Assembly: GCA_963663475.2 (NCBI GenBank) | Contig: CAXXJV010000001.1 | Location: 1,344,001-1,408,000 of the forward strand | DNA from: Candidatus Cloacimonadales bacterium | GTDB taxonomy: Bacteria > Cloacimonadota > Cloacimonadia > Cloacimonadales > JAFGVF01 | Direction: 5' to 3' | DNA length: 64,000 nt | In this document: positions 1 through 64,000 of the stretch, piece after piece | Numbering within the stretch: position 1 is the stretch's first letter | Layout of the letters: the number at the start of each line of letters is the position of its first letter | Translations under genes and position numbers: made by a program | The notes under the pieces: model-generated | Database searches by the model: none | Seen by the model: only the letters and a program-made list of their open reading frames with translations | Told to the model about the DNA's origin: nothing

Positions 1-320
1 AAATATTAAGAAGGTCTCTAGTTAATAATCAAATAATACAAATACCTAAAATTTGTAATGATTATAATACTCTTAATATATTAATTACACAAATCTTTCC
101 TAAAGTACATATATATATATTATAGCATTTATATATCCTTAAAGAAAGACCAAGTCTATAACAATCACTTAGATTTGGTCACAAAAGACAAGTCAGATTA
201 CTAAGTGTTGAAAATATTCAACACAGCGTCTGTTTTGACACAGATTAAAAAAATAAAAAAAAGGATATTAAAATGAAAAAGATAATAATAATGATGTTAG
301 TCTTGATGACTGTTGGGATA
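1..320 (+). repeat. Partial copy 1 of the cassette leader + signal-peptide block
   Basis: Near-identical to 3100-3417 and ~8606-8929; starts before the window edge. Confidence 0.95.
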
Positions 321-611
321 ATGAGTGCAGCTGTAGTTAAAATTGGTGCAGATACGTACGTGAGAAATTTATCATTTAGACGTGCTGATTCAGGAACAGA
401 TTTTGAAGAAGGATTTACTGATTATTCCTTCCATATTAATGTATCATATAAATTGGGGCTACAAGAATTAAGATTTGAATACCTCGATGTTGATACAGGA
501 CAATGGCTTTTCTATTATGATTTCATAGGTGTTTATTCGTTGCAAACTGAACAATGGAGATACTATCAATTAATGACTGCTTATCCTCCAACGGATCCAA
601 TAAATCAATAA
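273..611 (+). CDS. Small secreted protein, cassette 1 (invariant signal peptide, Pro-rich C-terminus PPTDPINQ)
   Basis: AAGGA RBS; MKKIIIMMLVLMTVGI signal peptide shared with 3370 and 8882. Confidence 0.85.
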   Translation: MKKIIIMMLVLMTVGIMSAAVVKIGADTYVRNLSFRRADSGTDFEEGFTDYSFHINVSYKLGLQELRFEYLDVDTGQWLFYYDFIGVYSLQTEQWRYYQLMTAYPPTDPINQ

Positions 612-622
612 ATACAACATTA

Positions 623-647
623 ATATGGGCAGATTTTCTGCCCATAT
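623..647 (+). terminator. Intercistronic stem-loop between small and large gene
   Basis: ATATGGGCAGA-TTT-TCTGCCCATAT inverted repeat, no U-tract. Confidence 0.55.
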
Positions 648-660
648 AAAAGGAAAAATA

Positions 661-2940
661 ATGCGTATAAAATATGTTTTGCTAATTTGGATGTTATTAC
701 TATTAAGCTTATTATATTGCGATTTAGATCATCAACAAAGTGATATGTTGTATGATGGTTATAGGGTGCAATACTTAGGAAACAATGTTGTAAGGAGTTT
801 AAATAGAGTTTTATTGTTTGATAGTTATGGTATTACAGTTTATGAAACAATAGAAAATGACTTAGATGAAATTCTAACCTTAAATCTACCTAAGGTCAAA
901 CTGATTGATATGAACAGTAGCTATATAGCTTTAGTAATTTTTAGTGCAGAAGGAGGGCCTTATTATTCTCATAAGTTACTTGTTTATGATATTTCTCAGA
1001 TTAATCAACCTTATATAGTCTATGAAGAAGAATCAAACATATTAGAAGTATTTTTAACTAGTAACTATTTAATTTTAGATAAATATGATAGGGTTGAAGT
1101 TTATGATATAGAGACATTTGAAATAATTAATACCTATAATGATATATCTTTAAAGCAAAATATCCATGATTCAATATATTTTACTGTAAAGAATCAAAGT
1201 CAAAACATCTATTATTTATGTTATCTAGATGAAAATGGTCAACTGATCCAAGATTATAATCTGGGGCCTAACTTTGGTAAGGTAGCAATTAAAAATGAAC
1301 AACTTTTGTATTGCTATCAAGGATTTATTGATTTTTATAATATCACAGATTCTGATAGTCTCACATTTCAGAGGACCTTTGCATTATCACATTTTGCAGA
1401 GCTTGAACTCCCGGGACTATTAATATTTGATAATACAATGGTAGTCCCATGCTATTCTAATGATAATGAACTAATTTCTCAGTTAACCTATTATGATATT
1501 AGCGATATTGATAACATTAACGAACTAGGAAGTTATGAGTTTTTTCCTGAAATGGGGCAATACAAGGACATGAGAGTTTATGATACCATCCAATGGAATA
1601 ATAATTTCTTAATGGTCATAAAAGGTTTTGGTGTTATTTATTCAGACCATAATAACTTCTTGGATGATTATACAATATTAAAGTATAGTAGAGCACCAAT
1701 TATTAGTAAAAATATTAATACTAAACTATATGTCAACTATAATAATATTCTTGGTTTTAATAATATTTTTGATATAAGTTCACTGAGTAATATTACTCAG
1801 ATAGAAAATTCAGATTCTTTAGGAACCCTGCATTGGTTTGAAGCAGAAGATAATCAATATGTTATTAATAATAACTTTAGGGATAGGACTTTCTTATTAT
1901 ATAGTTTTAATGATGATAGTCTCAACTATATTACTACTTTCGAACTTCCTCAAGAACTAAATAATTGGCAACAACAAATCTCTCTAAATCTATGGAATGG
2001 GCATGATTTAATATTTTCTTTTGGTGAAAGTATTTATTGGTATGGTTATGAAGATGGGATATTCTCGTTAATTAACCAAGATGAAGTTGCTGAAATTGAT
2101 TTAAGTATTAGGTGGTTTTATTACAACAATTACTTCTATAAAATATCTTATCAAGGTCTGCTTGAAGTTTATGTTATACAGAATAATTCATTGGATTTAG
2201 TTAACACAATTTACTGGTCTGATAATAATGGTCCATCTGGTTTCGTTAACCAGTGGGGAATAGAGGACGGGCTACTAACAATCGCTAATATTAATCCAAA
2301 TGGAGTATCAAAAATATATGATCTCAATGTTGATCCACTTAACTTAACAGCTGAAATTGATTTGGATTACTATCTTATGAATAGCAGGGTTAAAAGATAT
2401 GGGGATTATTACTTCTTTACTGGTTGTGATAATGAAAACTATACACCTTATCAGTTTTATGAACAACTTTCATACTTCAATATATATAAGAAAGTTGGTG
2501 ATGAGTTTATAAGAGTTGGTGATATTTATAATCATCGTCAAACATGGGATTTCGAAATAGTATTTCAAGGTCCAGATGATTTTACTGTCTTTCTCTGCTC
2601 AACTCGTGGTATTGATGTATACTCCTGTCAAGCTACCCCCAACGGTAACCTAGATATCACACCTGTAATCTTAAATTCTTCTAACTATCCTAACCCCTTT
2701 AATCCCGAAACGACTATCTCTTATAACATCCCTAAGAAAGGTAATGTTACAGTCGATATTTATAACATTAAAGGACAGAAGGTCAAGTCCTTACTTAATG
2801 AAGAGCAAGAAGCAGGTAAACACTCCATCATTTGGAAGGGGAATAATGATAAGGGGCAGAAAGTTAGTTCAGGAACATATCTTTATAGGGTAAAAAGTGG
2901 AGATGAGGAAATTGTTAATAAAATGATGCTGGTGAAGTGA
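661..2940 (+). CDS. Large secreted beta-rich (propeller-like) protein with C-terminal FlgD-Ig / T9SS-type sorting domain
   Basis: Signal peptide from ATG 661 after AAGGAAA; C-terminal NYPNPFNPETTISY...SSGTYLYRV...KMMLVK; YDIS-type repeats. Confidence 0.9.
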   Translation: MRIKYVLLIWMLLLLSLLYCDLDHQQSDMLYDGYRVQYLGNNVVRSLNRVLLFDSYGITVYETIENDLDEILTLNLPKVKLIDMNSSYIALVIFSAEGGPYYSHKLLVYDISQINQPYIVYEEESNILEVFLTSNYLILDKYDRVEVYDIETFEIINTYNDISLKQNIHDSIYFTVKNQSQNIYYLCYLDENGQLIQDYNLGPNFGKVAIKNEQLLYCYQGFIDFYNITDSDSLTFQRTFALSHFAELELPGLLIFDNTMVVPCYSNDNELISQLTYYDISDIDNINELGSYEFFPEMGQYKDMRVYDTIQWNNNFLMVIKGFGVIYSDHNNFLDDYTILKYSRAPIISKNINTKLYVNYNNILGFNNIFDISSLSNITQIENSDSLGTLHWFEAEDNQYVINNNFRDRTFLLYSFNDDSLNYITTFELPQELNNWQQQISLNLWNGHDLIFSFGESIYWYGYEDGIFSLINQDEVAEIDLSIRWFYYNNYFYKISYQGLLEVYVIQNNSLDLVNTIYWSDNNGPSGFVNQWGIEDGLLTIANINPNGVSKIYDLNVDPLNLTAEIDLDYYLMNSRVKRYGDYYFFTGCDNENYTPYQFYEQLSYFNIYKKVGDEFIRVGDIYNHRQTWDFEIVFQGPDDFTVFLCSTRGIDVYSCQATPNGNLDITPVILNSSNYPNPFNPETTISYNIPKKGNVTVDIYNIKGQKVKSLLNEEQEAGKHSIIWKGNNDKGQKVSSGTYLYRVKSGDEEIVNKMMLVK

Positions 2941-3033
2941 TTTGATGTGAAACAAGAGATAAATAATTAATCATAATTCAATAATAATAAAAGCTCATAG
3001 AATAATCAATATTTATAAAAATGAATAAAAATA

Positions 3034-3061
3034 TTGACAAAATAATTATTGAAAGTATAGT
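3034..3061 (+). promoter_or_regulatory. Sigma70-like promoter of cassette 2 (copy at 8540-8567)
   Basis: TTGACA-16-TATAGT. Confidence 0.55.
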
Positions 3062-3095
3062 TTGTAATATAAAATAAAAAAGGAAAGCAAATATA

Positions 3096-3239
3096 ATGAA
3101 AATATTAAGAAGGTCTCTAGTTAATAATCAAATAATACAAATACGTAAAATATGTAATGATTATAATACTCTTAATATATTAATTACACAAATCTTTCCT
3201 AAAGTACATATATATATTAGAGCATTTAAGTATCTTTAA
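3096..3239 (+). CDS. Putative 47-aa leader peptide (uORF) spanning the (AT)n tract
   Basis: AAGGAA RBS, ATG, open for 47 codons in very AT-rich DNA; paralog 8602-8730 (42 aa). Confidence 0.35.
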   Translation: MKILRRSLVNNQIIQIRKICNDYNTLNILITQIFPKVHIYIRAFKYL

Positions 3240-3369
3240 AGAAAGACCAAGTCTATAACAATCACTTAGATTTGGTCACAAAAGACAAGTCAGATTACTA
3301 AGTGTTGAAAATATTCAACACAGCGTCTGTTTTGACACAGATTAAAAAAATAAAAAAAAGGATATTAAA

Positions 3370-3732
3370 ATGAAAAAGATAATAATAATAATGTTAGTCT
3401 TGATGACTGTTGGGATAGTTTGTGCTTATGATGCAGTTGCCGTAGCAGAAAACAATACTGGTAGGGTAATTACAGTAGGTATTGCTTTCATGGGTACTAA
3501 TAATTATCAGCAAGTTACAACTACAAGCGGTGCTGCGAATCTTCTAGGTTGGACGGGTTTACCTTATGATATTATTGCAGTTATTGGTACAAATATAAAT
3601 ATTAGAATACCTGGATACTATCAAGTTAAACAAGTTACATTAGAACATGGCTCTTCTCCTAATAATAAAGTGATATTTGATTTTTCACATCTTGATCCTG
3701 TAAAACCTGGAGATCCAGGACAAAATCAGTAA
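3370..3732 (+). CDS. Small secreted protein, cassette 2 (C-terminus DPVKPGDPGQNQ)
   Basis: Shared signal peptide and RBS; followed by GCCCCCAAG/CTTGGGGGC hairpin at 3742-3769. Confidence 0.85.
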   Translation: MKKIIIIMLVLMTVGIVCAYDAVAVAENNTGRVITVGIAFMGTNNYQQVTTTSGAANLLGWTGLPYDIIAVIGTNINIRIPGYYQVKQVTLEHGSSPNNKVIFDFSHLDPVKPGDPGQNQ

Positions 3733-3781
3733 ATAATTATCGCCCCCAAGCTAAGTAAAACTTGGGGGCAAAGGATAAAAT

Positions 3782-6025
3782 ATGAAACTCTTACATTTAT
3801 ATATTTTGCTTCTGTCTTTATCATCTTTATCTTGTCTTGACTTAGATTTATCTAGTTTTACTGAATTTGGAGAGACTACAGGAACAGACTTTGGTTGCAA
3901 TTTCTATCATATAAAAGATGATTATTTATTGAGTGGAACTACAAAGGGTTTTTCTATATATCAATCCGAGGAAGATGGAAGCCTCACATTAATTGATACT
4001 TTAAATACAGAAAAATTTAACGCTCTGACTTGTAATGAGAATTATCTTGCAATAAGCAAATCGCTAATGCCAAATATTGATATCTATAATATTAGTGATA
4101 TGGAAAATATTTATTATTCTCACACTATACAGACTAATTTTAATTTGCAAGGAATTAAATTACTTAGTAATAATCACTTGTTAGTTAACAAACTTAATGA
4201 TCATTCTATGCTTCTTGATATAACTAATGGAAATGAAATAATCAGTTATCCCCAATATTTATTTCGAACAGAATCTATAATTGAAGATGAAGAGATGCTA
4301 GCTTATGATTTATCATCTATGACATTGGAATGGGTTTCTCTTAATGATCAAAATCAAATTGTGCTGTTAAAATCTGAAAATAGAACCATTGATTATGCGT
4401 CTAGTAGTTCAGATTTAATCTTCCTTGCAGTAGATAATTACATAAAAATGTATAATGATATTTATGAAGAGGTCGCTCTCGATTCTATTTCAGTAAACTG
4501 GTATGATATATCTTTCGCTTATCGAGGTATAGAAATATTTGATTCGAATTTGCTTTTTATAGATGCTGATTTTAATCCCATTTCGCAGATGGATGAACCA
4601 GTTCTTAATGTTTATGAACTTACCGATGATAATTTACTGTACATGGCTCAAGAATTTTTTTTAGAGAACTGGGATAATAGGGGTTATTTTTTAACCCAGA
4701 AAGTTATTTCATGTAATGATAAGATTTACGTTAATGCAGAGGTAGAAGGAATTAAAGGATATCAAATATATGATAATCAAGTTGTACTGATTAGTCAATA
4801 TGGAGAAATAGCTTACTGGGAAAACTCATTCTTATGTAAGGATAATAAGATATATTTAAATGCGAGAAACAAAAATAGAGAATGTATTATTTATGAGTTT
4901 AGTACTCCAGAAAATCTCATACAAATTGAACATGATTTGCCATATGGTCAATATAATACTTTTCCTTATCAATCAGATTATATATATAAGAAGTCATATT
5001 TAAATAATGAAATTGAATTTTACCATTTCAATATAGATGATAGTGAAACTCTCATAGGATCTATTCCTGTAGAATATAATTATTTATATTTTAATTTCAT
5101 TCCATTGATGATAAACAGTGACTACATTGTTTATCAATTTCTCAATGATATTTATATTGGTCATTTTGATAATGGAATATTTTTCGAAAATCATACTTTT
5201 AATTTAGGCTCAAGCAATACTCAACGGGAGTTCACAGCTTTCATGAGAAATGGGTATTTATACAGTTTGGCTACACATACAAATCAAATTCAGATCTTTG
5301 ATATTGATGAGAATAATCATGAACTAATTGCAACTGATACTTCTCACTATTTCAATATAAATCAAGCCTTACCTATTATACAATTAAACGAAAAGTATAT
5401 TTGTTTTAGAGGTAGAGGGAATTATAACTATCTTATTGAGCTATCTCCTGATGAGATCAATATTATAGACATTTATCGACTAGATATTGATGATATTGCT
5501 TTCAACAATATAGGTGAATACTTCTTTATGGTGTATTCTTCTAGTAGTACACTTGAGATTAAAGAATTTGATCACTTTGATGAGCCTCATTTCCATTTGA
5601 TTGATACTATTAATTTCTCCTCAAATATACAATCTATAGATTTAATACATCAGAATGAGAATATTTATAATATGATAGTAACAACTATGGGCTCTATCTT
5701 TTACTTCCAATGTGCAATAACCCCCAACGGTAACTTAGATATCACACCTGTAATCTTAAATTCTTCTAACTATCCTAACCCCTTTAATCCCGAAACGACT
5801 ATCTCTTATAACATACCTAAGAAAGGTAATGTTACCGTCGATATTTATAACATTAAAGGACAGAAGGTCAAGTCTTTACTTAAAGAAGAGCAAGACGCAG
5901 GTAAACACTCCATCATTTGGAAGGGGAATAATGATAAGGGGCAGAAAGTTAGTTCAGGAACATATCTTTATAGGGTAAAAAGTGGAGATGAGGAAATTGT
6001 TAATAAAATGATGTTGGTGAAATAG
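3782..6025 (+). CDS. Large secreted protein with FlgD-Ig / T9SS-type C-terminal domain
   Basis: Signal peptide; same near-identical CTD. Confidence 0.9.
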   Translation: MKLLHLYILLLSLSSLSCLDLDLSSFTEFGETTGTDFGCNFYHIKDDYLLSGTTKGFSIYQSEEDGSLTLIDTLNTEKFNALTCNENYLAISKSLMPNIDIYNISDMENIYYSHTIQTNFNLQGIKLLSNNHLLVNKLNDHSMLLDITNGNEIISYPQYLFRTESIIEDEEMLAYDLSSMTLEWVSLNDQNQIVLLKSENRTIDYASSSSDLIFLAVDNYIKMYNDIYEEVALDSISVNWYDISFAYRGIEIFDSNLLFIDADFNPISQMDEPVLNVYELTDDNLLYMAQEFFLENWDNRGYFLTQKVISCNDKIYVNAEVEGIKGYQIYDNQVVLISQYGEIAYWENSFLCKDNKIYLNARNKNRECIIYEFSTPENLIQIEHDLPYGQYNTFPYQSDYIYKKSYLNNEIEFYHFNIDDSETLIGSIPVEYNYLYFNFIPLMINSDYIVYQFLNDIYIGHFDNGIFFENHTFNLGSSNTQREFTAFMRNGYLYSLATHTNQIQIFDIDENNHELIATDTSHYFNINQALPIIQLNEKYICFRGRGNYNYLIELSPDEINIIDIYRLDIDDIAFNNIGEYFFMVYSSSSTLEIKEFDHFDEPHFHLIDTINFSSNIQSIDLIHQNENIYNMIVTTMGSIFYFQCAITPNGNLDITPVILNSSNYPNPFNPETTISYNIPKKGNVTVDIYNIKGQKVKSLLKEEQDAGKHSIIWKGNNDKGQKVSSGTYLYRVKSGDEEIVNKMMLVK

Positions 6026-6211
6026 TGACTTTCTGGATAAGAGTGAGAGAAAAACAAACTTGTCTTTAATATGAAATAGTAATTATTGGATTTCTGTAAA
6101 TATACAAGTATAAATGGTTATTTTTCATAAAGTCCAAGATTGTGCTAGCAATACAAAAAAATGAAGTGAGATTAGGAGATAAAGCTCCTATTCTTTAAAA
6201 AAGGAGTAATT

Positions 6212-8446
6212 ATGAAAAAAGATATACTGATAATAATCACTTTATTATTTACTTTGAATCTCTTTTGTGAGTTAGATTATCAATTAGAATCAGAGTTTGC
6301 TTTTGGTGGTATTGAGTATTTGAAATATTCGAATGGAAAGATAATGTCACGCAATGCCTATGGATATGCAATTTATGAGATTCAAGATAGCGGCAATTTA
6401 GAAACTATAAGTAATGTTAGATTTTCTCCATGGGCTAATCATTATTATTCATATGATAAATTAGGGGTATATAGTGGTTATTTTACTTTTGGTAGGCAAG
6501 AGGATTTAGGGTCTTATTTCACTATCTACGATACATCTATCCCTAACCAACAAACTATTCTTTATCATACTCAGATAAATATTGAAAATATGTTTTCAGC
6601 AGAACTGTTTGAGAATTACTTTATCCGAAAAACAGGGAATCACAGCTACACGGTCTTTGATTATAATACTTTTCAACCAGTTAGTTACGTAGATAACATA
6701 TCATTATTATATGATACAAAGGTCAATGATGAGGGAGCGGTACTTCATGATTATAGTGATAACTGTTACTACTATTATGTAATAGATGATACAGGAAATC
6801 TTCACAGGAAGTATAATTTAGGTTCAGAAGAGAGAAAAGTTGCTATTTCAGGAGACAGGTTAATCACTTACTCTATGGGTGATATTAAACTCTATAACAT
6901 AACAGAAAGTGATTCTTTAGAATATACAGGGTCTACTTTTTATAATAATAACCCCTTATTATCAGTTGCTTTTGCTGATAACAAAGTTATATTTACCTCT
7001 GAAGAAGGATTTAATCCAAAAGTATTAATGCTGGAAATGTATGAAATTGATGTTGAAAATAATTTTAATCTAATAGACTCTGAACAAATCTATAATAATC
7101 CAAATTCAAATCATATGCCTGAAAGTTCACTTGTAATACTCAATAACACATTATACATCAGTGTGATTGATAGAAAGTTTACGCAAGCCAATATCTCAAA
7201 TAACAGTATGGAAATATTAGATGTTAATTATATTGGAAAAGGTAGATCATCCTCCTATGGATTTGTTAAAAATAATATATTTTATACAATGTGTTTTGAA
7301 GAATTTACAAGTTTGGATAGTTATTCTCTAGAAAACCATTCTAATGTGCAAGAAATAGATAATAACTTCCCTGAAAAAAGTGCTTATTGGTATTTTCCAG
7401 AAAATGAGAAAATTGTTAGATTTGATGAAGAGGAAGCTTGTTTTTATTTTTATGATTGGATTAATGATGAGTTGATTCTTAAAGATTCTTATAATCTACA
7501 GGGTTTTGTAGATAATACTTTCCTCTCCACCTACAAATGGGATGGTAACCAGTTTATCTACCGGATTGATTCTTCTTTAATATCTGTAAAAAAAGAGAAT
7601 GGTAACTTTGTGGAAACGTGGATTTTAGATGATGGTTTATTATGCAATTATGAAGTTTATCAAAATTATATTTATCAACTTAAGTCTAATCAAGGGATTA
7701 AAGTTTATTCATTTGATGAGTCTGGATATCAGCTTGTTAACACTTCTACACTTCCTTTTGTTAGCAATTTTCCTGCTATATTCATCAAGGGGAACATATT
7801 AACAACTAACAGAAAAAATATAGTAGATTTATCAGTTGATCCAGAAGGGCTTTCTATGAGTTATGATTTGAATCAATTTACTATCAACTCTAGTGCATTA
7901 AAATATTACGACTATTTAATGTATTGTGGTAAAGAACTTATCGAGACTTCTGAAGGAGAAAATGTTCTCGATAATGTTTTATCAATTTATAAACTAATTA
8001 ATGATGTACCTATCAGGGTGGGTGCAATAGAATCAGACTACATGATTCAAGATTTTCAAATTTTAGATAATGGTTCGGAAGAGAGTTTTGATATTCTCTT
8101 GTCTCATAATAATTTCTTTTCCATCTACTCCTGTCAAGCTACCCCAAACGGTAACCTAGATATCACACCTGTAATCTTAAATTCTTCTAACTATCCTAAC
8201 CCTTTTAATCCCGAAACGACTATCTCTTATAACATACCTAAGAAAGGTAATGTTACAGTCGATATTTATAACATTAAAGGACAGAAGGTCAAGTCCTTAC
8301 TTAAAGAAGAGCAAGAAGCAGGTAAACACTCCATCATTTGGAAGGGGAATAATGATAAGGGACAGAAAGTTAGTTCAGGAACATATCTTTATAGGGTAAA
8401 AAGTGGAGATGAGGAAATTGTTAATAAAATGATGCTGGTGAAGTGA
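6212..8446 (+). CDS. Large secreted protein with FlgD-Ig / T9SS-type C-terminal domain (no small partner gene)
   Basis: AAGGAG RBS; signal peptide; CTD; full-length paralog of 9310-11562. Confidence 0.9.
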   Translation: MKKDILIIITLLFTLNLFCELDYQLESEFAFGGIEYLKYSNGKIMSRNAYGYAIYEIQDSGNLETISNVRFSPWANHYYSYDKLGVYSGYFTFGRQEDLGSYFTIYDTSIPNQQTILYHTQINIENMFSAELFENYFIRKTGNHSYTVFDYNTFQPVSYVDNISLLYDTKVNDEGAVLHDYSDNCYYYYVIDDTGNLHRKYNLGSEERKVAISGDRLITYSMGDIKLYNITESDSLEYTGSTFYNNNPLLSVAFADNKVIFTSEEGFNPKVLMLEMYEIDVENNFNLIDSEQIYNNPNSNHMPESSLVILNNTLYISVIDRKFTQANISNNSMEILDVNYIGKGRSSSYGFVKNNIFYTMCFEEFTSLDSYSLENHSNVQEIDNNFPEKSAYWYFPENEKIVRFDEEEACFYFYDWINDELILKDSYNLQGFVDNTFLSTYKWDGNQFIYRIDSSLISVKKENGNFVETWILDDGLLCNYEVYQNYIYQLKSNQGIKVYSFDESGYQLVNTSTLPFVSNFPAIFIKGNILTTNRKNIVDLSVDPEGLSMSYDLNQFTINSSALKYYDYLMYCGKELIETSEGENVLDNVLSIYKLINDVPIRVGAIESDYMIQDFQILDNGSEESFDILLSHNNFFSIYSCQATPNGNLDITPVILNSSNYPNPFNPETTISYNIPKKGNVTVDIYNIKGQKVKSLLKEEQEAGKHSIIWKGNNDKGQKVSSGTYLYRVKSGDEEIVNKMMLVK

Positions 8447-8929
8447 TTTGATGTGAAACAAGAGATAAATAATTAATCATAATTCAATAATAATAAAAGC
8501 TCATAGAATAATCAATATTTATAAAAATAAATAAAAAGATTGACAAAATAATTATTGAAAGTATAGATTGTAATATAAATTATAAAAGGAAAGCAAATAT
8601 AATGAAAATATTAAGAAGGTCTCTAGTTAATAATCAAATAATACAAATACCTAAAATTTGTAATGATTATAATACTCTTAATATATTAATTACACAAATC
8701 TTTCCTAAAGTACATATATATATATATTAGAGCATTTAAGTATCCTTAAAGAAAGACCAAGTCTATAACAATCACTTAGATTTGGTCACAAAAGACAAGT
8801 CAGATTACTAAGTGTTGAAAATATTCAACACAGCGTCTGTTTTGATACAGATTAAAAAAATAATAAATAAAGGAAACTATAATGAAAAAGATAATAATAA
8901 TGATGTTAGTCTTGATGACTGTTGGGATT
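8126..8929 (+). repeat. ~800-bp conserved block, copy 3
   Basis: Near-identical to 2620-3417. Confidence 0.95.
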
Positions 8930-9260
8930 TTAAGTGCTGGTACAATACAAATTTATTACTGATATGAAATTTTTTGAGAATGATATCACTCTTTATCGTA
9001 AAAATCTTGATTTAGGACCACATGAGCCTTATCGGCAAGAAGATATATCCAACAAATATAATAGTGAAACCAGAGAAATATATAACCTTGTTGAGGGGAA
9101 TAACCTTTATTGGGTTGTAATAGTAGGTGATCCTTTGCTTAACCTAGGTCCATGTGAAATTAATGTATCAGGTATTGACTTTAGAACCGGAAGTTATAAA
9201 ATAATAGAAAAAATGTTTTTCCATTTTCCTGTTGATCCAGGTACACCCATAACACAATAA
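8882..9260 (+). pseudogene. Small secreted protein, cassette 3, frameshifted near 8950 (or sequencing error)
   Basis: Signal peptide from ATG 8882 reads ...GTIQIYY-stop; body continues in +1 frame to FPVDPGTPITQ; hairpin 9270-9294 follows. Confidence 0.8.
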
Positions 9261-9309
9261 AATAACTACAGGGAGAGAAGTCTTTTCTCTCCCTATAAAG
9301 AGGTTAAAA

Positions 9310-11562
9310 ATGAAGAGATATATATTTTTATTCATGATATTAGTACTATTCCTTGGCGCTTCAGCAGAACTTGACTACAACTTATTATCTGAATTTGGTT
9401 TTGGTGGAGTTGCAAACGTGATGTACTCAAATAACAAAATTCTATGTGGGAATTCTTATGGATATATTATTTATGATATACAAGAAGATGGAACTCTGGA
9501 TAGTATTAGCAATGTTAGAGATAATTTTGAATGGATAGGGCAATATTCCTTTGAAAAAGTAATTGAATATAGTGGGGCTTTGTATTCTGATGACCCTATA
9601 AATTTTCCTAATTATTTTTCAATATATGATACGTCAGCACCTAACGAATTTTCTTTAATACATCAAACGCAAATTGATAGTGATAACATGCTATCAGCAG
9701 AAATGTTCGAACACTTTTTCATAAGGAAAACAGGCAATAATCAGTATACGATTTATGACCTTGAAAATTTTAGTACTATGAGTCAAGTTAATAATATTTC
9801 CTTACTCCCATCTACAAAATTTAAAGACTTAGGAGCAGTCCTGTTGGATTTATCTGATAACTGTTACTATTATTACGAGATTGATGACTTTGGTACTCTC
9901 CAAAAGAAATATAATATAGGTGCAGAAGAAAGAAAGATAGCAATAGATGGAGATAAGATGATCACTTATACTATAGGAGATATTAATTTCTACAATATCA
10001 CAGTCTCCGATGAATTAGAATTGATAGGTTCATTTTTTCTTCCAGAACCGATAAATGAAGGAAGCCAAATAGCTTATAAAGATGATATGGTTGCCTTTTC
10101 AATTGCCGAAGGAGTATATCCTAGAACATCAAGACTCTACCTATATGATGTTTCTCATGTTAGTTCAACCAACTCCATAGAGTTTCTTGATTGTGTTAAT
10201 TTGTCAAACAGACCTTATTCTCAATTCTGTTCAGCTGCTTCACTTGTACAAAGTGATAATGACTTTTATGTTTACACTTATGATTATTTACTGCACGCTT
10301 CTATAAGTAATGGGAATATATTTCTTGATGATGAGGGAACTCTTGCAACTGGTAGCCTTTCAACACAAGGAATAATTAAAAATAATCATCTATATACTCA
10401 ACATACATACAGAGACAACCATCTTAAAATATTTTCTCTTAGTGATTTGACAAATGTGCAAGAGATTAATCATGATTACCCGGATGCCAGTTTATATAGG
10501 TTCTTAGAAGAAAATGAAAAAGTAGTAAGATATGATGAACTGACTGGTGCTGTCTACCTGTATGATTTTAGTACAGATGAGATGATTTTGGAAGCTACTT
10601 ATGCCCCACAGCCTCCTTTCCCTCAAGATTGGTTTGAAGCACTTAAATGGGATGGGAACCATTTTATCTATCAATCCTTAGGCTCTATCTATTCTCTTGT
10701 TTATACAGATGGAGAGTTTACCCAAACGTGGTCTATTTCAAATTCTGATAATTATTTTTATAATTATAGTTATGGTATATATGAAAACTACTTATATGAA
10801 TATGAAAAAGGATTGGGAGTTGTTGTTTATGAATTTACACAAGATGGTATCAATCAGATAAATTACCTAACTATACCTTTTAATAGTGGGCAGGAAGCCT
10901 ATATAAAAGGTGATATTGTGAATATTGATAACAAAATTGTTGATCTTTCTGTTGATCCAATAAACCTTTCTCAGAGATATAATCTTAATCAGAATTTAAT
11001 ATTTGGTTACCCTAAAATATACAATGATTACTTGTTTTATTGTGGGAGAGAGAATGTGTATGATAATGGGACATTAGTTGCTATAGATGAGGGACTCTTT
11101 ATGTATAAGTTTGTAGATGATGCACTATCTAAGGTCGGAGTAATAGTAACAGGTAACTATATATCTAATGCCCAGGTTATCCCAGGGAGAACAGAGGATA
11201 GTTTTAATCTATTAGTATCTGAAAGCGGTCATTTCTCCATCTACTCCTGCCAAGCTACCCCCAACGGTAACCTAGATATCACACCTGTAATCTTTAATTC
11301 TTCTAACTATCCTAACCCCTTTAATCCCGAAACGACTATCTCTTATAACATCCCTAAGAAAGGTAATGTTACCGTCGATATTTATAACATTAAAGGACAG
11401 AAGGTCAAGTCTTTACTTAAAGAAGAGCAAGACGCAGGTAAACACTCCATCATTTGGAAGGGGAATAATGATAAGGGGCAGAAAGTTAGTTCAGGAACAT
11501 ATCTTTATAGGGTAAAAAGTGGAGATGAGGAAATTGTTAATAAAATGATGCTGGTGAAATAG
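9310..11562 (+). CDS. Large secreted protein with FlgD-Ig / T9SS-type C-terminal domain
   Basis: GAGG RBS; signal peptide; CTD. Confidence 0.9.
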   Translation: MKRYIFLFMILVLFLGASAELDYNLLSEFGFGGVANVMYSNNKILCGNSYGYIIYDIQEDGTLDSISNVRDNFEWIGQYSFEKVIEYSGALYSDDPINFPNYFSIYDTSAPNEFSLIHQTQIDSDNMLSAEMFEHFFIRKTGNNQYTIYDLENFSTMSQVNNISLLPSTKFKDLGAVLLDLSDNCYYYYEIDDFGTLQKKYNIGAEERKIAIDGDKMITYTIGDINFYNITVSDELELIGSFFLPEPINEGSQIAYKDDMVAFSIAEGVYPRTSRLYLYDVSHVSSTNSIEFLDCVNLSNRPYSQFCSAASLVQSDNDFYVYTYDYLLHASISNGNIFLDDEGTLATGSLSTQGIIKNNHLYTQHTYRDNHLKIFSLSDLTNVQEINHDYPDASLYRFLEENEKVVRYDELTGAVYLYDFSTDEMILEATYAPQPPFPQDWFEALKWDGNHFIYQSLGSIYSLVYTDGEFTQTWSISNSDNYFYNYSYGIYENYLYEYEKGLGVVVYEFTQDGINQINYLTIPFNSGQEAYIKGDIVNIDNKIVDLSVDPINLSQRYNLNQNLIFGYPKIYNDYLFYCGRENVYDNGTLVAIDEGLFMYKFVDDALSKVGVIVTGNYISNAQVIPGRTEDSFNLLVSESGHFSIYSCQATPNGNLDITPVIFNSSNYPNPFNPETTISYNIPKKGNVTVDIYNIKGQKVKSLLKEEQDAGKHSIIWKGNNDKGQKVSSGTYLYRVKSGDEEIVNKMMLVK

Positions 11563-11696
11563 GAGCATAGGTCAGGCAAGATCTACTGCATTATATGGGA
11601 TTATAGTCAGCTTTTAAAAGTAAGTCTAAGGAAAACTGTTGACATATTTCTACACTTTTTAAAATTCAACTAAAGATATATTTTGAGAGGATAATT

Positions 11697-13082
11697 GTGG
11701 CACATAGAGTCTTAATAGTTGAAGATAATAAATATTTATCAGCCCAGTATAAGATGGTATTAGAGAGACACGGCTATGAAATAAAAATAGTGTTCGATAG
11801 TGATGAACTGTTTGAAGAATATCCGACTTTTAATCCAGAAGTTATTGTAGTTAACATGATGCTTACCTACAGTGCATTAAATGGTATTCAGATTACCAGA
11901 GCTTTAGTATATGACTATAAAACGCAGGCCAAGTTAATTGCAATTTCTGCAGAAGCAAGTGCTTTAGAGCTTAAAGAAATTCGTAAGTTAGGTGTCTTTA
12001 CTTTTATTGAAAAAGGAGAGAATTTTAATCTTAATTATCTAATTGTTAATATTGAAAATGCTATCAAGTATTCTAAAAATGAAGATGAAAACAAGAATCT
12101 AATTCATCATAATAAAAATCTTAAGAAACAGATTCTTAGCAAAAATCCATTCTTAGGCCTCTGCAAGAAAGTTAGAAGTCTTAAAGAGGATGTTATCAAT
12201 GCAACTATAAAAGAACAATCCTTGCTAATATATGGTGCTCCAGGAACAGGAAGACACAACTTAGTTAATTACTATTATAACAATTCCACCCGTTTTGGAA
12301 TGCCTTTTCTACAGGTTAACTGCCGTCAGTTATCTAATGAAATTGATTATCAATTACGCCACAGTCATCTTGAGAAAAGTGAATTAATAAGTCGGAGATT
12401 AGCTGAACTGATAGAAGAGAATGAATCAGGGATAATTCATTTTGATGAACTAGCAAATTTAAGTAATGGTATTCAGTTATTGCTAGTTAAGTATATTGAA
12501 CAAGCTGAAGAATCAACTACTATCCCCATTTTTCTCTTCACAACATCATATACTTTGGGAAGACTTAAGGCTAGAAGAAGAATTAATAGTAAATTACGCG
12601 ATATTATGAAAGATAAATTTTTAACTATCCCTTCACTAAAGAGCAGGGGTAACGATCTAATTATTCTTTTTAAATACTTTATGGAAACTATGTGTGAGCA
12701 ATATTTCTTAGAATGTGCTATTGATTATGAAGAAATAAGTGGAATTCTTAAATCTTATAAGTGGCCAGGTAATGTAGTTGAATTAAAGAATTTCTGTAAA
12801 AATATTGCTTTAAAATATAAAAATGTTGATAATAAAGCTATCATCTCTTCTTTCAGGAAACTAACTATCAATAAAGATTGTAATGACTGCGGATTAGATC
12901 TCTATGATATGGATAATTTTAAAGAAGCTGTAATTACTTTTGAAAAGAATTATTTAACCCAGAAACTAAATCAACACAAGTGGAAAATGAGTGAAGTGTC
13001 AAGATCTATAAATATTGAAAGATCAACACTTTATAAGAAAATTAGCCAATTAAATATTGAAAGAGAAGATAACATTGACTAA
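11697..13082 (+). CDS. NtrC-like regulator (REC - degenerate AAA+ - Fis-type HTH)
   Basis: VLIVED receiver start; GAPGTGR; FDE; WPGNVVEL; RSTLYKK HTH. Confidence 0.85.
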   Translation: MAHRVLIVEDNKYLSAQYKMVLERHGYEIKIVFDSDELFEEYPTFNPEVIVVNMMLTYSALNGIQITRALVYDYKTQAKLIAISAEASALELKEIRKLGVFTFIEKGENFNLNYLIVNIENAIKYSKNEDENKNLIHHNKNLKKQILSKNPFLGLCKKVRSLKEDVINATIKEQSLLIYGAPGTGRHNLVNYYYNNSTRFGMPFLQVNCRQLSNEIDYQLRHSHLEKSELISRRLAELIEENESGIIHFDELANLSNGIQLLLVKYIEQAEESTTIPIFLFTTSYTLGRLKARRRINSKLRDIMKDKFLTIPSLKSRGNDLIILFKYFMETMCEQYFLECAIDYEEISGILKSYKWPGNVVELKNFCKNIALKYKNVDNKAIISSFRKLTINKDCNDCGLDLYDMDNFKEAVITFEKNYLTQKLNQHKWKMSEVSRSINIERSTLYKKISQLNIEREDNID

Positions 13083-14091
13083 AAAATATATTCTTGCTTT
13101 TGAAACTTCCTGTGATGATACTTCTGTTTCTCTTATAGATACAGATTATCATGTCTATACAAACCTGATATCATCACAGCTTGAACATAATAAATACGGT
13201 GGTGTTGTTCCTGAAATTGCTTCTAGATTGCATATGAAGACTATAATGAAATTAACTCAGATTGCTTTAGAGGAAGCTAATCTAAGCTTAAAAGATATCT
13301 CAGCAATAGCTGTTTCAGTAAATCCAGGACTAATCGGCTCTCTCTTAGTAGGTCTATCTTTTGCTAAAAGTTTAGCCTACTCCCTTAATATCCCTCTAAT
13401 AACTGTTAATCATATGTTAGGACATATAGCTGCAAATCTGATTGAACATCCCAACTTAACTGCTCCTTATCTTGCTTTAGTTGTCTCGGGAGGACATACT
13501 GAATTAGTTCATTTTATTACTGAACAAGACTTTAAAATAGTTGGTCAAACAAGAGATGATGCTGCAGGAGAAGCCTTTGATAAAAGTGCTAAACTCTTAG
13601 GATTAGGTTACCCTGGAGGACCTATAATCGATAAATTGGCTCAAAAAGGTAATGAGAACTTTCATGATTTTCCCCTAGGTCTAAATAGAAAAAATAACTA
13701 TGATTTCTCTTTTTCTGGCTTAAAAACCTCTGTATCTACTTATGTAAAAAGTCAAACTCAAGACTTTATCAATGAGAATAAAGAGAATATATGTGCTTCA
13801 CTTCAGAAAGCTATCGTGTCTATTCTGGTAAAGAAGACTATCAATTATGCCAAGCAGGAAAAGATAAAAAAAATTATTATTGCTGGGGGAGTCTCTGCCA
13901 ACAAAGGACTTAGAAACAATATGCAGAAACAAGCTAATAAGATTAAAGCTAGTCTTTATGTACCAAAACTTGAGTATTGTATGGACAATGCTGCAATGAT
14001 AGGGGCTGCTGCGGTTAAAAAGTTCTTAAATAAAGAATATTCTGACCTAAAAGTTAATGCTTTTTCTACTAAGGGAGTTAGGTACTTATAA
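13075..14091 (+). CDS. tsaD: tRNA N6-adenosine threonylcarbamoyltransferase
   Basis: ETSCDDT, GGVVPEIASRLH, HMLGH, VSGGHT, DDAAGEAFDK, DNAAMI motifs; TTG start inferred. Confidence 0.97.
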   Translation: MTKKYILAFETSCDDTSVSLIDTDYHVYTNLISSQLEHNKYGGVVPEIASRLHMKTIMKLTQIALEEANLSLKDISAIAVSVNPGLIGSLLVGLSFAKSLAYSLNIPLITVNHMLGHIAANLIEHPNLTAPYLALVVSGGHTELVHFITEQDFKIVGQTRDDAAGEAFDKSAKLLGLGYPGGPIIDKLAQKGNENFHDFPLGLNRKNNYDFSFSGLKTSVSTYVKSQTQDFINENKENICASLQKAIVSILVKKTINYAKQEKIKKIIIAGGVSANKGLRNNMQKQANKIKASLYVPKLEYCMDNAAMIGAAAVKKFLNKEYSDLKVNAFSTKGVRYL

Positions 14092-14118
14092 GAGAAATTA
14101 CGAGAAACTTCTTAACTC

Positions 14119-17100
14119 TTAGTATATATCCAATACCTTAATAAGTGTCTTTGTTCCTATAATATATAATACTTCTTCCTTTTTAGCATTCATTATTGTT
14201 TTTGCTAAAGGACTATCAAAACTAATCTTAATAATACTATCATGAATACTTGTTTCAGATATTTTTCTAACAATCCGATATTCAAATATTTGTTGGTTAT
14301 CTAAATAGAGTATTCTAAAACGTTTACTCAACAGAACATTAGTTTGTTTGGTCAACTGTATATAGTCTTCCTCTATTTGATTTATGCTCTCTTCAAGCGG
14401 AGTAATCGCTTGATCTTGGTCCATATAAAACTCATAATCCTTAATCTGAATATATATCCATCCACACCTTCTAAGAACTCTTGCTTGTTTGACATTTTTC
14501 ACAATTATGTCTTTCTGCTGAACTTCTGATAAATGATAGTCTTGGCTAGTCAAATCAAAACAATCAATAGCGATTTTACTACCTCCAGATGTAACAGCAA
14601 CTAAATCAATTATGTATTTATCTTTTACTACAGAATATTTTGGTATGGCAGGAATAGAATTCTGTACAAGTAAGTTATAAACTTCAGTTTCAAACCAAGA
14701 TGAAAATGGTAAAGGACTTGCTCCAGTTCCATAATTTATTACAGGATCTTTTCTTGTATGATTTTTACTTTGATAATTCATTATATGATGTAATATTAAA
14801 TATCTTTGATCTTCTTGATTAAGCAAGTCTTTTAACTCTACTGAATGGAAAATCCATAGTTGCTCTTTTGCTCGAGAACCAGCAACATTAAATCTTCTTT
14901 TATCTTGGTTTTTAGTTAAAGCACTTCGCCTATGATTTGGGGCTGTTACTAAACTTAACATTATTACATCTCTTTCATCACCTTGGAAAGATGCTGAGTT
15001 GCCACATACAATCTTTCTATTAATAATTTCGTCTTCAGGAATGAATTGGAGTAGCAACTGCTCAATTTTCTCTGCTTGGCTAGTTCCTTGTAAGACAATT
15101 ACTCCAAAAGTTTTTTTCTGGTATTCATCTAACTTTATTAAACTAGCTATTTTATTTACAATAGCTTGTGCTTCTACATCATTGTGGATATTGGTTTTAT
15201 CTCCTTCCACAAAAGCGTTAGGACAATAATGGCTTTCTAAGGGACTTAATCTTTTCTCAGAAAACTGCTTGAGAGGGTATAGGGTTTGATCGTCAGGTCT
15301 ATAATAATTACTATTACTAAACTCAATAATTTCTGGCATACACCTAAAATGTTCTCTTAATGAAACACTAGCAGGACAGTATATTTTACCAATATCAAAA
15401 AGACTGTTGCCTATGTTGAAATTTTCTCTATGCAAATCATTAGCAAGTAATCTATTAAGATCTTCATCCATTGAGTTAGTATTAACTCCAACATATTCTG
15501 GAGATGTTTGCTTATCATCACCAACTATAACAATTTTTTTAGCAATATAAAAGAGAAATAGTGCTTCTGGTCCTAATTGGCTAGCTTCATCAATAATAAT
15601 AATATCAAACATATTATGATGTGGGTTAATTGTCTCAGCAACTTTATAAAGTGGCATTATCCAGCATGGTACTACTTCTTTACACTTTTCCATTTTCTCT
15701 CTGGCAATAGAACTATATCTTTTATAGCTCTGGCTTTTAGGTGATTTGCCCATTTTCTCTATAGATGCTACCCAATCTTTGATAGAAATACTTAACTCTC
15801 TATCATTGCGTAGTTTATTAATGATATTAGCCCATGACTTCTGATTAATCAAGGACTTTGTAATATCTTTCTTTCTAATTTCTGCTCTCTTAATATCCTC
15901 TTTAAGCCTGTTATTTTGCACATTATTGTCTGCAATTAAATCAGCTAACTTAACTTGCGCTTCTGTTAATATAAATGCTTTAGATAATTGCTTAATATGA
16001 TTTATTGTGATATTCTCAGAAAAAATATCATCGATAAGATGGGGAAGATATTCTCTCAATGCATCTGCTTCTTGCAAGAATGCTTGATATTCCTCTTGTA
16101 GTAAAGCTAGTTGCCTAAGTTTCTTCAATGAAGTATCATATAATTGGATATCATTAGTTCTAAGAGAATCAATCAAGTCTTGTTTAACTATATGCAATTG
16201 GTTAGCAGACAAATACTCGATTGCTGAATCAGTTTTCTCGTTAATTCTCTGCAACTTATTTGCTAAAGAGAGATAATTAATATCTTTCATGAAAGAATTA
16301 ATATCTTCAGTATTAAGTTGCAAACTCGGCACTCCATTAGTCTTATAGATTTCAAACAAGAGTCTTTTTATCTCGGTGAAACTATTTTTTATTTCAATGG
16401 TTTTTTCTAAGTGATTTTTTAGAAATTGGATTTTATAAGCAATATTTAAATTTTCTATATTGCTGGGATTTATTCCCCAAATCTTTAAGATATTACTAAT
16501 TGAAATTTTAATTGATAAGTATTTCTTAAAAACCACTAAATCATTACTGTATGTACAGGGGCGATTATTAATGTTAAAGGAATCAATAGTTTTTAAAACA
16601 CTCTTGATATATTTTGGAAAGAAAGGTCTTTGTAACTTAAAAAATAAACTTCTTAGATTAGTATCTTGCTTAAAATATTCTAAAAGAATACTTGCATTTG
16701 CTTCAATTCTCTCATTATTGAAGATTTTTAACTCTTGAATAGATTTCTTCTCTTTCTGGAAATAATTTTGATTAGTTTGGATATCTTCTAGGATATCTTT
16801 GGTATTTCTAATCCTCTCTTCAAGTTGGTTTAAACTGTTGCTGTTAAAAAAGTTTAATATTTCTTCTTTATAATCAAAGTTTATACTAGTGTAGACTTGG
16901 AAGGACTTCTGTAGAGAGCAAGCAAGGTTATATAAATTCTCGATTTTTTCAGACTCAACTGTCCAACTAATCTCATAATTCTCATAATCATTTTTTAACT
17001 GATTTTTAATACTATGATATTTCTTAAGTTCTTCAAGGGGTATGATTAAAGACTCATTAGGAAGCTCATCTAAAAGATCATCTTGAGGGAGAATAATAAA

Positions 17101-18801
17101 TTCTTGATTTTTATTAAAGAAAACCTTAGTTCTCTTTAAGATATTTTGCTTATCATTATTATCATAATCATGGTAAGTGTCTTTATACCAGCTAAAGATT
17201 TGTCTTTCATCCCTTATTCTTTTAGCTATTTCAGAAATCTTACCTCTATATTGAAAATTCAAATTTTGATCTAAGTAGATTATTCTTTGTAGATCATAGT
17301 AGTCTTCATAAGATTTCTCAAGTAATTCTTGGTTACTTTCTAAGACTTTTTCATTTTTTTTAATTTGTTTTTTCAAAGAACTCAAATTTTCTTTTTCAGT
17401 TTTATCTATTATCAGATTTATACTTTTGGTTAAATCTGCCTTTGATTGGGTATCGTTATTTAAATAAGAGACTGTTAATTCTCTAATCTCTTCTGGAATT
17501 TTATCTTTAAGTACTTCCAGTGCTCTCTGAGTATAAGCTGTTACTAGTATTTTTTTGTTAGTCGCTAAATAATGAGATATAAGGTTAGAGATTGTATGAG
17601 ACTTACCTGTACCTGGAGGACCTTTTACTAAGACTGCTTGGTGGTCTTTGATTTTATATAAAATATTTTCTTGCTCATCATTATAATCTTTGGGGAAATA
17701 AATAGGATCAACACTGTATTCTTCTTCAGGAGAAGGTTCTTTGCGAGAATTTTTAGAAGTTAAGATATTAAAATTTTCTGGAGTTTGAGCACATAAGTCA
17801 ACTTGATCAATTATTTTTTGGTATAGATTTATCAGGTTACGAGTATTATTTCTTCTGAAGATGATAGCTGGGCTGTAAGTTAATAAAGGGAGGTGATTAT
17901 CTTCTCTCTTACTTTTACTTGTAATAGATTGAAATAATCCGTCAGGGTGTAGTTGCGAGATGAATTCTCCCAATTTATTTTCTTCTAATGTAGTTAAATC
18001 ATTGATGTATTCTTCATCTTGTTGAGGTTGAAAAAAAGTAGTTAACTTATTTGAAACTTCTGAAAGCTTATGAGAATCAAACAAGTCACTATAATGTCTG
18101 ATGAAGTCTGTTTCTACTTGGGGCAGCTCCTCATTATTTACCTGAATTATAATTTCTGAATGATTATTTATAAAGCTATGGGATATGTTTATCTGCTGGG
18201 TTAAGATATGTCTGTAAATTTGAACTTGAGGATTTCTAAAATTAAATAAGCCAATTGCCAAAATTAATTGATATTCCTCTGGAAATTTTTCTCTTTTGTT
18301 GGCTATCGTGAATAACTTACGGTATATTTGCTGACTTCTTGTGTAAATTTCATGTTTAGTTTTATAGTTTGCTAAAGCTACTTCATATTTCTCTTTTTCT
18401 TCTTTAAAAGTAGTATCAATATATTTGGTATAGATGTCTAAGATATTGGGCATATTTTCTAGCGAAATTTCTTTGCCATTTTCCCTTATTGACCTATTTA
18501 AATCCACAGAAATACTAGTATCTGTTTCATGAATAATTGCCCACTTACTGAGTTCCGTTGAAGTAATAATGAAAGATGGTTTTATAGGTTCTTCAGGTTT
18601 TTTTATTTTTAATAAATAATCATGTTTATTATTATCTTGAGAAAAAATATGTGAAATGAACTTGTTATTAGGAATTTCAGAAAACCAGATAATTTCTTCA
18701 TATTGACTCTTATTAGATTCAATATCAGCTACAGGAATGTATCTAAGTTGGGAAAAGTTTTTTAAATATTCAAGGAAATCCAGTAGAGTTTTCTTATTCA
18801 T
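14119..18801 (-). CDS. Large SF1 (DNA2/NAM7-like) helicase with C-terminal Vsr/restriction-fold-like and GreA/GreB-C-like domains
   Basis: GPPGTGKS, DEASQ, VGDDKQ, LREHFRC, FQGDERD, RFNVAGSRAK; FSSWFETEV...IDL...IAIDC; ISFDSPLAKTIMNAK. Confidence 0.88.
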   Translation of the reverse strand: MNKKTLLDFLEYLKNFSQLRYIPVADIESNKSQYEEIIWFSEIPNNKFISHIFSQDNNKHDYLLKIKKPEEPIKPSFIITSTELSKWAIIHETDTSISVDLNRSIRENGKEISLENMPNILDIYTKYIDTTFKEEKEKYEVALANYKTKHEIYTRSQQIYRKLFTIANKREKFPEEYQLILAIGLFNFRNPQVQIYRHILTQQINISHSFINNHSEIIIQVNNEELPQVETDFIRHYSDLFDSHKLSEVSNKLTTFFQPQQDEEYINDLTTLEENKLGEFISQLHPDGLFQSITSKSKREDNHLPLLTYSPAIIFRRNNTRNLINLYQKIIDQVDLCAQTPENFNILTSKNSRKEPSPEEEYSVDPIYFPKDYNDEQENILYKIKDHQAVLVKGPPGTGKSHTISNLISHYLATNKKILVTAYTQRALEVLKDKIPEEIRELTVSYLNNDTQSKADLTKSINLIIDKTEKENLSSLKKQIKKNEKVLESNQELLEKSYEDYYDLQRIIYLDQNLNFQYRGKISEIAKRIRDERQIFSWYKDTYHDYDNNDKQNILKRTKVFFNKNQEFIILPQDDLLDELPNESLIIPLEELKKYHSIKNQLKNDYENYEISWTVESEKIENLYNLACSLQKSFQVYTSINFDYKEEILNFFNSNSLNQLEERIRNTKDILEDIQTNQNYFQKEKKSIQELKIFNNERIEANASILLEYFKQDTNLRSLFFKLQRPFFPKYIKSVLKTIDSFNINNRPCTYSNDLVVFKKYLSIKISISNILKIWGINPSNIENLNIAYKIQFLKNHLEKTIEIKNSFTEIKRLLFEIYKTNGVPSLQLNTEDINSFMKDINYLSLANKLQRINEKTDSAIEYLSANQLHIVKQDLIDSLRTNDIQLYDTSLKKLRQLALLQEEYQAFLQEADALREYLPHLIDDIFSENITINHIKQLSKAFILTEAQVKLADLIADNNVQNNRLKEDIKRAEIRKKDITKSLINQKSWANIINKLRNDRELSISIKDWVASIEKMGKSPKSQSYKRYSSIAREKMEKCKEVVPCWIMPLYKVAETINPHHNMFDIIIIDEASQLGPEALFLFYIAKKIVIVGDDKQTSPEYVGVNTNSMDEDLNRLLANDLHRENFNIGNSLFDIGKIYCPASVSLREHFRCMPEIIEFSNSNYYRPDDQTLYPLKQFSEKRLSPLESHYCPNAFVEGDKTNIHNDVEAQAIVNKIASLIKLDEYQKKTFGVIVLQGTSQAEKIEQLLLQFIPEDEIINRKIVCGNSASFQGDERDVIMLSLVTAPNHRRSALTKNQDKRRFNVAGSRAKEQLWIFHSVELKDLLNQEDQRYLILHHIMNYQSKNHTRKDPVINYGTGASPLPFSSWFETEVYNLLVQNSIPAIPKYSVVKDKYIIDLVAVTSGGSKIAIDCFDLTSQDYHLSEVQQKDIIVKNVKQARVLRRCGWIYIQIKDYEFYMDQDQAITPLEESINQIEEDYIQLTKQTNVLLSKRFRILYLDNQQIFEYRIVRKISETSIHDSIIKISFDSPLAKTIMNAKKEEVLYIIGTKTLIKVLDIY

Positions 18802-18916
18802 TTAACCTCCAAGATGTTTGTTAAGAAAACAATAATCATGATGCACATAAAATAAATAATGTAATAGTAAATTGAGAAAGATAATATGTTCAAAACTATT
18901 GCATAATTATCATTAA

Positions 18917-19034
18917 TATGCACTTTGAAATTAAATTGCAGTGAATGAGAAATTATTTTGCAGTTTAGTCAAAAGTACACTGTTGAGAAATTATTTTGCA
19001 GTTTAGTTCTAAGATTTAGAAATTAAATTGCAGT
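18917..19034 (+). repeat. Left end: 53-bp TIR (18917-18969) with four GAAATTAWWTTGCAGT motifs
   Basis: Motifs at 18927, 18949, 18987, 19019; putative transposase-binding sites. Confidence 0.92.
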
Positions 19035-19043
19035 TTAGTTTAT

Positions 19044-19502
19044 TCAAAAGTTATTTTTTTGTAGTTTAATAATCAAATCTTTACACTCTAAAAGTTCTCT
19101 TAACCTGGTAAATAATTCTTGATTAAGTTCTTGATTTTTGTTTGAAAGGATAGAGCATTCTTTTTCAGACTGATCAATGCTTTTTTTTAAGTCATTACAA
19201 ACCTTTTCCAGCTGATCATAACGTTTTCTTAAGTTAATTAACTCACTATTATCTATCCTCTTCTCCTGGGACTCTTTATTATCCGATAAAAACATCTCTC
19301 CCTTACCTGTTAATAACCAGTTTAAATTAACATCATATTTTTCAGATATTCGTATTATGGCATCCATGGAAGGGTTAGCTTTTCGATTTTTACTAAGCCA
19401 ATCGGAAATATTTCCTGGAGAAACATTAATAGATAAAGCAAAAGTCTTTTTATTGATATTCAATAAGTTAATCAGTTCTACAATTCGTTCTGCAACTTCC
19501 AT
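19044..19502 (-). CDS. Phage CI-like repressor (XRE HTH + coiled coil)
   Basis: HTH then VNLNWLLTGKGEMF; divergent from Cro-like gene at the left end. Confidence 0.88.
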   Translation of the reverse strand: MEVAERIVELINLLNINKKTFALSINVSPGNISDWLSKNRKANPSMDAIIRISEKYDVNLNWLLTGKGEMFLSDNKESQEKRIDNSELINLRKRYDQLEKVCNDLKKSIDQSEKECSILSNKNQELNQELFTRLRELLECKDLIIKLQKNNF

Positions 19503-19525
19503 AATACCTCTTTTATTTCAAATAG

Positions 19526-19565
19526 TCGAAATAAATCTTGACATGATTTCGAATATTCATATTAT
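19526..19565 (+). promoter_or_regulatory. Early promoter with overlapping operator-like inverted repeat
   Basis: TTGACA at 19538, TATTAT at 19560; TCGAAAT-N13-ATTTCGA brackets the -35. Confidence 0.55.
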
Positions 19566-19600
19566 TAGTTCTAAGTTAGAATAAATAAGAGGTTCTGTCA

Positions 19601-19795
19601 ATGAAAAAAGATGAAAAAACGAAAGTTGCCGAACAAATGCGAATATATCGGGCAATAAATCGACTATCTCAAGAGAAGCTAGGAGAACTTTGTGGATTAT
19701 CTCAAAGAACCATATCATTGATAGAGAGTGGTGAATTCAATCGCGTATCAGCAGATACATTTAATAAGGTAGCAGAATATGTGGTTAACCACTGA
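19601..19795 (+). CDS. Cro/Ner-like XRE HTH regulator
   Basis: LSQEKLGELCGLSQRTISLIESG; GAGG RBS. Confidence 0.88.
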   Translation: MKKDEKTKVAEQMRIYRAINRLSQEKLGELCGLSQRTISLIESGEFNRVSADTFNKVAEYVVNH

Positions 19796-19931
19796 GCCAG
19801 CAGCCGAAAAATTAGGTATATCGGTAAGAACTCTTAGAAGAAGAATTGCTAAGGGCTTATATCCTACAAAGTATGAAACTGTAGATACTGATAAAAACAT
19901 TACAACTAAACTTTACATATGGATAGATGAT

Positions 19932-20054
19932 GCGGAGTGCCAAGCGGAGTGCCAAACCGAAAAAGCGGAGTGCCAAGCAGAGTGCCAAACCGAAAAAGCG
20001 GAGTGCCAAGCAGAGTGCCAAACCGAAAAAGCGGAGTGCCAAGCGGAGTGCCAA
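19932..20054 (+). repeat. 33-bp coding tandem repeat (AECQAECQTEK x3.7)
   Basis: Direct inspection. Confidence 0.97.
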
Positions 20055-20772
20055 AATAATTTAGAGCAGAGTGACAAAAATAAATCCCCCCAAATCCAAC
20101 CCTTAACCCTTCCTCCAATTTTATCAGATTATGGTCCTGATTTTTTCATTAAGCGGACATCTGGTTCAATGCGGGACAAATTAATCGAGACATATTTAAA
20201 TTTAAGTCGAGATGAGAAGAGTCAAGTTTTGGGATATGTCAGGCAGTTCATGAGTGAGCGAACCTGGTATAGTTGGGTAAGTCGATATAGGAATAGGGGT
20301 CATTTAAAGAGAAAGGTAAGAGCAGATAGGGGTAAGAGTCGTAAAGAGCTTCCTACTTTTATGCAGGAGTTATTACAGGCAATTCTTATTTCTCATCCTC
20401 AATGGAATGTACAGAAGGCTTACGAGGATATGAAGCTATTGGCAGTCAATGGGGACTTAGTAGATTATTATACTGGTGAAGTATATGAAGATGTAAGTGA
20501 GTATTTGGTCCGTGAATGGATAAAGACTTCGATCGTTCGTGATAGATGGTATTTCAGGTGGTATCCTAAGAGCAGGCGAAATCTTTATACCAGTATGAGT
20601 CATGCTCGAGGAATAAACCCACCTAACACGGTATGGATGATAGATGATCATGACCAGGATGTATTAGTATGGAGTAAAGACAAGGATGGAAATGACAGGC
20701 AAATCAGGCCAAAGGTAATTTGTGTCGTTCCATAAAAGTGGACTAGAAAATTAAACAAACTAGGAGCTTGAA

Positions 20773-21195
20773 ATGGAAAGAAAAAAGAATATGACTCATA
20801 AGATTCAAAAGACCTATAGTGAAAGTTTTAAAATTAAAGTTGTTGACGAAATAGAGAAGGGAGATTTAACTCAAGCTGGAGCTTGTAGACTTTACAATAT
20901 TTCAGTTAGCAATGTGAGTAGATGGGTTGCCAATTATGGTATGAATGAACGAGTTGGAAAAAAGGTGGTAGTTATGACCGATAGAGAAATACGTGAATCT
21001 GACCTTTTAAGGAAAGAGAATAAGCAGTTAAAACGAGCATTAGAAGATAGTCAGTTCTCCAACGAAGTTCTAGAGAAATATATTCATTATATTGCAGAAC
21101 AAAATGGTATTGATTTAAAAAAAAAGATCGATTCAGGTTTATCAGAAGATACTCAGAAACTCTTGATTTCAAGGTTGCTAAAAGGTCAGGAATAA
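20773..21195 (+). CDS. IS3 transposase OrfA
   Basis: YSESFKIKVV...HTH and leucine-zipper-like segment; A9G slippery run at 21117-21126. Confidence 0.9.
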   Translation: MERKKNMTHKIQKTYSESFKIKVVDEIEKGDLTQAGACRLYNISVSNVSRWVANYGMNERVGKKVVVMTDREIRESDLLRKENKQLKRALEDSQFSNEVLEKYIHYIAEQNGIDLKKKIDSGLSEDTQKLLISRLLKGQE

Positions 21196-21200
21196 GCCAA

Positions 21201-21986
21201 ATGTGTAGTTTATTACAAGTATCTAAATCAGGTTACTATAAATATCTTCAAACTGTCTCCCAGAGTTCTACAAATGACTCCCTATGTCTCTCCAGAGTTA
21301 AACAATATAGAAAAATTCAGCCTTATGCAGGCACTTATAAATGTTGGAAAATGCTACATAATGATGGTTTTAAAATTGGGAGAAATCATCTTAACTGCCT
21401 GCTTAAAGAACATAATATGTTGATCAGGAAGAAGAAGAAATATTGCAAAACTTCAATATCAGATGGTAGTAAGGTATATCCTAATTTACTTAAAGATACC
21501 GAAGTAAAGAGGAAAAATCAAGTTTGGGTAACTGATATTACTTATATTTCTAAAGGCAAAGGGTTTTATTATTTGTTTTTGCTAAGTGATATGTATACTA
21601 GACAGATATTGGATTATGAAGTTTCTTCTAATATGTTGACTGATAATCATATAAGGATGTTAAAAAGACAGCTAAACCATGTTGATAATGCTAACGATCT
21701 TATTCATCATTCAGATCATGGTTCTCAATATACAAGTAATGAGACTATTAGCCTTCTGAAAAAGCATGGTATAAAGATTAGTATGACTGGTGATGGTAAA
21801 TGCTATGATAACCCTATTGCTGAAAGAATAAACTGCACAATGAAGCATGAATTTGGTTTAAATCGGACATTTAGCACTATAGAAAGTCTTAAAAAAGCTA
21901 CTAAAGATGCAGTAATGATCTATAACTCTCAGAGACTTCACAAAAGTTTGGGGTATTTTACTCCAAATGATTTTGCAAATCATTAA
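21201..21986 (+). CDS. IS3 transposase OrfB (integrase core), -1 frame relative to OrfA
   Basis: WVTDITY, HHSDHGSQY, DNPIAERIN; frame open back to the slippery site. Confidence 0.93.
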   Translation: MCSLLQVSKSGYYKYLQTVSQSSTNDSLCLSRVKQYRKIQPYAGTYKCWKMLHNDGFKIGRNHLNCLLKEHNMLIRKKKKYCKTSISDGSKVYPNLLKDTEVKRKNQVWVTDITYISKGKGFYYLFLLSDMYTRQILDYEVSSNMLTDNHIRMLKRQLNHVDNANDLIHHSDHGSQYTSNETISLLKKHGIKISMTGDGKCYDNPIAERINCTMKHEFGLNRTFSTIESLKKATKDAVMIYNSQRLHKSLGYFTPNDFANH

Positions 21987-23462
21987 AAGAGGTTACCAGA
22001 TGATGAACAGATACTTAGCTGAATGTATTTTCTTTTGGAAAATGCGACTAAATTACGAATGCAAAATGGAGTCGACAACAGAACTCAAAAGTATGAGTAA
22101 ATGTCTCATTTTTCAAAAGAGATACATGACTCAGGATACATAAAAAAGGTGTCCACTATATTGGTACTTGACAATTCGTTCCTTGGATCCAGAGACTAAT
22201 ATGATAATGGGCTGGTGCATGACAGATGACACATATGGTTCTATTGAGATAAAGACAGCTATCATAGATGGAATAATCAAGCATAGATGTATTCCTAAGC
22301 AGATATATTTAGAATGTGATAAAAGAATGCGGGAAAGCGGATTGATTGAAGGTTTAGAGAAGTTAGGAATAGAAGTAATAGGAACTCCTTACAATCCGAC
22401 AGCTAAGGTTAATGTAGAGCGAAGTTTTGGCAATGACAGGATGGAGCTTGATAGCAAGTATGATTCTTATATTAACCACAACACAGTTGAGCGTCCAGAT
22501 GATGCAGACAGAAGAGTTTTCACCAATTACGAGGAGTATTTCCAGGATTATGCAGATTATGTAGAGCATTGGAATACCCAGCGACCAAGTATCTTCAGGG
22601 GCAAGATAAAAATGACTCCTGTAGATATGTGGAATGCCTGGATAAAGAGAGGTTGGAAACCTGAAATGTTACCAATGAATGTAATTGACCATATTCCTTA
22701 CTGGTTTGGCAAGAAAGAAGTAAGGGTAGTTCAGGGTGGTAGAGTAAGATTTACTATAGATGGTGAGCAGTTCTACTATTTAGGAGAGTGCTTAATGCAA
22801 CTTCCTAATGGAACCCCTGTAGATATAAGAAGAAAGTTTAATGATCCTCGAGAGGGTTATGTATATATAGGTAATGAGAATTTAGGCAAGATATTCTTAC
22901 AAGAGAAAGTAGGTTATGGATTCTTAGAGTTCTCACAACCGGAAGCTGTGAAAATGGTACAAGGATTTAATCTCATGAGAACCAAGTTATTGAAGGTTAA
23001 TGATGAAGATTATCCATTTATCAAATCTTATCTTAATAGAATTGAGGAACTTAGCAAGTCACAAATCAAAGACGCAACTATGTTAATCCCCAATAAGATC
23101 ATTCGTTTCATCAACGAAAAGACAGGTTCAGCTTTAGAAGTATCTGAGAAGATGCGACAAGAAGAAGTATCAGTTCTTAAGGTTAAGAGTGGTTTAACTA
23201 GGAAGATGGATAGTAAGGTGAATGATTTGGATGATGAAATTAGTGCCTTATTGGGAGGAAGTGGAGAGTGATTTTGAATTGAGAATAAAGGGATATTTGA
23301 ACAGAGAATAGAGTGATTAAGAGTGAGAAATGTAGGGGCGAAACATCTTTCGCCCAATTAAGAAACCACCCCGTCTTGGAAATACCAAGACACCCCTCCA
23401 CAGAGGGGAATTAAGAATGCCGGCAAGATGCCAGCGTTCCCAGTAAAATAAGGAGTAAGAGA

Positions 23463-23735
23463 ATGGAATTAGAAGTAATATTAAAAGAATGGGAAGATGA
23501 AGTAAGTGATTTATACAAGTTACTTCAGCAGGATGAGGAAGAGAAGAAGAAGATCAATCTCAAAATGAAAGAGAGTGAACTAGGTCAACAACGATTGGAG
23601 TTAACCAGGAGAATTAAAAAGATAAAAGGCTTAATTGAGCAAAGACGCTTTGAGATATCCGGGTTAAAGAAAGCTGAACAAAGGCTTAAAGGCAAGGTAA
23701 AGGCAAAGAGGCGATTAACCATAGGAGAAAATTAA
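23463..23735 (+). CDS. Phage coiled-coil hypothetical protein
   Basis: AAGGAG RBS; heptad-rich. Confidence 0.7.
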   Translation: MELEVILKEWEDEVSDLYKLLQQDEEEKKKINLKMKESELGQQRLELTRRIKKIKGLIEQRRFEISGLKKAEQRLKGKVKAKRRLTIGEN

Positions 23736-23739
23736 GGCA

Positions 23740-23925
23740 ATGCTATGCAGGTACTGTAATGGGAAGTTAAAGGTAATTAAGACCGAGTGTAATGATAGTG
23801 GAGTAATGCGAATAAGACGCTGTAATGATTGCGGAATGGTAATCACTACCTTTGAGAAAAACAGTCAGGAGAAAAGAGCCAATGGAAAGAAAAGCAGCAA
23901 TAAGGCTGATTTGGCACAAAAGTAA
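23740..23925 (+). CDS. Zinc-ribbon protein (Ogr/Delta- or NrdR-N-like)
   Basis: CRYC...RIRRCNDCG..ITTFE. Confidence 0.7.
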   Translation: MLCRYCNGKLKVIKTECNDSGVMRIRRCNDCGMVITTFEKNSQEKRANGKKSSNKADLAQK

Positions 23926-24283
23926 AGACATGGGATGGACACCTGAAGAGCTTCATCAGCAGATAGGTAGTCTAAACATGGTTCGATTTGATAGGATAAG
24001 CTGTTGTTCAGGACGGGAGTTATCTCTAATCCTGAACCAGCTTTTTCAGGTTCAAGCATTTGTGGCAGACAGTAAATCGGTAAGATATTTGAAGTATCTG
24101 TGTAAAGATAATGATAATAAGGAGACCTTGAAAGGTATTCTTAAGCGTTGGAAAAAGCAAAGTGTATATCAAATGAATAACAAGCAATTAGCGTTTGCTA
24201 TATCGTTTTTAAAGGGAGATGAGACTGGAGTTAGGAGTGAGGAGTTGAAGAGGCTCACCACAGAGAACACAGAGAAGAATTGA
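23882..24283 (+). CDS. Mu gp16/GemA-like (DUF1018-like) protein
   Basis: AIRLIWHKSKDMGWTPEELHQ...SGRELSLILNQL pattern; C-terminus runs into repeats. Confidence 0.6.
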   Translation: MERKAAIRLIWHKSKDMGWTPEELHQQIGSLNMVRFDRISCCSGRELSLILNQLFQVQAFVADSKSVRYLKYLCKDNDNKETLKGILKRWKKQSVYQMNNKQLAFAISFLKGDETGVRSEELKRLTTENTEKN

Positions 24284-24357
24284 GAATTGAGAGTTGAGAG
24301 TTGAGAATTTCCTCACACGAAGACACGAAGACACGAAGAAAAAAAAGGAGTAAAATT

Positions 24358-24582
24358 ATGACTATATTTTTATTATTCACCACGATGGTATTAGCAATAA
24401 TGCTTACTTTATCATTTTTCGGTTCAACAGGCCGAATATCAGAATTAGAAGAGAAGAACTTTCTTTTAAAGAGTGAGAACTATCAATTAAAGCAGAAGTT
24501 TAACCAATCACAAGACAAGCTAAAGCTTATAAAAGTTCAAGCTAAGAAATTGAGAAATATTCAGAAGTATAGGGGGTGCTAA
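24358..24582 (+). CDS. Small membrane-anchored coiled-coil protein
   Basis: AAGGAG RBS; N-terminal hydrophobic helix. Confidence 0.65.
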   Translation: MTIFLLFTTMVLAIMLTLSFFGSTGRISELEEKNFLLKSENYQLKQKFNQSQDKLKLIKVQAKKLRNIQKYRGC

Positions 24583-24813
24583 ATGGCTGCTTTGCATAAG
24601 GCATTAGTACAGAATGACGGTATATACTGTAATGGCACCTGGTATTATCATAAGGATATCTTAGTGAAAATGGGCCAAGAGTGCCTGGTGGAGAAAACAG
24701 GATTAGGAGAAAGAGCTAATATTTATGATTTAGAAGGTGAGAGATGGGATGGCCAAGCCCAAGCCGTGGTAACGGTGAGTGTTAAGCCTTTGAAGAGAGG
24801 AGTTAGGAAATGA
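24583..24813 (+). CDS. Stand-alone Mu transposase C-terminal-like domain
   Basis: VQNDGIYCNGTWYY...MGQECLV...IYDLEG parallels VQGGRVRFTIDGEQFYY...NGTPVDI...YVYIG of the transposase. Confidence 0.55.
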   Translation: MAALHKALVQNDGIYCNGTWYYHKDILVKMGQECLVEKTGLGERANIYDLEGERWDGQAQAVVTVSVKPLKRGVRK

Positions 24814-25046
24814 AGTGCTTCACACGAAGGCACGAAGGCACGAAGAAGAAAAACCCCTTAACACAGAGTTTCACAGAGGTTAAGAGGAGTTTCACAGAGG
24901 TTTGAGAGTGGAAAGGATATGAAAAGCGTACTGGAATACGCATTTATACAATTTTAGATATTAACAAATAAGTCAAGAAGAAATTAAGAATTAAAGAGAA
25001 TGCGGGCAGGGATGCCCACGTTCCCAGTTAATTAAAGGAGAAAAAG

Positions 25047-25688
25047 ATGTTTAAGTTTTTAGAAGCACGAAAAGAGGGAAACAAGACTATCTTAAGCGTT
25101 CCCAGATGTTTATATGAAGATTTTAGAAATGAAATAATGTTATTAATACATGGTAGTTTACTTATCGTTAATGATCATAAGGATTTCCAAAAACAGGTAG
25201 AAAAACTGGAAAGTTTTTTGAGTGGTTCGGATCTACATATTTCTCGAGATACTCTTTCGGTATATCTTGCTTACAGTAATTGTACGGAAATATATTTGAC
25301 CACACACGGAGTAAAAAGGGGCTGTAAAATGAATGAAAAGGCCACAGCAGAAGCCATGAAAGATGTATTTCGTGCTTCTGATATTCTAGAAGTTCTTGAG
25401 CATTTTTCTGAAAGCTTTGATCAAAGTCTCTTACCCGGGTCAGAGGGTCAGAGAAAGTGTAATGAAAGCACCAGATTGTGTAAAGAACCAGCTGAGCAAA
25501 GCGAGAAGAGGAAGTCTTTGCTTGAATTTCTGCGACGTGATCTGGATGAAGCGATGAAAGCTTTAATACAAACCGGACAGTATGCTTATATTTGGCAAGA
25601 GAATCTAATAGAGCTGTTTCGCCCGACACTAAACATAATTGATAAAGATGTTCCACCTGCTTCTCAGATAGAAGTGAAGATAGTTTAG
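25047..25688 (+). CDS. Hypothetical protein (overlaps antisense ORF)
   Basis: AAGGAG RBS; 213 aa. Confidence 0.45.
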   Translation: MFKFLEARKEGNKTILSVPRCLYEDFRNEIMLLIHGSLLIVNDHKDFQKQVEKLESFLSGSDLHISRDTLSVYLAYSNCTEIYLTTHGVKRGCKMNEKATAEAMKDVFRASDILEVLEHFSESFDQSLLPGSEGQRKCNESTRLCKEPAEQSEKRKSLLEFLRRDLDEAMKALIQTGQYAYIWQENLIELFRPTLNIIDKDVPPASQIEVKIV

Positions 25689-25734
25689 TAATAGCTTCAG
25701 CAACCCGCATTAGGTTGAGTTCATGTTGTTTCAT
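25168..25734 (-). CDS. Hypothetical antisense (moron-like) protein
   Basis: AGGAGG RBS and upstream TTGACT on the minus strand; 188 aa. Confidence 0.55.
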   Translation of the reverse strand: MKQHELNLMRVAEAITKLSSLLSEKQVEHLYQLCLVSGETALLDSLAKYKHTVRFVLKLSSLHPDHVAEIQAKTSSSRFAQLVLYTIWCFHYTFSDPLTRVRDFDQSFQKNAQELLEYQKHEIHLSWLLLWPFHSFYSPFLLRVWSNIFPYNYCKQDIPKEYLEKYVDPNHSKNFPVFLPVFGNPYDH

Positions 25735-25807
25735 GGGTTCCTCCTAAAGGTAAATTTACAAATAAATACAAGTATTAACAAATAAGTCAAGGAAAAAGGA
25801 GAAAAAG

Positions 25808-26080
25808 ATGAAACCTAGAGTGATAATCCATTTAGAGTGTGATAGTGTATTAAGAGAACCTAAAGTAGTTAAAGCCTTGGAAGATTTAGGAATCGAAATA
25901 ACAGGGACAGCTTATAATCCAACAAGTAAAGTTGATGTGACGATACAGAAAGAATTAACCCTTGAAATGGCTCACAAGAAGATTGAGAGCATGTTCGAGG
26001 GGCTCCCACCCTCTAAAGTAGCCAATATACTAAGTTATATTGCTGATGAGCTAAGAGCTGATACGAGGTTTAAACTATGA
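25808..26080 (+). CDS. Small protein whose N-half copies part of the transposase catalytic core
   Basis: IHLECDSVLRE...LEDLGIEITGTAYNPTSKVDV vs IYLECDKRMRE...LEKLGIEVIGTPYNPTAKVNV. Confidence 0.75.
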   Translation: MKPRVIIHLECDSVLREPKVVKALEDLGIEITGTAYNPTSKVDVTIQKELTLEMAHKKIESMFEGLPPSKVANILSYIADELRADTRFKL

Positions 26081-26370
26081 AATACTATGAAATAATAGAC
26101 CCTAAAGTAAAAGAAATGACTATACAAGGCATATTAGGGTCTTGTAACAAGTTAAATTTTACCGAAGAGATGCTTGAAATAGTCAAGAATATATCAGTCA
26201 GCCTGGTTCCAAAAGATAAAGGTACTTTATTAATTACAGCCTGCTTTCCTTCCAGACGGGTATTAGTAAAATCAGATACTCTACCAGTTAAAAATGCTGA
26301 TGATCAAATTGAAATAAGCAAAGAAGAGTATGATGCTTTGGTGGAAGTAGATCACCTGGAGGAAGAGTGA
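26077..26370 (+). CDS. Phage hypothetical protein
   Basis: ATGA coupling with upstream ORF. Confidence 0.6.
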   Translation: MKYYEIIDPKVKEMTIQGILGSCNKLNFTEEMLEIVKNISVSLVPKDKGTLLITACFPSRRVLVKSDTLPVKNADDQIEISKEEYDALVEVDHLEEE

Positions 26371-26582
26371 AAGAACAAAGGAAATATGTATGGAAAATCA
26401 AGTATAAAGGTGGTAATGGAGACTATATAGAAGTAAGTGTTATTGCATCAGGTTTTGAAGCATTAGCAAAGTGGTTGTACCGGAGAATATGGGTAAACAA
26501 TGTAATAACCATTTCCTTAGATAAAGAAATATTGGAGCTTGTTGATGAAGACTCTGATATACTACAATTAGATAACAATTAA
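26367..26582 (+). CDS. Phage hypothetical protein
   Basis: GTGA coupling; GGAGG RBS. Confidence 0.6.
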   Translation: MKEQRKYVWKIKYKGGNGDYIEVSVIASGFEALAKWLYRRIWVNNVITISLDKEILELVDEDSDILQLDNN

Positions 26583-26628
26583 CCACCCCGCCTATACAGG
26601 CATCAAAGAGTTGTCAAAGGAGACAAGT

Positions 26629-27243
26629 ATGAATAACGAACAATTTATGGAGTTAAGTCCTGAAGAAAGATTTGAAGCAATCAGGAAGCTCTTAGGAAAG
26701 ATGGAACTTAGTATGGTAGAGACAGGTAATCTGCTCTCTGAGATTAAGAGAATGCGAACATACAAAATAAAGGGTTATAAGAGCTTTAGAGAGTTTACTG
26801 AAGCTGAGTATAACCTACCCGGTAGAGTGGCCAATTCTTTAACTAAGATGTATGACTTCTTTATTAGAGAGATGAACCTGGATGAAGATACTATCAATAA
26901 GGTTGGTTTTGATAAGTTGGAGTTAATCCACCCAATAGTAAAAGATACAAGTTATGAAGTTCAGGAGGAGTGGGTAAAAACAGCTGAAGACCTTACATAT
27001 CCTGAGTTAAATGAGAAAGTAAAAGAGATAAAGGTAAAAGCCCGGGAAGAAGCAAAGACCTTAAAAGATGTCTTAGTAGAACAATATTTTGAGAACATGC
27101 TGGGTTACTTTAACTGCTCTAAGAGAGAATTAAGTTATAAGTTAGCTCTCTATTTCCAGGATATGGACTTGCAGGAAGTTAATGAAGTGATCAGGAAGCA
27201 ACAGAGGAAGTTTGAGGAAGAGGTAGAAAAGTCTTCACACTAA
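26629..27243 (+). CDS. Phage protein (DUF3102-like helical/HTH)
   Basis: AAGGAG RBS; GNLLSEIK...GYKSFREFTEAE motif. Confidence 0.65.
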   Translation: MNNEQFMELSPEERFEAIRKLLGKMELSMVETGNLLSEIKRMRTYKIKGYKSFREFTEAEYNLPGRVANSLTKMYDFFIREMNLDEDTINKVGFDKLELIHPIVKDTSYEVQEEWVKTAEDLTYPELNEKVKEIKVKAREEAKTLKDVLVEQYFENMLGYFNCSKRELSYKLALYFQDMDLQEVNEVIRKQQRKFEEEVEKSSH

Positions 27244-27345
27244 TTAACACGAATTTAAGCAAATTAACACGAATTAAGAAATACCCTTAACACAGAGTTT
27301 CACAGAGGTTAAGAGGAGTTTCACAGAGTTTTAAGAGAGGAGAAT

Positions 27346-27456
27346 ATGAAAAAAGGAATCAAACACAATGAAATAAGCAAAATAGCTAAAGAACTAAGAG
27401 GTTCAAGAGCCGAAAGAAGAAGAGAAGCGAAAAAGATAATAAAGAGAGGTAAATAA
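27346..27456 (+). CDS. 36-aa basic peptide
   Basis: GAGGAG RBS; TAATG coupling to next gene; SRAERRR. Confidence 0.5.
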   Translation: MKKGIKHNEISKIAKELRGSRAERRREAKKIIKRGK

Positions 27457-28067
27457 TGGCAAAAGAGATTAAAGAAGGAAAGAGTGTATATTGGGTCGAT
27501 GGAGAAGGATATAAGGTTCCTGTAAAGTATATCAGTAAAGATGATCAGGCCCGTGATGAGTTAGTGTGTAAAGTTATAAGTGATGTTATTGCACTTCAGA
27601 AGCAGATAGCAGAGTTTAGAGTAGATGTCTTCAGAGTAGTGGATAATCATTTAAACAAGGTTGCCCATCAACATGGTGAAGACTGGCGAGGCAATGCCTG
27701 GATTTATGATTTTTCTAAGGAGAAAGCCATCGAGGTTAAGATCAATAAGAGATTAGCTTTTGATGAACGCCTCCAATTAGCCAAAACTAAGATAGATAAC
27801 TATATCAAAGGACTTGTGAAACAATCAGGTAAAGAGATAGTTATGCTTATTAATAAGGCCTTTAATGTCGATAAAAGAGGCAATGTAGATGTTCAGCAGA
27901 TTTTAGGATTGAGACAACTAAAAATCGAACATCCGGAATGGCAAGAAGCTATGGCCTTGATAGATGAAGCAACCCAGGTAGAATCTACCAAGAAATATCT
28001 TACCTTTAAGGTTAAGGATGATACTGGGGAATGGAATACTATCAGCTTGAACTTTTCAGCACTGTAA
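27456..28067 (+). CDS. DUF3164-like protein typical of Mu-like phages
   Basis: YWVDGEGYKVPV..I...D..RDELV; FDERLQLAK; W.EAM.LI; ISLNFSAL. Confidence 0.8.
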   Translation: MAKEIKEGKSVYWVDGEGYKVPVKYISKDDQARDELVCKVISDVIALQKQIAEFRVDVFRVVDNHLNKVAHQHGEDWRGNAWIYDFSKEKAIEVKINKRLAFDERLQLAKTKIDNYIKGLVKQSGKEIVMLINKAFNVDKRGNVDVQQILGLRQLKIEHPEWQEAMALIDEATQVESTKKYLTFKVKDDTGEWNTISLNFSAL

Positions 28068-28129
28068 GAGAAGACTTTTACACGAATTTAAACGAATTTA
28101 AACCAATTAACACGAATTAGGAGAAGATA

Positions 28130-28444
28130 ATGAATGATAAAATAAAAACTATTGATGATGAAATAGATGAAATGATAGAAAATGCAAAAAGTGCAAGCCC
28201 GGTTAATAAGGAGGACTTGCACTTGGTTTCTGATGAAGAGTTAAGTTCTCTTGAGATAAAGAACAGGAGAATCCGCAAAACTGTTGATGTAGCAACAGAT
28301 AGAATTCTTAAAACCCTTCATGCTTTGTTAGATGATGGACTTCATCACGAGGCGTCCAAGCTCATCTTTCACGTTGAAATACCCTTTGTAAAGAAAGGCG
28401 TTGGCAAGCCTATCCTTAGCTATAAGGTAGAGAATAACAGCTAA
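28130..28444 (+). CDS. Phage hypothetical protein
   Basis: AGGAG RBS; overlaps convergent ORF by 117 bp. Confidence 0.5.
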   Translation: MNDKIKTIDDEIDEMIENAKSASPVNKEDLHLVSDEELSSLEIKNRRIRKTVDVATDRILKTLHALLDDGLHHEASKLIFHVEIPFVKKGVGKPILSYKVENNS

Positions 28445-28699
28445 ATCAATATCCTGAGAGGCAATTTTACGAATCTTGTATGAACAGGCTTCTGGAGAAA
28501 AAACTTTAAAAATACTTGATAAGATTTCAGTTTGTTCAGATATAACCGATTGTTCAATAGATTCATACTTTTTGCCTCTCGCTTTTTTTATGACTTCTTC
28601 AGGAAATATATACTTTAGAAAAGCCTTAGCGAGTTTTTTCTGATTAGTTTCGTAGTAGTAGAAGTCAAAGTTACCTTTATAATGAAAGGTTTCGTGCAT
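28328..28699 (-). CDS. Antisense moron-like hypothetical protein
   Basis: AAGGAGG RBS and upstream TTGACA (~28757) on the minus strand. Confidence 0.6.
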   Translation of the reverse strand: MHETFHYKGNFDFYYYETNQKKLAKAFLKYIFPEEVIKKARGKKYESIEQSVISEQTEILSSIFKVFSPEACSYKIRKIASQDIDLAVILYLIAKDRLANAFLYKGYFNVKDELGRLVMKSII

Positions 28700-28775
28700 A
28701 ATAGCCTCCTTTGGAATTAATTATACCAATAATCGAAGGATAAGCTAATAATGTCAAGTTTTTCAAGGAGAGAAG

Positions 28776-28988
28776 ATGTCTATAATGCTTTGGAAATATT
28801 ATCTACTGGGCTTATTTATTGTTTTAGGATATGGAAGATTATCAAAAAGTGTAATATGTTATCATTTTTTAATAATGCTTATGTTTCCTATATTAGTGGT
28901 AATCCACTGCCTGAAGATAATAATTCTCTATATAAAAGCATATTGTCCAAAATATGAAATAAGATTTATCCCGGAGAAAAGAAAATGA
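28776..28988 (+). CDS. Small hydrophobic protein
   Basis: AAGGAG RBS; ATGA coupling to next gene. Confidence 0.4.
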   Translation: MSIMLWKYYLLGLFIVLGYGRLSKSVICYHFLIMLMFPILVVIHCLKIIILYIKAYCPKYEIRFIPEKRK

Positions 28989-29659
28989 CCAACAGAGAGT
29001 TATATATCAAAGCTGTAGAGTTAGTAGGTAAGGAAGTAATGGAAGTCAAGCAGAGGCAGTTCTTACAGAGGATAATTAAGAAGAACCAAGCCCCTAAATC
29101 CCCTAAAGGGGACTTTGATAAGATGGGAATGAAGAATGAGATATACCAGGAAATAATCACTTATTTAAATAACCTGTCAGGTAAACAATTTCGTTGGAAT
29201 ACTCCAGAGACTAAAGCTTTAATCAGAGCCAGATTAAACGAAGGTTTTACAGTAAAAGAATTTAAACAGGTTATAGATATTAAGTGTAAGCAATGGCTGA
29301 CAAATGAGTATTTTAAATTCTTAAGGCCGAAGACTCTTTTTGGTACTAAATTTGAGGGTTATCTGCAAGAATGGATAGTCTTTAAGAAGAAAGAAGAATA
29401 TCAAAGGAAAGAGCTCGAGAAAGCTAGGAGGATTGAGAGAGGACTTCCTGATGAAACTATTACTCCGGAAGAGTTGAAAAAACAAGAAGAGTGGAGAAAG
29501 CAAAGTAAAGAGCTCTTAGCTAAAGCTAGTGAAGAGGATTATAAGACCTTTTATAAGCAATTAAAGCCACCTTTTAAAGACATGGCCTATAAAAGGGGAT
29601 TGAAGGATAATCTTGTGAAGTTGTATTATATTCAGTGGTTAAAAATGAATAAAGACTGA
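28985..29659 (+). CDS. Conserved phage C-terminal domain (Phg_2220_C-like) protein, replication-initiator related
   Basis: EIITYLN...IRARLNEGFT..EFKQVID.K..QW...FLRPKTLFGTKFEGYL. Confidence 0.8.
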   Translation: MTNRELYIKAVELVGKEVMEVKQRQFLQRIIKKNQAPKSPKGDFDKMGMKNEIYQEIITYLNNLSGKQFRWNTPETKALIRARLNEGFTVKEFKQVIDIKCKQWLTNEYFKFLRPKTLFGTKFEGYLQEWIVFKKKEEYQRKELEKARRIERGLPDETITPEELKKQEEWRKQSKELLAKASEEDYKTFYKQLKPPFKDMAYKRGLKDNLVKLYYIQWLKMNKD

Positions 29660-29839
29660 AGAGTTAGGAGTTAGGAGTTAGGAGTTTAAGAGGCTCACAC
29701 GAAGGCACGAAGACACGAAGAAGAAGACCAGTTGTCGGAAGTCGCTACTTCGTGAGCAAGACCTGTCATTAGAGTAATTAGTGTAATTAGCCTGGGTTGG
29801 CATAGCTTTAGCGACGCCACCTGGATAGATTAAAAGGAG

Positions 29840-31324
29840 TTGAAGATGAGTAGGTTCGCCAAGATATTAGCAATTAGTAGAATAGCTAAAAAAACAGGTA
29901 ATAATGGCCTTTCCAAAAAAGACCAGGAGAAGTTGTTTAATGCCCTGGTAAAAGATATTACCACCCCGCCCAGGGGCACCCCTCCACAGAGGGGAATTAA
30001 AAAGAGCAATCTTTCTAATTTTACCAAAGTGGCAGAAGAGATAATGGGAGATAATCCCCAAGTAACAAAGTCTTATACAAAATTAGTAGAGAAATGGATA
30101 GAGCCTTATTCAGCAGGGCAAAAGCAGCTAATATTCAGTCAATACCAATCCTTTAGTCAAACAGCTTGGTTTCGTTCTTTAACTAATGACTATGTGTCTA
30201 ATCTGCAAGGAAGAGGAGTTACTAAGGTTCAAATCTTGGCTTATATGGATGACAGAACAACCGAGATATGCCAGGCCATGCACGGAAGAGTCTTTGATAT
30301 ATCTTCTTATAGCATTGACCCTGATTTTGTTACTTATGAGAAGATTGAGTCTATGGGTTATGGAAGTATGCCAACTAAAGATATGAAGGTAATGCTACCT
30401 CCTTATCATTTTAATTGCAGGACTACTTTTGTTACTTATGAAGAGGCGACTAATGATTTCGATAAAATCAAACAGAAAATATATGATGTAGAAAGTTTAA
30501 CAAGCAAAGATGTTAAAACGATTATGGAGCCTCTCAAGGGGGCTGAATGGCTTAATAAATCAAAAGAGAGCCAGCACTATCAGAAGCATGGGATTGACCA
30601 AGGCTTAAGCAGAGAGAAATACAAGCAACAAATTATTGACAGTTTACAAGACAATGATAATATGTACTTGGCAGTTAATAAAGGTAACAAAAACCTTACT
30701 TTAACAACGGTTAAATATCATCATCTAAGTGATAAAGGTGTTAAAAAATACCTATTTACTATCTTCCTGGTTAAAGAAGGCAAGGTTGTTACCAGTCATC
30801 TTAAGCCAGAGAATGAAGTTTTGCCAAAGGTTAAAGATAAGGCAATAAAAGTTGTTAGTATTAATAATGGTAAGCAAAGAATAATAAAGGAAGCTATCAT
30901 GAAAAAAGAAGATTATTGGAACAGGCATAACTCTTATGACAGCATTATAGCAGAGGTTGAGGATAACAAGAAGTGGGGTAATTATCCTCTCAACTGCCTT
31001 GTTACCTGGTACCAATATGTACCCAGTGAGTTAGAAGATGATGAAGACTGGCATTGGGAATTAGATAGATCTATTCCTGCCCGTTATGATATTCATATCC
31101 TGCTGATGAATGACTATAACTTCACCCAGGAAGAAAGAAACTTAATAGAGAGAACTGATAAAAAACTCTTAGATAACATTGATTATTACTTTAAGAAGAT
31201 TAAAGTTATAAGCCCAGATGAACTGGCAGAGTTTTTGATTTGGTTGCAGGAAGCGAGAGAAGCAGAGAAGAAAGAAGAGTCTCACACGAAGACACTAAGC
31301 CACGAAGAAAACACAAAAAAATAA
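29840..31324 (+). CDS. Mu gpF / SPP1 gp7-like head morphogenesis protein with long C-terminal extension (candidate MuF toxin)
   Basis: DDRTTEICQAMHG...PPYHFNCRT; then HYQKHG-containing domain and acidic domain. Confidence 0.8.
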   Translation: MKMSRFAKILAISRIAKKTGNNGLSKKDQEKLFNALVKDITTPPRGTPPQRGIKKSNLSNFTKVAEEIMGDNPQVTKSYTKLVEKWIEPYSAGQKQLIFSQYQSFSQTAWFRSLTNDYVSNLQGRGVTKVQILAYMDDRTTEICQAMHGRVFDISSYSIDPDFVTYEKIESMGYGSMPTKDMKVMLPPYHFNCRTTFVTYEEATNDFDKIKQKIYDVESLTSKDVKTIMEPLKGAEWLNKSKESQHYQKHGIDQGLSREKYKQQIIDSLQDNDNMYLAVNKGNKNLTLTTVKYHHLSDKGVKKYLFTIFLVKEGKVVTSHLKPENEVLPKVKDKAIKVVSINNGKQRIIKEAIMKKEDYWNRHNSYDSIIAEVEDNKKWGNYPLNCLVTWYQYVPSELEDDEDWHWELDRSIPARYDIHILLMNDYNFTQEERNLIERTDKKLLDNIDYYFKKIKVISPDELAEFLIWLQEAREAEKKEESHTKTLSHEENTKK

Positions 31325-31334
31325 AGGAGTTATT

Positions 31335-31880
31335 ATGAGAAAGTTAGTATTTATAGTGTGTTTGGTATTGTCGTTAATCCAATTAAATGCCAAAAATGAT
31401 GTTATAAGTCATACTGAGTTTGGCTGTACCTTGGGGCATTCAATAAACCAAAGAGGCTATACTGCTTCAGCATATCTGTTTAGCCGAAGTAAGTACAGTT
31501 CTAAATTTTCTCCATTTATAAAAGTTCTAATCGACTACAAAGGCGAACCTAAAGGTGTACTTATAGAAGATGAACCTTTTAGTTGGTGGGTTGATACAGG
31601 TAGAGAACTATATGAAAAACATATTATTTCTATTGGGAATGTTTATACTATAGACAGAAAATGCAGATATAAATTTGTTCCTTACTTAGGTTTTGGCTTT
31701 AAAGAAAATTTTATTCAGTGGGATTCATCCATTGGAGAGGTATTTTATTCTTCAAAATCTATTAATACTCTTGGTGAAGCTGGAGTAGATTTTCTGTTTG
31801 TGTATAAGCAATTACTTATTTCATTAGGTATTTCTGCTCAGGCAGGAGCTAATCTGGGGGTTGGATTTAGGTACTATTAA
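31335..31880 (+). CDS. Putative outer-membrane beta-barrel protein (moron)
   Basis: Signal peptide; alternating strands; ends LGVGFRYY. Confidence 0.7.
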   Translation: MRKLVFIVCLVLSLIQLNAKNDVISHTEFGCTLGHSINQRGYTASAYLFSRSKYSSKFSPFIKVLIDYKGEPKGVLIEDEPFSWWVDTGRELYEKHIISIGNVYTIDRKCRYKFVPYLGFGFKENFIQWDSSIGEVFYSSKSINTLGEAGVDFLFVYKQLLISLGISAQAGANLGVGFRYY

Positions 31881-32018
31881 AAAATATCTTGACAGCGTGT
31901 AAAACACTGCACCCCTCATGGCAGTGAAGATGATATTAACGCAGGAATGATAGCTATAGTTCTTCGTGAACTATCTGATGAGGTAACTAAAGATTTGTTT
32001 CAATCCTAAATAATCAAA

Positions 32019-32048
32019 GAGCAGGCATCAAAACCTGCTCTTTTTTTT
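32019..32048 (+). terminator. Rho-independent terminator ending the plus-strand block
   Basis: GAGCAGG-CATCAAAA-CCTGCTC followed by T8. Confidence 0.8.
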
Positions 32049-32136
32049 GCTTAAAATTATCTAAACTGCAATTTAATTTCTCAATCTTAGAACTAAAGGC
32101 GTATTCAATACGCCCCTACATTCTCAATTCTCAATT

Positions 32137-32697
32137 CTAAATTCTCAATTCCTGAAGTGTCATTTTCACTGCCAATTCTAAGAAAGGGCTAGGTTTTCTT
32201 CCGTGTTTTTTCATATTGATAGCAATAGCCCAAGCAGTTTGGGTTATTTTTTTATCTATCAAGTCTTGTTTCTTGGGTCTTTTACTTCTTTTCATGCTTT
32301 GAGCTTTAGACCAGGCACTTTTTATCTCATTTTTTACTATTCCCTTCTTGCGAACCCATTCTTTAATCTTATCAACTGGGGGCATATGGGGCTTGATTCC
32401 TTCATGTAGGTACTTAGGATATTTGGTAGAACCTGAGAGTTTCCCACCTTCAGCAACATATACCAGAATATAGGTTTCAGTATCAGACACCACAGTTTTA
32501 GTCTGGATAGAGTTCTTTAAATGCCCTGTAACGACCATTTTCTCACTTTCTACGATGTTTATTGCCCTTGTCCTTATCTTGTCAGCAATTAAACCTAATT
32601 CTTCTTTTAAATGCCTTTTTACGCTTTCCATGTGTTTCTCCTTTAATTTATCGCCCGAAGTCCCTTGCCTAGGCCTGAGGGACTCCGGTCTTCTCAC
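32137..32697 (-). CDS. HK97 gp10 / Mu gpG-like neck protein
   Basis: TGHLKNSI, Y.KYLHEG.KPHMPP, PSPFLE; true start may be downstream at MESV. Confidence 0.7.
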   Translation of the reverse strand: MRRPESLRPRQGTSGDKLKEKHMESVKRHLKEELGLIADKIRTRAINIVESEKMVVTGHLKNSIQTKTVVSDTETYILVYVAEGGKLSGSTKYPKYLHEGIKPHMPPVDKIKEWVRKKGIVKNEIKSAWSKAQSMKRSKRPKKQDLIDKKITQTAWAIAINMKKHGRKPSPFLELAVKMTLQELRI

Positions 32698-32700
32698 TCA

Positions 32701-33063
32701 CTATATATCAATAAAAGGCAAAAATCCTTCTCGTTCATTTATGATGTCATAGATAATCAGATTAGCTTCTTTGAGATAAAAGTCTTGTCTTCTCATCACA
32801 TCAGCATCAGAAATTAAATGTTGAGCAGATTCACCTGTCCCCACTTGTTTAAAGACTCCTTTATTGCCTGCTATATAAGATATACGAGGTATCAGGTAAT
32901 ATGCAGTTAAATACTTAAGAGCCTTGGTTATAGCATTATCTCCTGTATCTTCTACACCCTTGCGGCCGATGTATTCATAAGCATCATTTATAGCATTCTC
33001 AATCACATCGTTATTTACATCTGTAATGTTCATAAATGTTTTAATCTGGTCTGCAGTAATCAT
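32701..33063 (-). CDS. Putative head-tail connector
   Basis: MITADQIK...IENAINDA...ALKYLTAY pattern; position next to portal. Confidence 0.55.
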   Translation of the reverse strand: MITADQIKTFMNITDVNNDVIENAINDAYEYIGRKGVEDTGDNAITKALKYLTAYYLIPRISYIAGNKGVFKQVGTGESAQHLISDADVMRRQDFYLKEANLIIYDIINEREGFLPFIDI

Positions 33064-33440
33064 AAAAGCTCCTCAAAGTGTAAGGTTTCTGTAGTTAAAT
33101 TAAAGAGGGTGGCCTTGTACTCACTTCCGTTTATAACAAGGGGTGGTGATGTTTCAAGAGAGACAAATAAGTCAGCATCAAACTGCTCAATTTTACTGAG
33201 CAATTCTAAGACAATTTGAGTATGATTTACACTAGTTTCATCTGTTTTAGTTACTATGGTAAGACTTACGTCCACCTGGTATCGGTTGAGGTTTAGAGAT
33301 TCATTTTTCTTTTTAAAGACCTTTTCCAAGGAATACAGAGCCTTTCTATGGTAAGAGGCAATATCAGTATTAATATCTACTAAAGAAAGGCCTGTGCCTG
33401 CAATTAGCTCTTCTATCACATTCCATAAGGGGTAAATCAT
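33060..33440 (-). CDS. Putative tail-completion protein
   Basis: Size, position and translational coupling. Confidence 0.4.
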   Translation of the reverse strand: MIYPLWNVIEELIAGTGLSLVDINTDIASYHRKALYSLEKVFKKKNESLNLNRYQVDVSLTIVTKTDETSVNHTQIVLELLSKIEQFDADLFVSLETSPPLVINGSEYKATLFNLTTETLHFEELL

Positions 33441-34495
33441 TAAGACCTCCTAAGCAAGCTGTCCACACTTGTATTTTCTTTGATATTATAGACTAGAGGG
33501 TTAATAGTGAAGTCTGGATTATTTCCAAAAATACCAGGATATTTCTTTGCCAGTCCTCCGAATTGCCCAGATAAGACTAATTGTTTTGGATGGATGGTAG
33601 TCTGGAAGAAGATCTCCATTTGCCCTTCAGTTTCTCCTGAACCTCCCATAGCAGTAGTATTAACCATAGAGAGTAAGCGGGGTGGTACTGCATGACAAGC
33701 AATGATGTTAGTAATACATTGTTGCTCCAACTGTAAGAAAGAAGCATCTTCTCTTTGCTGTAAAGCAGTCCATTTTCCTGACATTCCTTCTTTGTAAGGT
33801 ATAACTAAAAGTTTATGAGCTCTTTCTTCTCCCTGGAACTTTTGTCTGAAGAAAGATTGAACATTATATTGAGCATTGGGTGAAATAGCTCCTCCCATTA
33901 TCTCATAAACATAGTCTGGGATAGCGTTATTATCAAAAAATCTCTCATTATAAGTCTTAATCCTTTTAATAATCCTAATATCAGGGAGTATAGGAAGATA
34001 AGAAGGTGCACCATAAATTGTAGATAAAGGTGTAGCTTGTTTAAAATGAAATACTTCATCTTCTTTAAAATCAACACTTTCTCCGTTAACTGTTTGCCTG
34101 TAACCTGTTTTAATTTTTCTCATAGTTTGAGCAGGCAAGTGAAAGATTTGTCTTTTGCTTCCTACTTTAGGTAACTCCCAGTAAGCATTTCCATACATTT
34201 CATAATCCTTAATTGTTTTTAATAATAAAGTAATTGCTGAATCTGTTGGCGTTACTTCTTCCAGGATGTCCATAATTCTCTTATCAAAGCCCTTGCCCAG
34301 GATATTGATTGCTTTCTTTTCAATACACTCAGCATGATAAGGATTGATTGTATAAGCATCAGTGAGTTCATCCATTTCAAAAGGATAGTTGAACTCGTCG
34401 TCTTTTAAATCTAAAGCCTTACTTTTAGATGCTTGAGTATCATCAGATTTACTGATAATTACAAATGGTTCGTAGTTTAATTCATTACTATTCAT
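33440..34495 (-). CDS. Portal protein (PBSX/P2 Q family)
   Basis: YGNAYWE, HLPAQTMR, IYGAPSY, YNERFFDNNAIP, HAVPPRL. Confidence 0.9.
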   Translation of the reverse strand: MNSNELNYEPFVIISKSDDTQASKSKALDLKDDEFNYPFEMDELTDAYTINPYHAECIEKKAINILGKGFDKRIMDILEEVTPTDSAITLLLKTIKDYEMYGNAYWELPKVGSKRQIFHLPAQTMRKIKTGYRQTVNGESVDFKEDEVFHFKQATPLSTIYGAPSYLPILPDIRIIKRIKTYNERFFDNNAIPDYVYEIMGGAISPNAQYNVQSFFRQKFQGEERAHKLLVIPYKEGMSGKWTALQQREDASFLQLEQQCITNIIACHAVPPRLLSMVNTTAMGGSGETEGQMEIFFQTTIHPKQLVLSGQFGGLAKKYPGIFGNNPDFTINPLVYNIKENTSVDSLLRRS

Positions 34496-34527
34496 ATATT
34501 TCTCCTTTTATTCCCCTACATTCCTCA

Positions 34528-35796
34528 CTAAACAACCATCACTCCATCAATCACTCTTTCAGAATGTCTTAAATCATAAAGCATAGCTAAAGACCAAAAT
34601 TTATCTCCATGATGTTCAGTGCTTTCTGCATTATAGGAGAAGATGTTAGTACGGTTAGCAGATCTCTTTATTGATAAAATATGATTAAGCAGTGAAGGAT
34701 CATTTGGTATTAATAGTTTCTTGTCTTCGAAGCCTCTTTTTAATCTTTTGGCAAGCCTTTCTTTAACAGCAGGAGCAAAGCTATATCCCTCAATTACATT
34801 AGGATAAAGGTAAGATAAATCTTCCCAGAGATTATAACCTATACCACCTCTATCTATAGCAAATCCATCTGCATCAGATTGTCTTATCAAGTTTATAAAA
34901 AACTCTTTCTGATAGGCAAAAGTCTCTCTCTTTAAGTCCTTTATATAATTAACAACCATTAACTTATCATCATTAATAAAGGCTCCTGTGATAGCAGTTT
35001 CATCTTTCTTTCTTCCAATATCAGCAGCATAAAACATTTTAGTGTCTTCAGGGGTTGGATGTTCGTTAACATAAAGACAGGGTTCTATCAGGTTGTAAGG
35101 AATATAAGAGTCTGTAGTATCTAATGGCAGGCATTCATAAGCTTGAGCAAATTCTTCAGGTGTAAAAAGACTTCTTAATTCATCAACATTAATATCAAGT
35201 CCTTCTTCTTTGGCTGTATGAATAGTGATTAAATGCTTAGAAAAAGCATCATTCTTATCCCATATTTCCCAAAACTTATCTATCCTACTCTTAGGAGTCG
35301 AGATTACTGTTACTCTTCCTTGAGCTGCTGTAATAGCAGGAATAATAGCTTTCCATACTTCCCTGTCCTGGATAATAAAAGCAAACTCATCTAAATATAC
35401 ATCACCTGCAAAACCTCTAGCAGTCATCCAATTAGTCGCCAAAGCTTTAATACTTTTACCATTGGGCATTAAGATTTCATGTTCAGTATCATTAAAAGCT
35501 TCTATTCCCATTGCTTTAAGATGACTTCTTACATGGTTCATCACAATAACAGCATTATCTTTAGAAGCTGAAACTATTAACTGGTCCTTGTTATTAATTA
35601 ATGAACCAATAATCATCTCTAGGCCTGATAGAAAAGAAAATCCTATTTGTCTCGATTTATTAGCAATCCTATACCTGGATTTATCAGCTAAGAACTTCTT
35701 TTGATATATTCTTAAGTTCTTGATACAGTATTGCTGTATAGCAGTCCTGACAAAAGCAGGTACCTTATCTGTTGACCATATTTGCCCTTTTTTCAT
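34528..35796 (-). CDS. Terminase large subunit
   Basis: KSRQIGFS, VYLDEFAF, ISTP, ADIGRKKD, HGDKFWSLAM. Confidence 0.93.
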   Translation of the reverse strand: MKKGQIWSTDKVPAFVRTAIQQYCIKNLRIYQKKFLADKSRYRIANKSRQIGFSFLSGLEMIIGSLINNKDQLIVSASKDNAVIVMNHVRSHLKAMGIEAFNDTEHEILMPNGKSIKALATNWMTARGFAGDVYLDEFAFIIQDREVWKAIIPAITAAQGRVTVISTPKSRIDKFWEIWDKNDAFSKHLITIHTAKEEGLDINVDELRSLFTPEEFAQAYECLPLDTTDSYIPYNLIEPCLYVNEHPTPEDTKMFYAADIGRKKDETAITGAFINDDKLMVVNYIKDLKRETFAYQKEFFINLIRQSDADGFAIDRGGIGYNLWEDLSYLYPNVIEGYSFAPAVKERLAKRLKRGFEDKKLLIPNDPSLLNHILSIKRSANRTNIFSYNAESTEHHGDKFWSLAMLYDLRHSERVIDGVMVV

Positions 35797-36003
35797 TTTT
35801 CTCCTTTAATCTATCCACGAATTACACTAATTACACTAAGAAATAGCCACCGAAAACACTGAAAACACCGAATATCTTAAATTCGTAAATTATTAAATTC
35901 TTAAATCTTCTCTGTGTTCTCTGTGTCTCTGTGGTAAAATCTTCTTTCTTCAATTCCTCACTCCTAATTCCTAACTCTTAGCTTGGTCCTGTCTACAACT
36001 TTC

Positions 36004-36041
36004 GGTATAGATGTATATATCTATACCAAAACATATTGACA
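36004..36041 (+). promoter_or_regulatory. Palindromic regulator site next to -35 of the divergent late promoter
   Basis: GGTATAGAT-N6-ATCTATACC (36004-36027); TTGACA at 36036. Confidence 0.55.
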
Positions 36042-36097
36042 CCCTTTAAAAAAAGAGCAATTTTATCCATGTAATTAATTTTATTAAGGAGGCTTGA

Positions 36098-36733
36098 ATG
36101 CCAAAATTAAAAGAGTTAGATGTCTCTTTTGTGTCATTGGTTAAGAACCCTGCCAATAAAAAGGATATCGTATTTAAAGCAGCTGATAAATACAATATCA
36201 CTAAAATGGTTAAAGTGGTTAAAACTGATCCTAAAGGGCTTATCTATGGAACTGTCTATGAAGCTGACACTAAGGATTCACAAGGTGACTGGGCTGATAT
36301 TGATACTATTAGAAAAGCTGCTCATGAATTTCTAATGAAAGGTAAAAATCTAAATGTTGATGAAGACCATAATGAAAAACCTTCAGGTGCTGCTATTGTC
36401 GAATCTTATGTTGATGACAAAGCTTGGAAGGTAACTATTAAGGCCGACCCGGAAAGCGAAACCTTTAAAAAAGTTATGAAAGGTGATTATGAAGGACTTT
36501 CTCTCATGGGAGTTGCTAAGAAAGTTGAAGAAGAACCACCTGCTAAAGAAGATGCTTTAGCAAAATCTATGGAAGAAATTAAACAATTAAAAGAACAGGT
36601 TGCTCAATTACAGAAAAGTATGGAAAGCCTACCTGGTACAAAGCAAATCGAATTCGATAAAGACGGTAATATCATAGCTAAAAAAAGCGATGATACCGAA
36701 CTATTCTCTGAATTCAAAACCTTGGAGGTTTAA
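36098..36733 (+). CDS. XkdF-like prohead protease/scaffold
   Basis: VSLVKNPAN, YGTVYE...DSQGD, IRKAAHEF, VESY, GLSLMG. Confidence 0.85.
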   Translation: MPKLKELDVSFVSLVKNPANKKDIVFKAADKYNITKMVKVVKTDPKGLIYGTVYEADTKDSQGDWADIDTIRKAAHEFLMKGKNLNVDEDHNEKPSGAAIVESYVDDKAWKVTIKADPESETFKKVMKGDYEGLSLMGVAKKVEEEPPAKEDALAKSMEEIKQLKEQVAQLQKSMESLPGTKQIEFDKDGNIIAKKSDDTELFSEFKTLEV

Positions 36734-36735
36734 GA

Positions 36736-37569
36736 ATGGCTAAACTTTTATCAAAAAAATCTGCTGACCGCTTCATTGAGATAATGGTAGAAAACTCTCC
36801 AGTTCTCAAGAAGATTTCCTTCGCAACTCTCTCTATGCCTGTTTGTGAATATCCTCTTTTGGGAATTAGCAGATATAAGACTCGCGGGATTGCCCGTAAC
36901 TCTGTCGCATCTCTCGTAAATCCTACTGATGTAACAATTTCTTTCAACTGTAAAGAAGTTGTTTTACCTTTAGTTATTCCTGATTCTTATGCTGAAGATA
37001 TGAATACTTCACAAGAAAAAATAGCTAATTATGTTGCTCGCGTTTTTGGCCTGGATATGCAATACCTTTTCTTAGCAGGTGATACTGCTAATGAAGGAAC
37101 TGCTGATAAAGACCTTCTTGCAAAAACTCTTGATGGTTTGGTTAAGCAAGTAACTGCCAGTGGAAACACTGTTGATTATCCTGCTGATGCTACACCTTTA
37201 GACAAGCTTAAGCTCTTAATCAAGGCACTTCCCGATAACGCTTTGGCTGATCCTAAACTGGAAATCTGGATGGGTTCCTCTGATTACACTGACCTCTGGG
37301 ATTCCATTGCCAATAACTCTGCTGATAAAGCACTCTTGATGAAAGATAACAAAATCTATTATAGAACTAAAGAAGTTGTCGAAATTCCTGAACTCTCTAA
37401 GATTATTGTTCTCAATCCTGAGCATGTTGCAGCTGGTATTGTTAGAGATATGACTATCGAAACTCAGCGTTATCCTGAAGCTCGTGGTAACAAAGTTGTT
37501 CTTTCTGCTCGTGTAGATATTCAACCTGTTACTGATCACATGGTTATTGAAGGTAGCCAATCAGCTTAA
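36736..37569 (+). CDS. Major capsid protein (XkdG/P2-like HK97 fold)
   Basis: ADRFIEIMVENSPVLK, FGLDMQYLFLAGD, DGLVK; follows protease. Confidence 0.8.
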   Translation: MAKLLSKKSADRFIEIMVENSPVLKKISFATLSMPVCEYPLLGISRYKTRGIARNSVASLVNPTDVTISFNCKEVVLPLVIPDSYAEDMNTSQEKIANYVARVFGLDMQYLFLAGDTANEGTADKDLLAKTLDGLVKQVTASGNTVDYPADATPLDKLKLLIKALPDNALADPKLEIWMGSSDYTDLWDSIANNSADKALLMKDNKIYYRTKEVVEIPELSKIIVLNPEHVAAGIVRDMTIETQRYPEARGNKVVLSARVDIQPVTDHMVIEGSQSA

Positions 37570-37579
37570 GGAGTTGATT

Positions 37580-37777
37580 ATGCCTGTTTGTGAGCAACAC
37601 GCACGACTTGAAGAAGATATTAAATATATCAAAAATAAACTTGATGGCAATGGTCGTCCAGGTGTCCTGGAACGGCTTAGCCGTCTGGAAACGAAATTAA
37701 CAATCATAATCTGGCTTAATGGTTTTATGGCTTCTGCTGTGATTGGAAGCATTATTAAGTCTATAATTGGAGGATAA
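37580..37777 (+). CDS. Small membrane protein (XhlA/holin-like)
   Basis: AAGGAG RBS; coiled coil + C-terminal TM; upstream of lysozyme. Confidence 0.6.
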   Translation: MPVCEQHARLEEDIKYIKNKLDGNGRPGVLERLSRLETKLTIIIWLNGFMASAVIGSIIKSIIGG

Positions 37778-37778
37778 T

Positions 37779-38189
37779 GTGGGCGAATTATTTAATCATC
37801 CTGCTGTTGTATCTGCTATTAGTGTAATCTTTACACTTTTTATTATGGGGGCTTTCTGGATTATTAAAAAGCAAAAACTTAACTTTGACTTCTTACTTCC
37901 AACAGTCACCACTATTATTGAAGCTATCTTTGCTAATGCTAAGGCAACTAATCCTGCTTTAGCTGCAAGACAAGAAGTAGAGACGCGACTGTCTCAAGAG
38001 GAATTAGCTAGACTCTCTAAACGCTTAGCTACCAACGACCCCGTCCAAACTATATATAATACTATAACAAATCCGGCCAGAGAGTCCGGGGAAAAAGATG
38101 CTTCTTCCTGGATAAGACAAATTGCAAGTGGCTTAGGTGCTTCTGCTATCTCTGGACTCGCAAAAGGATTGGCAAAGAAGTTGTTTTAG
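37779..38189 (+). CDS. Putative holin
   Basis: GGAGG RBS, GTG start; N-terminal TM; precedes lysozyme. Confidence 0.5.
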   Translation: MGELFNHPAVVSAISVIFTLFIMGAFWIIKKQKLNFDFLLPTVTTIIEAIFANAKATNPALAARQEVETRLSQEELARLSKRLATNDPVQTIYNTITNPARESGEKDASSWIRQIASGLGASAISGLAKGLAKKLF

Positions 38190-38197
38190 AGAAAATT

Positions 38198-38647
38198 ATG
38201 ATGAGACACATTAAAATTCAATGTAAAGAAATCGCTCGTAAGATGCTGATGAAACACGAAGGTCTAAGACTTAAACCTTATTCTTGCTCAGCAGGAAAAC
38301 TAACAATTGGTTTTGGGCGAAATTTGGAAGACAAGGGAATCACTGAAGTTGAAGCACATAATCTACTTGATAATGATATTGATTCTCTTGTCTCTCAACT
38401 GATTAAAACTTATCCCTGGTTTAGGGAACTCAATGATGTGAGAAAGGCTGTTGTTATTGATATGGCCTTTAACTTAGGACTAGCAGGCTTCTCTGCTTTT
38501 AAAAAGACTATTGCTTACCTTACTCAGCATGATTACTCTAATGCTTCTCGCGAAATGCTTAACAGCAAGTGGGCTATGCAAGTGGGTTATCGTGCCAATG
38601 AGCTATCTAAGCTAATGGAGAATGGAGAATTGAGAAGTGAGAAATAA
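38198..38647 (+). CDS. Phage lysozyme (GH24/T4-like endolysin)
   Basis: HEGLRLKPY.CSAGKLTIGFGRNL; DMAFNLG; EML.SKWA.QV..RA. Confidence 0.92.
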   Translation: MMRHIKIQCKEIARKMLMKHEGLRLKPYSCSAGKLTIGFGRNLEDKGITEVEAHNLLDNDIDSLVSQLIKTYPWFRELNDVRKAVVIDMAFNLGLAGFSAFKKTIAYLTQHDYSNASREMLNSKWAMQVGYRANELSKLMENGELRSEK

Positions 38648-38694
38648 CCGGGAACGCTGACATCTTGTCGGCACACTAAATATAAGGAGAAAAT

Positions 38695-39216
38695 ATGTTA
38701 ACTAAAATAACAACTCTTACTTATGACTTGCTAACATCAGTTAATTCTGTATTTAGCAAACAATGTAGAGTTTATGTAGCAAAAGGTTCAATGGAAGAAG
38801 CTGATATACCTACAGACAAAGCATCACTTCAAGCACTCTATTCAGGTGTTGACGCTAAGTTTGTCTTTCTGGGTAACCTTTCTGAAAGTGGATCTAAAAT
38901 TGGTTGGAAGCAAAACTCAATTGCAATTGACTTTGGTTCAATAAATACCAATACTGATATTACAGGAACACTAATTTCACTTATGTGCGATAAAAATATG
39001 CTTGGTTTCATCGAAACTCAAGTAGGAGAACATTCATTTCTTTTTATACCTGATAAAGGTGATGATACTATTCTCTGTGCTCTTTCTGGAGTAACAATGT
39101 CTCATGAAGGTGAGATTCCTGTAGTAGGAAAGAATGAAACAGCCAAAATAACCTTAAATCTAACTGCAAACGTTAATAAGGTTACTGATGCTGTTAAATT
39201 TAGCAATCTAGCATAG
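38695..39216 (+). CDS. Putative tail tube protein
   Basis: Beta-rich 173 aa; position only. Confidence 0.4.
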   Translation: MLTKITTLTYDLLTSVNSVFSKQCRVYVAKGSMEEADIPTDKASLQALYSGVDAKFVFLGNLSESGSKIGWKQNSIAIDFGSINTNTDITGTLISLMCDKNMLGFIETQVGEHSFLFIPDKGDDTILCALSGVTMSHEGEIPVVGKNETAKITLNLTANVNKVTDAVKFSNLA

Positions 39217-39226
39217 AGGTGAAATA

Positions 39227-39658
39227 ATGAAAATGATAAGAATAAAGACCGGTAGTGAACTCCATGAGTTTTACGGAACTATTGATGTTACCCCTGAAAT
39301 AAAGCATATGGTAGAAGAAGAATGTGTTTATAATACTGGTCTTTCTTATCGTTTTGGTAAGTATTTTGTTGATAAGATTCAGCTTAATCTGAGTATTTCA
39401 GCTGAGGACTACGAAAATCTCTACTATAAAGTTATGAACTTGAATGAGTGGATTATTGCCTGGGAAACCTTAAACGGCTACCAATGGAGAAAATCTCGTT
39501 CTCCTCTCCCATATCCCTCTAAAATTCGCTTTATTAACGATGCTGTTACCCTAAAAATTGAGTCTGAACCTTACACTATACCAATGCAAAACATGACTAA
39601 TATTACTATGAATACTATCTGGAATGAATCTACTCCGGATAATACTATATGGAACTAG
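39227..39658 (+). CDS. Putative tail structural protein
   Basis: GAGGTG RBS; position only. Confidence 0.45.
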   Translation: MKMIRIKTGSELHEFYGTIDVTPEIKHMVEEECVYNTGLSYRFGKYFVDKIQLNLSISAEDYENLYYKVMNLNEWIIAWETLNGYQWRKSRSPLPYPSKIRFINDAVTLKIESEPYTIPMQNMTNITMNTIWNESTPDNTIWN

Positions 39659-39821
39659 GAGTGAGGAGTGAATAGAACACAATGACACAGATTAAACAGA
39701 TTTACACAGATAAGAAAGATTTAATAATTTCGGTGTATTCGGTGTTTTCGGTGGCTAATATTTTCTTATCTTAAGACTCTGTGTTAAGGAAATTTAAAAG
39801 AATATAAAAAAAGGAGAAAGT

Positions 39822-40649
39822 ATGATAAATTTACCCGGTCCTGATACTACAGATTGGGGCACTCTCTATAACAGTGCTATTAATCAACTCGAAACTATGA
39901 TTAATGCCAAAACAACAGAAATTTCATCTCTACAAACTCTTGTTAGCCAACTTCAAGCAGCTTTAAGCGAAATAGAAATGGATACGCAACATATAGATCA
40001 CAATGGTACACCACTTTCTGATGTTGTCCATAATTTGGAAGGATCTTTTAACAATCCAATAACCCCAGGAACTAAAACCAAAATAACTTATGATGCTAAA
40101 GGTTTTGTGACAGGAGGTACTAACCTAACTGAAGGAGATATTCCTGCACTTTCAATATCTAAAATCATAGGGCTTGAGGATATAATTAACATGGTGTTAG
40201 TTGATATGGATAGAGTAGAAATATCTGCTTCTATTCGTAATACAAATGGTGGAATTAGAGTCTCATGTTTTACTAATCCTCCTGTACCAGTACAATCATG
40301 GTCTGTAATGTTGGAATGGAAAGGGTCAATTTTTTATGATGTCCGTTCTTCCTCAAGTGAAAGCTTTATCAATATGGGTAATTATCCAGAAATACCTGAT
40401 GGCCAATTAGTTAATATTATGGTGGCAGCAATATCTGGAACCAGTATTAAAAAAAAGAACTATTCACATACTTATAATTATGTGGCAACTTCCATAGATT
40501 TAAGAGTAAAAGCTGTAGAACATGAACTCGCACCTCAAGCTCTCATGGACAGAATAGCTCAAGATGATAATATTCTGAATGAATTAGTTAACAAGCTTCA
40601 ACACTCTGGCACATTAGTACAGCGTCTTAGTGAGGTTCTTGCCCGATGA
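39822..40649 (+). CDS. Tail fibre-related protein
   Basis: GTKTKITYDAKGFVTGG..L...DIP.L.ISKI fibre repeat. Confidence 0.65.
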   Translation: MINLPGPDTTDWGTLYNSAINQLETMINAKTTEISSLQTLVSQLQAALSEIEMDTQHIDHNGTPLSDVVHNLEGSFNNPITPGTKTKITYDAKGFVTGGTNLTEGDIPALSISKIIGLEDIINMVLVDMDRVEISASIRNTNGGIRVSCFTNPPVPVQSWSVMLEWKGSIFYDVRSSSSESFINMGNYPEIPDGQLVNIMVAAISGTSIKKKNYSHTYNYVATSIDLRVKAVEHELAPQALMDRIAQDDNILNELVNKLQHSGTLVQRLSEVLAR

Positions 40650-40885
40650 CAAAGACCTTAAGAGACCTCAATGTTTATGAGTGGATGCAAGGCAAAACTG
40701 TAGCCACTAAACGCATTGATATTAGCCTTGAATATAAAGCTCCTATCTACTCCCTTGTAGATAAAAAGGAAGAAATTAACATCTTCGATAAAAATATAAT
40801 CACTGAATCTGATGACTTTCCTGCTACACCTGAACCAGGTCAAATTGTTAGAAAAAATGGAATAACATACATTTACCGCCCTTAA
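40646..40885 (+). CDS. Small tail-associated protein
   Basis: FPATPEPGQIVRKNGITYIY resembles the C-terminus of 41149-41733. Confidence 0.55.
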   Translation: MTKTLRDLNVYEWMQGKTVATKRIDISLEYKAPIYSLVDKKEEINIFDKNIITESDDFPATPEPGQIVRKNGITYIYRP

Positions 40886-40948
40886 TTCCCCTCTGCGGAG
40901 GGGTGCCTGTAAAGGCGGGGTGGTATAACAAGAAATAAGGAGAAAAAA

Positions 40949-41149
40949 TTGAATTTAACCGAATATCTCGAACAAAAAAGACAAAGCTTAATAGCTACCA
41001 ACAAGAACCTATCAGATGAAAAACTAAGAGTTGAAGGTGCCTGGTTAATCTTACAAGAGATTGAAGAGATAATAACAACCCCTAAATCCCCTAAAGGGGA
41101 CTTTGAGGAAGAGAAACCCAAAACAAAGAAAACAAAGAGAGGTAAATAA
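40949..41149 (+). CDS. Small coiled-coil hypothetical protein
   Basis: AAGGAG RBS, TTG start; TAATG coupling. Confidence 0.55.
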   Translation: MNLTEYLEQKRQSLIATNKNLSDEKLRVEGAWLILQEIEEIITTPKSPKGDFEEEKPKTKKTKRGK

Positions 41150-41733
41150 TGGCTTGGAAGAAAATAGTAGATTCATCATTTACTATTAATGGTAAGGCAC
41201 TAGAAGGTCCAATTGAATTAACAAAAGAAGATGTTGGACTTAGTAATGTAGATAACCTTTCCAGAGAACAACTAATTGCAGGACTTACAGCTGATGATAT
41301 TCCTGTAATTACTATAAGTAAAGTAACAGGTCTCCAAGGTGCATTAGATGCAAAAGTTCCTACTAGCAGAACTATTGCCGGTAAGCCCTTAACAGCTGAT
41401 ATATCTCTTGCTAAGGCTGATGTAGGACTGGCAAACGTAGAAAATAAATCACCTGAAGAACTTTCATCACTTATCAGAAGTCAAATTGTGGCTGATGATA
41501 TACCACTACTTGAAATAACAAAAATAAATGGATTAGTTGATTTACATGTGTTTCTAGCCTCTGAAATTAGCTCTAAAGTGTCTAAAACCACTACCATTAA
41601 TGGAAAGGCTTTAGATGCTAATATCTCTCTTGGCGGACAAGATATCATTAGGCCAGAGTCTTCTCTCCCTGCATCTGGTTCCCCTGGTGAAATGATTAGA
41701 TTCTCAGGTAATACCTATATATGGAAGGCTTAA
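41149..41733 (+). CDS. Tail fibre repeat protein
   Basis: Repeated TINGKAL..I.L.K.DVGL.NV.N and DDIP...I.K..GL units. Confidence 0.75.
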   Translation: MAWKKIVDSSFTINGKALEGPIELTKEDVGLSNVDNLSREQLIAGLTADDIPVITISKVTGLQGALDAKVPTSRTIAGKPLTADISLAKADVGLANVENKSPEELSSLIRSQIVADDIPLLEITKINGLVDLHVFLASEISSKVSKTTTINGKALDANISLGGQDIIRPESSLPASGSPGEMIRFSGNTYIWKA

Positions 41734-41734
41734 T

Positions 41735-42373
41735 ATGTGGGTAAAAGTAGCTGATAGAGAAGAAATTGCTAAGTTTGAGATTACGCCTCAAGCTAACAAA
41801 GTTACTAGTCTAATTGGTGAAACACCAGATAGTTTTATGGCCTCTGAAGATGATTTAGGCCTTATGCTTCTTTGCAAAGTTCCTCTTAAAATTTCCTCTT
41901 TGGATATCCAATTAGAAGATGATGCTGAAATTAACCTAGAGTGTTGGCAATATGAGGGACAGAACTCTCATTTAATCTTTTCTAAATCAGGCTTTACTGG
42001 TATTCTAGGTCTTAATACTATTCCTTGTGATATTATGCTTAGTCCTGGTAAATACTTTCTAAGAGTGATTAGTAGAGGTATCTTGCTTAAAAATACTACA
42101 AAAATCTCTACAAGTCATCACTTCCTGTCAGTTGTTGGAGGCTCAAGCGTAACAAATGACCTTATTCCTGATTATCAAGAACTTTTAAATCCTACTGTTT
42201 GGTTTGGTATTTATAATATCCAAATACAAGTAGCAAATAAATCCTTATATCTAGGTATAACTGATGATCTTCTAAATAATGATGATCTCATACTAGGAGC
42301 TTTTTATCACTGTATTAAAAGTGGCTCATTAACTATGTATGTCTTTGACGGTACTCAACAATATTCAAAATAA
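41735..42373 (+). CDS. Putative receptor-binding/tail protein
   Basis: Position after fibre gene; beta-rich. Confidence 0.45.
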   Translation: MWVKVADREEIAKFEITPQANKVTSLIGETPDSFMASEDDLGLMLLCKVPLKISSLDIQLEDDAEINLECWQYEGQNSHLIFSKSGFTGILGLNTIPCDIMLSPGKYFLRVISRGILLKNTTKISTSHHFLSVVGGSSVTNDLIPDYQELLNPTVWFGIYNIQIQVANKSLYLGITDDLLNNDDLILGAFYHCIKSGSLTMYVFDGTQQYSK

Positions 42374-42416
42374 CTGGGAATGTGGGCATCCTTGCCCGCA
42401 TCTTAAAGGAGAAATA

Positions 42417-42755
42417 ATGCAATATAAAACAAATATCAAGACTCTTAAAAGAGTATATGCAATTGCTAAAGAAGTAGGATTGGAAAACATTATCATGGGT
42501 TCCAATGAAGAAAAAGAAGTGAAATTTGACCTTAAAACCATCTTAAACGGTGTTTTCGAAAAGGGTTTAATCAACGAATTCTGTCAAACTGTTACAGGAG
42601 AGACTAAAGACTTCGAAGAAGTAAGCTTAACTGAAGTGGAGAGTGTCATACTGGGTTTTTTCGATGCTATCAAAGGGGACTTGCAAGAATCAAGATTACT
42701 AAAAGCAATGATAGTAACTCAACAGAAGAATCAGATAACCCCTTCTACGACATAA
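42417..42755 (+). CDS. Tail assembly chaperone; -1 frameshift product extends to 42835
   Basis: AAGGAG RBS; G GGT TTT slippery heptamer at 42653; -1 frame open to TAA 42835; upstream of tape measure. Confidence 0.75.
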   Translation: MQYKTNIKTLKRVYAIAKEVGLENIIMGSNEEKEVKFDLKTILNGVFEKGLINEFCQTVTGETKDFEEVSLTEVESVILGFFDAIKGDLQESRLLKAMIVTQQKNQITPSTT

Positions 42756-42892
42756 GCTTTGTCTTATGGCAAAACAATATTAACCCGGATAACTTAGAGA
42801 TTGATGAAGCATTTCATTATTTGGAAAAGATTTAATTTACTTGTAGGGGCGTATTGCATACGCCCTTCCATTGGCGGTGTGGTTTCATTCCA

Positions 42893-43000
42893 TCACCTTA
42901 AATATTTATCTATCGGATTACTTCCATCATCTGATAAGATAAACCAAATGATAAAAGCTATAGGTACTAAAAATACTAATATCGCGATTATAAGCCACAT
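42893..43000 (-). CDS. 35-aa single-pass membrane peptide (antisense moron)
   Basis: AAGGAG RBS; MWLIIAILVFLVPIAFIIWFILSDDGSNPIDKYLR. Confidence 0.55.
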   Translation of the reverse strand: MWLIIAILVFLVPIAFIIWFILSDDGSNPIDKYLR

Positions 43001-43099
43001 GGGTAACTCCTTTCTTCTCTGTGTCCTCTGTGTCTCTGTGGTGAGTTCTTCATTCCTGACTCTTAACTCCTAACTAAATAATAACCAAGTAGGTATAAT

Positions 43100-45979
43100 A
43101 TGCAAGATTTAAAATTAATGATAAGATTTAACTTCGACGGTAAGAACGAATTAGAAAAGATTATCGATGAAGTTGCTAAGAAACATAACCTGGAAGTAAA
43201 GAGTAATCTGGGTCAAGTAAAGGTGGATGTAGATAGTATTGGTAAAGGTTTTACTAATATAACCAATAAAATAACTACTGCTGTTACTAAATTTGGTTTC
43301 TTTACTCAAGGTCTTTCTCAGGCAGGTGTAATATTAAGAATGCTGGCTGATGAAACTGTTAACTTAGGTAGAGAACAAATAAGATCTGATAAATTAGTTG
43401 AAGGTGCTGTTAAAGCTACTGGTGCGGCCGCTGGATTTACTACTGCTGAACTTAAACGCATGGCAAACCAACTTCAAGATGATACTAACTTCGGTGATGA
43501 AAAGCTTCTTGCTAAAGTTACCTCTGTTTTACTCACCTTTAAACAAGTTCAAGGTGATGTATTCCGGGAAGCTCAATCTCTTATCCTGGATATGTCAGAA
43601 GCTCTTGACCAAGACCTCCAGCAAGCATCAATCCAAGTAGGTAAAGCCTTGCAAGACCCAATTCAAGGAGTTACTGCCCTTCGCCGTGTTGGTGTTCAAC
43701 TATCTGAACAACAAGAACAGCAAATTAAAGACTTCATGGCTGTCAATAAAGTAGCTAAAGCTCAAAAAATTATCCTACAAGAACTAAATTCTCAGTTTGG
43801 AGGACAAGCTAAGAATGTCGCAGACCCTTTTATTCAGCTCAAAAACACTTTTGGAGATATTAAAGAAATTATTGGTATTGCCTTACTTCCTGGTCTTAAT
43901 GCTATTGCCTCCTCTACCAAAAATTGGCTTGAATCTCTTAAACCTGCTACTTCTGAACTAGAAAAAGTTACTGATGAATCCCAAAACCAACAAGCTGAAT
44001 TCTTTAGCTTAACCTCTGCCTATGAAACACTTCGCTTTAAACAAGGCGAAACCCTTGAATCTAGCACTGCCCTTAAAGATATTATCGATACTCTTAATTC
44101 TAAATATGGTGATTACCTAGGTAATATTGACCTGGCCACTACTAAATACCAAGACTTTAAAACTGCTGTTAGTAATGCGACTCTTGAACTACAAAAAGAG
44201 GCAATGACTAAAGCCTTTCTTGCTAAAAGACAAGATATTACTGATAAAATAACTGATGTGTCTGCTGACCTTGTTAATGATATAATGAAGAAAAGAAAAA
44301 AATTAGAGATTGCACAAAAACAACTCCAAAAAGCAATGGCAGAACAAAAAGTCGCAGAAACAAACTGGGAAGCAGACCAGGGTAATAATCCACAATTAGA
44401 AAGTGATCTAGAAGATGCAATATGGTGGACTGAACGAAAACAAAAACAATTAGAACAAGAACAAGAAGATTTTGACCAAGCTGTAGAAGATTTAAACAAT
44501 AAAGCCAAAGCTAAACTAACCGGCTTAGAATTAGAACTTAGTTTATTCGATGACTCCTCAACTTCTTTATTAAAACAACTTCTCGGTGAAGAAGAAGATG
44601 ATGATAAGGGCAAAGGTAAGGGTAAGGGAGGAAATACTGTTATTGCTAACCCAGATGAAATAGATAAACAACTACAAGCCCTTAAAGATAGCTTCAAAAC
44701 CAAACAGCAACTTCTTACTGATAACTACAATGCTCAAACAGAGCTTATCAATAAGAACGTCGCTGATGAAACAGAAAGGACTAACCTCTTAACAGCTTTA
44801 GATGAAAAATATGCTAATGATTCCAAAGCTCTTAAACACCAGGAATTTCAAGAAGAGCTTGCTATTGCTGAGAATAAGAAACAACTGGGTATTCTTACCT
44901 ACCAAGAACTTAAAACTACTGTAGATGAATACTATAACTGGGTTAAAGCTAATTATGATAAAGATTCTAAAGAATATGTCCAAGCCCTTAATATGAAACA
45001 TAATGCAGACCTTCGTTATGGCCAAGAAACTAAAAAACTTAACGATAAGCTGCTTAAAGATACTAAAGATACCTGGCAAACTGCTCTGAAAATGTTTGAC
45101 TTAGACTTAATACCTTACCAACAGCTTCAAACTGCCTACCAGAACTATAAAAACATGCTTCAATCTACTTCTGAAGATGCTGATCTAACTGAAGACCAAA
45201 TTAATAAGATTACCATAGCTGTTAAAGAACTCGATAACCAAATGGAGAAAATATCTCAAAATCAGAACTGGCTCTCTAAATGGGTTAATAACACTAACGA
45301 AGCTTTTGATGAAGTTAATGATCAGTCGTGGGGAGTTGCCGGCAATGTTGCCTCCTCCTGGGCTAATACCTTTACTAAAATACAAAAAGAAGGTATGGAC
45401 TTTAAAAAAGATATGGAAGCCATCTGGAAAGGCTTAGCATATGCTGTTATAGAAGAGATAAACAGAATGATTGCCCGTTGGCTTGTGCTTATGGCTATTA
45501 AAGGGATTGGTAAGCTTTTTGGATTGGATTCAGTCTTCGGTATAGCAGTGAATAAAGCCGAAGGTGGTTATATCTCAGGACCAGGCGGACCAAAAGACGA
45601 TGTTATCCCTGCCTGGCTATCTAACGGAGAGTTTGTAATCAATGCAGAAAAAACAGCCATTTTTAGACCTCTCTTAGAGTATCTTAACTATACTCCTATG
45701 GCTTCTCTTAAAACTAGCTTATCACTCCCTAAAGTTAATATGCCTGCTATTCCTAAAGTAGCTTACTCTTCAGGTGGATATGCTAATCACCCAGGATTTG
45801 ACCTGTCTCGAATAGAAGAAAAATTAGATAAACTTGATAAATTAGAAAAAGTAATTAATGAACTGCAAGAACTTAAGAAAAAAGACTACACTGTCCAGGT
45901 TTCTACTAAATTTAGAGGTGTAGAGTTCGCTAAAGAAGTAAATAAAGCCCAATCACAATACCAAAGGATTATGAGATGA
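43100..45979 (+). CDS. Tail tape measure protein
   Basis: QVGKALQDPIQGVTALRRVGV; helical body; GGYISGPGGPKDDVIPAWLSNGEFVINA. Confidence 0.92.
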   Translation: MQDLKLMIRFNFDGKNELEKIIDEVAKKHNLEVKSNLGQVKVDVDSIGKGFTNITNKITTAVTKFGFFTQGLSQAGVILRMLADETVNLGREQIRSDKLVEGAVKATGAAAGFTTAELKRMANQLQDDTNFGDEKLLAKVTSVLLTFKQVQGDVFREAQSLILDMSEALDQDLQQASIQVGKALQDPIQGVTALRRVGVQLSEQQEQQIKDFMAVNKVAKAQKIILQELNSQFGGQAKNVADPFIQLKNTFGDIKEIIGIALLPGLNAIASSTKNWLESLKPATSELEKVTDESQNQQAEFFSLTSAYETLRFKQGETLESSTALKDIIDTLNSKYGDYLGNIDLATTKYQDFKTAVSNATLELQKEAMTKAFLAKRQDITDKITDVSADLVNDIMKKRKKLEIAQKQLQKAMAEQKVAETNWEADQGNNPQLESDLEDAIWWTERKQKQLEQEQEDFDQAVEDLNNKAKAKLTGLELELSLFDDSSTSLLKQLLGEEEDDDKGKGKGKGGNTVIANPDEIDKQLQALKDSFKTKQQLLTDNYNAQTELINKNVADETERTNLLTALDEKYANDSKALKHQEFQEELAIAENKKQLGILTYQELKTTVDEYYNWVKANYDKDSKEYVQALNMKHNADLRYGQETKKLNDKLLKDTKDTWQTALKMFDLDLIPYQQLQTAYQNYKNMLQSTSEDADLTEDQINKITIAVKELDNQMEKISQNQNWLSKWVNNTNEAFDEVNDQSWGVAGNVASSWANTFTKIQKEGMDFKKDMEAIWKGLAYAVIEEINRMIARWLVLMAIKGIGKLFGLDSVFGIAVNKAEGGYISGPGGPKDDVIPAWLSNGEFVINAEKTAIFRPLLEYLNYTPMASLKTSLSLPKVNMPAIPKVAYSSGGYANHPGFDLSRIEEKLDKLDKLEKVINELQELKKKDYTVQVSTKFRGVEFAKEVNKAQSQYQRIMR

Positions 45980-47043
45980 GAATAGATTTTATAGATAATA
46001 ATACCGTCGTTGCCTCTACTGATAAACTTATTGATATCGACCTATCTTACTACGATAATGTCCTGGTCTCTAAACCTGTTGCCCCTGAAGTAAGATTTAC
46101 CATAGCTTATAACCACCTCGATAACAACGACCCCTTTGTTACCTGGTGGAAAACTATCACTCAAGGCGAAATACCCGAAAATGTCTTTGCTGTTATCTAC
46201 GACGGAAATGGTTATGAAGTCGCTTCTGGAGACCTCTTTGAATACGATGAAGACCTACAAAACTTCGCTCTCGAAATCCTTATTGTGCCAGGGTTTACTC
46301 AAATTCTTGATGAAGAGAAGAATAAATCTGGAGAAATTGTTAAGCCTATTACTCATGATGCATCTCTTAACTATATAACTGGCTTACTCAGAGAAGTATT
46401 TCTTAATATGTGGAACAAATTGAATATTCCTTATTCTTGCATTTTAAATGATCCTACTCCAAACGGTGTCATCTGGATGGATTTTATTGATGTTGCTAAC
46501 ATTATTCACTACTTTTGCCAATCCAGGCTATTATCTGGTAACGCGTACTTCCTGCGGATTAATTATGTATTAAATGGGACAAAAGCTAATTCTATCAATA
46601 GTTTGGGCTTCAGCAATCTCCTAAAATTATTTTATTCTAGAAAATCAAACTCTTTCTCTTCATGGAATCCTCAGCAAACTAAACAAGTTCAAGGTTTTGT
46701 TACTGGTACTTCATATAATGAACTTGATACAGATGATTTCTCTCCTTTATATAGACTTCGTGTATATGATTATGGTGGTGATGATGAAATAGGTGATTTA
46801 GACTCTCTATACAAAGCTAAGATACAACAAAAAGTTAATTCCTTAAAAGTAAGAAAAAATTATCATATCCAAGGAAATGTAGCTTTTACATGGCTTTACC
46901 CGGGAGACTCAATAAGCCTTAATGGACAAACTTATATCATCAAAGAAATTAATTACGATCCTGTATCATTAAATACTATATCTCACATGGGTTCAAATTT
47001 AAACCTAAAATTCTTCAATGCTGTATGTGTCAAAGGTAGTTAA
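45976..47043 (+). CDS. Putative tail tip/hub protein (last phage gene)
   Basis: ATGA coupling to TMP; stop abuts the right-end repeats. Confidence 0.5.
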   Translation: MRIDFIDNNTVVASTDKLIDIDLSYYDNVLVSKPVAPEVRFTIAYNHLDNNDPFVTWWKTITQGEIPENVFAVIYDGNGYEVASGDLFEYDEDLQNFALEILIVPGFTQILDEEKNKSGEIVKPITHDASLNYITGLLREVFLNMWNKLNIPYSCILNDPTPNGVIWMDFIDVANIIHYFCQSRLLSGNAYFLRINYVLNGTKANSINSLGFSNLLKLFYSRKSNSFSSWNPQQTKQVQGFVTGTSYNELDTDDFSPLYRLRVYDYGGDDEIGDLDSLYKAKIQQKVNSLKVRKNYHIQGNVAFTWLYPGDSISLNGQTYIIKEINYDPVSLNTISHMGSNLNLKFFNAVCVKGS

Positions 47044-47188
47044 ACTGCAAAATAATTTCTAAATCTTAGAACTAAACTGCAAAATAATTTCTCATTAAGT
47101 GATTTACCACTGCAAAATAATTTCTAAATCTTAGAACTAAACTGCAAAATAATTTCTCATTCACTGCAATTTAATTTCAAAGTGCATA
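47041..47188 (-). repeat. Right end: five inverted end motifs and 53-bp TIR (47136-47188)
   Basis: ACTGCAAWWTAATTTC x5; exact reverse complement of 18917-18969. Confidence 0.92.
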
Positions 47189-47381
47189 ATTAAACAGTGC
47201 ATGATAATAATATACATGATTTAACAATAATATAAATAAAACGATTTATTATATAATAATTTTAATTTAAATGCTTGCAACTTATTTGTTTAAAAATATT
47301 TTATTCCATTTCAATAATTATCTTCTTGACAGCTAAAAGATATTTTACTTAAATTACATTATAAAGATTAAGGAGTTTGAA

Positions 47382-48110
47382 ATGAAAGTTTTTCTAAACA
47401 TAATACTAATACTAGTTTTACTATTATCTATTGCTTGTAGTGCCAAGGTATCAGGACGTGAAGATGCTTTACAAAAGCTACAAGAGAAAAATTATGAGAA
47501 GACAATCTACTGGATGCCTATGGCTAATCAGAAGATTCAAATGGTCTATGATGAAGATGAAAGTAACCTCATGATAGTATCTTATATCACAATTGATAAA
47601 TCTAAGTTAAATGATACTAGAGAGTTAAGTTTTATTCTTGATGAAGATACAAAGATGAAAGCTTTCACTATCAACCAGGAACCAAGACCTATAGATAGAA
47701 TACTTCAGTACGATGAAAGCAATTTCAAAGAAAATCTTGAGTATGCTTTTGTTGAGAGAATGAGATTTTTTGCAAATTTATGGAAAATAACTCTTACAGA
47801 AGAAGACCTAGCTCAAGATGAAATTAACCTAATGATAAAATATACAATTTCCAATCAATCAGAAGATGACGCTTATGCTAAGAATAAAGAAGGCTTTACA
47901 TTAAATGGTGAACTATGGTGGTATCCTTCAACTATGATTAATGGAGGTACTATTCAATTAGATTTAAGTATTAAGGATAATTATGAAGTTACTTCTTCTG
48001 GAAAATCTTTACCAGCAAAACGTGTAAGATCTTATAAATTCTATGACCATTTAGTTCAGAACCTTTTTGATAATCCGCTTTCACTTGAAGCAAAGAAAAT
48101 AAAAGATTAG
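47382..48110 (+). CDS. Hypothetical lipoprotein
   Basis: Signal peptide with LSIAC lipobox. Confidence 0.75.
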   Translation: MKVFLNIILILVLLLSIACSAKVSGREDALQKLQEKNYEKTIYWMPMANQKIQMVYDEDESNLMIVSYITIDKSKLNDTRELSFILDEDTKMKAFTINQEPRPIDRILQYDESNFKENLEYAFVERMRFFANLWKITLTEEDLAQDEINLMIKYTISNQSEDDAYAKNKEGFTLNGELWWYPSTMINGGTIQLDLSIKDNYEVTSSGKSLPAKRVRSYKFYDHLVQNLFDNPLSLEAKKIKD

Positions 48111-48121
48111 AAAATAATACT

Positions 48122-48712
48122 ATGAAAATGCAAGAACTTGTTAAAAAAAATAGGTCAATTAGAAGATTTGATAATTCTTATAGAATTTCAGAAAATGACT
48201 TAAACTATTTGATTGATAATGCGACAAAGGTTGCATCTGCAGCCAACTTGCAGAATATAAGATATATCTATTCAAATAGCAAAAAGACTAATGATGAAAT
48301 ATTCCGTTGTTTAAACTGGGCTGGTTATCTAGAAGATTGGCCAGGTCCAGATATTGCCCAACGTCCTAGTGCTTATATAATTATGGTTATTAAGTCTTCG
48401 ATAGAGAAGTATGCTCATTTTGATGCAGGAATTGCAGCTCAGACTATTAGCTTATCTGCTTGTGAGATGGGACTTGGTGCATGTTTAATAGCTTCAATCA
48501 ACAAACCACTACTCAGCACTGTCTTAGAATTATCTGATGAAGATTATTCAATTCTCTTATGCATAGCTTTGGGGAAAGCAGACGAAAAGGTAGTTGTTGA
48601 ATCAGCTGAAGCTGATAAAATTCAATATTGGAGAGATGATCAAGGCCTTCATCATGTGCCAAAATATGATAGACAACAAGTCACTTTAAAAAAATTTATT
48701 GAAAATGATTAG
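48122..48712 (+). CDS. Nitroreductase family protein
   Basis: NRSIRRF, SAANLQ, DAGIAAQ, GLGAC. Confidence 0.9.
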   Translation: MKMQELVKKNRSIRRFDNSYRISENDLNYLIDNATKVASAANLQNIRYIYSNSKKTNDEIFRCLNWAGYLEDWPGPDIAQRPSAYIIMVIKSSIEKYAHFDAGIAAQTISLSACEMGLGACLIASINKPLLSTVLELSDEDYSILLCIALGKADEKVVVESAEADKIQYWRDDQGLHHVPKYDRQQVTLKKFIEND

Positions 48713-49452
48713 AATGAAATACTTTTCAAATTAATGTCTTTATGTAATGAGTGAGATAAATGGGATAACAATATTCTGTTTATCTCTTTTTTTGATTCAT
48801 CATCAATAGTAAGCTCATTAATAATGTTGCCGACATTAGGAAGTTTTTGTAAAATAGCATAGGCTTTTTGAGAAATTATCCTGGTCTTATGATTTTGGGC
48901 ACATTCTTCACAAATCAAATTATTATTATCCAGAGAGTAAAATATGGCTTCACCATAACTTCTCTTACACTCATTACACTTACTTATTTCCAAAGGAATT
49001 CCTAATATGTAATAATAACGGATTAAGAATCTCCAGAATATAGCAATATGGTTTTTCTTAAGACTTGGTATGTAATTCAGATAATTAAGCAGGAGCTTGA
49101 ATAAAGCTAAATAATCTTCTTCAAGATAGGAATCAATTTTACAGAATAGCTCACAACCAGCACTCTGATACTTTATACTTTCATAGTTATTGACATCTGC
49201 TAAAGCCGTTATTAAATGGGCTCCTTTGAGACTATATATATCATTTTGAGGAACTTTACTCAGCTCTAGATTAAGGTAATTTAAGTTAGATATAGTGCCA
49301 GTTAAGTTACTTTTTTTGTTATTTAAACCTTTTACAGAACATTGGATTACTCCCAAATCAGGTGTGATAAATTTAAAAATAGCATGACTATTCTTGTATT
49401 TAATTACTCTGAGAACAATCCCTTCACAAGTAATATTAGCCTGTTTATTCAC
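48709..49452 (-). CDS. recO: DNA repair protein RecO
   Basis: EGIVLR...T.DLG OB fold; CxxC...CxxC zinc finger. Confidence 0.88.
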   Translation of the reverse strand: MNKQANITCEGIVLRVIKYKNSHAIFKFITPDLGVIQCSVKGLNNKKSNLTGTISNLNYLNLELSKVPQNDIYSLKGAHLITALADVNNYESIKYQSAGCELFCKIDSYLEEDYLALFKLLLNYLNYIPSLKKNHIAIFWRFLIRYYYILGIPLEISKCNECKRSYGEAIFYSLDNNNLICEECAQNHKTRIISQKAYAILQKLPNVGNIINELTIDDESKKEINRILLSHLSHSLHKDINLKSISF

Positions 49453-50911
49453 CTTTTATTCCTAAGATTTTCATGGCTTCTCTAAAGTCTATCGGATTAA
49501 CATAAAGAGTCTTTTGATTTTTATAGGTAACATAACCAGGAGCAGAACCACGAGGTTTTCTCACAAATCTAATCTGAGTATAATCAACTGGAACATTTTC
49601 TGATTTCTTGGCTTTACTATAATAGGCTGCTAATTGGCAACATATAATTCTATATTGATCAGGAAGTTGCTTGTTGGCATAGTTTCTTAAGACAACATGA
49701 GTACCCTGAAAGACTCTAGTATGAAACCACCAGTCTCTCCCTTTAGCTACCCGACAGGTAAGCAGATCGTTCTCACTGGAAGACCTACCAATATAAATTT
49801 CCCAATTATCATCTATTTTTATTCTTCTAAACAAAATTTTGTTATCTGCTTGTCGTTTGATATGCCTTTTTTGATTTGTTTCTTCCAGTAAATGAAGATA
49901 GCTTTCTTCCTCTCGAATATCTTCTATATCAGCAGAAATATCTTTAATCTCATGTTTTGTCTTTTCGATTTGCTCTGCTATTAATTTTTGACCAACTTTA
50001 GCCTTCTTATATTTCTTAAAATAATAATTGCTATTTTCCACCGGGCTTTTATCAGTCTGTAAAGGAATAGTAATAAGTGGGAAATTTTCTACATAATAGT
50101 TAGCTAGACTAATCTGATCCATGCCTTTGTCAATTTTGCTAATTGATGCTTTGAGAAGTTCTGCATAGTGTAACCATTTATCTTCATCTTGGGCAATGAC
50201 TAACTCCTCTTCTTGTTTTTTAAGCTTCTTCTCTGCTTTTTTTAATTTCTGTTGTAAGTTACTAATTAGATTCTTTTTTAGATTAGCTATTTTCTTTGAG
50301 ATTATTTCCTGGTAGTAAAGACTCTCAAAGAGAGAGTTGATATCACTAAAACCTTGGTTTTCATTCTCCTGTATTTTTCCCTTGTTAATTGAAAGCTTAT
50401 AATGGACTTTATCCTCTTCTGGTTTGAAGTTATTAGCTGGAGGCATCCATTCCATCTTAGGAATGATTTGCCTTTGGTTATTATCTGCAAAGGAAAATTT
50501 TTTTAAAGAATCTATGATTATTAGTTTTTCCTCAAGCCTCTGGCAGAGAATAATATTCTCAAAATTAGCTGCTAACTCACAAACAAGGACATAACTTTTA
50601 GTCTCATTATAAATATCAGTCTTCTCAATATTGATGAGATAGATTCTATCACTGGCCATTAGCTCAATTGACTTGATTATTCCCTTGTTCAAAACCTGAT
50701 TAAAAATGGTCAAGTTTCTATCTTCAGCCCAAGGTAGTAAGTCATTATCAGTGAAAAACATAAAGGAATTTCCCTGGTTTAAAGAAATCTGTAATCTATT
50801 TTTATTCTTAAAAAAAGTAAGTATGTATTGGTCATGGAATCGTTGCATGCTTTTAATTTCATAATCAATCAAACTTGCTCCATTCCATTCTTTAAGGTAT
50901 TTATATTTCAT
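49445..50911 (-). CDS. NFACT/FbpA-family ribosome quality-control protein (RqcH-like)
   Basis: DRI motif, IGRSSSENDLL, WWFH...GTHV, VDYTQIRFVRKP...PGYVTY. Confidence 0.9.
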   Translation of the reverse strand: MKYKYLKEWNGASLIDYEIKSMQRFHDQYILTFFKNKNRLQISLNQGNSFMFFTDNDLLPWAEDRNLTIFNQVLNKGIIKSIELMASDRIYLINIEKTDIYNETKSYVLVCELAANFENIILCQRLEEKLIIIDSLKKFSFADNNQRQIIPKMEWMPPANNFKPEEDKVHYKLSINKGKIQENENQGFSDINSLFESLYYQEIISKKIANLKKNLISNLQQKLKKAEKKLKKQEEELVIAQDEDKWLHYAELLKASISKIDKGMDQISLANYYVENFPLITIPLQTDKSPVENSNYYFKKYKKAKVGQKLIAEQIEKTKHEIKDISADIEDIREEESYLHLLEETNQKRHIKRQADNKILFRRIKIDDNWEIYIGRSSSENDLLTCRVAKGRDWWFHTRVFQGTHVVLRNYANKQLPDQYRIICCQLAAYYSKAKKSENVPVDYTQIRFVRKPRGSAPGYVTYKNQKTLYVNPIDFREAMKILGIKGE

Positions 50912-51031
50912 ATCATCTCCTAGAGAAGTACTAATTATAAAGCAAAAAAAATGTCAAATTATTTCTTGACATTAAGGCAATTCATATTATAGTATAGATT
51001 AGTTAAATTAATTATAAAAAAAGGAGAGAAA

Positions 51032-51925
51032 ATGAAAGCTACAAACATCATTTTAATTGTATTAATTGTTGTTTCTGCTGGCTTAGCAGTTATGTTGGTA
51101 TCAACATCAAACAAGCTTGGAAAACATGATTCTGTGGTTGCTGATTACGAAGAAAGAATTGCTGAGTTAGAAGCTACCCATAACAATATGTTAGATGAAA
51201 AAGACAACCTAATGCAAACAATAGCAGATTTACAACAAAAAGAAAAGAATTATTTAAGGGTCCAGGCACAATTATATGAGATAGCTGAAATTACTAAATC
51301 TAACAAAAAATCTCTAGCAAATGTTGAAATAGACCCTGATTATGCAACTAATCAGTCTCTTGAAACTTTAGAGAAAAATCAAAATGAACTCAAGAAATTG
51401 AGAAATGAAAGAGGGCTTTTATACTCAGAAATCAATTCTTTAAAGAAAAGTTTAAACTCTTCTAATGCTGATAAGGAAAAAATCCAAGCACAAATCGACA
51501 GATTACAAGCAGAAATTGATAGAACTGATGTAATGATAGCTAATTTAGAGCAATCAATTGCCCAAAGTCAAGATCTTATCGCTAAGCAAAAAGCTGAACT
51601 TAACACTATTTATTATGTAATTGGAAGTAAAGATCAACTAAGAGAAATGGGTGTTACTTCTAAGGAAGGTGGAGTTCTTTGGGGATTGCTTGGTGCAACT
51701 GAACAAGTTAGAAATGACTTTAACAAAGAAAACTTTACACCTATGAATCTTGCTGACAATGATGAAATTGAAATCAATGCTTATATTGATGATATTACTA
51801 TTCATTCAAAACAGCTTAAATCTGCTTATGAACTAGTTGAAGTTAGTGATGATATGACTGTTCTAAAGGTTAAAGACCATGAACAATTTAGAGAAAACAA
51901 ACACTTAGTTATAGAAATTAATTAA
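51032..51925 (+). CDS. Membrane-anchored coiled-coil protein
   Basis: N-terminal TM, long coiled coil, ELNTIYYVIGSK domain. Confidence 0.8.
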   Translation: MKATNIILIVLIVVSAGLAVMLVSTSNKLGKHDSVVADYEERIAELEATHNNMLDEKDNLMQTIADLQQKEKNYLRVQAQLYEIAEITKSNKKSLANVEIDPDYATNQSLETLEKNQNELKKLRNERGLLYSEINSLKKSLNSSNADKEKIQAQIDRLQAEIDRTDVMIANLEQSIAQSQDLIAKQKAELNTIYYVIGSKDQLREMGVTSKEGGVLWGLLGATEQVRNDFNKENFTPMNLADNDEIEINAYIDDITIHSKQLKSAYELVEVSDDMTVLKVKDHEQFRENKHLVIEIN

Positions 51926-51947
51926 GATGAATTACTAATAAAATTAA

Positions 51948-51978
51948 TGGGCTACTTGTTAAGTAGCCCAATTTTTTT
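51948..51978. terminator. Terminator between convergent genes
   Basis: TGGGCTACTT-GTT-AAGTAGCCCA followed by T-run. Confidence 0.8.
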
Positions 51979-51981
51979 ATA

Positions 51982-52620
51982 TTAAACCCCTTGCTTATTA
52001 GGGTCCCAGATATACTTGTGAATTTGAAGTTGAAATCTAACATTAAGTTTATCTTCAACAATCCAAGATACTAAAACATCTGCAGCAATTCTGTTGAAAA
52101 CAGGGGAGAAGATAATCTTTCTACCAAGTAGATTATTAGTAAAAATAAAATCCTTACTCCATAAATAATCTTCATAGTCTGAAATAACAAATTTAAGCTC
52201 ATCAGTCTCATTCATAATCTCTAAATTAGTCATGCAAAAACTATTCTTAGAACCACTATTAATAGTTTTAACATCAATAATCTTATGAACTCTTTGATCT
52301 ATCTTCTCTAGGGATAATGAACCATTTGTTTCAAGTAAGACTTTATAACCATTGGTAAGAAGTGCATCAATCAATTGAGAAATTTCAGCTTGTAAGAGTG
52401 GTTCTCCTCCAGTAATTTCAACCAGCTTTATTGGATGGTATTTTCTTATATCATCTAAAATGTCTTCAATATTCATGGAGAAATTTGCCCTATAACTATA
52501 CTGGGTATCGCAATAATTACATCTTAAATTACATTCAGCAAAACGGATAAATATGCAAGGGTAACCAATATAAGATGATTCACCTTGAATACTGCAAAAT
52601 ATTTCTATCAATTTAATCAT
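51982..52620 (-). CDS. queE: 7-carboxy-7-deazaguanine synthase (radical SAM)
   Basis: EIFCSIQGE, CNLRCNYCDT, TGGEPL, ETNG, QLQIHK. Confidence 0.92.
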   Translation of the reverse strand: MIKLIEIFCSIQGESSYIGYPCIFIRFAECNLRCNYCDTQYSYRANFSMNIEDILDDIRKYHPIKLVEITGGEPLLQAEISQLIDALLTNGYKVLLETNGSLSLEKIDQRVHKIIDVKTINSGSKNSFCMTNLEIMNETDELKFVISDYEDYLWSKDFIFTNNLLGRKIIFSPVFNRIAADVLVSWIVEDKLNVRFQLQIHKYIWDPNKQGV

Positions 52621-52658
52621 TATTTCTTTTCTTTTTTATTATAAGTTGCTTGTATTTA

Positions 52659-53867
52659 TTATTGTGGCAAGTAAGGGAAAGTTTTCTGATAATCAAGAAA
52701 ACTATTTATGTAGTTGGTTAGTTTTTGGTAGTTACCAATCACAAATTTCTTTCTCTTTCCAACATTATAGAAAGAATAATCTTCTGCTTTATAGTCGAAG
52801 TTATCTAGAAACTCAAGATCCCCTAAAAGTGGTTTATTTTTATGTAGTAATAATTTAATGTTTTCTGATTTAGCATTTATTATATTCTCAAATGGCTGCT
52901 TATGGCATTTATCAATAACTAAAAGCTGAGAACTGGCATTTTCTAATGAACCATATTCTTTGGGCAGGTATAAAGCTTTAGCAGGTCTGCTAGTTACCAT
53001 CTCAAAAATATCCTTGCTAGAAACTTGAGGAAAATGATCTCTCGAAAACTTCATTTCTGCAAAGAGGTTAATGCTACCTGAAAGAGTTGAATCTGTAGCA
53101 ATTACTACATTAGCATTGTATTCTAGGCAAGCATCTATATCTAGGTGTGCACCTATTAGATTATCATTTGAGACAGGACACCAACAAATGCTTGCTCCAA
53201 CTTGGGCAATCTCCTTTATCTCTTGTCTGGTTAAAGCAATTCCATGAATCATAAGTGTATTCTTTGCTAATAACCCTCTTGCTTTCAAATCTGAAAATTC
53301 ATTAGCTGTAATCTCATCAGTACCTTCGCCAAGATGAACTATGAAAGGCATAGAACTCTTACTCTTAGCAAACTCTTCTTCAGCACTACCTCCTCCCCAC
53401 CAATTACCTAAGGGAAGAGAATGGCACTGAGTATAATCTCTTATAACATTTATAGGAAATGAATCATAATAAATATCTGCTTGCTTAGGAGCATGATCTT
53501 GAACTGCTACTACTCCAGAAAATAGATTCTTATAAACTCCTAATTGGCACAAGACCATTTCCTTGTCTTTTGTTAGGATAAAAGAACCATCATTTTTCCA
53601 ATACTTATTTCTATCTAAATAAGTAGGATGATCTTTCATTTGCTCAACCCAAATGTGAGAATTAGGAAATTTCTGGGGTGATATAGCAGGTGGGTACCAA
53701 TTACCAACTAAATGGTCATGGGCATTAATTAATGCAGGATAGATGATTGCATTCTCGAATAATATATCTTTTTTACTTGCTTTGATATAGTCAGAATCAA
53801 GACTTACCCAAGCTTTATCTTGAATATTATCAGACGAGAATACAATCTTATCCGCAAAAAGTCTCAT
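52659..53867 (-). CDS. Amidohydrolase-superfamily protein
   Basis: PALINAHDH, VHLGEG, IHG, CWCPVSN, ATD. Confidence 0.88.
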   Translation of the reverse strand: MRLFADKIVFSSDNIQDKAWVSLDSDYIKASKKDILFENAIIYPALINAHDHLVGNWYPPAISPQKFPNSHIWVEQMKDHPTYLDRNKYWKNDGSFILTKDKEMVLCQLGVYKNLFSGVVAVQDHAPKQADIYYDSFPINVIRDYTQCHSLPLGNWWGGGSAEEEFAKSKSSMPFIVHLGEGTDEITANEFSDLKARGLLAKNTLMIHGIALTRQEIKEIAQVGASICWCPVSNDNLIGAHLDIDACLEYNANVVIATDSTLSGSINLFAEMKFSRDHFPQVSSKDIFEMVTSRPAKALYLPKEYGSLENASSQLLVIDKCHKQPFENIINAKSENIKLLLHKNKPLLGDLEFLDNFDYKAEDYSFYNVGKRKKFVIGNYQKLTNYINSFLDYQKTFPYLPQ

Positions 53868-53868
53868 C

Positions 53869-55056
53869 TTAATCAGCTTTTTTCAAATTCTTTATCATTA
53901 GAGGGATAATCTCAAATAAATCACCAACAACTCCTAAATCAGCTACCTTAAAGATAGGAGCATCTGCATCTTTATTAATAGCAATAATATAATCAGATGA
54001 AGACATTCCTGCTAAATGCTGAATTGCTCCTGATATACCTACTGCTATATATATAGAAGGTTTTACTGTTTTACCTGTTTGACCTACTTGGTGAGGATAA
54101 GCTATCCATTCATTATCAACAGCAGCTCGAGAAGCACCTACCGCTCCACCTAGTAATCCAGCTAATTCTTCTAACATCTTGAAGTTCTCAGCATTTTTTA
54201 AGCCTCTACCACCAGCTACAATGATATTGGCATCTACTATATTGGCTAAATTGCCTTCTTCTTTTACCTTCTTAATGAACCTAGTTAATCTCTCACTAAG
54301 CTCAAGATTTAATGTCTCTTCTATAAGTTTACCTTTTCTAGAAGTATCCATCTTTAATGGATCCATAACCTTATAACGTACTGTTGCCATTTGAGGTCTA
54401 TGGTTTGGTGTTTCAATTCTTGCCATGATGTTTCCACCAAAAGCGGGACGGGTCTGAATTAAATTGCTTGTTGCTGGATCTATCTTCAAACCTGTACAGT
54501 CTGCTGTAAGACCAGTATTCATAGCAGTAGCAACCCTAGGTAAGAAGGATCTTCCAGTATTAGTAGCTCCTGTTAGAATTATTTCAGGCTTATATTTCTT
54601 AATTAACCCTTGTAATGCTTCTGCATAAAGATCATCTGTAAAATCCTTCAATAAAGGATCATCTATTAATATAACTTCTTCTGCTCCATGATGATAAAGC
54701 TTATCAACTAAACCTTTAACCTCATGGCCAAATAAAATAGCAGATAATTTTGATTCTCTATCTTCTGCTAATTCCTTACCCTTACCTAAAAGTTCATAAA
54801 CTACTGGGGCTATGTCATTGTCTTGCTGTTCTGCAAAAACCCATACCCCTTTATAATCATCTTTATTTATATTTGTTTGGGCAGCTTTTCTAATTAAAAT
54901 TGCTTCAAAAGGACATGCAGAAACACAAGCTCCACATAGTACACATTTATCAGCATTAATCTCTGCTACTTTATCAGTAATCGTGATTGCTCCGTAGGCA
55001 CAGGCTTTTAAACATTTACCACATCCTACACATTTTTCTCTAATTACTTCAATCAT
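53869..55056 (-). CDS. etfA: Electron transfer flavoprotein alpha subunit with N-terminal 2x[4Fe-4S] ferredoxin
   Basis: Two CxxCxxCxxxC motifs; GLTADCT, RPAFGG, QVGQTG, GISGAIQH. Confidence 0.93.
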   Translation of the reverse strand: MIEVIREKCVGCGKCLKACAYGAITITDKVAEINADKCVLCGACVSACPFEAILIRKAAQTNINKDDYKGVWVFAEQQDNDIAPVVYELLGKGKELAEDRESKLSAILFGHEVKGLVDKLYHHGAEEVILIDDPLLKDFTDDLYAEALQGLIKKYKPEIILTGATNTGRSFLPRVATAMNTGLTADCTGLKIDPATSNLIQTRPAFGGNIMARIETPNHRPQMATVRYKVMDPLKMDTSRKGKLIEETLNLELSERLTRFIKKVKEEGNLANIVDANIIVAGGRGLKNAENFKMLEELAGLLGGAVGASRAAVDNEWIAYPHQVGQTGKTVKPSIYIAVGISGAIQHLAGMSSSDYIIAINKDADAPIFKVADLGVVGDLFEIIPLMIKNLKKAD

Positions 55057-55538
55057 GTTTTCTCCATTATAATTTTATCTTATTACTTATGTATTATTTT
55101 TAATTCAGGATTTTTTAATATTTCTCCTCATAATCAACATTGTATGATTTTAGGAAATTAGGCAAGGATTTTTTTAACTTTTTTTAATTCATTATCCTTT
55201 GACAAGTTTTTAGGCACAAAAAAATGCTAATTTCTAAGCTTATTATATATATAAGGAATAAAAAGCTTCTTATTATCCCGAATGCGCTACTAGGTTTTTA
55301 TGAATATAAGATTCTGCATTCTCCCCTAAAACCCTACTACACTATTTTGGATTATATTACTTCTCAGCTTATCTAAAAATCTGGGAACACCAGCATATCT
55401 GCCTGCCAAAACTGAGATAGCCAGCATCCCTGCTGGCATTTTCCTATTACTGGGAGCGCCAGCATCCCTGCAGGTATTTTCCTTTCTGCCAAGCACCCAA
55501 ACTGCCATATCTTTACATTGCTAAAGCCCTACCCGCCT

Positions 55539-56174
55539 TTGGGTCGCGGGATTCCAGCCCGCGGTTACTCAGATAACAAGCGGTTACGGGATTGGGTCGC
55601 GGGATTCCAGCCCGCGGTTACTCAGAAGACAAGCGGTTACGGGATTGGGTCGCGGGATTCCAGCCCGCGGTTACTCAGATAACAAGCGGTTACGGGATTG
55701 GGCCGCGGGATTCCAGCCCGCGGTTACTCAGATAAAAAGTGGTAATGGGATTGGGTCGCGGGATTCCAGCCCGCGTTTACGCTGGTTGCAAGTGGTTACG
55801 GGATTGGGTCGCGGGATTCCAGCCCGCGGTTACGCAGAAGACAAGCGGTTACGGGATTGGGTCGCGGGATTCCAGCCCGCGTTTACGCTGGTGACAAGTG
55901 GTTACGGGATTGGGTCGCGGGATTCCAGCCCGCGTTTACGCTGGTGGCAAGTGGTTACGGGATTGGGTCGCGGGATTCCAGCCCGCGGTTACTCAGATAA
56001 AAAGTGGTAATGGGATTGGGTCGCGGGATTCCAGTCCGCGTTTACGCTGGTGGCAAGTGGTTACGGGATTGGGTCGCGGGATTCCAGCCCGCGGTTACTC
56101 AGATAACAAGCGGTTACGGGATTGGGTCGCGGGATTCCAGCCCGCGTTTACGCTGGTGGCAAGTGGTTACGGAT
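55539..56174 (+). repeat. Tandem array of 12 x 53-bp units with palindromic REP-like core
   Basis: TTGGGTCGCGGG-ATTCCAG-CCCGCG every 53 bp; two linker types. Confidence 0.95.
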
Positions 56175-56555
56175 CCTAGTCTGCCCACCAAAACTAGGAG
56201 CGCCAGCATCCCTGCTGGCATCTTCCTCACACTGGGAACGCCAGCATCCCTGCTGGCATTTTCTCTTCTGCTAGACTGAAAAAAGACTTACTCACTCCCT
56301 CTCTTCTAAGCAAGATAATTTTCTATTATACCTAATAATAGAAAATATAAAAATACCCTTACCATCATCTATCCTTCCTTTACACTCTTTCGATGAAAAG
56401 CGGACTTTCATCGAAAGACTGTAAAGGAAGGATAGTGAAAGAAAGGGTAACAGAATACTAAAATTTATTCTCAACAGTTGAACAGCTTTGTCGGACGGTG
56501 GGCAAGAAAAAACTAGGAGAGCCAGCATTCCTTCTAGCATCTTCTTCTCTCACCT

Positions 56556-56704
56556 GGCACCAAAACTGCAAATTCCTACTTTGCTAAAGCCCTACCCGCC
56601 TTTGGGTCGCGGGATTCCAGCCCGCGTTTACGCTGGTGGCAAGTGGTTACGGATCCTAGTCTGCCCACCAAAACTAGGAGCGCCAGCATTCCTGCTGGCA
56701 TTTT
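56556..56704 (+). repeat. Single-unit copy of the array locus with the same flanks
   Basis: TTGCTAAAGCCCTACCCGCCT...GGATCCTAGTCTGCCCACCAAAACTAGGAGCGCCAGCAT also flank the 12-mer array. Confidence 0.9.
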
Positions 56705-56909
56705 CTTTTCCTCACTCTTTTTCCTGTTTTTTCTCTCAGCATTAGCATTTCTCACTCACTCATTTTTAAAAAAGCAGACGAAAAACTGTTAATATCAAAA
56801 AAAATATCAGATAAAAATAACATAGCATATATGACCATTTTTCAGTAGCTAAAAAGACCAAAATGTCTATGCATTTATCAAGAAAAATTAAAAAAGATAA
56901 AAAAAGGTA

Positions 56910-56995
56910 TTGACAAGAATACCCTCTCCAGTAGTTTGACGGAACCAATGCACGGGAATGAAAGTTCCAAAGCAAAGGAAATGATCTTTGAATAA
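56910..56995 (+). promoter_or_regulatory. rRNA operon promoter and boxA-like site
   Basis: TTGACA 56910, TAGTTT 56932, A-tract UP element, TGATCTTTGAA at 56982. Confidence 0.6.
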
Positions 56996-57069
56996 TTTTA
57001 AAAAGTTAAAAAGTTATAGAGTGAATGAATGAAGTAAACTTGCGAGAGACAGGAACACGATTTATTATA

Positions 57070-58606
<1,537 letters not shown>

Positions 58607-58709
58607 TAAAGGAGAAATAGTTTCTTGATAAGTTTACTTTTTCATTCTATAACAAAACATAAAATTTTACAGTAAATAGAGTGCAATAGAGTGTGTATAA
58701 TTAATTTTT

Positions 58710-61824
<3,115 letters not shown>

Positions 61825-61988
61825 AATATTTTTTATATACACTCTATTATCTCTTACTGTTTAACAACAGTAAGAGAAATGAAGAATTAATAATGAAAAA
61901 TGAAAAATGAAAGAATATGAATCATTTTAAAATTAATTATTCAGGCACGACAAACTAAGTAAAATAAACATTTTTGACAGGGGTCAAA

Positions 61989-62104
<116 letters not shown>

Positions 62105-62126
62105 TTTGACCCCTGTTGTATTTCAA

Positions 62127-62182
62127 CAGGGGACAAAGATGAACTACTTCAGGCTGGCCATCTTTGACCCCTGCTTTTTTTT
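62127..62182 (+). terminator. rRNA operon terminator
   Basis: CAGGGGACAAAGATG...CATCTTTGACCCCTG followed by T8. Confidence 0.75.
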
Positions 62183-62396
62183 AGTGAAAAATGAAGAATG
62201 AAAAGTGAAAAGTGACGGGAGTTGCTCACGGAGTAGCGACTTCCGACAACTTTTCTTTCTTTCACCCGAAGTCCCTTGCCTAGGGCTGAGGAACTCCGGT
62301 CTCCAATTGTAGATGGAAGTTTAAACTGGTACACAAATGGCAGTTTAATCTGGTACAGTTTTCAGGAGTAAAAAAGTAAAAATTCCTGGAGACAAT

Positions 62397-63878
62397 ATGA
62401 AAGGAGCCAAAGTGTATCATGCAATCAAGTCGTTAAGCAAAGCAGGTAATAGTGTAAGAGATATAGCCAAGCAGTTAAAAGTATCTAAAACAACTGTTTT
62501 ACGCTATTTAAATGTACCTGATAATGAAGTAGAAGAGCTTTTAACAAAAGTTAGAAGACCGAGTGTTTTAGAAGTTCACAGAGAAGCAATAACTCAGAAA
62601 ATATCATCAAATCCAAAGATGAGACTAAGCAAATTATACAAAATATTTAAGAGAGATTATGAAGATTTACAGATAAGTCAAAGAGGTTTTTTTAATTTTT
62701 CTAAAAGAATTAAAGAGAGCTTAGAACTACCAACAAAAAGATATTACAAAGTCGTAAGTTATAAGCCAGGGATTCAGATGCAAGTAGATCCTGGAGAATG
62801 TTATATTAAACTATCAAATAAAGAGCGGAAAAAGATATATTTTTGCGTGTTTAAATATTGCTATTCAAGAATGACTTTTGTGCATTTCCAGTTTAAGCCA
62901 TATAATACAGATGATTTTATTAGTGCTCATAAAGAATGTTTTGAATATTACGGATATATACCAGAGACAATGATTTATGATCAAACAAAACTAGTAGTAA
63001 TCAAAGAAATATATAGAGAGGTTACTTATAATAGTAAGTTTTTCCAATTTATGAACAATCTATCAATAAATCCATATTCTTGTGAGGGTTATGATCCTGA
63101 GAGTAAGGGATTAGTTGAAAGAGCAGTTAGAGAAGTAAAAGAAGATTTTCTTTATGGTGAAGTTTTTAGTGGTTTGTCAGAAGTAAGAGTTAGAGCAAAA
63201 GATTGGTTTGAAGAGGTTAATAATCGAATTCACAGTTCCTTAAATGAAACTCCACGCAATATGTTTAAAGAAGAAGAGAAGATCCTTAGATCCTATAATT
63301 TATATATCGAAGAACTTAGAAAAGTAGATAAAACAGGATTAATATCCTGGAAAAGAAATAAATATTCTGTACCTTATCTCTATCAGCAAAAGAGTGTATA
63401 TGTAAGAGAGAATGGAACTTCTTTGGAAATATTAGATACTAAGAGTAGAAAAAAAGTTGCTTCTCACAGATTATCACAAGAAAAAAGAAGACCTATTATA
63501 TCTCAATGTCATTATATCGATTATTCTCAAACAATTGAGAAATTAAAAGAAGAAATTAAGGCATTATTCCCCAATAAGATTAATATCTCCATTTTGCTAG
63601 ATTCTCTTATTTCAAACAACAGCAAAAATCCAAGAGAGCAACTTTTAGCATTACTTAAATTTATTAATAATAATAAACATCTTAATTGGTCAATAATAAT
63701 TTCCAAAGTTCTTAAATTAGAAGATATAAGAGCAACTAAAATTGAAAGTATAGTTAATGAAGAAAACAAAAAATACAAATTGCTAAACATCAAAAAGGCT
63801 AATTCATACAATCAAGAAAACACTAAAAAATCTTTAATTCAAAGAGATTTATCAATATATGATAGGATAATAAAATGA
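62397..63878 (+). CDS. istA: IS21 transposase IstA
   Basis: N-terminal HTH; PGIQMQVD, YSR, YDQTK, PESKGLVERAV; RKVDKTG...YSVP. Confidence 0.93.
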   Translation: MKGAKVYHAIKSLSKAGNSVRDIAKQLKVSKTTVLRYLNVPDNEVEELLTKVRRPSVLEVHREAITQKISSNPKMRLSKLYKIFKRDYEDLQISQRGFFNFSKRIKESLELPTKRYYKVVSYKPGIQMQVDPGECYIKLSNKERKKIYFCVFKYCYSRMTFVHFQFKPYNTDDFISAHKECFEYYGYIPETMIYDQTKLVVIKEIYREVTYNSKFFQFMNNLSINPYSCEGYDPESKGLVERAVREVKEDFLYGEVFSGLSEVRVRAKDWFEEVNNRIHSSLNETPRNMFKEEEKILRSYNLYIEELRKVDKTGLISWKRNKYSVPYLYQQKSVYVRENGTSLEILDTKSRKKVASHRLSQEKRRPIISQCHYIDYSQTIEKLKEEIKALFPNKINISILLDSLISNNSKNPREQLLALLKFINNNKHLNWSIIISKVLKLEDIRATKIESIVNEENKKYKLLNIKKANSYNQENTKKSLIQRDLSIYDRIIK

Positions 63879-64000
63879 TAGAAAATTTAAGGAAAAATTT
63901 ATTAAGAATTAGATGCAGACATACAATTAATAATTTAGAATCATATTTAAAATATGCACAAGATAAAGAATTATCATATCTTAGTTTTTTATCTTATGTT
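63875..64000 (+). CDS. istB: IS21 helper ATPase IstB, 5' fragment
   Basis: ATGA overlap with istA; MIENLRKNL..L.YA...ELSYLSFL N-terminus. Confidence 0.8.
   Translation, partial: MIENLRKNLLRIRCRHTINNLESYLKYAQDKELSYLSFLSYV

Follow-up and report, generated by a model that had tools for sequence, protein, structure and literature searches.

A tandem array of paired small-protein and predicted double-propeller genes behind candidate repeat-gated leaders in a Cloacimonadota bacterium

The 64,000-nucleotide stretch of a Cloacimonadota bacterium analyzed here (the window) opens with a series of secreted-protein genes joined by near-identical DNA, raising the question of what kind of locus this is and how its parts belong together. 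The initial annotation described three units, each consisting of a leader, a small gene, a hairpin and a large gene, plus one solo large gene, and this layout is borne out by the coordinates, all on the plus strand. Unit 1 comprises S1 (273-611) and B1 (661-2940), unit 2 comprises S2 (3370-3732) and B2 (3782-6025), and unit 3 comprises S3 (8882-9260) and B4 (9310-11562); the hairpins occupy the gaps between small and large gene at 623-647, 3742-3769, and 9270-9294, respectively. The small partner of the solo gene B3 (6212-8446) is missing in this genome. A short hairpin remnant lies upstream of B3 (6173-6190), and the corresponding site in close strains holds a complete small gene and hairpin. 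Assembly collapse of the repeats was ruled out: in run X1 the unique segments had a depth of 71-80 and the repeat pieces 150-238, and the contigs of four runs (X1-X4; at most two samples from one study, probably including the source) covered all unique segments with no differences. Since no contig spans the gaps seen in runs X9 and X13, which lack cover over S2/B2 and, in X13, also over B4, these are not counted as evidence.

The large gene of unit 1 encodes a signal peptide, a predicted tandem double β-propeller and a type IX secretion system (T9SS) C-terminal domain of type A (FlgD-Ig), and B2 and B4 are likewise large propeller-family proteins with a T9SS tail. The model of the B1 body (pLDDT 89.6) is all-beta and its best structural matches are tandem WD propellers; the large proteins as a group are predicted to combine a double β-propeller with a T9SS tail. 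The tail scores above the PF18962 and TIGR04183 cut-offs and accounts for every Pfam and NCBIfam match, the propeller bodies of the window having no Pfam family match, and a PDB sequence search gave weak WD40 matches only. LVIVD repeats (PF08309) were matched in 10 of 49 family members. A search of representative proteins returned 818 sequences at E ≤ 0.001, which come without genomic context, and a metagenome scan with B4 as the query returned no relatives. In their signal peptide and tail the large proteins resemble T9SS type A cargo (PF18962/TIGR04183; PF13860), but the bodies in the window, lacking any Pfam match, differ from cargo with LVIVD-like propellers. Neither the Pfam/NCBIfam scan nor the double-propeller model indicated a peptidase domain in the array cargo, and no His, Cys, or Arg is conserved at ≥60% across 90 bodies; the propeller protein may serve in binding and not in catalysis. 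Matches above cut-off exist in the genome for SprA, PorU, and Rho, a PorV-like match falls below it, and PorM/GldM was not found with the one query used. A T9SS has been suggested for Cloacimonadota (PMC11285876).

For the small proteins a transthyretin-like β-sandwich is predicted, together with a tail that is acidic and rich in proline. S1 is a small secreted protein modeled in this way, with a disordered Pro/Asp tail; S2 is also secreted and has a tail of the same type but belongs to a separate sequence group. The S3 gene is frameshifted just past the signal peptide, with a stop at 8960-8962; contigs from X1, X2, X3, and X4 all carry the break, and unbroken orthologs exist. Among the top fold matches of S1 are pilin CnaB domains, type V pilins and transthyretin-like domains at Z 5-6.2 (rmsd 2.7-3.6 in the best rows), values below 8 that may reflect a common arrangement. 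A Foldseek search with S1 returned nothing significant, the Atlas yielded no usable match for S1 or S2, and the small family has no meaningful Pfam match. The mature small proteins had been described as looking unrelated. The S2 group does stand apart, but S1 and S3 are linked through relatives by an IxTD/ADT strand at the N terminus and by a DP..P tail, and a permissive cut-off of E < 0.05 joins 75 of 79 small proteins into a single network. In an alignment of 18 small proteins, one Asp is the sole invariant residue. A lipobox-like pattern occurs in 2 of 68, none of them S1-S3 of the window.

Across the phylum, the small/large pair was found in 7 of 17 families, and pair, tail and hairpin are retained across these seven. 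When 76 large genes held out of profile building were inspected, 43 were preceded by a signal-peptide gene with a proline tail, 21 by none, and 6 by a tandem large gene, the other 6 lying at a contig end; the genome of the array has 131 other tail-bearing genes, none with such a partner. With the proline filter removed, 48 of 50 upstream small secreted reading frames still had at least two prolines in their last 14 residues, and the intergenic hairpin reached z < -3 in 42 of 50. Family f4 showed no small gene at any of nine loci inspected. The small proteins co-vary with the propeller bodies and not with the tails, as expected by the initial annotation of cognate pairs: in 20 pairs the Mantel rho for small protein versus body was 0.54 (p=2e-4; p=4e-4 when permuting within genomes), compared with 0.02 for small protein versus tail. 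In a phylum-wide set of 79 pairs, of which 53 had a scorable neighbor, the nearest neighbor of the small protein ranked among the top three neighbors of the body in 50 of 53 pairs, the figure for tails being 19 of 53. Small proteins and propeller bodies cluster together by type across genomes and tails by genome; linkage by itself would be expected to give the co-variation of small protein and body. Complex prediction for B1 (with its tail) and S1 gave scores of 0.07 and 0.01 against a mark of 0.32 and, having been run without controls, is evidence neither way. The small gene has been lost or broken repeatedly beside an intact large gene (S3, the partner of B3, and a split gene in genome G006), indicating that the small partner is not essential.

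The DNA joining the units was initially regarded as near-identical blocks of about 800 bp. Near-identity is confirmed, but only two blocks are full length: one covers the tail DNA of B1, the leader and the signal peptide of S2 (2620-3425), the other the tail DNA of B3, the leader and the signal peptide of S3 (8126-8928), and they are 96.9% identical to each other. Unit 1 has the leader part alone (about 470 bp, 92%), and the ends of B2 and B4 have the tail part alone (about 300 bp). The leader block occurs three times in the genome, each time at the array locus. Tail-coding DNA of B1-B4 is 97.7-98.4% identical and the last 80 residues of the proteins 97-100%, compared with 20-43% for the bodies. 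High divergence of the bodies, as first reported, is evident in the individual comparisons (B3/B4 42%; B1 versus B3 or B4 25%), and B2 has no significant full-length match to the other array bodies. Tail identity is 0.93 within genomes versus 0.66 between genomes; in relatives, too, tails cluster by genome, having been homogenized inside each. The same is seen among tail-bearing genes across the genome of the array, where tails are at least 85% identical in 26 of 124 nearby pairs versus 2 of 8863 distant pairs, and some of these nearby pairs have divergent bodies. Such near-identical tails on divergent bodies elsewhere point to ordinary unequal crossover or gene conversion, and we infer that the homogenized tails and the differing cassette content of relatives stem from RecA-type events of this kind through shared tail and leader DNA rather than from a programmed swap.

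The blocks are more than the homology arms they had been taken for. A promoter, the reading frame of a leader with a (TA)n tract, and RNA helices that are conserved all lie within them; the candidate repeat gate in the leader of each unit had been overlooked initially. Unit 2 has a sigma-70-like promoter matching 11 of 12 consensus positions (3034-3061), and the -35 element is conserved in family leaders (at 8540 in unit 3). The unit 2 leader frame (3096-3239) encodes 47 residues, contains (TA)5 at 3208-3217 and stops on the anti-Shine-Dalgarno sequence (anti-SD; 3230-3237), a predicted on state; leader hairpins and the S2 ribosome-binding site (3358-3365) follow at 3245-3365. In unit 1 the frame (42 residues, with its ATG 4 nt before the window; 1-125) includes (TA)6 (109-120) and ends with a stop codon at 123-125, ahead of an anti-SD (133-140) predicted to pair with the S1 ribosome-binding site (261-268), and is predicted to be off or borderline; three hairpins (148-180, 205-224, and 229-244) lie between. 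The unit 3 frame (8602-8730; 42 residues) contains (TA)7 at 8714-8727, and its stop precedes the anti-SD (8740-8747), a predicted off state.

A TA tract of 10-20 nt is present in 16 of 16 family leaders, and 15 of the 16 have an open leader frame (probability of an open frame after shuffling 0-0.065 each). Relative to the anti-SD core, one frame has its stop at -16 in 14 of 15 leaders (-14 in unit 1) and another at +3 in 14 of 15; the leaders are homologous, and these counts therefore overstate independence. Tract length varies by whole units among leaders whose flanks are 95-97% identical (10, 12, and 14 nt in G000; 12-18 nt in G008). Cognate anti-SD/SD duplexes outperformed non-cognate ones (14 of 5040 permutations across seven lineages; 2 of 120 across five). 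In other families 24 of 41 leaders have a simple repeat, (ATCT)n or poly-C taking the same leader position, as against 50 of 2073 genes in this genome and 50 of 1050 sequence windows; the other 17 of these distant leaders have none. Several observations qualify the pairing. Long-range pairing of the ribosome-binding site exceeds 0.5 in 41% of 150 control genes of this AT-rich genome, the anti-SD window ranks first as partner in only five of seven lineages, and constrained folding leaves the site closed in G004 at +3 (0.07) and in the two G005 leaders (about 0.3). RNAalifold on 16 leaders recovered hairpin 2 only, having missed hairpin 1 because it is out of register in the alignment, and the helices otherwise come from per-sequence folds. 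No terminator-like site was found on the plus strand in 2900-3900. A resemblance of the leader to the c-di-GMP-I riboswitch was considered and rejected, since none of six weak Rfam matches in positions 1-12000 attained the gathering score.

Taken together, we consider it somewhat probable that the array is a phase-variable surface locus, in which units with their own promoters and (TA)n slippage switches each produce a small partner and a T9SS-displayed double propeller. Slippage in the tract would set the frame and hence whether the ribosome stops before or on the anti-SD. An early stop would leave the ribosome-binding site of the small gene paired (off), while a stop on or beyond the anti-SD would free it (on); an untranslated small gene would silence the large gene as well, via Rho polarity or mRNA decay. 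Under this scheme the genome would have unit 2 switched on, along with the B3 that follows it, and units 1 and 3 switched off. An excess of small over large protein would result from the hairpin between their genes. The small protein may be the cognate partner of its own propeller, either a potempin-like plug or a chaperone, bound through its acidic proline tail and exported together with the propeller. A broader version, in which microsatellite-gated translational attenuators, built anew from TA, ATCT, poly-C, or promoter-spacer tracts in different families of the Cloacimonadota, would switch each cassette independently, a cognate small/double-propeller complex or fibril would leave through the T9SS with its small protein carried along untagged, and combinatorial surfaces would result in free-living anaerobes, is put forward more tentatively, and we would not expect all of it to hold.

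A plainer reading is that these are ordinary tandem surface-operon paralogs shaped by gene conversion and neutral TA drift, in which the small protein would be periplasmic and inherited along with its neighbor but not otherwise linked to it. The homogenized tails of nearby genes, some with divergent bodies, fit this, as do the frequent loss of small genes and the commonness of SD pairing in control genes. Against it stand stops fixed relative to the anti-SD and a leader frame kept open, anti-SD and SD letters that change together, differing repeat units at the same leader position in other families, and a pair, tail and hairpin kept over seven families, and we regard this reading as unlikely. 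Somewhat more doubtful is a switchable fibril, with the small protein as an excess major subunit of transthyretin/CnaB-like fold and the propeller as a T9SS-exported anchor or tip adhesin. The S1 fold matches, the strong hairpin after the small gene and regulatory logic like that of the pil1 pilus lend it appeal; the fold scores, as noted, may signify just a common arrangement, the small proteins conserve neither an isopeptide Lys/Asn nor a sortase motif or lipobox and have no obvious route across the outer membrane, and large genes persist without small ones.

The proposal made initially, that the array is a cassette-swapping system with the blocks as dedicated homology arms around a ligand/receptor pair, for which kin recognition would be one conceivable role, survives in part. 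Cassette content and order are not invariant at the same locus in relatives (G004 has one unit and G006 three large genes in another order), the pairs co-vary by type and the tails are homogenized; it is the dedicated, programmed swap that we find improbable. A separate promoter for every unit excludes a design of silent cassettes and an expression site, each unit also has a predicted switch to itself, no joints were seen in the four best-matching runs, the flanking genes scanned encode a sigma-54 response regulator and TsaD, and tails are homogenized elsewhere in the genome as well.

No named system of this layout had been recognized initially, but the KLIKK peptidase loci of Tannerella forsythia are similar. 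In these clusters the T9SS cargo genes share a virtually identical C-terminal domain, and a small open reading frame of 98-132 residues (mature) directly precedes each of them; the signal peptides of these potempins are 65% alike versus 4-14% for the mature parts, and each potempin acts on its co-transcribed partner (PMC4404884, PMC9890683). The array shares the small reading frame with a conserved signal peptide directly upstream of the cargo and the near-identical T9SS tails on divergent cargo. It differs in that its cargo is a predicted double propeller with no peptidase domain and its small proteins, modeled as β-sandwiches instead of barrels, are not lipoproteins. Each unit also has a strong intergenic hairpin and a candidate repeat-gated leader, and the module extends over a whole phylum where the KLIKK loci belong to a single species. 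The switch is closest to that of Streptococcus gallolyticus pil1, where GCAGA repeats in a leader peptide shift its stop relative to an RNA structure, a transcription terminator, which the ribosome then opens (PMC3894217). Both have a variable simple repeat inside a leader-peptide frame, and in the array, too, the computed stop moves relative to RNA structure with repeat number; the array differs in its predicted target, an anti-SD helix rather than an intrinsic transcription terminator, in its repeat unit (TA, or ATCT or C in other families) and in that every cassette has its own switch. The small proteins are further set apart from sortase-type and type V pilins by the absence of conserved isopeptide residues and an LPxTG motif and by the rarity of a lipobox. 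The array is a member of neither KLIKK/potempin nor pil1, its closest counterparts by layout and switch, respectively. No paper on this module was found in a largely open-access search of the literature on Cloacimonadota, T9SS, LVIVD, and leader-peptide phase variation.

To our knowledge, repeat-driven phase variation has been studied almost wholly in host-adapted pathogens. For repeats within a leader peptide pil1 is a worked example, and it acts on transcription. The module described here adds a small-protein family not described before and some 80 naturally occurring, presumably cognate pairs, with which it could be tested whether tag-less proteins exit the cell bound to T9SS cargo. Homogenization between tandem neighbors is also a candidate explanation for the "virtually identical" KLIKK tails, unexplained in the accessible text of that work (PMC4404884). 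If the phase-variable reading is true, a translational version of the leader-peptide switch, with compensatory changes and varied repeats, would extend the mechanism to a phylum of free-living bacteria, and a free-living microbe could vary its surface cell by cell.

The three small/large units and one solo large gene that the initial annotation described are a real feature of the 3.3-Mb, two-contig G000 genome, in which the window is C1:1344001-1408000. Records of close homologues bear the label Candidatus Cloacimonadales. The plus-strand order is S1/B1, S2/B2, B3, S3/B4 (S, small secreted protein genes; B, large genes with a type IX secretion tail), and genes for a sigma-54 response regulator and TsaD come next. 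Every unique array segment was matched with zero differences by contigs from four sequencing runs, which represent at most two samples with the source probably among them; repeats lay at greater depth than unique segments, and no rearranged joints were found in these contigs. These observations likewise show that the frameshift breaking S3 just past its signal peptide is real, and S3 orthologues with an intact frame exist. Since the contigs break at repeats, they leave unit order unconfirmed. The proposed near-identical joining blocks of about 800 bp hold in full at two junctions (96.9%), but the remaining junctions carry only half of the block. The leader has three copies in the genome, all at this locus, and the tail-coding DNA (~300 bp) is ~98% identical across the four large genes, while their bodies (the proteins without tails) are alike at 42%, 25% or less. 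In the related genome G004, an S1 orthologue (L033:8434-8823) lacks the usual stop, its frame extending through the hairpin into the large-gene start. Downstream of tsaD, on the minus strand, window positions 14119-18801 hold a 1560-aa ORF, helicase-like by inspection, which might be an inserted defence or mobile element; in G004 and G006 this position is taken by other genes.

All four large proteins have tails exceeding the PF18962 and TIGR04183 cut-offs, and domain searches found no other significant domain in them. The genome carries 136 tail-bearing ORFs. Of the type IX machinery, SprA and PorU score above cut-off, PorV-like genes fall short of it, and the query used gave no GldM match. 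The B1 body is predicted to be all-beta (pLDDT 89.6), with tandem WD double propellers as best structural matches, and 10 of 49 family members match LVIVD, a repeat reported from cell-surface proteins (PMC2447325). Conserved body columns are of structural type, with no catalytic-type residue set among them. For S1 the predicted fold (pLDDT 89.4) is a small beta-sandwich whose tail is disordered; its best fold matches, transthyretin-like and pilin CnaB domains (Z 5-6.2), suggest resemblance only. A fifth propeller-family member (G000:C1:334517-336718) has no small partner, and its G004 counterpart lies directly behind another large secreted gene.

Searching with a single protein placed the large-protein family in 8/41 genomes; a 49-sequence profile matched 206/232 phylum genomes at E<=1e-8, weak matches including other propellers. 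Gene surroundings were examined for part of the strong matches (60 regions and 20 loci). Among 76 large genes outside the profile, 43 followed a signal-peptide gene with a proline-rich tail, itself a selection criterion of this count, 6 lay behind another large gene, 6 at contig ends, and 21 had no partner, a few of these being by eye cases of broken or mis-started small genes. When the proline filter was removed, 48 of 50 upstream small genes still had two or more prolines. A strong hairpin lies 3' of the small gene in 42/50 cases. None of the 131 other tail-bearing genes in G000 has an upstream partner of this proline-tailed kind. Pairs were seen in seven of 17 families (f1, f2, f8, f12, f13, f16 and f17) and in 0/9 inspected f4 loci; further arrays occur in G008, where six small genes and their large partners form a single row, and in G018 (four units).

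The shared leader opens with a sigma-70 promoter (11/12 consensus), followed by a ribosome-binding site and a frame of 33-37 codons, open as far as a (TA)n tract in 15/16 family leaders. Just 3' of this tract lies a predicted anti-SD, a sequence expected to pair with the small gene's ribosome-binding site ~125 nt away; the computed pairing encloses three hairpins. Long-range pairing of this kind is also frequent in control genes (41% above 0.5). The letters of both partners co-change across lineages, and cognate duplexes are stronger than non-cognate ones (14/5040 permutations). One frame stops 16 nt before the anti-SD and another on it, in 14/15 leaders each, counts that overstate independence because the leaders share descent. 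When folding was computed with the ribosome footprint blocked, an early stop left the site mostly paired (unpaired probability 0.01-0.43) and later stops usually opened it, with G004 and G005 as exceptions. Tract lengths are 12, 10 and 14 nt in G000 and 12-18 nt in G008, in flanks 95-97% identical; two G005 units (L038:3434-9255) with identical small proteins and bodies carry tracts of 10 and 25 nt. A simple repeat also occurs in 24 of the 41 leaders from other families, namely (ATCT)6-11, C8-13, (TC)7 or promoter-spacer runs of T, G or C, against backgrounds of 2.4% of G000 genes and 4.8% of windows 500 nt long. In 15 of these 24, two probably by chance, the repeat is spanned by a frame that has a ribosome-binding site, and in the ATCT leaders and two poly-C leaders of G022 one frame in three passes a likely anti-SD ~150 nt upstream of the start. 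Repeat length, judged from sequence, may switch units in cells; the frequent control pairing and the kinship of the leaders speak against it. Rho is present in G000, which would permit polarity onto the large gene.

Several further leader features were observed. In leaders of L103-L156 (f8, f12, f17), an AAHAARTTCAY-like motif recurs by eye; it directly precedes a strong hairpin ~130-190 nt ahead of the small gene. Outside the window, genes for a secreted protein of ~67 aa (G000:C1:1270381-1270584 and C1:2603400-2603651) stand before two large tail-bearing genes, an 11-nt TA run lying just upstream in both cases. Several f12 leaders (L095, L099) have a similar gene between a poly-C tract and the small gene.

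Cassette content and order vary among relatives, as had been anticipated, the same locus holding one unit in G004 and three large genes in a different order in G006. Tails cluster by genome, and small proteins and bodies jointly by type across genomes: B1 and B3 DNA is 40% identical in the body and 98% in the tail, and B1 and its G004 orthologue 96% and 91%. The solo B3 is likely a recent small-gene loss that left a hairpin remnant, since its small gene in G006 is interrupted by an insertion and X5 and X7 contigs (one sample) join a signal peptide to B3 via about 350 other bases. The G006 insertion (in the region L034:9250-11480) is ~1.8 kb, carries a 445-aa ORF and splits the gene upstream of the B3 orthologue. 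Elsewhere on G000:C1, tails 94-100% identical sit on bodies of 23-34% identity (1505736-1510787; 2810595-2815851; 802309 vs 1182418), one pair lying 375 kb apart, and large tail-bearing paralogues with bodies 73-95% identical form further tandem arrays (2498309-2514988 and 2593438-2612543; three genes of 1670-1930 aa and five of ~816 aa).

The layout is that of the Tannerella KLIKK/potempin loci (PMC4404884, PMC9890683), although the array carries no peptidase as cargo and its small partner is no lipoprotein. The control logic is that of Streptococcus gallolyticus pil1 (PMC3894217), except that the leader is predicted to act on a ribosome-binding site and not on a terminator. The array resembles both in working and belongs to neither; surface structures of Cloacimonadota in passages of PMC8542988 are of types other than the array.

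The cassette swapping proposed in the initial annotation is not favoured as a programmed process: in G000, tails at least 85% identical occur in 26/124 nearby tail-gene pairs (2/8863 distant pairs), so that homogenisation extends beyond the array and these sequence patterns favour ordinary unequal crossover and gene conversion. Programmed swapping appears improbable, and a fibril little less so. The small protein would be a cognate partner produced in excess; this is the weakest step, because small genes are lost oftener than large ones and co-variation with bodies can arise from linkage. Neutral paralogues are an unlikely reading, though the likeliest of these rivals. We lean towards a phase-variable surface locus, in which repeat slippage would switch each unit, and recombination through the shared ends would add, remove or homogenise units.

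Follow-up and report, generated by a model that had tools for sequence, protein, structure and literature searches.

The window analysed here, a 64-kb stretch of DNA from a Cloacimonadales bacterium, holds an element that occupies positions 18917-47188 (28,272 bp, including an insertion sequence, IS). It is bounded on the left by a 53-bp terminal inverted repeat that begins TATGCAC (18917..18969, forward strand) and on the right by a 53-bp repeat that finishes GTGCATA (47136..47188, reverse strand), and the two arms are 100% complementary. A 5-bp target-site duplication, ATTAA, lies directly outside each arm (18912..18916 and 47189..47193, unstranded). The coordinates confirm the perfect repeats and exact flanks of the original prediction; its native size of ~26.8 kb also holds, as removal of the IS and one copy of the ATT duplicated around it leaves 26,816 bp.

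A 16-bp motif, GAAATTAWWTTGCAGT, occurs 10 times in the window, compared to a mean of 0.05 matches in shuffled sequence (0/100 shuffles reached 10). As predicted, a motif scan placed four copies in a left array (18927..19034, forward strand; starts 18927, 18949, 18987, 19019) and five in a right array (47044..47178, reverse strand; starts 47044, 47076, 47109, 47141, 47163). Spacings are 22/38/32 on the left and 22/32/33/32 on the right, with the first motif starting 10 bp inward of each tip. A single internal motif (32065..32080, reverse strand) sits within 43 nt (32055-32097) showing 93% complementarity to the left end at 19002-19044, and is found in all three copies of the element in the host genome. 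Genome-wide, 31 of 32 motif matches fall at the ends or the internal site of these copies. Judged from sequence, the end motifs are presumed to be binding sites for the transposase. The symmetry of the ends is limited to the outer 53 bp; farther inward, left and right differ (four sites versus five).

Besides the window copy, the host genome holds two more copies of ~26.8 kb; the sizes of the three are 26,881 bp, 26,816 bp, and ~26.8 kb. Their duplications are ATTAA (window copy), AAAAC (copy 2), and TAATG. When possible boundaries were compared across the three, placing TA inside the element gave a perfect direct repeat of 5 bp in 3/3 copies; three further boundary settings that also scored 3/3 were trivial, representing the inner three bases of the 5-bp repeat and two dinucleotides of the element itself, TA and AT. 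With TG...CA ends, perfect 5-bp repeats were found in 0/3 copies, bearing out the earlier remark that this reading yields an imperfect duplication. Across 12 distinct ends from the host genome and from metagenome or MAG contigs (14 end rows, of which L017/L018 are the same records as L014/L012), flanks diverged exactly before TAT(G/T)CAC in 12/12. Other insertions with the same ends, which the original prediction had called for, were therefore found both as the three genomic copies and as six distinct ends on metagenome or MAG contigs. When 185,579 species genomes were queried by alignment, only the two MAG contigs already known matched. Close relatives have TATTCAC at their ends, with TT at positions 3-4 there and TG here; as these positions vary, the conserved tip is TA itself.

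The proposed check for an empty site succeeded for copy 2. On a contig from an unrelated metagenome (run X8, record 28), the left flank of copy 2 runs to a single AAAAC and continues directly with CAATGATAGATAATATT..., the right flank; the exact site reads ...GTGAAAAAC followed by CAATGATAG..., and TA is absent. In 5/5 congeneric species, too, the flanks of copy 2 adjoin each other. For the window copy, the left flank had no real counterpart in 40 relatives (chance-sized matches only, E of 8e-6 or weaker), and the right-flank gene is kept in 6/6 congeners, but only from 126 bp past the junction. Because all 12 ends diverge before TAT(G/T)CAC and the empty site of copy 2 lacks TA, the termini of the element are TA...TA, and the TA belongs to the element and not to its target.

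The transposase gene of the window copy is interrupted. Its N-terminal 314 codons (19779..20720, forward strand; phrog_310, profile positions 153-306) are broken off by an IS, and the C-terminal 364 codons follow in phase (22177..23271, forward strand; phrog_310, profile positions 308-553), the latter part being 99.7% identical to copy 2. The IS (1453 bp; 20721..22173, forward strand) encodes orfA (20773-21195; HTH) and orfB (21201-21986; rve) on the forward strand, and both its sequence and its Pfam matches (HTH_Tnp_1 and rve/rve_3) place it in the IS3 family. It ends in the imperfect TG...CA inverted repeats TGTGTCG... and ...CTTGACA and is flanked by a 3-bp duplication, ATT (20718-20720 and 22174-22176); seven further copies, 99.5-100% identical, lie elsewhere in the genome. 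The window copy thus lacks a transposase of its own because the IS3-family element splits the gene, while its ends are intact. Intact transposases of 681 aa (L007:1851-3896) and 678 aa are encoded by copies 2 and 3, respectively. An additional 90-aa open reading frame (25808..26080, forward strand), which does not vary among the three copies, is paralogous to part of the catalytic core of the transposase (BLASTP; 58% identity over 38 aa, E of 1e-13).

Structural comparison of the transposase (Foldseek) revealed TnsB as the best match (E of 1e-18), along with Tn7 TnsB and the MuA transpososome (4fcy; 6e-14); further top matches were the MuA core (1bcm/1bco) and IstA, with E values for the fold ranging from 1e-18 to 1e-10. 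The model itself was middling (mean pLDDT of 66, pTM of 0.45) and shows strands (residues 497-570) downstream of the core, where enzymes of the MuA/TnsB/IstA type have a beta-barrel domain following their RNase H-like core. A profile of the transposase family aligned with ShCAST TnsB (E of 9e-5) at the first D and the E of the catalytic triad. Residues D292, D365 (or E363), and E398 are among those invariant in 10 sequences; the second carboxylate is assigned to D365 or to E363, the latter aligning with the TnsB D. Pfam rve and Mu-transpos_C were not significant on the transposase itself (best rve_2, E of 0.064), and a PDB search with the single sequence gave 0 matches, while 17 of 20 distant HMM matches scanned carry Mu-transpos_C. 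Among 50,697 GenBank phage records, it had no more than two matches, both weak (23-24% identity). By profile, fold, and phage-record searches, it is a very divergent DDE enzyme of the MuA/TnsB type, but one that belongs to a small isolated clade.

Left of the transposase gene lie a CI-type repressor of 152 aa (19044..19502, reverse strand; Pfam Phage_CI_repr, HTH_19, and HTH_3; phrog_8 and phrog_4) and, in the Ner/Cro position, a small HTH protein of 64 aa (19601..19795, forward strand; Pfam HTH_3). Between copies, amino acid identity falls to 70-73% for the repressor and 62-65% for the Ner-like protein. Differences are confined to these two genes and to transposase residues 1 to ~115, with the rest ~100% identical. 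Together, the two genes and this N-terminal part of the transposase make up a single immunity module that can be exchanged as a unit. Mu and D108 diverge at the corresponding places (repressor, Ner-like gene, and transposase N terminus). Inclusion of the N terminus in the module suggests, by analogy with Mu/D108, that an N-terminal winged-helix domain could recognise, as an enhancer, the operator region belonging to the same immunity type.

The remainder of the element encodes further phage functions. On the forward strand are a DUF3164 protein (27456..28067; Pfam E of 7.5e-49), also present in distant relative L045; a Phg_2220_C-domain protein (28985..29659; Pfam, PHROG), whose family phrog_428 is annotated as "replication initiation protein"; and a Mu-F-like minor head protein of 494 aa (29840..31324; Pfam Phage_Mu_F, phrog_115), scoring just above the cut-off (31.8 versus 29.6 bits). 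A two-way terminator-like hairpin (32016..32043, unstranded), identified by consensus scan only, separates the convergent operons. Of two late operons assigned with Pfam and PHROG, the leftward one (32137..35796, reverse strand) comprises the large terminase (34528-35796), a PF04860 portal (33440-34495), a neck or tail-completion-like protein (32137-32697), and two small open reading frames. The rightward operon (36098..47043, forward strand) comprises an XkdF-type protease (36098-36733), a capsid-like protein of phrog_1623 (36736-37569) with 0 matches in a PDB sequence search, a lysozyme (38198-38647), tail genes including the tape measure (43100-45979), and, after the tape measure, one last gene with a 355-aa product. 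In the ESM Atlas, an early 213-aa protein had no named neighbours, and an early 210-aa protein gave only a DUF3102-like lead.

Several hallmarks of Mu were sought. TnpA and TnpB have been called "signature proteins" of transposable phages (PMC8705779), and GemA and Mor/C are listed among the conserved proteins of the family (PMC7761591), as these sources phrase it. No AAA family match indicating a MuB-type ATPase was found in 45 open reading frames (Pfam, PHROG), though a very divergent ATPase might go unrecognised; no Walker A motif occurs in any open frame of >30 codons in the element, and no MuB-type ATPase was found in relative L045/L046 either. GemA and Mor had no Pfam match even at E values up to 5 (11 early and unassigned open reading frames, including 7 of the small early ones), although such small, fast-evolving proteins can escape detection. 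The portal matches PF04860 and not the Mu-type DUF935, and no tail sheath gene was found in the element. Searches of the element with Pfam and PHROG likewise yielded no excisionase, integrase, recognisable origin, helicase, or primase.

All 40 listed open reading frames were matched wherever the sequence of another copy covered them, mostly at 98-100% amino acid identity and nearly all at full length; for the 186-aa neck-like frame, the copy 2 match begins at residue 23. A copy-specific inversion of the terminase-portal block was considered and rejected: the three copies are collinear, with the block in the same orientation in all. The element lies between different flanks in several metagenomes; the 23 public sequencing runs found for it were examined as contigs. 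A relative whose transposase is 47% identical has this compact gene set as well, and two IMG/VR contigs of distant relatives end inside or beside the transposase gene. Relatives at 36-75% identity are represented by P0004 (contig of 92.9 kb), P0007 (32.3 kb), and P0009 (21.7 kb). Repeat copies of such elements break assemblies, and one assembly break of that kind occurs here.

Given the observed ends, duplications, empty site, transposase fold and DDE residues, virion genes, and module structure, we consider it highly probable that the element is a temperate, siphovirus-like, transposable prophage of the Cloacimonadales bacterium with a native size of ~26.8 kb, operating by the following mechanism, for which we infer motif binding, cleavage chemistry, and the enhancer role. 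The 681-aa MuA/TnsB-type DDE transposase would bind the motif arrays at both ends; cleavage would leave transferred 3' ends of the form ...ATA-3', and these would be joined to target DNA with a 5-bp stagger. Ends and stagger of this kind would give every insertion TA...TA boundaries with a 5-bp duplication around them. Lysogeny would be kept by the CI-type repressor facing the Ner-like and transposase genes, as in Mu. Whether the phage also replicates by transposition is, in our estimate, about an even call.

An alternative bearing on that last point, which we regard as less likely, is that transposition serves integration only, with the Phg_2220_C protein organising a conventional origin from which lytic replication starts. 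The presence of this protein is consistent with such a scheme, as is the failure to find a MuB-type ATPase; in Mu, MuB supports target capture during replicative transposition. The three copies are also heteroimmune, and their different immunity modules imply separate insertion events, which are not proof of transposition within the cell line. Arguing against it, the left-end genes stand in the order repressor, Ner-like gene, transposase, each end carries multiple sites, and the immunity module extends into the transposase N terminus, all as in the Mu arrangement. Moreover, the searches that found no excisionase or integrase found no recognisable origin, helicase, or primase, and a prophage unable to excise could escape from the chromosome only by replicating in situ or by transposing.

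It could also be supposed that the element is a virus no longer, being either the remnant of a prophage that is decaying or was domesticated, or a transposon of non-viral nature with captured phage genes. The broken transposase gene of the window copy, the small genome with its single gene after the tape measure, and the many open reading frames without a family would fit, but transposase genes are intact in copies 2 and 3, the 40 listed frames are matched between copies at such high identity, metagenomes hold the element at different flanks, and the 47%-identity relative retains the compact gene set; we judge this reading improbable. Still less credible, to the point of being nearly excluded, is that the true ends are TG...CA and the flanking TA is a duplicated target, as in IS630 and Tc1/mariner elements. 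Shifting the boundaries 2 bp inward does give a 2-bp "duplication" of TA in 3/3 copies; however, the empty site of copy 2 holds no TA to be duplicated, three perfect 5-bp repeats outside the TA would be left unexplained, the TATTCAC tips of close relatives have no TG at positions 3-4, and the enzyme has a MuA/TnsB and not a mariner fold.

As a transposable prophage, the element shares with Mu and D108 the left-end order of repressor, Ner-like gene, and transposase; a DDE transposase with the MuA/TnsB fold and several binding-site repeats per end; and a 5-bp duplication, a Mu-F-like head protein, and a DUF3164 gene. As in Mu and the proposed "Saltoviridae", a MuA-type transposase lies near the left end, downstream of a divergent repressor, and duplications of the 5- or 6-bp class occur at unrelated sites (ATTAA, AAAAC, TAATG). 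In contrast to the TG...CA termini and ~35-40 kb genomes of the Mu type, its ends are TA...TA and its size is 26.8 kb (~37 kb in Mu). It further differs from Mu in that no MuB-type ATPase, GemA, or Mor was found, in its PF04860 portal, in a long-tail gene set with no sheath gene found, in the opposite-strand location of terminase and portal, in the perfect symmetry of its outer 53 bp, and in its host phylum, Cloacimonadota.

TA-TA ends are unusual but not unique, as they have been described for the "TA group" of transposable prophages in Leptospira, e.g., WETA1, with TA at each end (PMC8705779). By that account, the group has 6-bp duplications, genomes of 37.9-40.4 kb, baseplate genes, a B3/Tn552-related TnpA plus a TnpB ATPase, and several copies per genome, some with IS3-family insertions (PMC8705779). 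The Cloacimonadales element resembles the group as so described in its TA ends, MuA-like DDE transposase, multiple copies, and IS3-family insertion, and differs in its 5-bp duplications, its 26.8-kb size, and the lack of a detected TnpB. The original prediction of a distinct lineage with transposon-like symmetric ends is supported by the other insertions, the empty site of copy 2, and the isolated transposase clade. It needs three corrections: symmetry is restricted to the outer 53 bp, TA-TA ends are already known from Leptospira, and the window copy is itself disabled by its IS.

Tn7-like elements and CASTs offer another comparison, as the transposase matches TnsB best in both structure and profile. 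Tn7 has a 5-bp duplication and end arrays in which the right end carries more sites than the left, and the element shows all of these features. Tn7-like elements also have TGT...ACA ends, need TnsC and target selectors, and lack virion genes; the element, in contrast, carries virion genes, and no TnsC or target-selector partners were found in it. Among small Mu-like phages, available descriptions give Flavobacterium phage fF4 as a ~32 kb myovirus with orthologues of the gpB ATPase and DUF935 portal, GemA being undetected, and Vibrio phage Martha 12B12 as ~33 kb (PMC7761591). Like these as described, the element falls below the usual 35-39 kb and has a non-enterobacterial host, but it is 5-6 kb smaller and lacks a gpB ATPase and DUF935 portal.

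We suggest tentatively, and with slightly less than even confidence, that the element is the first representative of a family of its own, comprising minimal transposable phages of ~23-27 kb, in which a small long-tailed phage recruited a MuA/TnsB-type transposase on its own. Its enzyme might work without a MuB/TnsC-type ATPase and process ends to ...ATA-3' and not CA-3', and the mid-genome site might help to pair the ends. Transposable phages have been treated as tightly constrained in size (35-40 kb), termini (TG...CA), and gene content (TnpA plus TnpB, GemA, Mor), and the element represents a new low size for them. The Leptospira study closes by asking whether TA-TA prophages occur in other bacteria (PMC8705779), and the element answers that they do: such ends now come from a phylum and a transposase clade that are both unrelated, with a 5-bp stagger. 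The element also appears to do without the ATPase partner used by the best-known members of the superfamily, including Mu, Tn7, Tn552, IS21, and Tn5053. It would therefore offer a simple setting in which to ask why the CA dinucleotide and the ATPase are needed, and also whether the element could serve as a compact transposition tool.

The transposable prophage (window 18917-47188) is bounded by two inverted arms of 53 nt (18917-18969 and 47136-47188) that are perfect complements of each other, with ATTAA immediately outside both, as in the original prediction. Six occurrences of the left-tip sequence across the genome resolve into three elements: copy 1 in the window (28,272 bp, or 26,816 bp without an inserted IS, close to the ~26.8 kb proposed; duplication ATTAA), copy 2 at C2:304099-330979 (26,881 bp; duplication AAAAC), and copy 3 (about 26.8 kb; duplication TAATG), which lies across the starts of both contigs of the host assembly, C1 and C2. 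There, the reverse complement of C2:1-14149 overlaps C1:1-23265 by 10.6 kb (C1:1-10632 against C2:1-10658) with no mismatches and one indel. C1 and C2 are probably one chromosome broken by the assembler at the prophage repeat, not two replicons.

The TA...TA termini that had been proposed are confirmed by the repeats flanking these copies, by a wider comparison of ends, and by an empty site. The boundaries of the three copies were shifted by -3 to +4 and tried with repeats 2 to 9 bp long; the one non-trivial combination that gave all three a perfect repeat counted TA as part of the element and had a 5-bp repeat. An end comparison of 14 rows, including two duplicate records, gave 12 distinct ends, six of them belonging to the host genome and the other six to MAG or metagenome contigs, so that the suggested search for other insertions with the same terminal repeats returned copies 2 and 3 and six further ends outside the genome. 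All 12 share TAT(G/T)CACTT and diverge from the flanks right before TA, and each of the four bases is found among them in the position just ahead of it. TATTCAC is the reading at four of the six outside ends; therefore, TA is conserved and TG is not. Sequencing run X8, a metagenome of a microbial mat that belongs to a different study, includes a 4,667-nt contig that follows the left flank of copy 2 through AAAAC and continues with CAATGATAGATAATATT..., exactly the right flank of copy 2 beyond its second AAAAC. Because this contig joins the two flanks, the empty site is a single AAAAC without TA, which settles the element boundary. The genes flanking copy 2 are adjacent, without the 27-kb insert, in all five species of the same genus (5/5), and in another public run, X5, the phage tip is joined to another, further flank.

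The 16-bp motif GAAATTAWWTTGCAGT occurs in the 64-kb window four times at the left end and five times at the right, the counts first reported, and once internally; shuffled controls averaged 0.05 matches, with 0/100 reaching 10. The 3.3-Mb genome as a whole has 32 matches, of which 31 fall at end or internal positions of the three copies. At both ends the outermost site starts 10 bp inward of the tip; from there the left-hand sites are spaced 22/38/32 bp apart and the right-hand ones 22/32/33/32 bp. As these spacings differ, the transposon-like symmetry originally ascribed to the ends holds over the outer 53 bp but not further in. G+C is about 0.33-0.39 within the element versus 0.27-0.30 in the flanks. 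The internal motif (32065-32080, minus strand), common to all three copies and at 44% of element length with the IS left out, sits within a 43-nt stretch 93% complementary to left-end sequence, between convergent operons and adjoining a terminator-like hairpin. It could aid pairing of the ends or, alternatively, could be a relic.

The left end opens with a minus-strand gene for a CI-type repressor, followed by a gene for a small HTH protein where Ner would be expected, the transposase gene and some twelve small ORFs; after these come genes for a DUF3164 protein, a Phg_2220_C protein and a Mu-F-like head protein. Next, a leftward operon encodes the large terminase, the PF04860 portal and a neck-like protein. 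A rightward operon then carries the genes for an XkdF-type protease, the capsid-like phrog_1623 protein, lysozyme, the tail and a 959-aa tape measure, with a single gene after it. Searches of the element found neither an AAA+/MuB-type ATPase nor GemA or Mor, and none of its open frames longer than 30 codons contains a Walker A motif. Short tandem repeats with units of 7-10 bp (AGAATTG, ACACGAAG, CACAGAGTTT, GAGTTAG; 24276-24339, 27237-27337, 29661-29721, 32120-32151, 35816-35933, 39685-39753 and others) are present in nearly all intergenic gaps of the prophage, and the copies vary in length at them; similar tracts occur in a host intergenic region of a related genome, G001. Several families of G+C-rich hairpin repeats (GGCACCCCTCCACAGAGGGG, GCGGGCAGGGATGCCC...GTTCCCAGT, GGCGTATTCAATACGCC) recur between phage genes in both orientations (23388-23444, 25000-25033, 29975-30000, 32095-32120, 38647-38681, 40881-40908, 42368-42401, 42842-42867) and could be terminators or small mobile hairpins.

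Three gene products depart from the 98-100% identity that proteins show among the three copies: the repressor, at 70-73%; the Ner-like protein, at 62-65%; and the transposase, in its N-terminal part. Transposase differences are limited to residues 1 to about 115, a winged-helix domain plus a variable linker of 11-residue tandem repeats; from residue 120 on, identity in 30-residue windows is 86-100%. The linker unit differs per copy (AECQAECQTEK, QMDTSKKSDGH, SECQQSDTSKK), and in the window it is encoded by a 33-bp tandem repeat (3.8 copies, 19932-20055, plus strand; residues about 50-115). Mu and D108 diverge in the same pattern, and in these phages the operator/enhancer is read by the N-terminal domain of the A protein. 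By the same logic, the N-terminal domain of this transposase would read the operator/enhancer, and the three copies could coexist in one cell because their immunity modules differ.

Intact transposase genes encode 681 aa in copy 2 and 678 aa in copy 3. The window gene is interrupted at codon 314 by a 1,453-bp IS3-family element (20721-22173; orfA and orfB, TG...CA inverted repeats, 3-bp ATT duplication), its halves remaining in phase. Seven further copies of this IS lie elsewhere on C1, and as all eight are near-identical (99.5-100%), it has been recently active in the genome. Pfam detected only HTH domains in the transposase, and a PDB sequence search returned no match. The protein is tied to known families by a ten-member family profile that matches ShCAST TnsB (E 9e-5, first D and the E of the triad aligned), by distant HMM matches (Mu-transpos_C in 17 of 20 scanned, mostly alongside rve or DDE_2), by invariant residues D292, D365 and E398, and by predicted fold, an AlphaFold model of middling quality (pLDDT 66) matching TnsB, Tn7 TnsB, the Mu transpososome, the MuA core and IstA (E 1e-18 to 1e-10). 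A 90-aa ORF (25808-26080, plus strand), identical in the three copies, shows 58% identity over 38 residues to a transposase core segment holding the second catalytic D, and the final E is missing from it; possible explanations are a decoy, a regulator or a relic of duplication.

The transposase clade is small: 1.84 billion proteins yielded 8 representative clusters with E below 1e-30, a 5.8-billion-protein set 10 clusters, IMG/VR two contigs, and 185,579 species genomes two MAG contigs. Within Cloacimonadota, 2/232 genomes carry it, the host genome among them, and 50,697 GenBank phage records gave two weak matches (23-24% identity). The 21.9-kb IMG/VR contig L045/L046, with a transposase 47% identical, encodes a matching set of proteins (transposase, DUF3164, Mu-F-like protein, large terminase, PF04860 portal, XkdF protease, tape measure), and no ATPase was found in it either. 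Every virion gene there lies on the strand opposite the transposase gene, and a block of about 11 kb is therefore inverted between the two lineages; the protease-to-tape-measure block is reversed relative to the element. This contig also carries a tandemly duplicated 179-aa gene. A close relative on a Cloacimonadales MAG contig (L012, 1-2128; transposase 88% identical) lies in a small plasmid-like stretch with RepB, its insertion truncating a Mob_Pre relaxase gene at 228 codons, and a second is on a contig whose assignment to a Methanolobus bin is probably wrong.

Adjoining the left end of the window copy is the end of a gene (14119-18801, minus strand) for a helicase-like protein of 1,560 aa that resembles ProA, Hhe and PLuB, all of them anti-phage proteins. 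Forty related genomes contain no counterpart of the 3' end of this gene or of the spacer that leads to the prophage, and the gene may belong to a variable defence island. TsaD encoded in the window shares 87-94% identity with its counterparts in Candidatus Cloacimonadales MAGs, and genes neighbouring the element carry type IX secretion sorting domains. Four tandem genes at 625-11562 (plus strand) encode paralogous proteins of about 750 aa, with such a domain at the C terminus of both paralogues scanned, and a complete 16S-23S-5S rRNA operon occupies 57070-62105 (plus strand), with a 16S-23S gap of only about 100 bp.

A Leptospira study (PMC8705779) describes TA at each end in 28 of 74 complete prophages and closes by asking whether other bacteria harbor such prophages. 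The element is likewise TA-ended but differs from them in having a 5-bp rather than 6-bp duplication and a length of 26.8 kb rather than 37.9-40.4 kb. PMC7761591 gives a usual size of 35-39 kb, cites two shorter phages, fF4 at about 32 kb and Martha 12B12 at about 33 kb, and lists GemA, Mor, portal and DDE transposase as conserved proteins. In full-text searches of a limited literature set, no publication paired "Cloacimon*" with "Mu-like," and "TA-TA ends" appeared in none besides the Leptospira study. Because TA tips have already been published for an unrelated group, the element is not categorically new. We infer its activity, replication mode and cleavage chemistry. The main proposal of the original prediction, a distinct lineage of transposable phage, is upheld: the element represents a rare, very compact transposable prophage lineage in a new host phylum, set apart by having TA...TA tips and a 5-bp duplication, lacking a detectable ATPase partner and carrying a head module that is not Mu-like.

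Follow-up and report, generated by a model that had tools for sequence, protein, structure and literature searches.

A Mu-like prophage of a Cloacimonadales bacterium as a probable sink and vector for REP-like repeats at its gene junctions

The gene junctions of a Mu-like transposable prophage in a Candidatus Cloacimonadales genome carry many short interspersed repeats, and in this study we provide evidence that they were probably colonised by REP-like elements mobilised in trans, so that the phage would be both a sink and a vector for such elements. The window analysed is a stretch of 64,000 nucleotides (GCA_963663475.2 CAXXJV010000001.1:1344001-1408000, one strand, 5' to 3'), and positions are counted from its first letter. 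The idea that the phage is a sink or vector for host repeats had been put forward in a preliminary description of the window, and it gains from what we found: units have been gained, lost and swapped between near-identical phage copies, at least three families (H1, and T4 and T5) are part of host systems whose genes lie at other places in the genome, and the same units are shared by related phages in other genomes and also found in a wastewater metagenome.

The prophage, referred to here as type A, is present in three copies, one in the window (W) and two elsewhere (C2b and copy 3). The preliminary description recognised a prophage but placed it at 23272-43075, while its true span is wider, with the following features.

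18917-47188, + strand: Mu-like transposable prophage, copy W, recognised by terminal inverted ends, the 5-bp duplication ATTAA and gene families
18917-18969, + strand: left terminal inverted repeat with transposase-binding-like words, aligned with its partner at 47136-47188
47136-47188, - strand: right terminal inverted repeat, pairing with 18917-18969
20721-22172, + strand: IS3-family insertion sequence, splitting the phage transposase gene and missing from the other two copies

The ends match in inverted orientation over 53 nt at 100% identity, and the three insertion sites bear 5-bp target duplications (ATTAA, AAAAC and TAATG). The gene set includes a CI-type repressor, the split transposase, DUF3164, a Mu-F-like protein, portal, terminase, protease, capsid and tape measure; the transposase gene halves (19779-20735 and 22168-23271) match positions 153-306 and 308-553 of phrog_310. 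Inverted ends, 5-bp duplication, insertion at several sites, a DDE transposase and Mu-type morphogenesis genes all characterise the element as a Mu-like transposable phage; a MuB-like ATPase was not identified in the type A prophage.

Twelve repeat families were counted in two classes, T1-T6 being unstructured arrays of about three tandem words of 7-9 nt and H1-H6 structured hairpin units of 25-60 nt. The preliminary description had spoken of a dozen families, and the number stands, but H5 (29730-29765) and H6 (32640-32700) were missing from its list. Its report of short interspersed repeats at prophage gene junctions was confirmed by motif matching, and every coordinate that it gave holds a repeat (rc, reverse complement).

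24227, 29661, 35955rc, 43055rc: GGAGTTA
24275, 32121rc: GAGAATT
24314, 24821, 29696, 31283: CACGAAGR
24256, 24860, 27290, 35907rc, 43012rc: CACAGAG
27238, 28080, 35815: CACGAATT
35850, 39728rc: CCGAAAACA
23332, 32098rc, 42843: GTAG hairpins
23417, 25000, 38648rc, 42374rc: GGGA hairpins
23365, 29960, 40882rc: CCACCCCG..GAGGGGAATT, with the 5' half only at 26584

Against 100 shuffles, CACGAAGRCACGAAG had 7 matches with 0.00 expected, GGAGTKAGGAGT 9 with 0.37 expected and CACAGAGNNNCACAGAG 2 with 0.00 expected, and all 18 window matches to these patterns (18/18) fall within the prophage. The window flanks hold other repeats and none of these families, as expected from the earlier remark that spacers outside the prophage mostly lack them. 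The H1 pattern, GTAGGGGCG followed by a loop and CGCCC, has 9 distinct copies in the window and stored loci. Along the prophage, clusters of different families terminate just 5' of ribosome-binding sites, which bears out their description as stacked directly before such sites.

23272-23462, + strand: T2 fragment, H1 GTAG-REP (23331-23356), H3 (23365-23413) and H2 (23414-23449), then a ribosome-binding site; copy 3 is missing H2 and has two other units inserted
24210-24345, + strand: tandem-word cluster of T1, T4a, T2 and T3, overlapping the 3' end of ORF 23852-24283
24814-25046, + strand: T3 (24818-24850), T4b (24856-24901) and H2 (25000-25033)
26583-26610, + strand: half H3 unit; C2b has an additional 31-nt H5 unit here
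27236-27347, + strand: T5 and T4b, with unit counts that vary in C2b
28068-28129, + strand: T5 words (CACGAATT type) preceding a ribosome-binding site
29091-29118, + strand: 28-nt H4 unit (CCCCTAAA.. hairpin) inside an ORF, identical to 41079-41106
29659-29765, + strand: T1, T3 and H5 (29730-29765)
29957-30002, + strand: H3 unit
31274-31315, + strand: T3 unit at the 3' end of ORF 29840-31324
32095-32151, - strand: H1 GTAG-REP (rc) and T2 words (rc) at the 3' end of a minus-strand gene block
32640-32700, unstranded: H6 unit; C2b has instead a cluster of about 150 nt with T5, T4b, T2rc and T4a-rc
35812-35980, - strand: T1, T4a, T6 and T5 upstream of the terminase gene; four pieces (22, 6, 13 and 30 nt) are missing from copy 3
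38610-38681, unstranded: T2-like words (+) and an H2 unit (rc)
39650-39790, + strand: T1, CACAGA words, T6 (rc) and a T4b fragment (rc)
40877-40934, - strand: H3 unit plus flanks, 58 nt, missing from C2b
41079-41106, + strand: second H4 unit, inside an ORF
42368-42404, - strand: H2 unit (rc); in C2b another H2 of 36 nt, with a stem unlike the first, adjoins it head to tail
42842-43075, - strand: H1 (42842-42867, + strand), a small minus-strand ORF (42893-43000), and T4a and T1 words (43007-43075)

Units nest within one another, and not every unit is intergenic, as those at 24227-24283, 31283 and 38614 lie in the ends of ORFs and the H4 unit at 29091 lies within an ORF. Copy 3 bears a third H4 variant, inserted at 23269, read contigs have an additional CACAGAGAA unit in the cluster at 24210-24345, and the copies at 43012rc and 43055rc stand in sense orientation upstream of the minus-strand ORF 42893-43000.

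The comparison of the three prophage copies showed that units enter, leave and replace each other as discrete blocks at junctions, without evident target duplication, and that their turnover is faster than the divergence of the copies themselves. Outside divergent patches, which are found elsewhere in the element, the copies have 0 mismatches across many kilobases, and among 14 non-IS indels of at least 20 nt, 11 fall in junctions, regions that occupy about 11% of the element (binomial p of about 1e-8 by our own arithmetic). Most of these indels are recognisable repeat units, including H2 (36 nt at 23414-23449, and the extra unit at 42367), the H3-bearing 58 nt at 40877-40934, H5 (31 nt at 26612), an H2-like unit (42 nt at 23361) and H4 (25 nt at 23269). 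Comparison of empty and filled sites for H2 gave a target duplication of at most 1 nt. At 32633-32700, C2b has wholly different repeats between identical flanks. Read contigs break at variable junctions, and in the wastewater metagenome the phage occurs at 95-99% identity with other module combinations; some copy differences could reflect recombination with other phage variants and not insertion.

At least some of the units have partners on the host chromosome. H1 is a short imperfect palindrome preceded by a conserved GTAG and folds as an 8-bp hairpin. At locus L047, an intact Y1_Tnp gene of 209 aa (1275-1904; HFH and YWEH motifs; 28.5 bits against a cut-off of 23) is flanked by H1 units in inverted orientation (rc at 1199-1222, with further units at 1687-1710 and 1907-1930), whose cores are identical to the phage copies; judged from these sequence features, H1 is a predicted true REP of a host RAYT gene. 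The genome carries three intact and two truncated copies of this RAYT-like gene. In the three of four genome matches to PF13366 (GxxExxY) that were inspected, the genes are flanked by T4a arms (C1:697413 and 700120) or T5 words (C1:737591). These arrays bracket the genes in inverted orientation, T4a consisting of CACAGAG words with period 9, three per arm, and elsewhere in the genome they form hairpins without a gene; T4 and T5 are, by sequence, the arms that flank GxxExxY nuclease genes in the host genome. As far as the literature was searched, we found no published description of inverted 7-nt word arrays around GxxExxY genes. The association of such repeats with RAYT and GxxExxY genes had been mentioned in the preliminary description, as had the lack of any such cognate gene in the window, and both points are borne out. 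At the few loci inspected, neither H2 nor H3 was found beside Y1_Tnp genes, and this analysis linked no enzyme to H2, H3, H4, T1, T2, T3 or T6.

The families differ in where they reside. Copies in type A, in the two copies of a different Mu-like type (type B) and in the rest of the genome number 2/3/6/3 for H2, 3/0/4/1 for H3, 3/0/0/1 for T1 and 3/0/1/1 for T3, the majority in Mu-like prophages; a putative region C has none of these four. H5, H6 and T4 are mostly chromosomal, with 38, 31 and 59 copies outside prophages, mainly in ordinary spacers. The expected enrichment of repeats in the prophage relative to the genome holds family by family only, not for overall load, as high-copy 14-mers cover 508 of 2911 nt (17.5%) of non-coding DNA in the prophage versus 71707 of 366906 nt (19.5%) elsewhere. 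Among 151 Cloacimonadales genomes, 18 carry H3, all 6 sister genomes of the genus being among these, while a reversed control pattern gave 0 matches, and the 5 H3 clusters fetched, from four sister genomes, all lie in Mu-like prophages. H3 is not phage-bound everywhere, since genome G039 has a tandem array of it between glyS and pta, near which no Y1_Tnp-type gene was found. In L001, a relative with a terminase at 80% identity, H1 and H3 units of identical sequence occupy junctions that are partly different.

The repeats might alternatively be the phage's own regulatory cassettes, serving as mRNA-stabilising or processing hairpins and purine-rich ribosome-loading leaders that recombination copies between junctions, as for the PeSLs of T4-type phages, with chromosomal copies left over from decayed prophages. 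We consider this unlikely, although the placement of clusters just 5' of ribosome-binding sites and the concentration of H2, H3, T1 and T3 in both Mu-like types, A and B, and in sister-genome prophages speak for it. The cluster at 23272-23462 forms four hairpins in series, with a stability far above that of shuffled sequence (z -5.96), and the tandem-word cluster at 24210-24345 has no excess structure (z 0.01). The first H3 hairpin is kept via compensatory changes, at 4 pairs in 60 cells (reached by 0 of 500 shuffles), and some of its loops read TTCG. Sense copies outnumber antisense copies for T1 (10 to 1) and H3 (30 to 9), in counts that take in related phages and are therefore not independent; either a role at the RNA level or tolerance could account for this bias. 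However, H2 has no sense bias (8 to 10), and junction occupancy varies between near-identical copies, so single units are dispensable. H1 as the REP of a chromosomal RAYT gene, the chromosomal GxxExxY genes flanked by T4 and T5, and the residence of most T4, H5 and H6 in ordinary chromosomal spacers also weigh against cassettes proper to the phage. The prophage has no promoter excess (76 promoter-like sites against 65.2, sd 8.2, in shuffles) and a sole strong terminator at 32016-32043; for the two H2 copies in sense orientation (23417 and 25000) a terminator-like match arises on the antisense strand only, the other hairpin units give none, and an Rfam 15 search of 18900-47200 had 0 matches at E up to 1.

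The suggestion in the preliminary description that the repeats mainly act as recombination joints, short homologies for the exchange of phage modules, fared weakly and seems quite improbable to us. The full swap at 32633-32700 between identical flanks supports it, as do the divergent patch 40458-42775, roughly bracketed by H3 (40877-40934) and H2/H1 (42368-42867), the patch 27033-27451, which ends in a cluster, and metagenome contigs that join different junction modules. Against it, other patch borders lie inside genes (20411, 26348-26411, 24118 and 43327-45898), and the comparison with a related prophage proposed as a check revealed no gene gain or loss at clusters, L001 being fully syntenic over 9.7 kb despite clusters at partly different junctions. 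Phages, moreover, usually exchange modules at gene boundaries whether repeats are present or not. As for the further idea that the repeats might be decoys for the cognate nucleases, the analysis lends it no support. Chance, low-complexity sequence or mis-assembly of a three-copy element is scarcely credible. Short words do recur because the genome is AT-rich, 11-mers are uninformative, and two contigs end inside one phage copy, with ends that differ by a 26-nt gap. That reading is already contradicted by the shuffles (2 to 9 matches seen against 0 to 0.37 expected), by read depth, as C2b-specific alleles reach about one third of the depth (85-102 of 287-336) in independent short-read contigs from two samples (runs X1 and X3), and by the presence of the same units in other genomes.

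Many intergenic gaps of cluster A mycobacteriophages hold stoperators, short asymmetric sites oriented with transcription, but these are one repressor-binding motif confined to the phage; the STRR and SDR repeats of cyanobacteria are chromosomal, comprising tandem heptamers and tiny mobile repeats nested in each other. The repeats described here resemble the former in occupying phage intergenic gaps and the latter in their tandem heptamers and nesting, while neither, to our knowledge, combines many host-shared families in one phage. Relative to the chromosomal GxxExxY arms, the phage has single arms or gene-less pairs only, with no nuclease gene, and its copies mostly stand in sense polarity ahead of phage genes. 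In the parts of the literature on REP/BIME and REPIN-RAYT systems of Proteobacteria drawn on here (PMC3116915, PMC3337134, bioRxiv 10.1101/2021.07.10.451892), we find matching 20-60-nt palindromes with a conserved 5' GTAG, inverted units around a Y1 (HUH) transposase gene as for H1, extragenic copies stacked as different units in mosaics and tandem arrays, and stems that vary with compensation; H1-H6 are comparable to REP units stacking into BIME-like mosaics. Unlike the systems outlined there, many units lie inside transposable phage genomes, several families mostly so, the RAYT-like gene is not single copy, and H2 and H3 lack a cognate enzyme at the inspected loci. PeSLs, as presented in parts of two reports (PMC2839356, PMC4122927), are one composite motif of a strong sigma-70 promoter and a terminator; like them, the repeats are short stem-loop cassettes at phage gene junctions where differences between close relatives concentrate. 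Unlike PeSLs so described, they comprise a dozen unrelated families, most of them common to phage and host chromosome, and show no promoter excess, no sense-strand terminator-like hairpin match and no sigma-70 promoter joined to a terminator stem-loop.

We therefore return to colonisation in trans as the preferred reading. The colonisers would be small non-autonomous repeats circulating in this Cloacimonadales genus, with each T1-T6 array putatively corresponding to one arm of the word-array hairpins found around small nuclease genes at other chromosomal sites. The units would be moved by enzymes of the host, encoded away from the phage, candidates being the RAYT-type Y1 transposase for H1 and the GxxExxY PD-(D/E)XK nucleases for T4 and T5, and the phage may tolerate them at junctions only. 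With its many rounds of replication and its exit from the cell, a transposable phage would be sink and horizontal vehicle at once, and Mu-like phages may be the main reservoir of H2, H3, T1 and T3 in this genome. More tentatively, we raise the possibility that Mu-like phages are the primary habitat and horizontal vehicle of these four families in Cloacimonadales, the units being copied during phage replication by host or yet unrecognised phage enzymes, carried in virions and seeding chromosomes, with the phage now dependent on them as intercistronic RNA hairpins and leaders that can replace one another. Since units come and go between otherwise identical phage copies, repeats usually held to be chromosome-bound would also live on a virus and can travel with it. 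If the more tentative proposal is true, the units would be REP-type replicators whose life cycle is infectious, against the strictly vertical picture drawn for REPIN-RAYT systems.

The short repeats that fill the gene junctions (the gaps between genes) of the prophage in the window are a real feature, ordinary in kind, being REP/BIME-like, and unusual in their place and dynamics. The source genome (G000; 3.3 Mb, 33% GC, two contigs, C1 and C2) carries three copies of this Mu-like transposable prophage, two beyond the window copy, and among 12 genomes of the family it was found in two, G000 and G061. It encodes a CI-type repressor, a transposase (phrog_310), a DUF3164 protein, a Mu-F-like protein, portal, large terminase, protease, capsid and tape measure, and its ends are inverted repeats of about 50 nt (53 nt at 100% between the ends by alignment). 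A 5-bp duplication, ATTAA, flanks the window copy, and AAAAC flanks a further copy at C2:304099-330979 (C2b). The remaining copy (copy 3) lies in two halves, one at the start of each contig (G000 C1:1-23265 and C2:1-14149), which overlap by 10,658 nt with 0 mismatches and a single gap of 26 nt (window 24169-24194, within a gene). Since both contigs start in one prophage copy, with a shared duplication TAATG and a 10.7-kb overlap, they are probably joined through the phage, where the assembly is uncertain.

Features of the window
1-11562: repeats of 300-800 nt, four occurrences in the first 11.5 kb
18917-47188: Mu-like prophage, window copy
20721-22172: IS3-family element (HTH_Tnp_1 and rve ORFs) interrupting the transposase gene, whose halves match phrog_310 positions 153-306 and 308-553; the split is confined to the window copy, and about ten further genome copies of the element, at 99-100% identity, are scattered
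32016-32043: bidirectional terminator
32062-32097: stretch adjoining this terminator and resembling the transposase-binding words of the phage ends
42893-43000, minus strand: unannotated ORF of 35 aa, hydrophobic, with its own ribosome-binding site and then a hairpin of family H1
55539-56172: tandem array of 53-nt period upstream of the rRNA operon; many loci carry its GCGGGCTGGAATCCCGC family, which also borders a RAYT-like gene of 189 aa (C1:198709-199278)
58606-58709: 16S-23S spacer of about 100 nt, without tRNA; that of the other rRNA operon copy (C1:983418-989211) is about 240 nt longer
62308-64000: multi-copy IS of 1693 nt, many copies at 100% and 75% identity

Contigs built from short reads of the phage ends align in part to 32062-32097, which may be an internal enhancer-like site.

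The preliminary description had reported a dozen repeat families in the junctions, and 12 were indeed counted, six of tandem words and six of hairpins, including H5 and H6, which its list lacked. Every coordinate it gave was correct, with the one exception in detail that the unit at 26584 is a half unit only.

Repeat families of the prophage junctions
T1: word GGAGTKA, tandem array of about three words
T2: word GAGARTT, likewise
T3: word CACGAAGR, likewise
T4: word CACAGAG, likewise
T5: word ACACKAATT, likewise
T6: word CYGAAWACA, likewise
H1: GTAG hairpin
H2: hairpin with CGTTCCCAG tail
H3: CCACCCCG, then a variable hairpin, then a CCCCTC/GAGGGG hairpin
H4, H5, H6: the remaining hairpin families

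Chance was excluded by shuffle controls: three patterns matched 7, 9 and 2 times where 0.00, 0.37 and 0.00 matches were expected, and every one of these matches lay within the prophage. The flanks of the window, described earlier as mostly lacking these families, are free of them, other repeats being present there; as had also been described, the clusters end directly ahead of ribosome-binding sites. Units nest within each other, H1 being seen inside H3, and the repeats at 43007-43075 are in reverse orientation because of the minus-strand ORF at 42893-43000. An identical 28-nt H4 hairpin lies at 29091-29118 and 41079-41106, both times inside an ORF, one of them the gene of a Phg_2220_C protein, and copy 3 has an H4 variant inserted where the transposase gene ends; H4 may be an in-frame coding insertion.

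Comparison of the three prophage copies revealed long identical stretches (many 300-nt bins with 0 mismatches) and a few divergent patches. Apart from the IS, 14 indels of at least 20 nt distinguish the copies, 11 in junctions and 3 in genes; with junctions making up about 11% of the element, our own arithmetic gives a binomial p near 1e-8. The indels in junctions are whole units, so that discrete units are present or absent between near-identical copies. H2 (36 nt) at 23414-23449 is found in two copies and missing from the third; C2b lacks a 58-nt stretch bearing H3 (40877-40934), has at 42367 a further H2 unit, placed head to tail and differing in its stem, and carries H5 (31 nt) at 26612. 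Copy 3 has a 42-nt H2-like unit and an H4 unit in addition and lacks the T modules at 35812-35939, and at junction 32633-32700 H6 in one copy is replaced in another by a cluster of about 150 nt (T5/T4b/T2/T4a) between identical flanks. A target-site duplication was not evident at the clean H2 site, where comparison of filled and empty sites allows at most 1 nt; the H5 and 42-nt insertion sites leave 3 and 2 nt of ambiguity, and no clean empty site was available for H3 at 40877, where the surrounding stretch is divergent. C2b-specific alleles occur at about one third of depth in independent short-read contigs (contigs only, from two samples of the same organism), which break at variable junctions, and an extra CACAGAGAA unit at 24258 is seen at 100 of 350 in short-read contigs. 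Contigs of a wastewater metagenome contain the phage at 95-99% identity, and there its junctions combine the modules differently.

The expected excess of repeats in the prophage was upheld in part. Measured with 14-mers, since an 11-mer profile is too unspecific at 33% GC, high-copy repeats cover 17.5% of its non-coding DNA against 19.5% elsewhere, which leaves no general excess; counted family by family, some families are concentrated in Mu-like phages. Only one copy of the prophage (type A) was included in these counts, together with another, distinct Mu-like prophage present in two copies (type B; B1 and B2) and a putative third phage-like region with uncertain borders (region C, C1:1905500-1940000).

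Family counts in type A, B1, B2, region C and the rest of the genome
T1: 3, 0, 0, 0, 1
T3: 3, 0, 1, 0, 1
H2: 2, 3, 6, 0, 3
H3: 3, 0, 4, 0, 1
H1: 3, 0, 1, 2, 8
T4: 5, 0, 0, 0, 59
H5: 1, 0, 1, 0, 38
H6: 1, 0, 0, 0, 31

None of the commonest genome repeat families from de novo building on a reduced set was found in the prophage. A 36-nt CRISPR-like repeat (88 copies genome-wide) and a 79-nt palindromic MITE-like family (143 copies) are absent from it, as are the CCCAGGGT REPs around two Y1 genes, which are abundant in the genome. H3 was detected in 18 of 151 Cloacimonadales genomes, including all six sister genomes of the genus (reversed control pattern, 0), and the five clusters fetched from four sister genomes all lie among type-B Mu-like phage genes; genome G039 has a ten-unit H3 tandem array between glyS and pta, where a search for an adjoining enzyme yielded housekeeping genes only. 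H3 numbers about 40 copies in the genomes G036, G052, G056 and G061. The closest phage relative (L001; terminase 80% identical, syntenic over 9.7 kb) has H1 and H3 units in identical form and also T1 arrays; the junctions that these occupy differ in part.

As had been proposed, cognate genes are absent locally, the window containing neither RAYT-like genes (Y1_Tnp, HUH transposases tied to REPs) nor PF13366 (GxxExxY) nuclease genes; they lie elsewhere in the genome. H1 is a true REP, for an intact gene of 209 aa (C1:1980774-1981403), which has the HUH and catalytic-Tyr motifs and reaches 28.5 bits against a Y1_Tnp cut-off of 23, is flanked by inverted H1 units with cores equal to the phage copies. 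This gene has three intact and two truncated genome copies within about 76 kb, and its product we infer to move H1. An H1-like unit also lies within the gene's own frame (L047:1687-1710; G000 C1:1981186-1981209), encoding GRGVLPYAQ, and the truncated copy inspected (L028) adjoins a small GIY-YIG gene. T4a arms or T5 words flank three of the genome's four PF13366 genes (the three inspected, among them C1:697413-697808 and the gene at 737591), and T4a also occurs in the genome as gene-less hairpins. No genes tied to H2, H3, H4, T1, T2, T3 or T6 were found, and the Y1_Tnp genes at C1:2619189, 1464160, 1064867 and 198709, considered as partners of H1-H3, bear other repeat families in their flanks.

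The best-supported reading has the phage gene junctions colonised by small REP-like elements that belong to the host genus and would be moved in trans into junctions, then turning over quickly there. Fast turnover of units would make the phage both sink and vehicle, and that earlier suggestion is supported by unit presence and absence between near-identical copies and by families shared with cognate genes elsewhere. Alternatively, a built-in regulatory role is possible, for H3 and T1 especially. Relative to flanking genes, T1 and H3 are biased in polarity and H2 is not: sense to antisense counts are 10:1 for T1, 30:9 for H3 and 8:10 for H2, related phages being included as non-independent samples. 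By folding, the stack of four hairpins at 23322-23452 reaches z -5.96 and the tandem cluster at 24205-24350 shows no excess structure (z 0.01); in hairpin 1 of H3, 4 pairs covary with compensatory changes (60 cells; none of 500 shuffles reaches this, and slid controls stay far lower), the signal of H2 being weaker. However, single units are dispensable and several families have chromosomal homes, which weakens a regulatory role. Scanned against shuffles, promoter-like sites show no excess, so cassette function is not supported; no strong terminator was seen apart from that bidirectional site at 32016-32043, the two sense-oriented H2 copies being terminator-like on the antisense strand only and other hairpin units not at all. 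Rfam gave no matches at E up to 1. The repeats have also been viewed as joints for module exchange; borders of divergent patches coincide with clusters in some cases, but several lie inside genes, therefore support for such joints is anecdotal.

Few non-coding features of bacterial genomes are as common as REP-like repeats, and stoperators and cyanobacterial STRR/SDR repeats offer further comparison. In one study, the inheritance of REP-like repeats is described as vertical, and horizontally moving elements as lacking their transposases (10.1101/2021.07.10.451892). Transposable phages of P. aeruginosa are reported to integrate beside REP/BIME-like sequences, a separate matter from repeats within the phage (PMC5977238). 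PeSLs of T4-type phages are the nearest phage analogue, yet are promoter-terminator cassettes (PMC2839356). Among open PMC papers and bioRxiv, we found none that describes phage junctions filled by REP-like repeats. In the present case one transposable phage is densely occupied by bona fide RAYT-type REPs, by arms of GxxExxY repeats and by two orphan hairpin families. With filled and empty sites a few dozen bases apart, insertion rules become readable, and three copies in one genome plus wastewater relatives provide a compact system for weighing repeats as phage parasites against repeats as gene-expression parts. The pairing of GxxExxY nuclease and word-array hairpin, undescribed in the literature searched, gains a phage context, and carriage by the phage, from which we infer transfer between cells, is a natural route by which REP-like repeats could pass between genomes.
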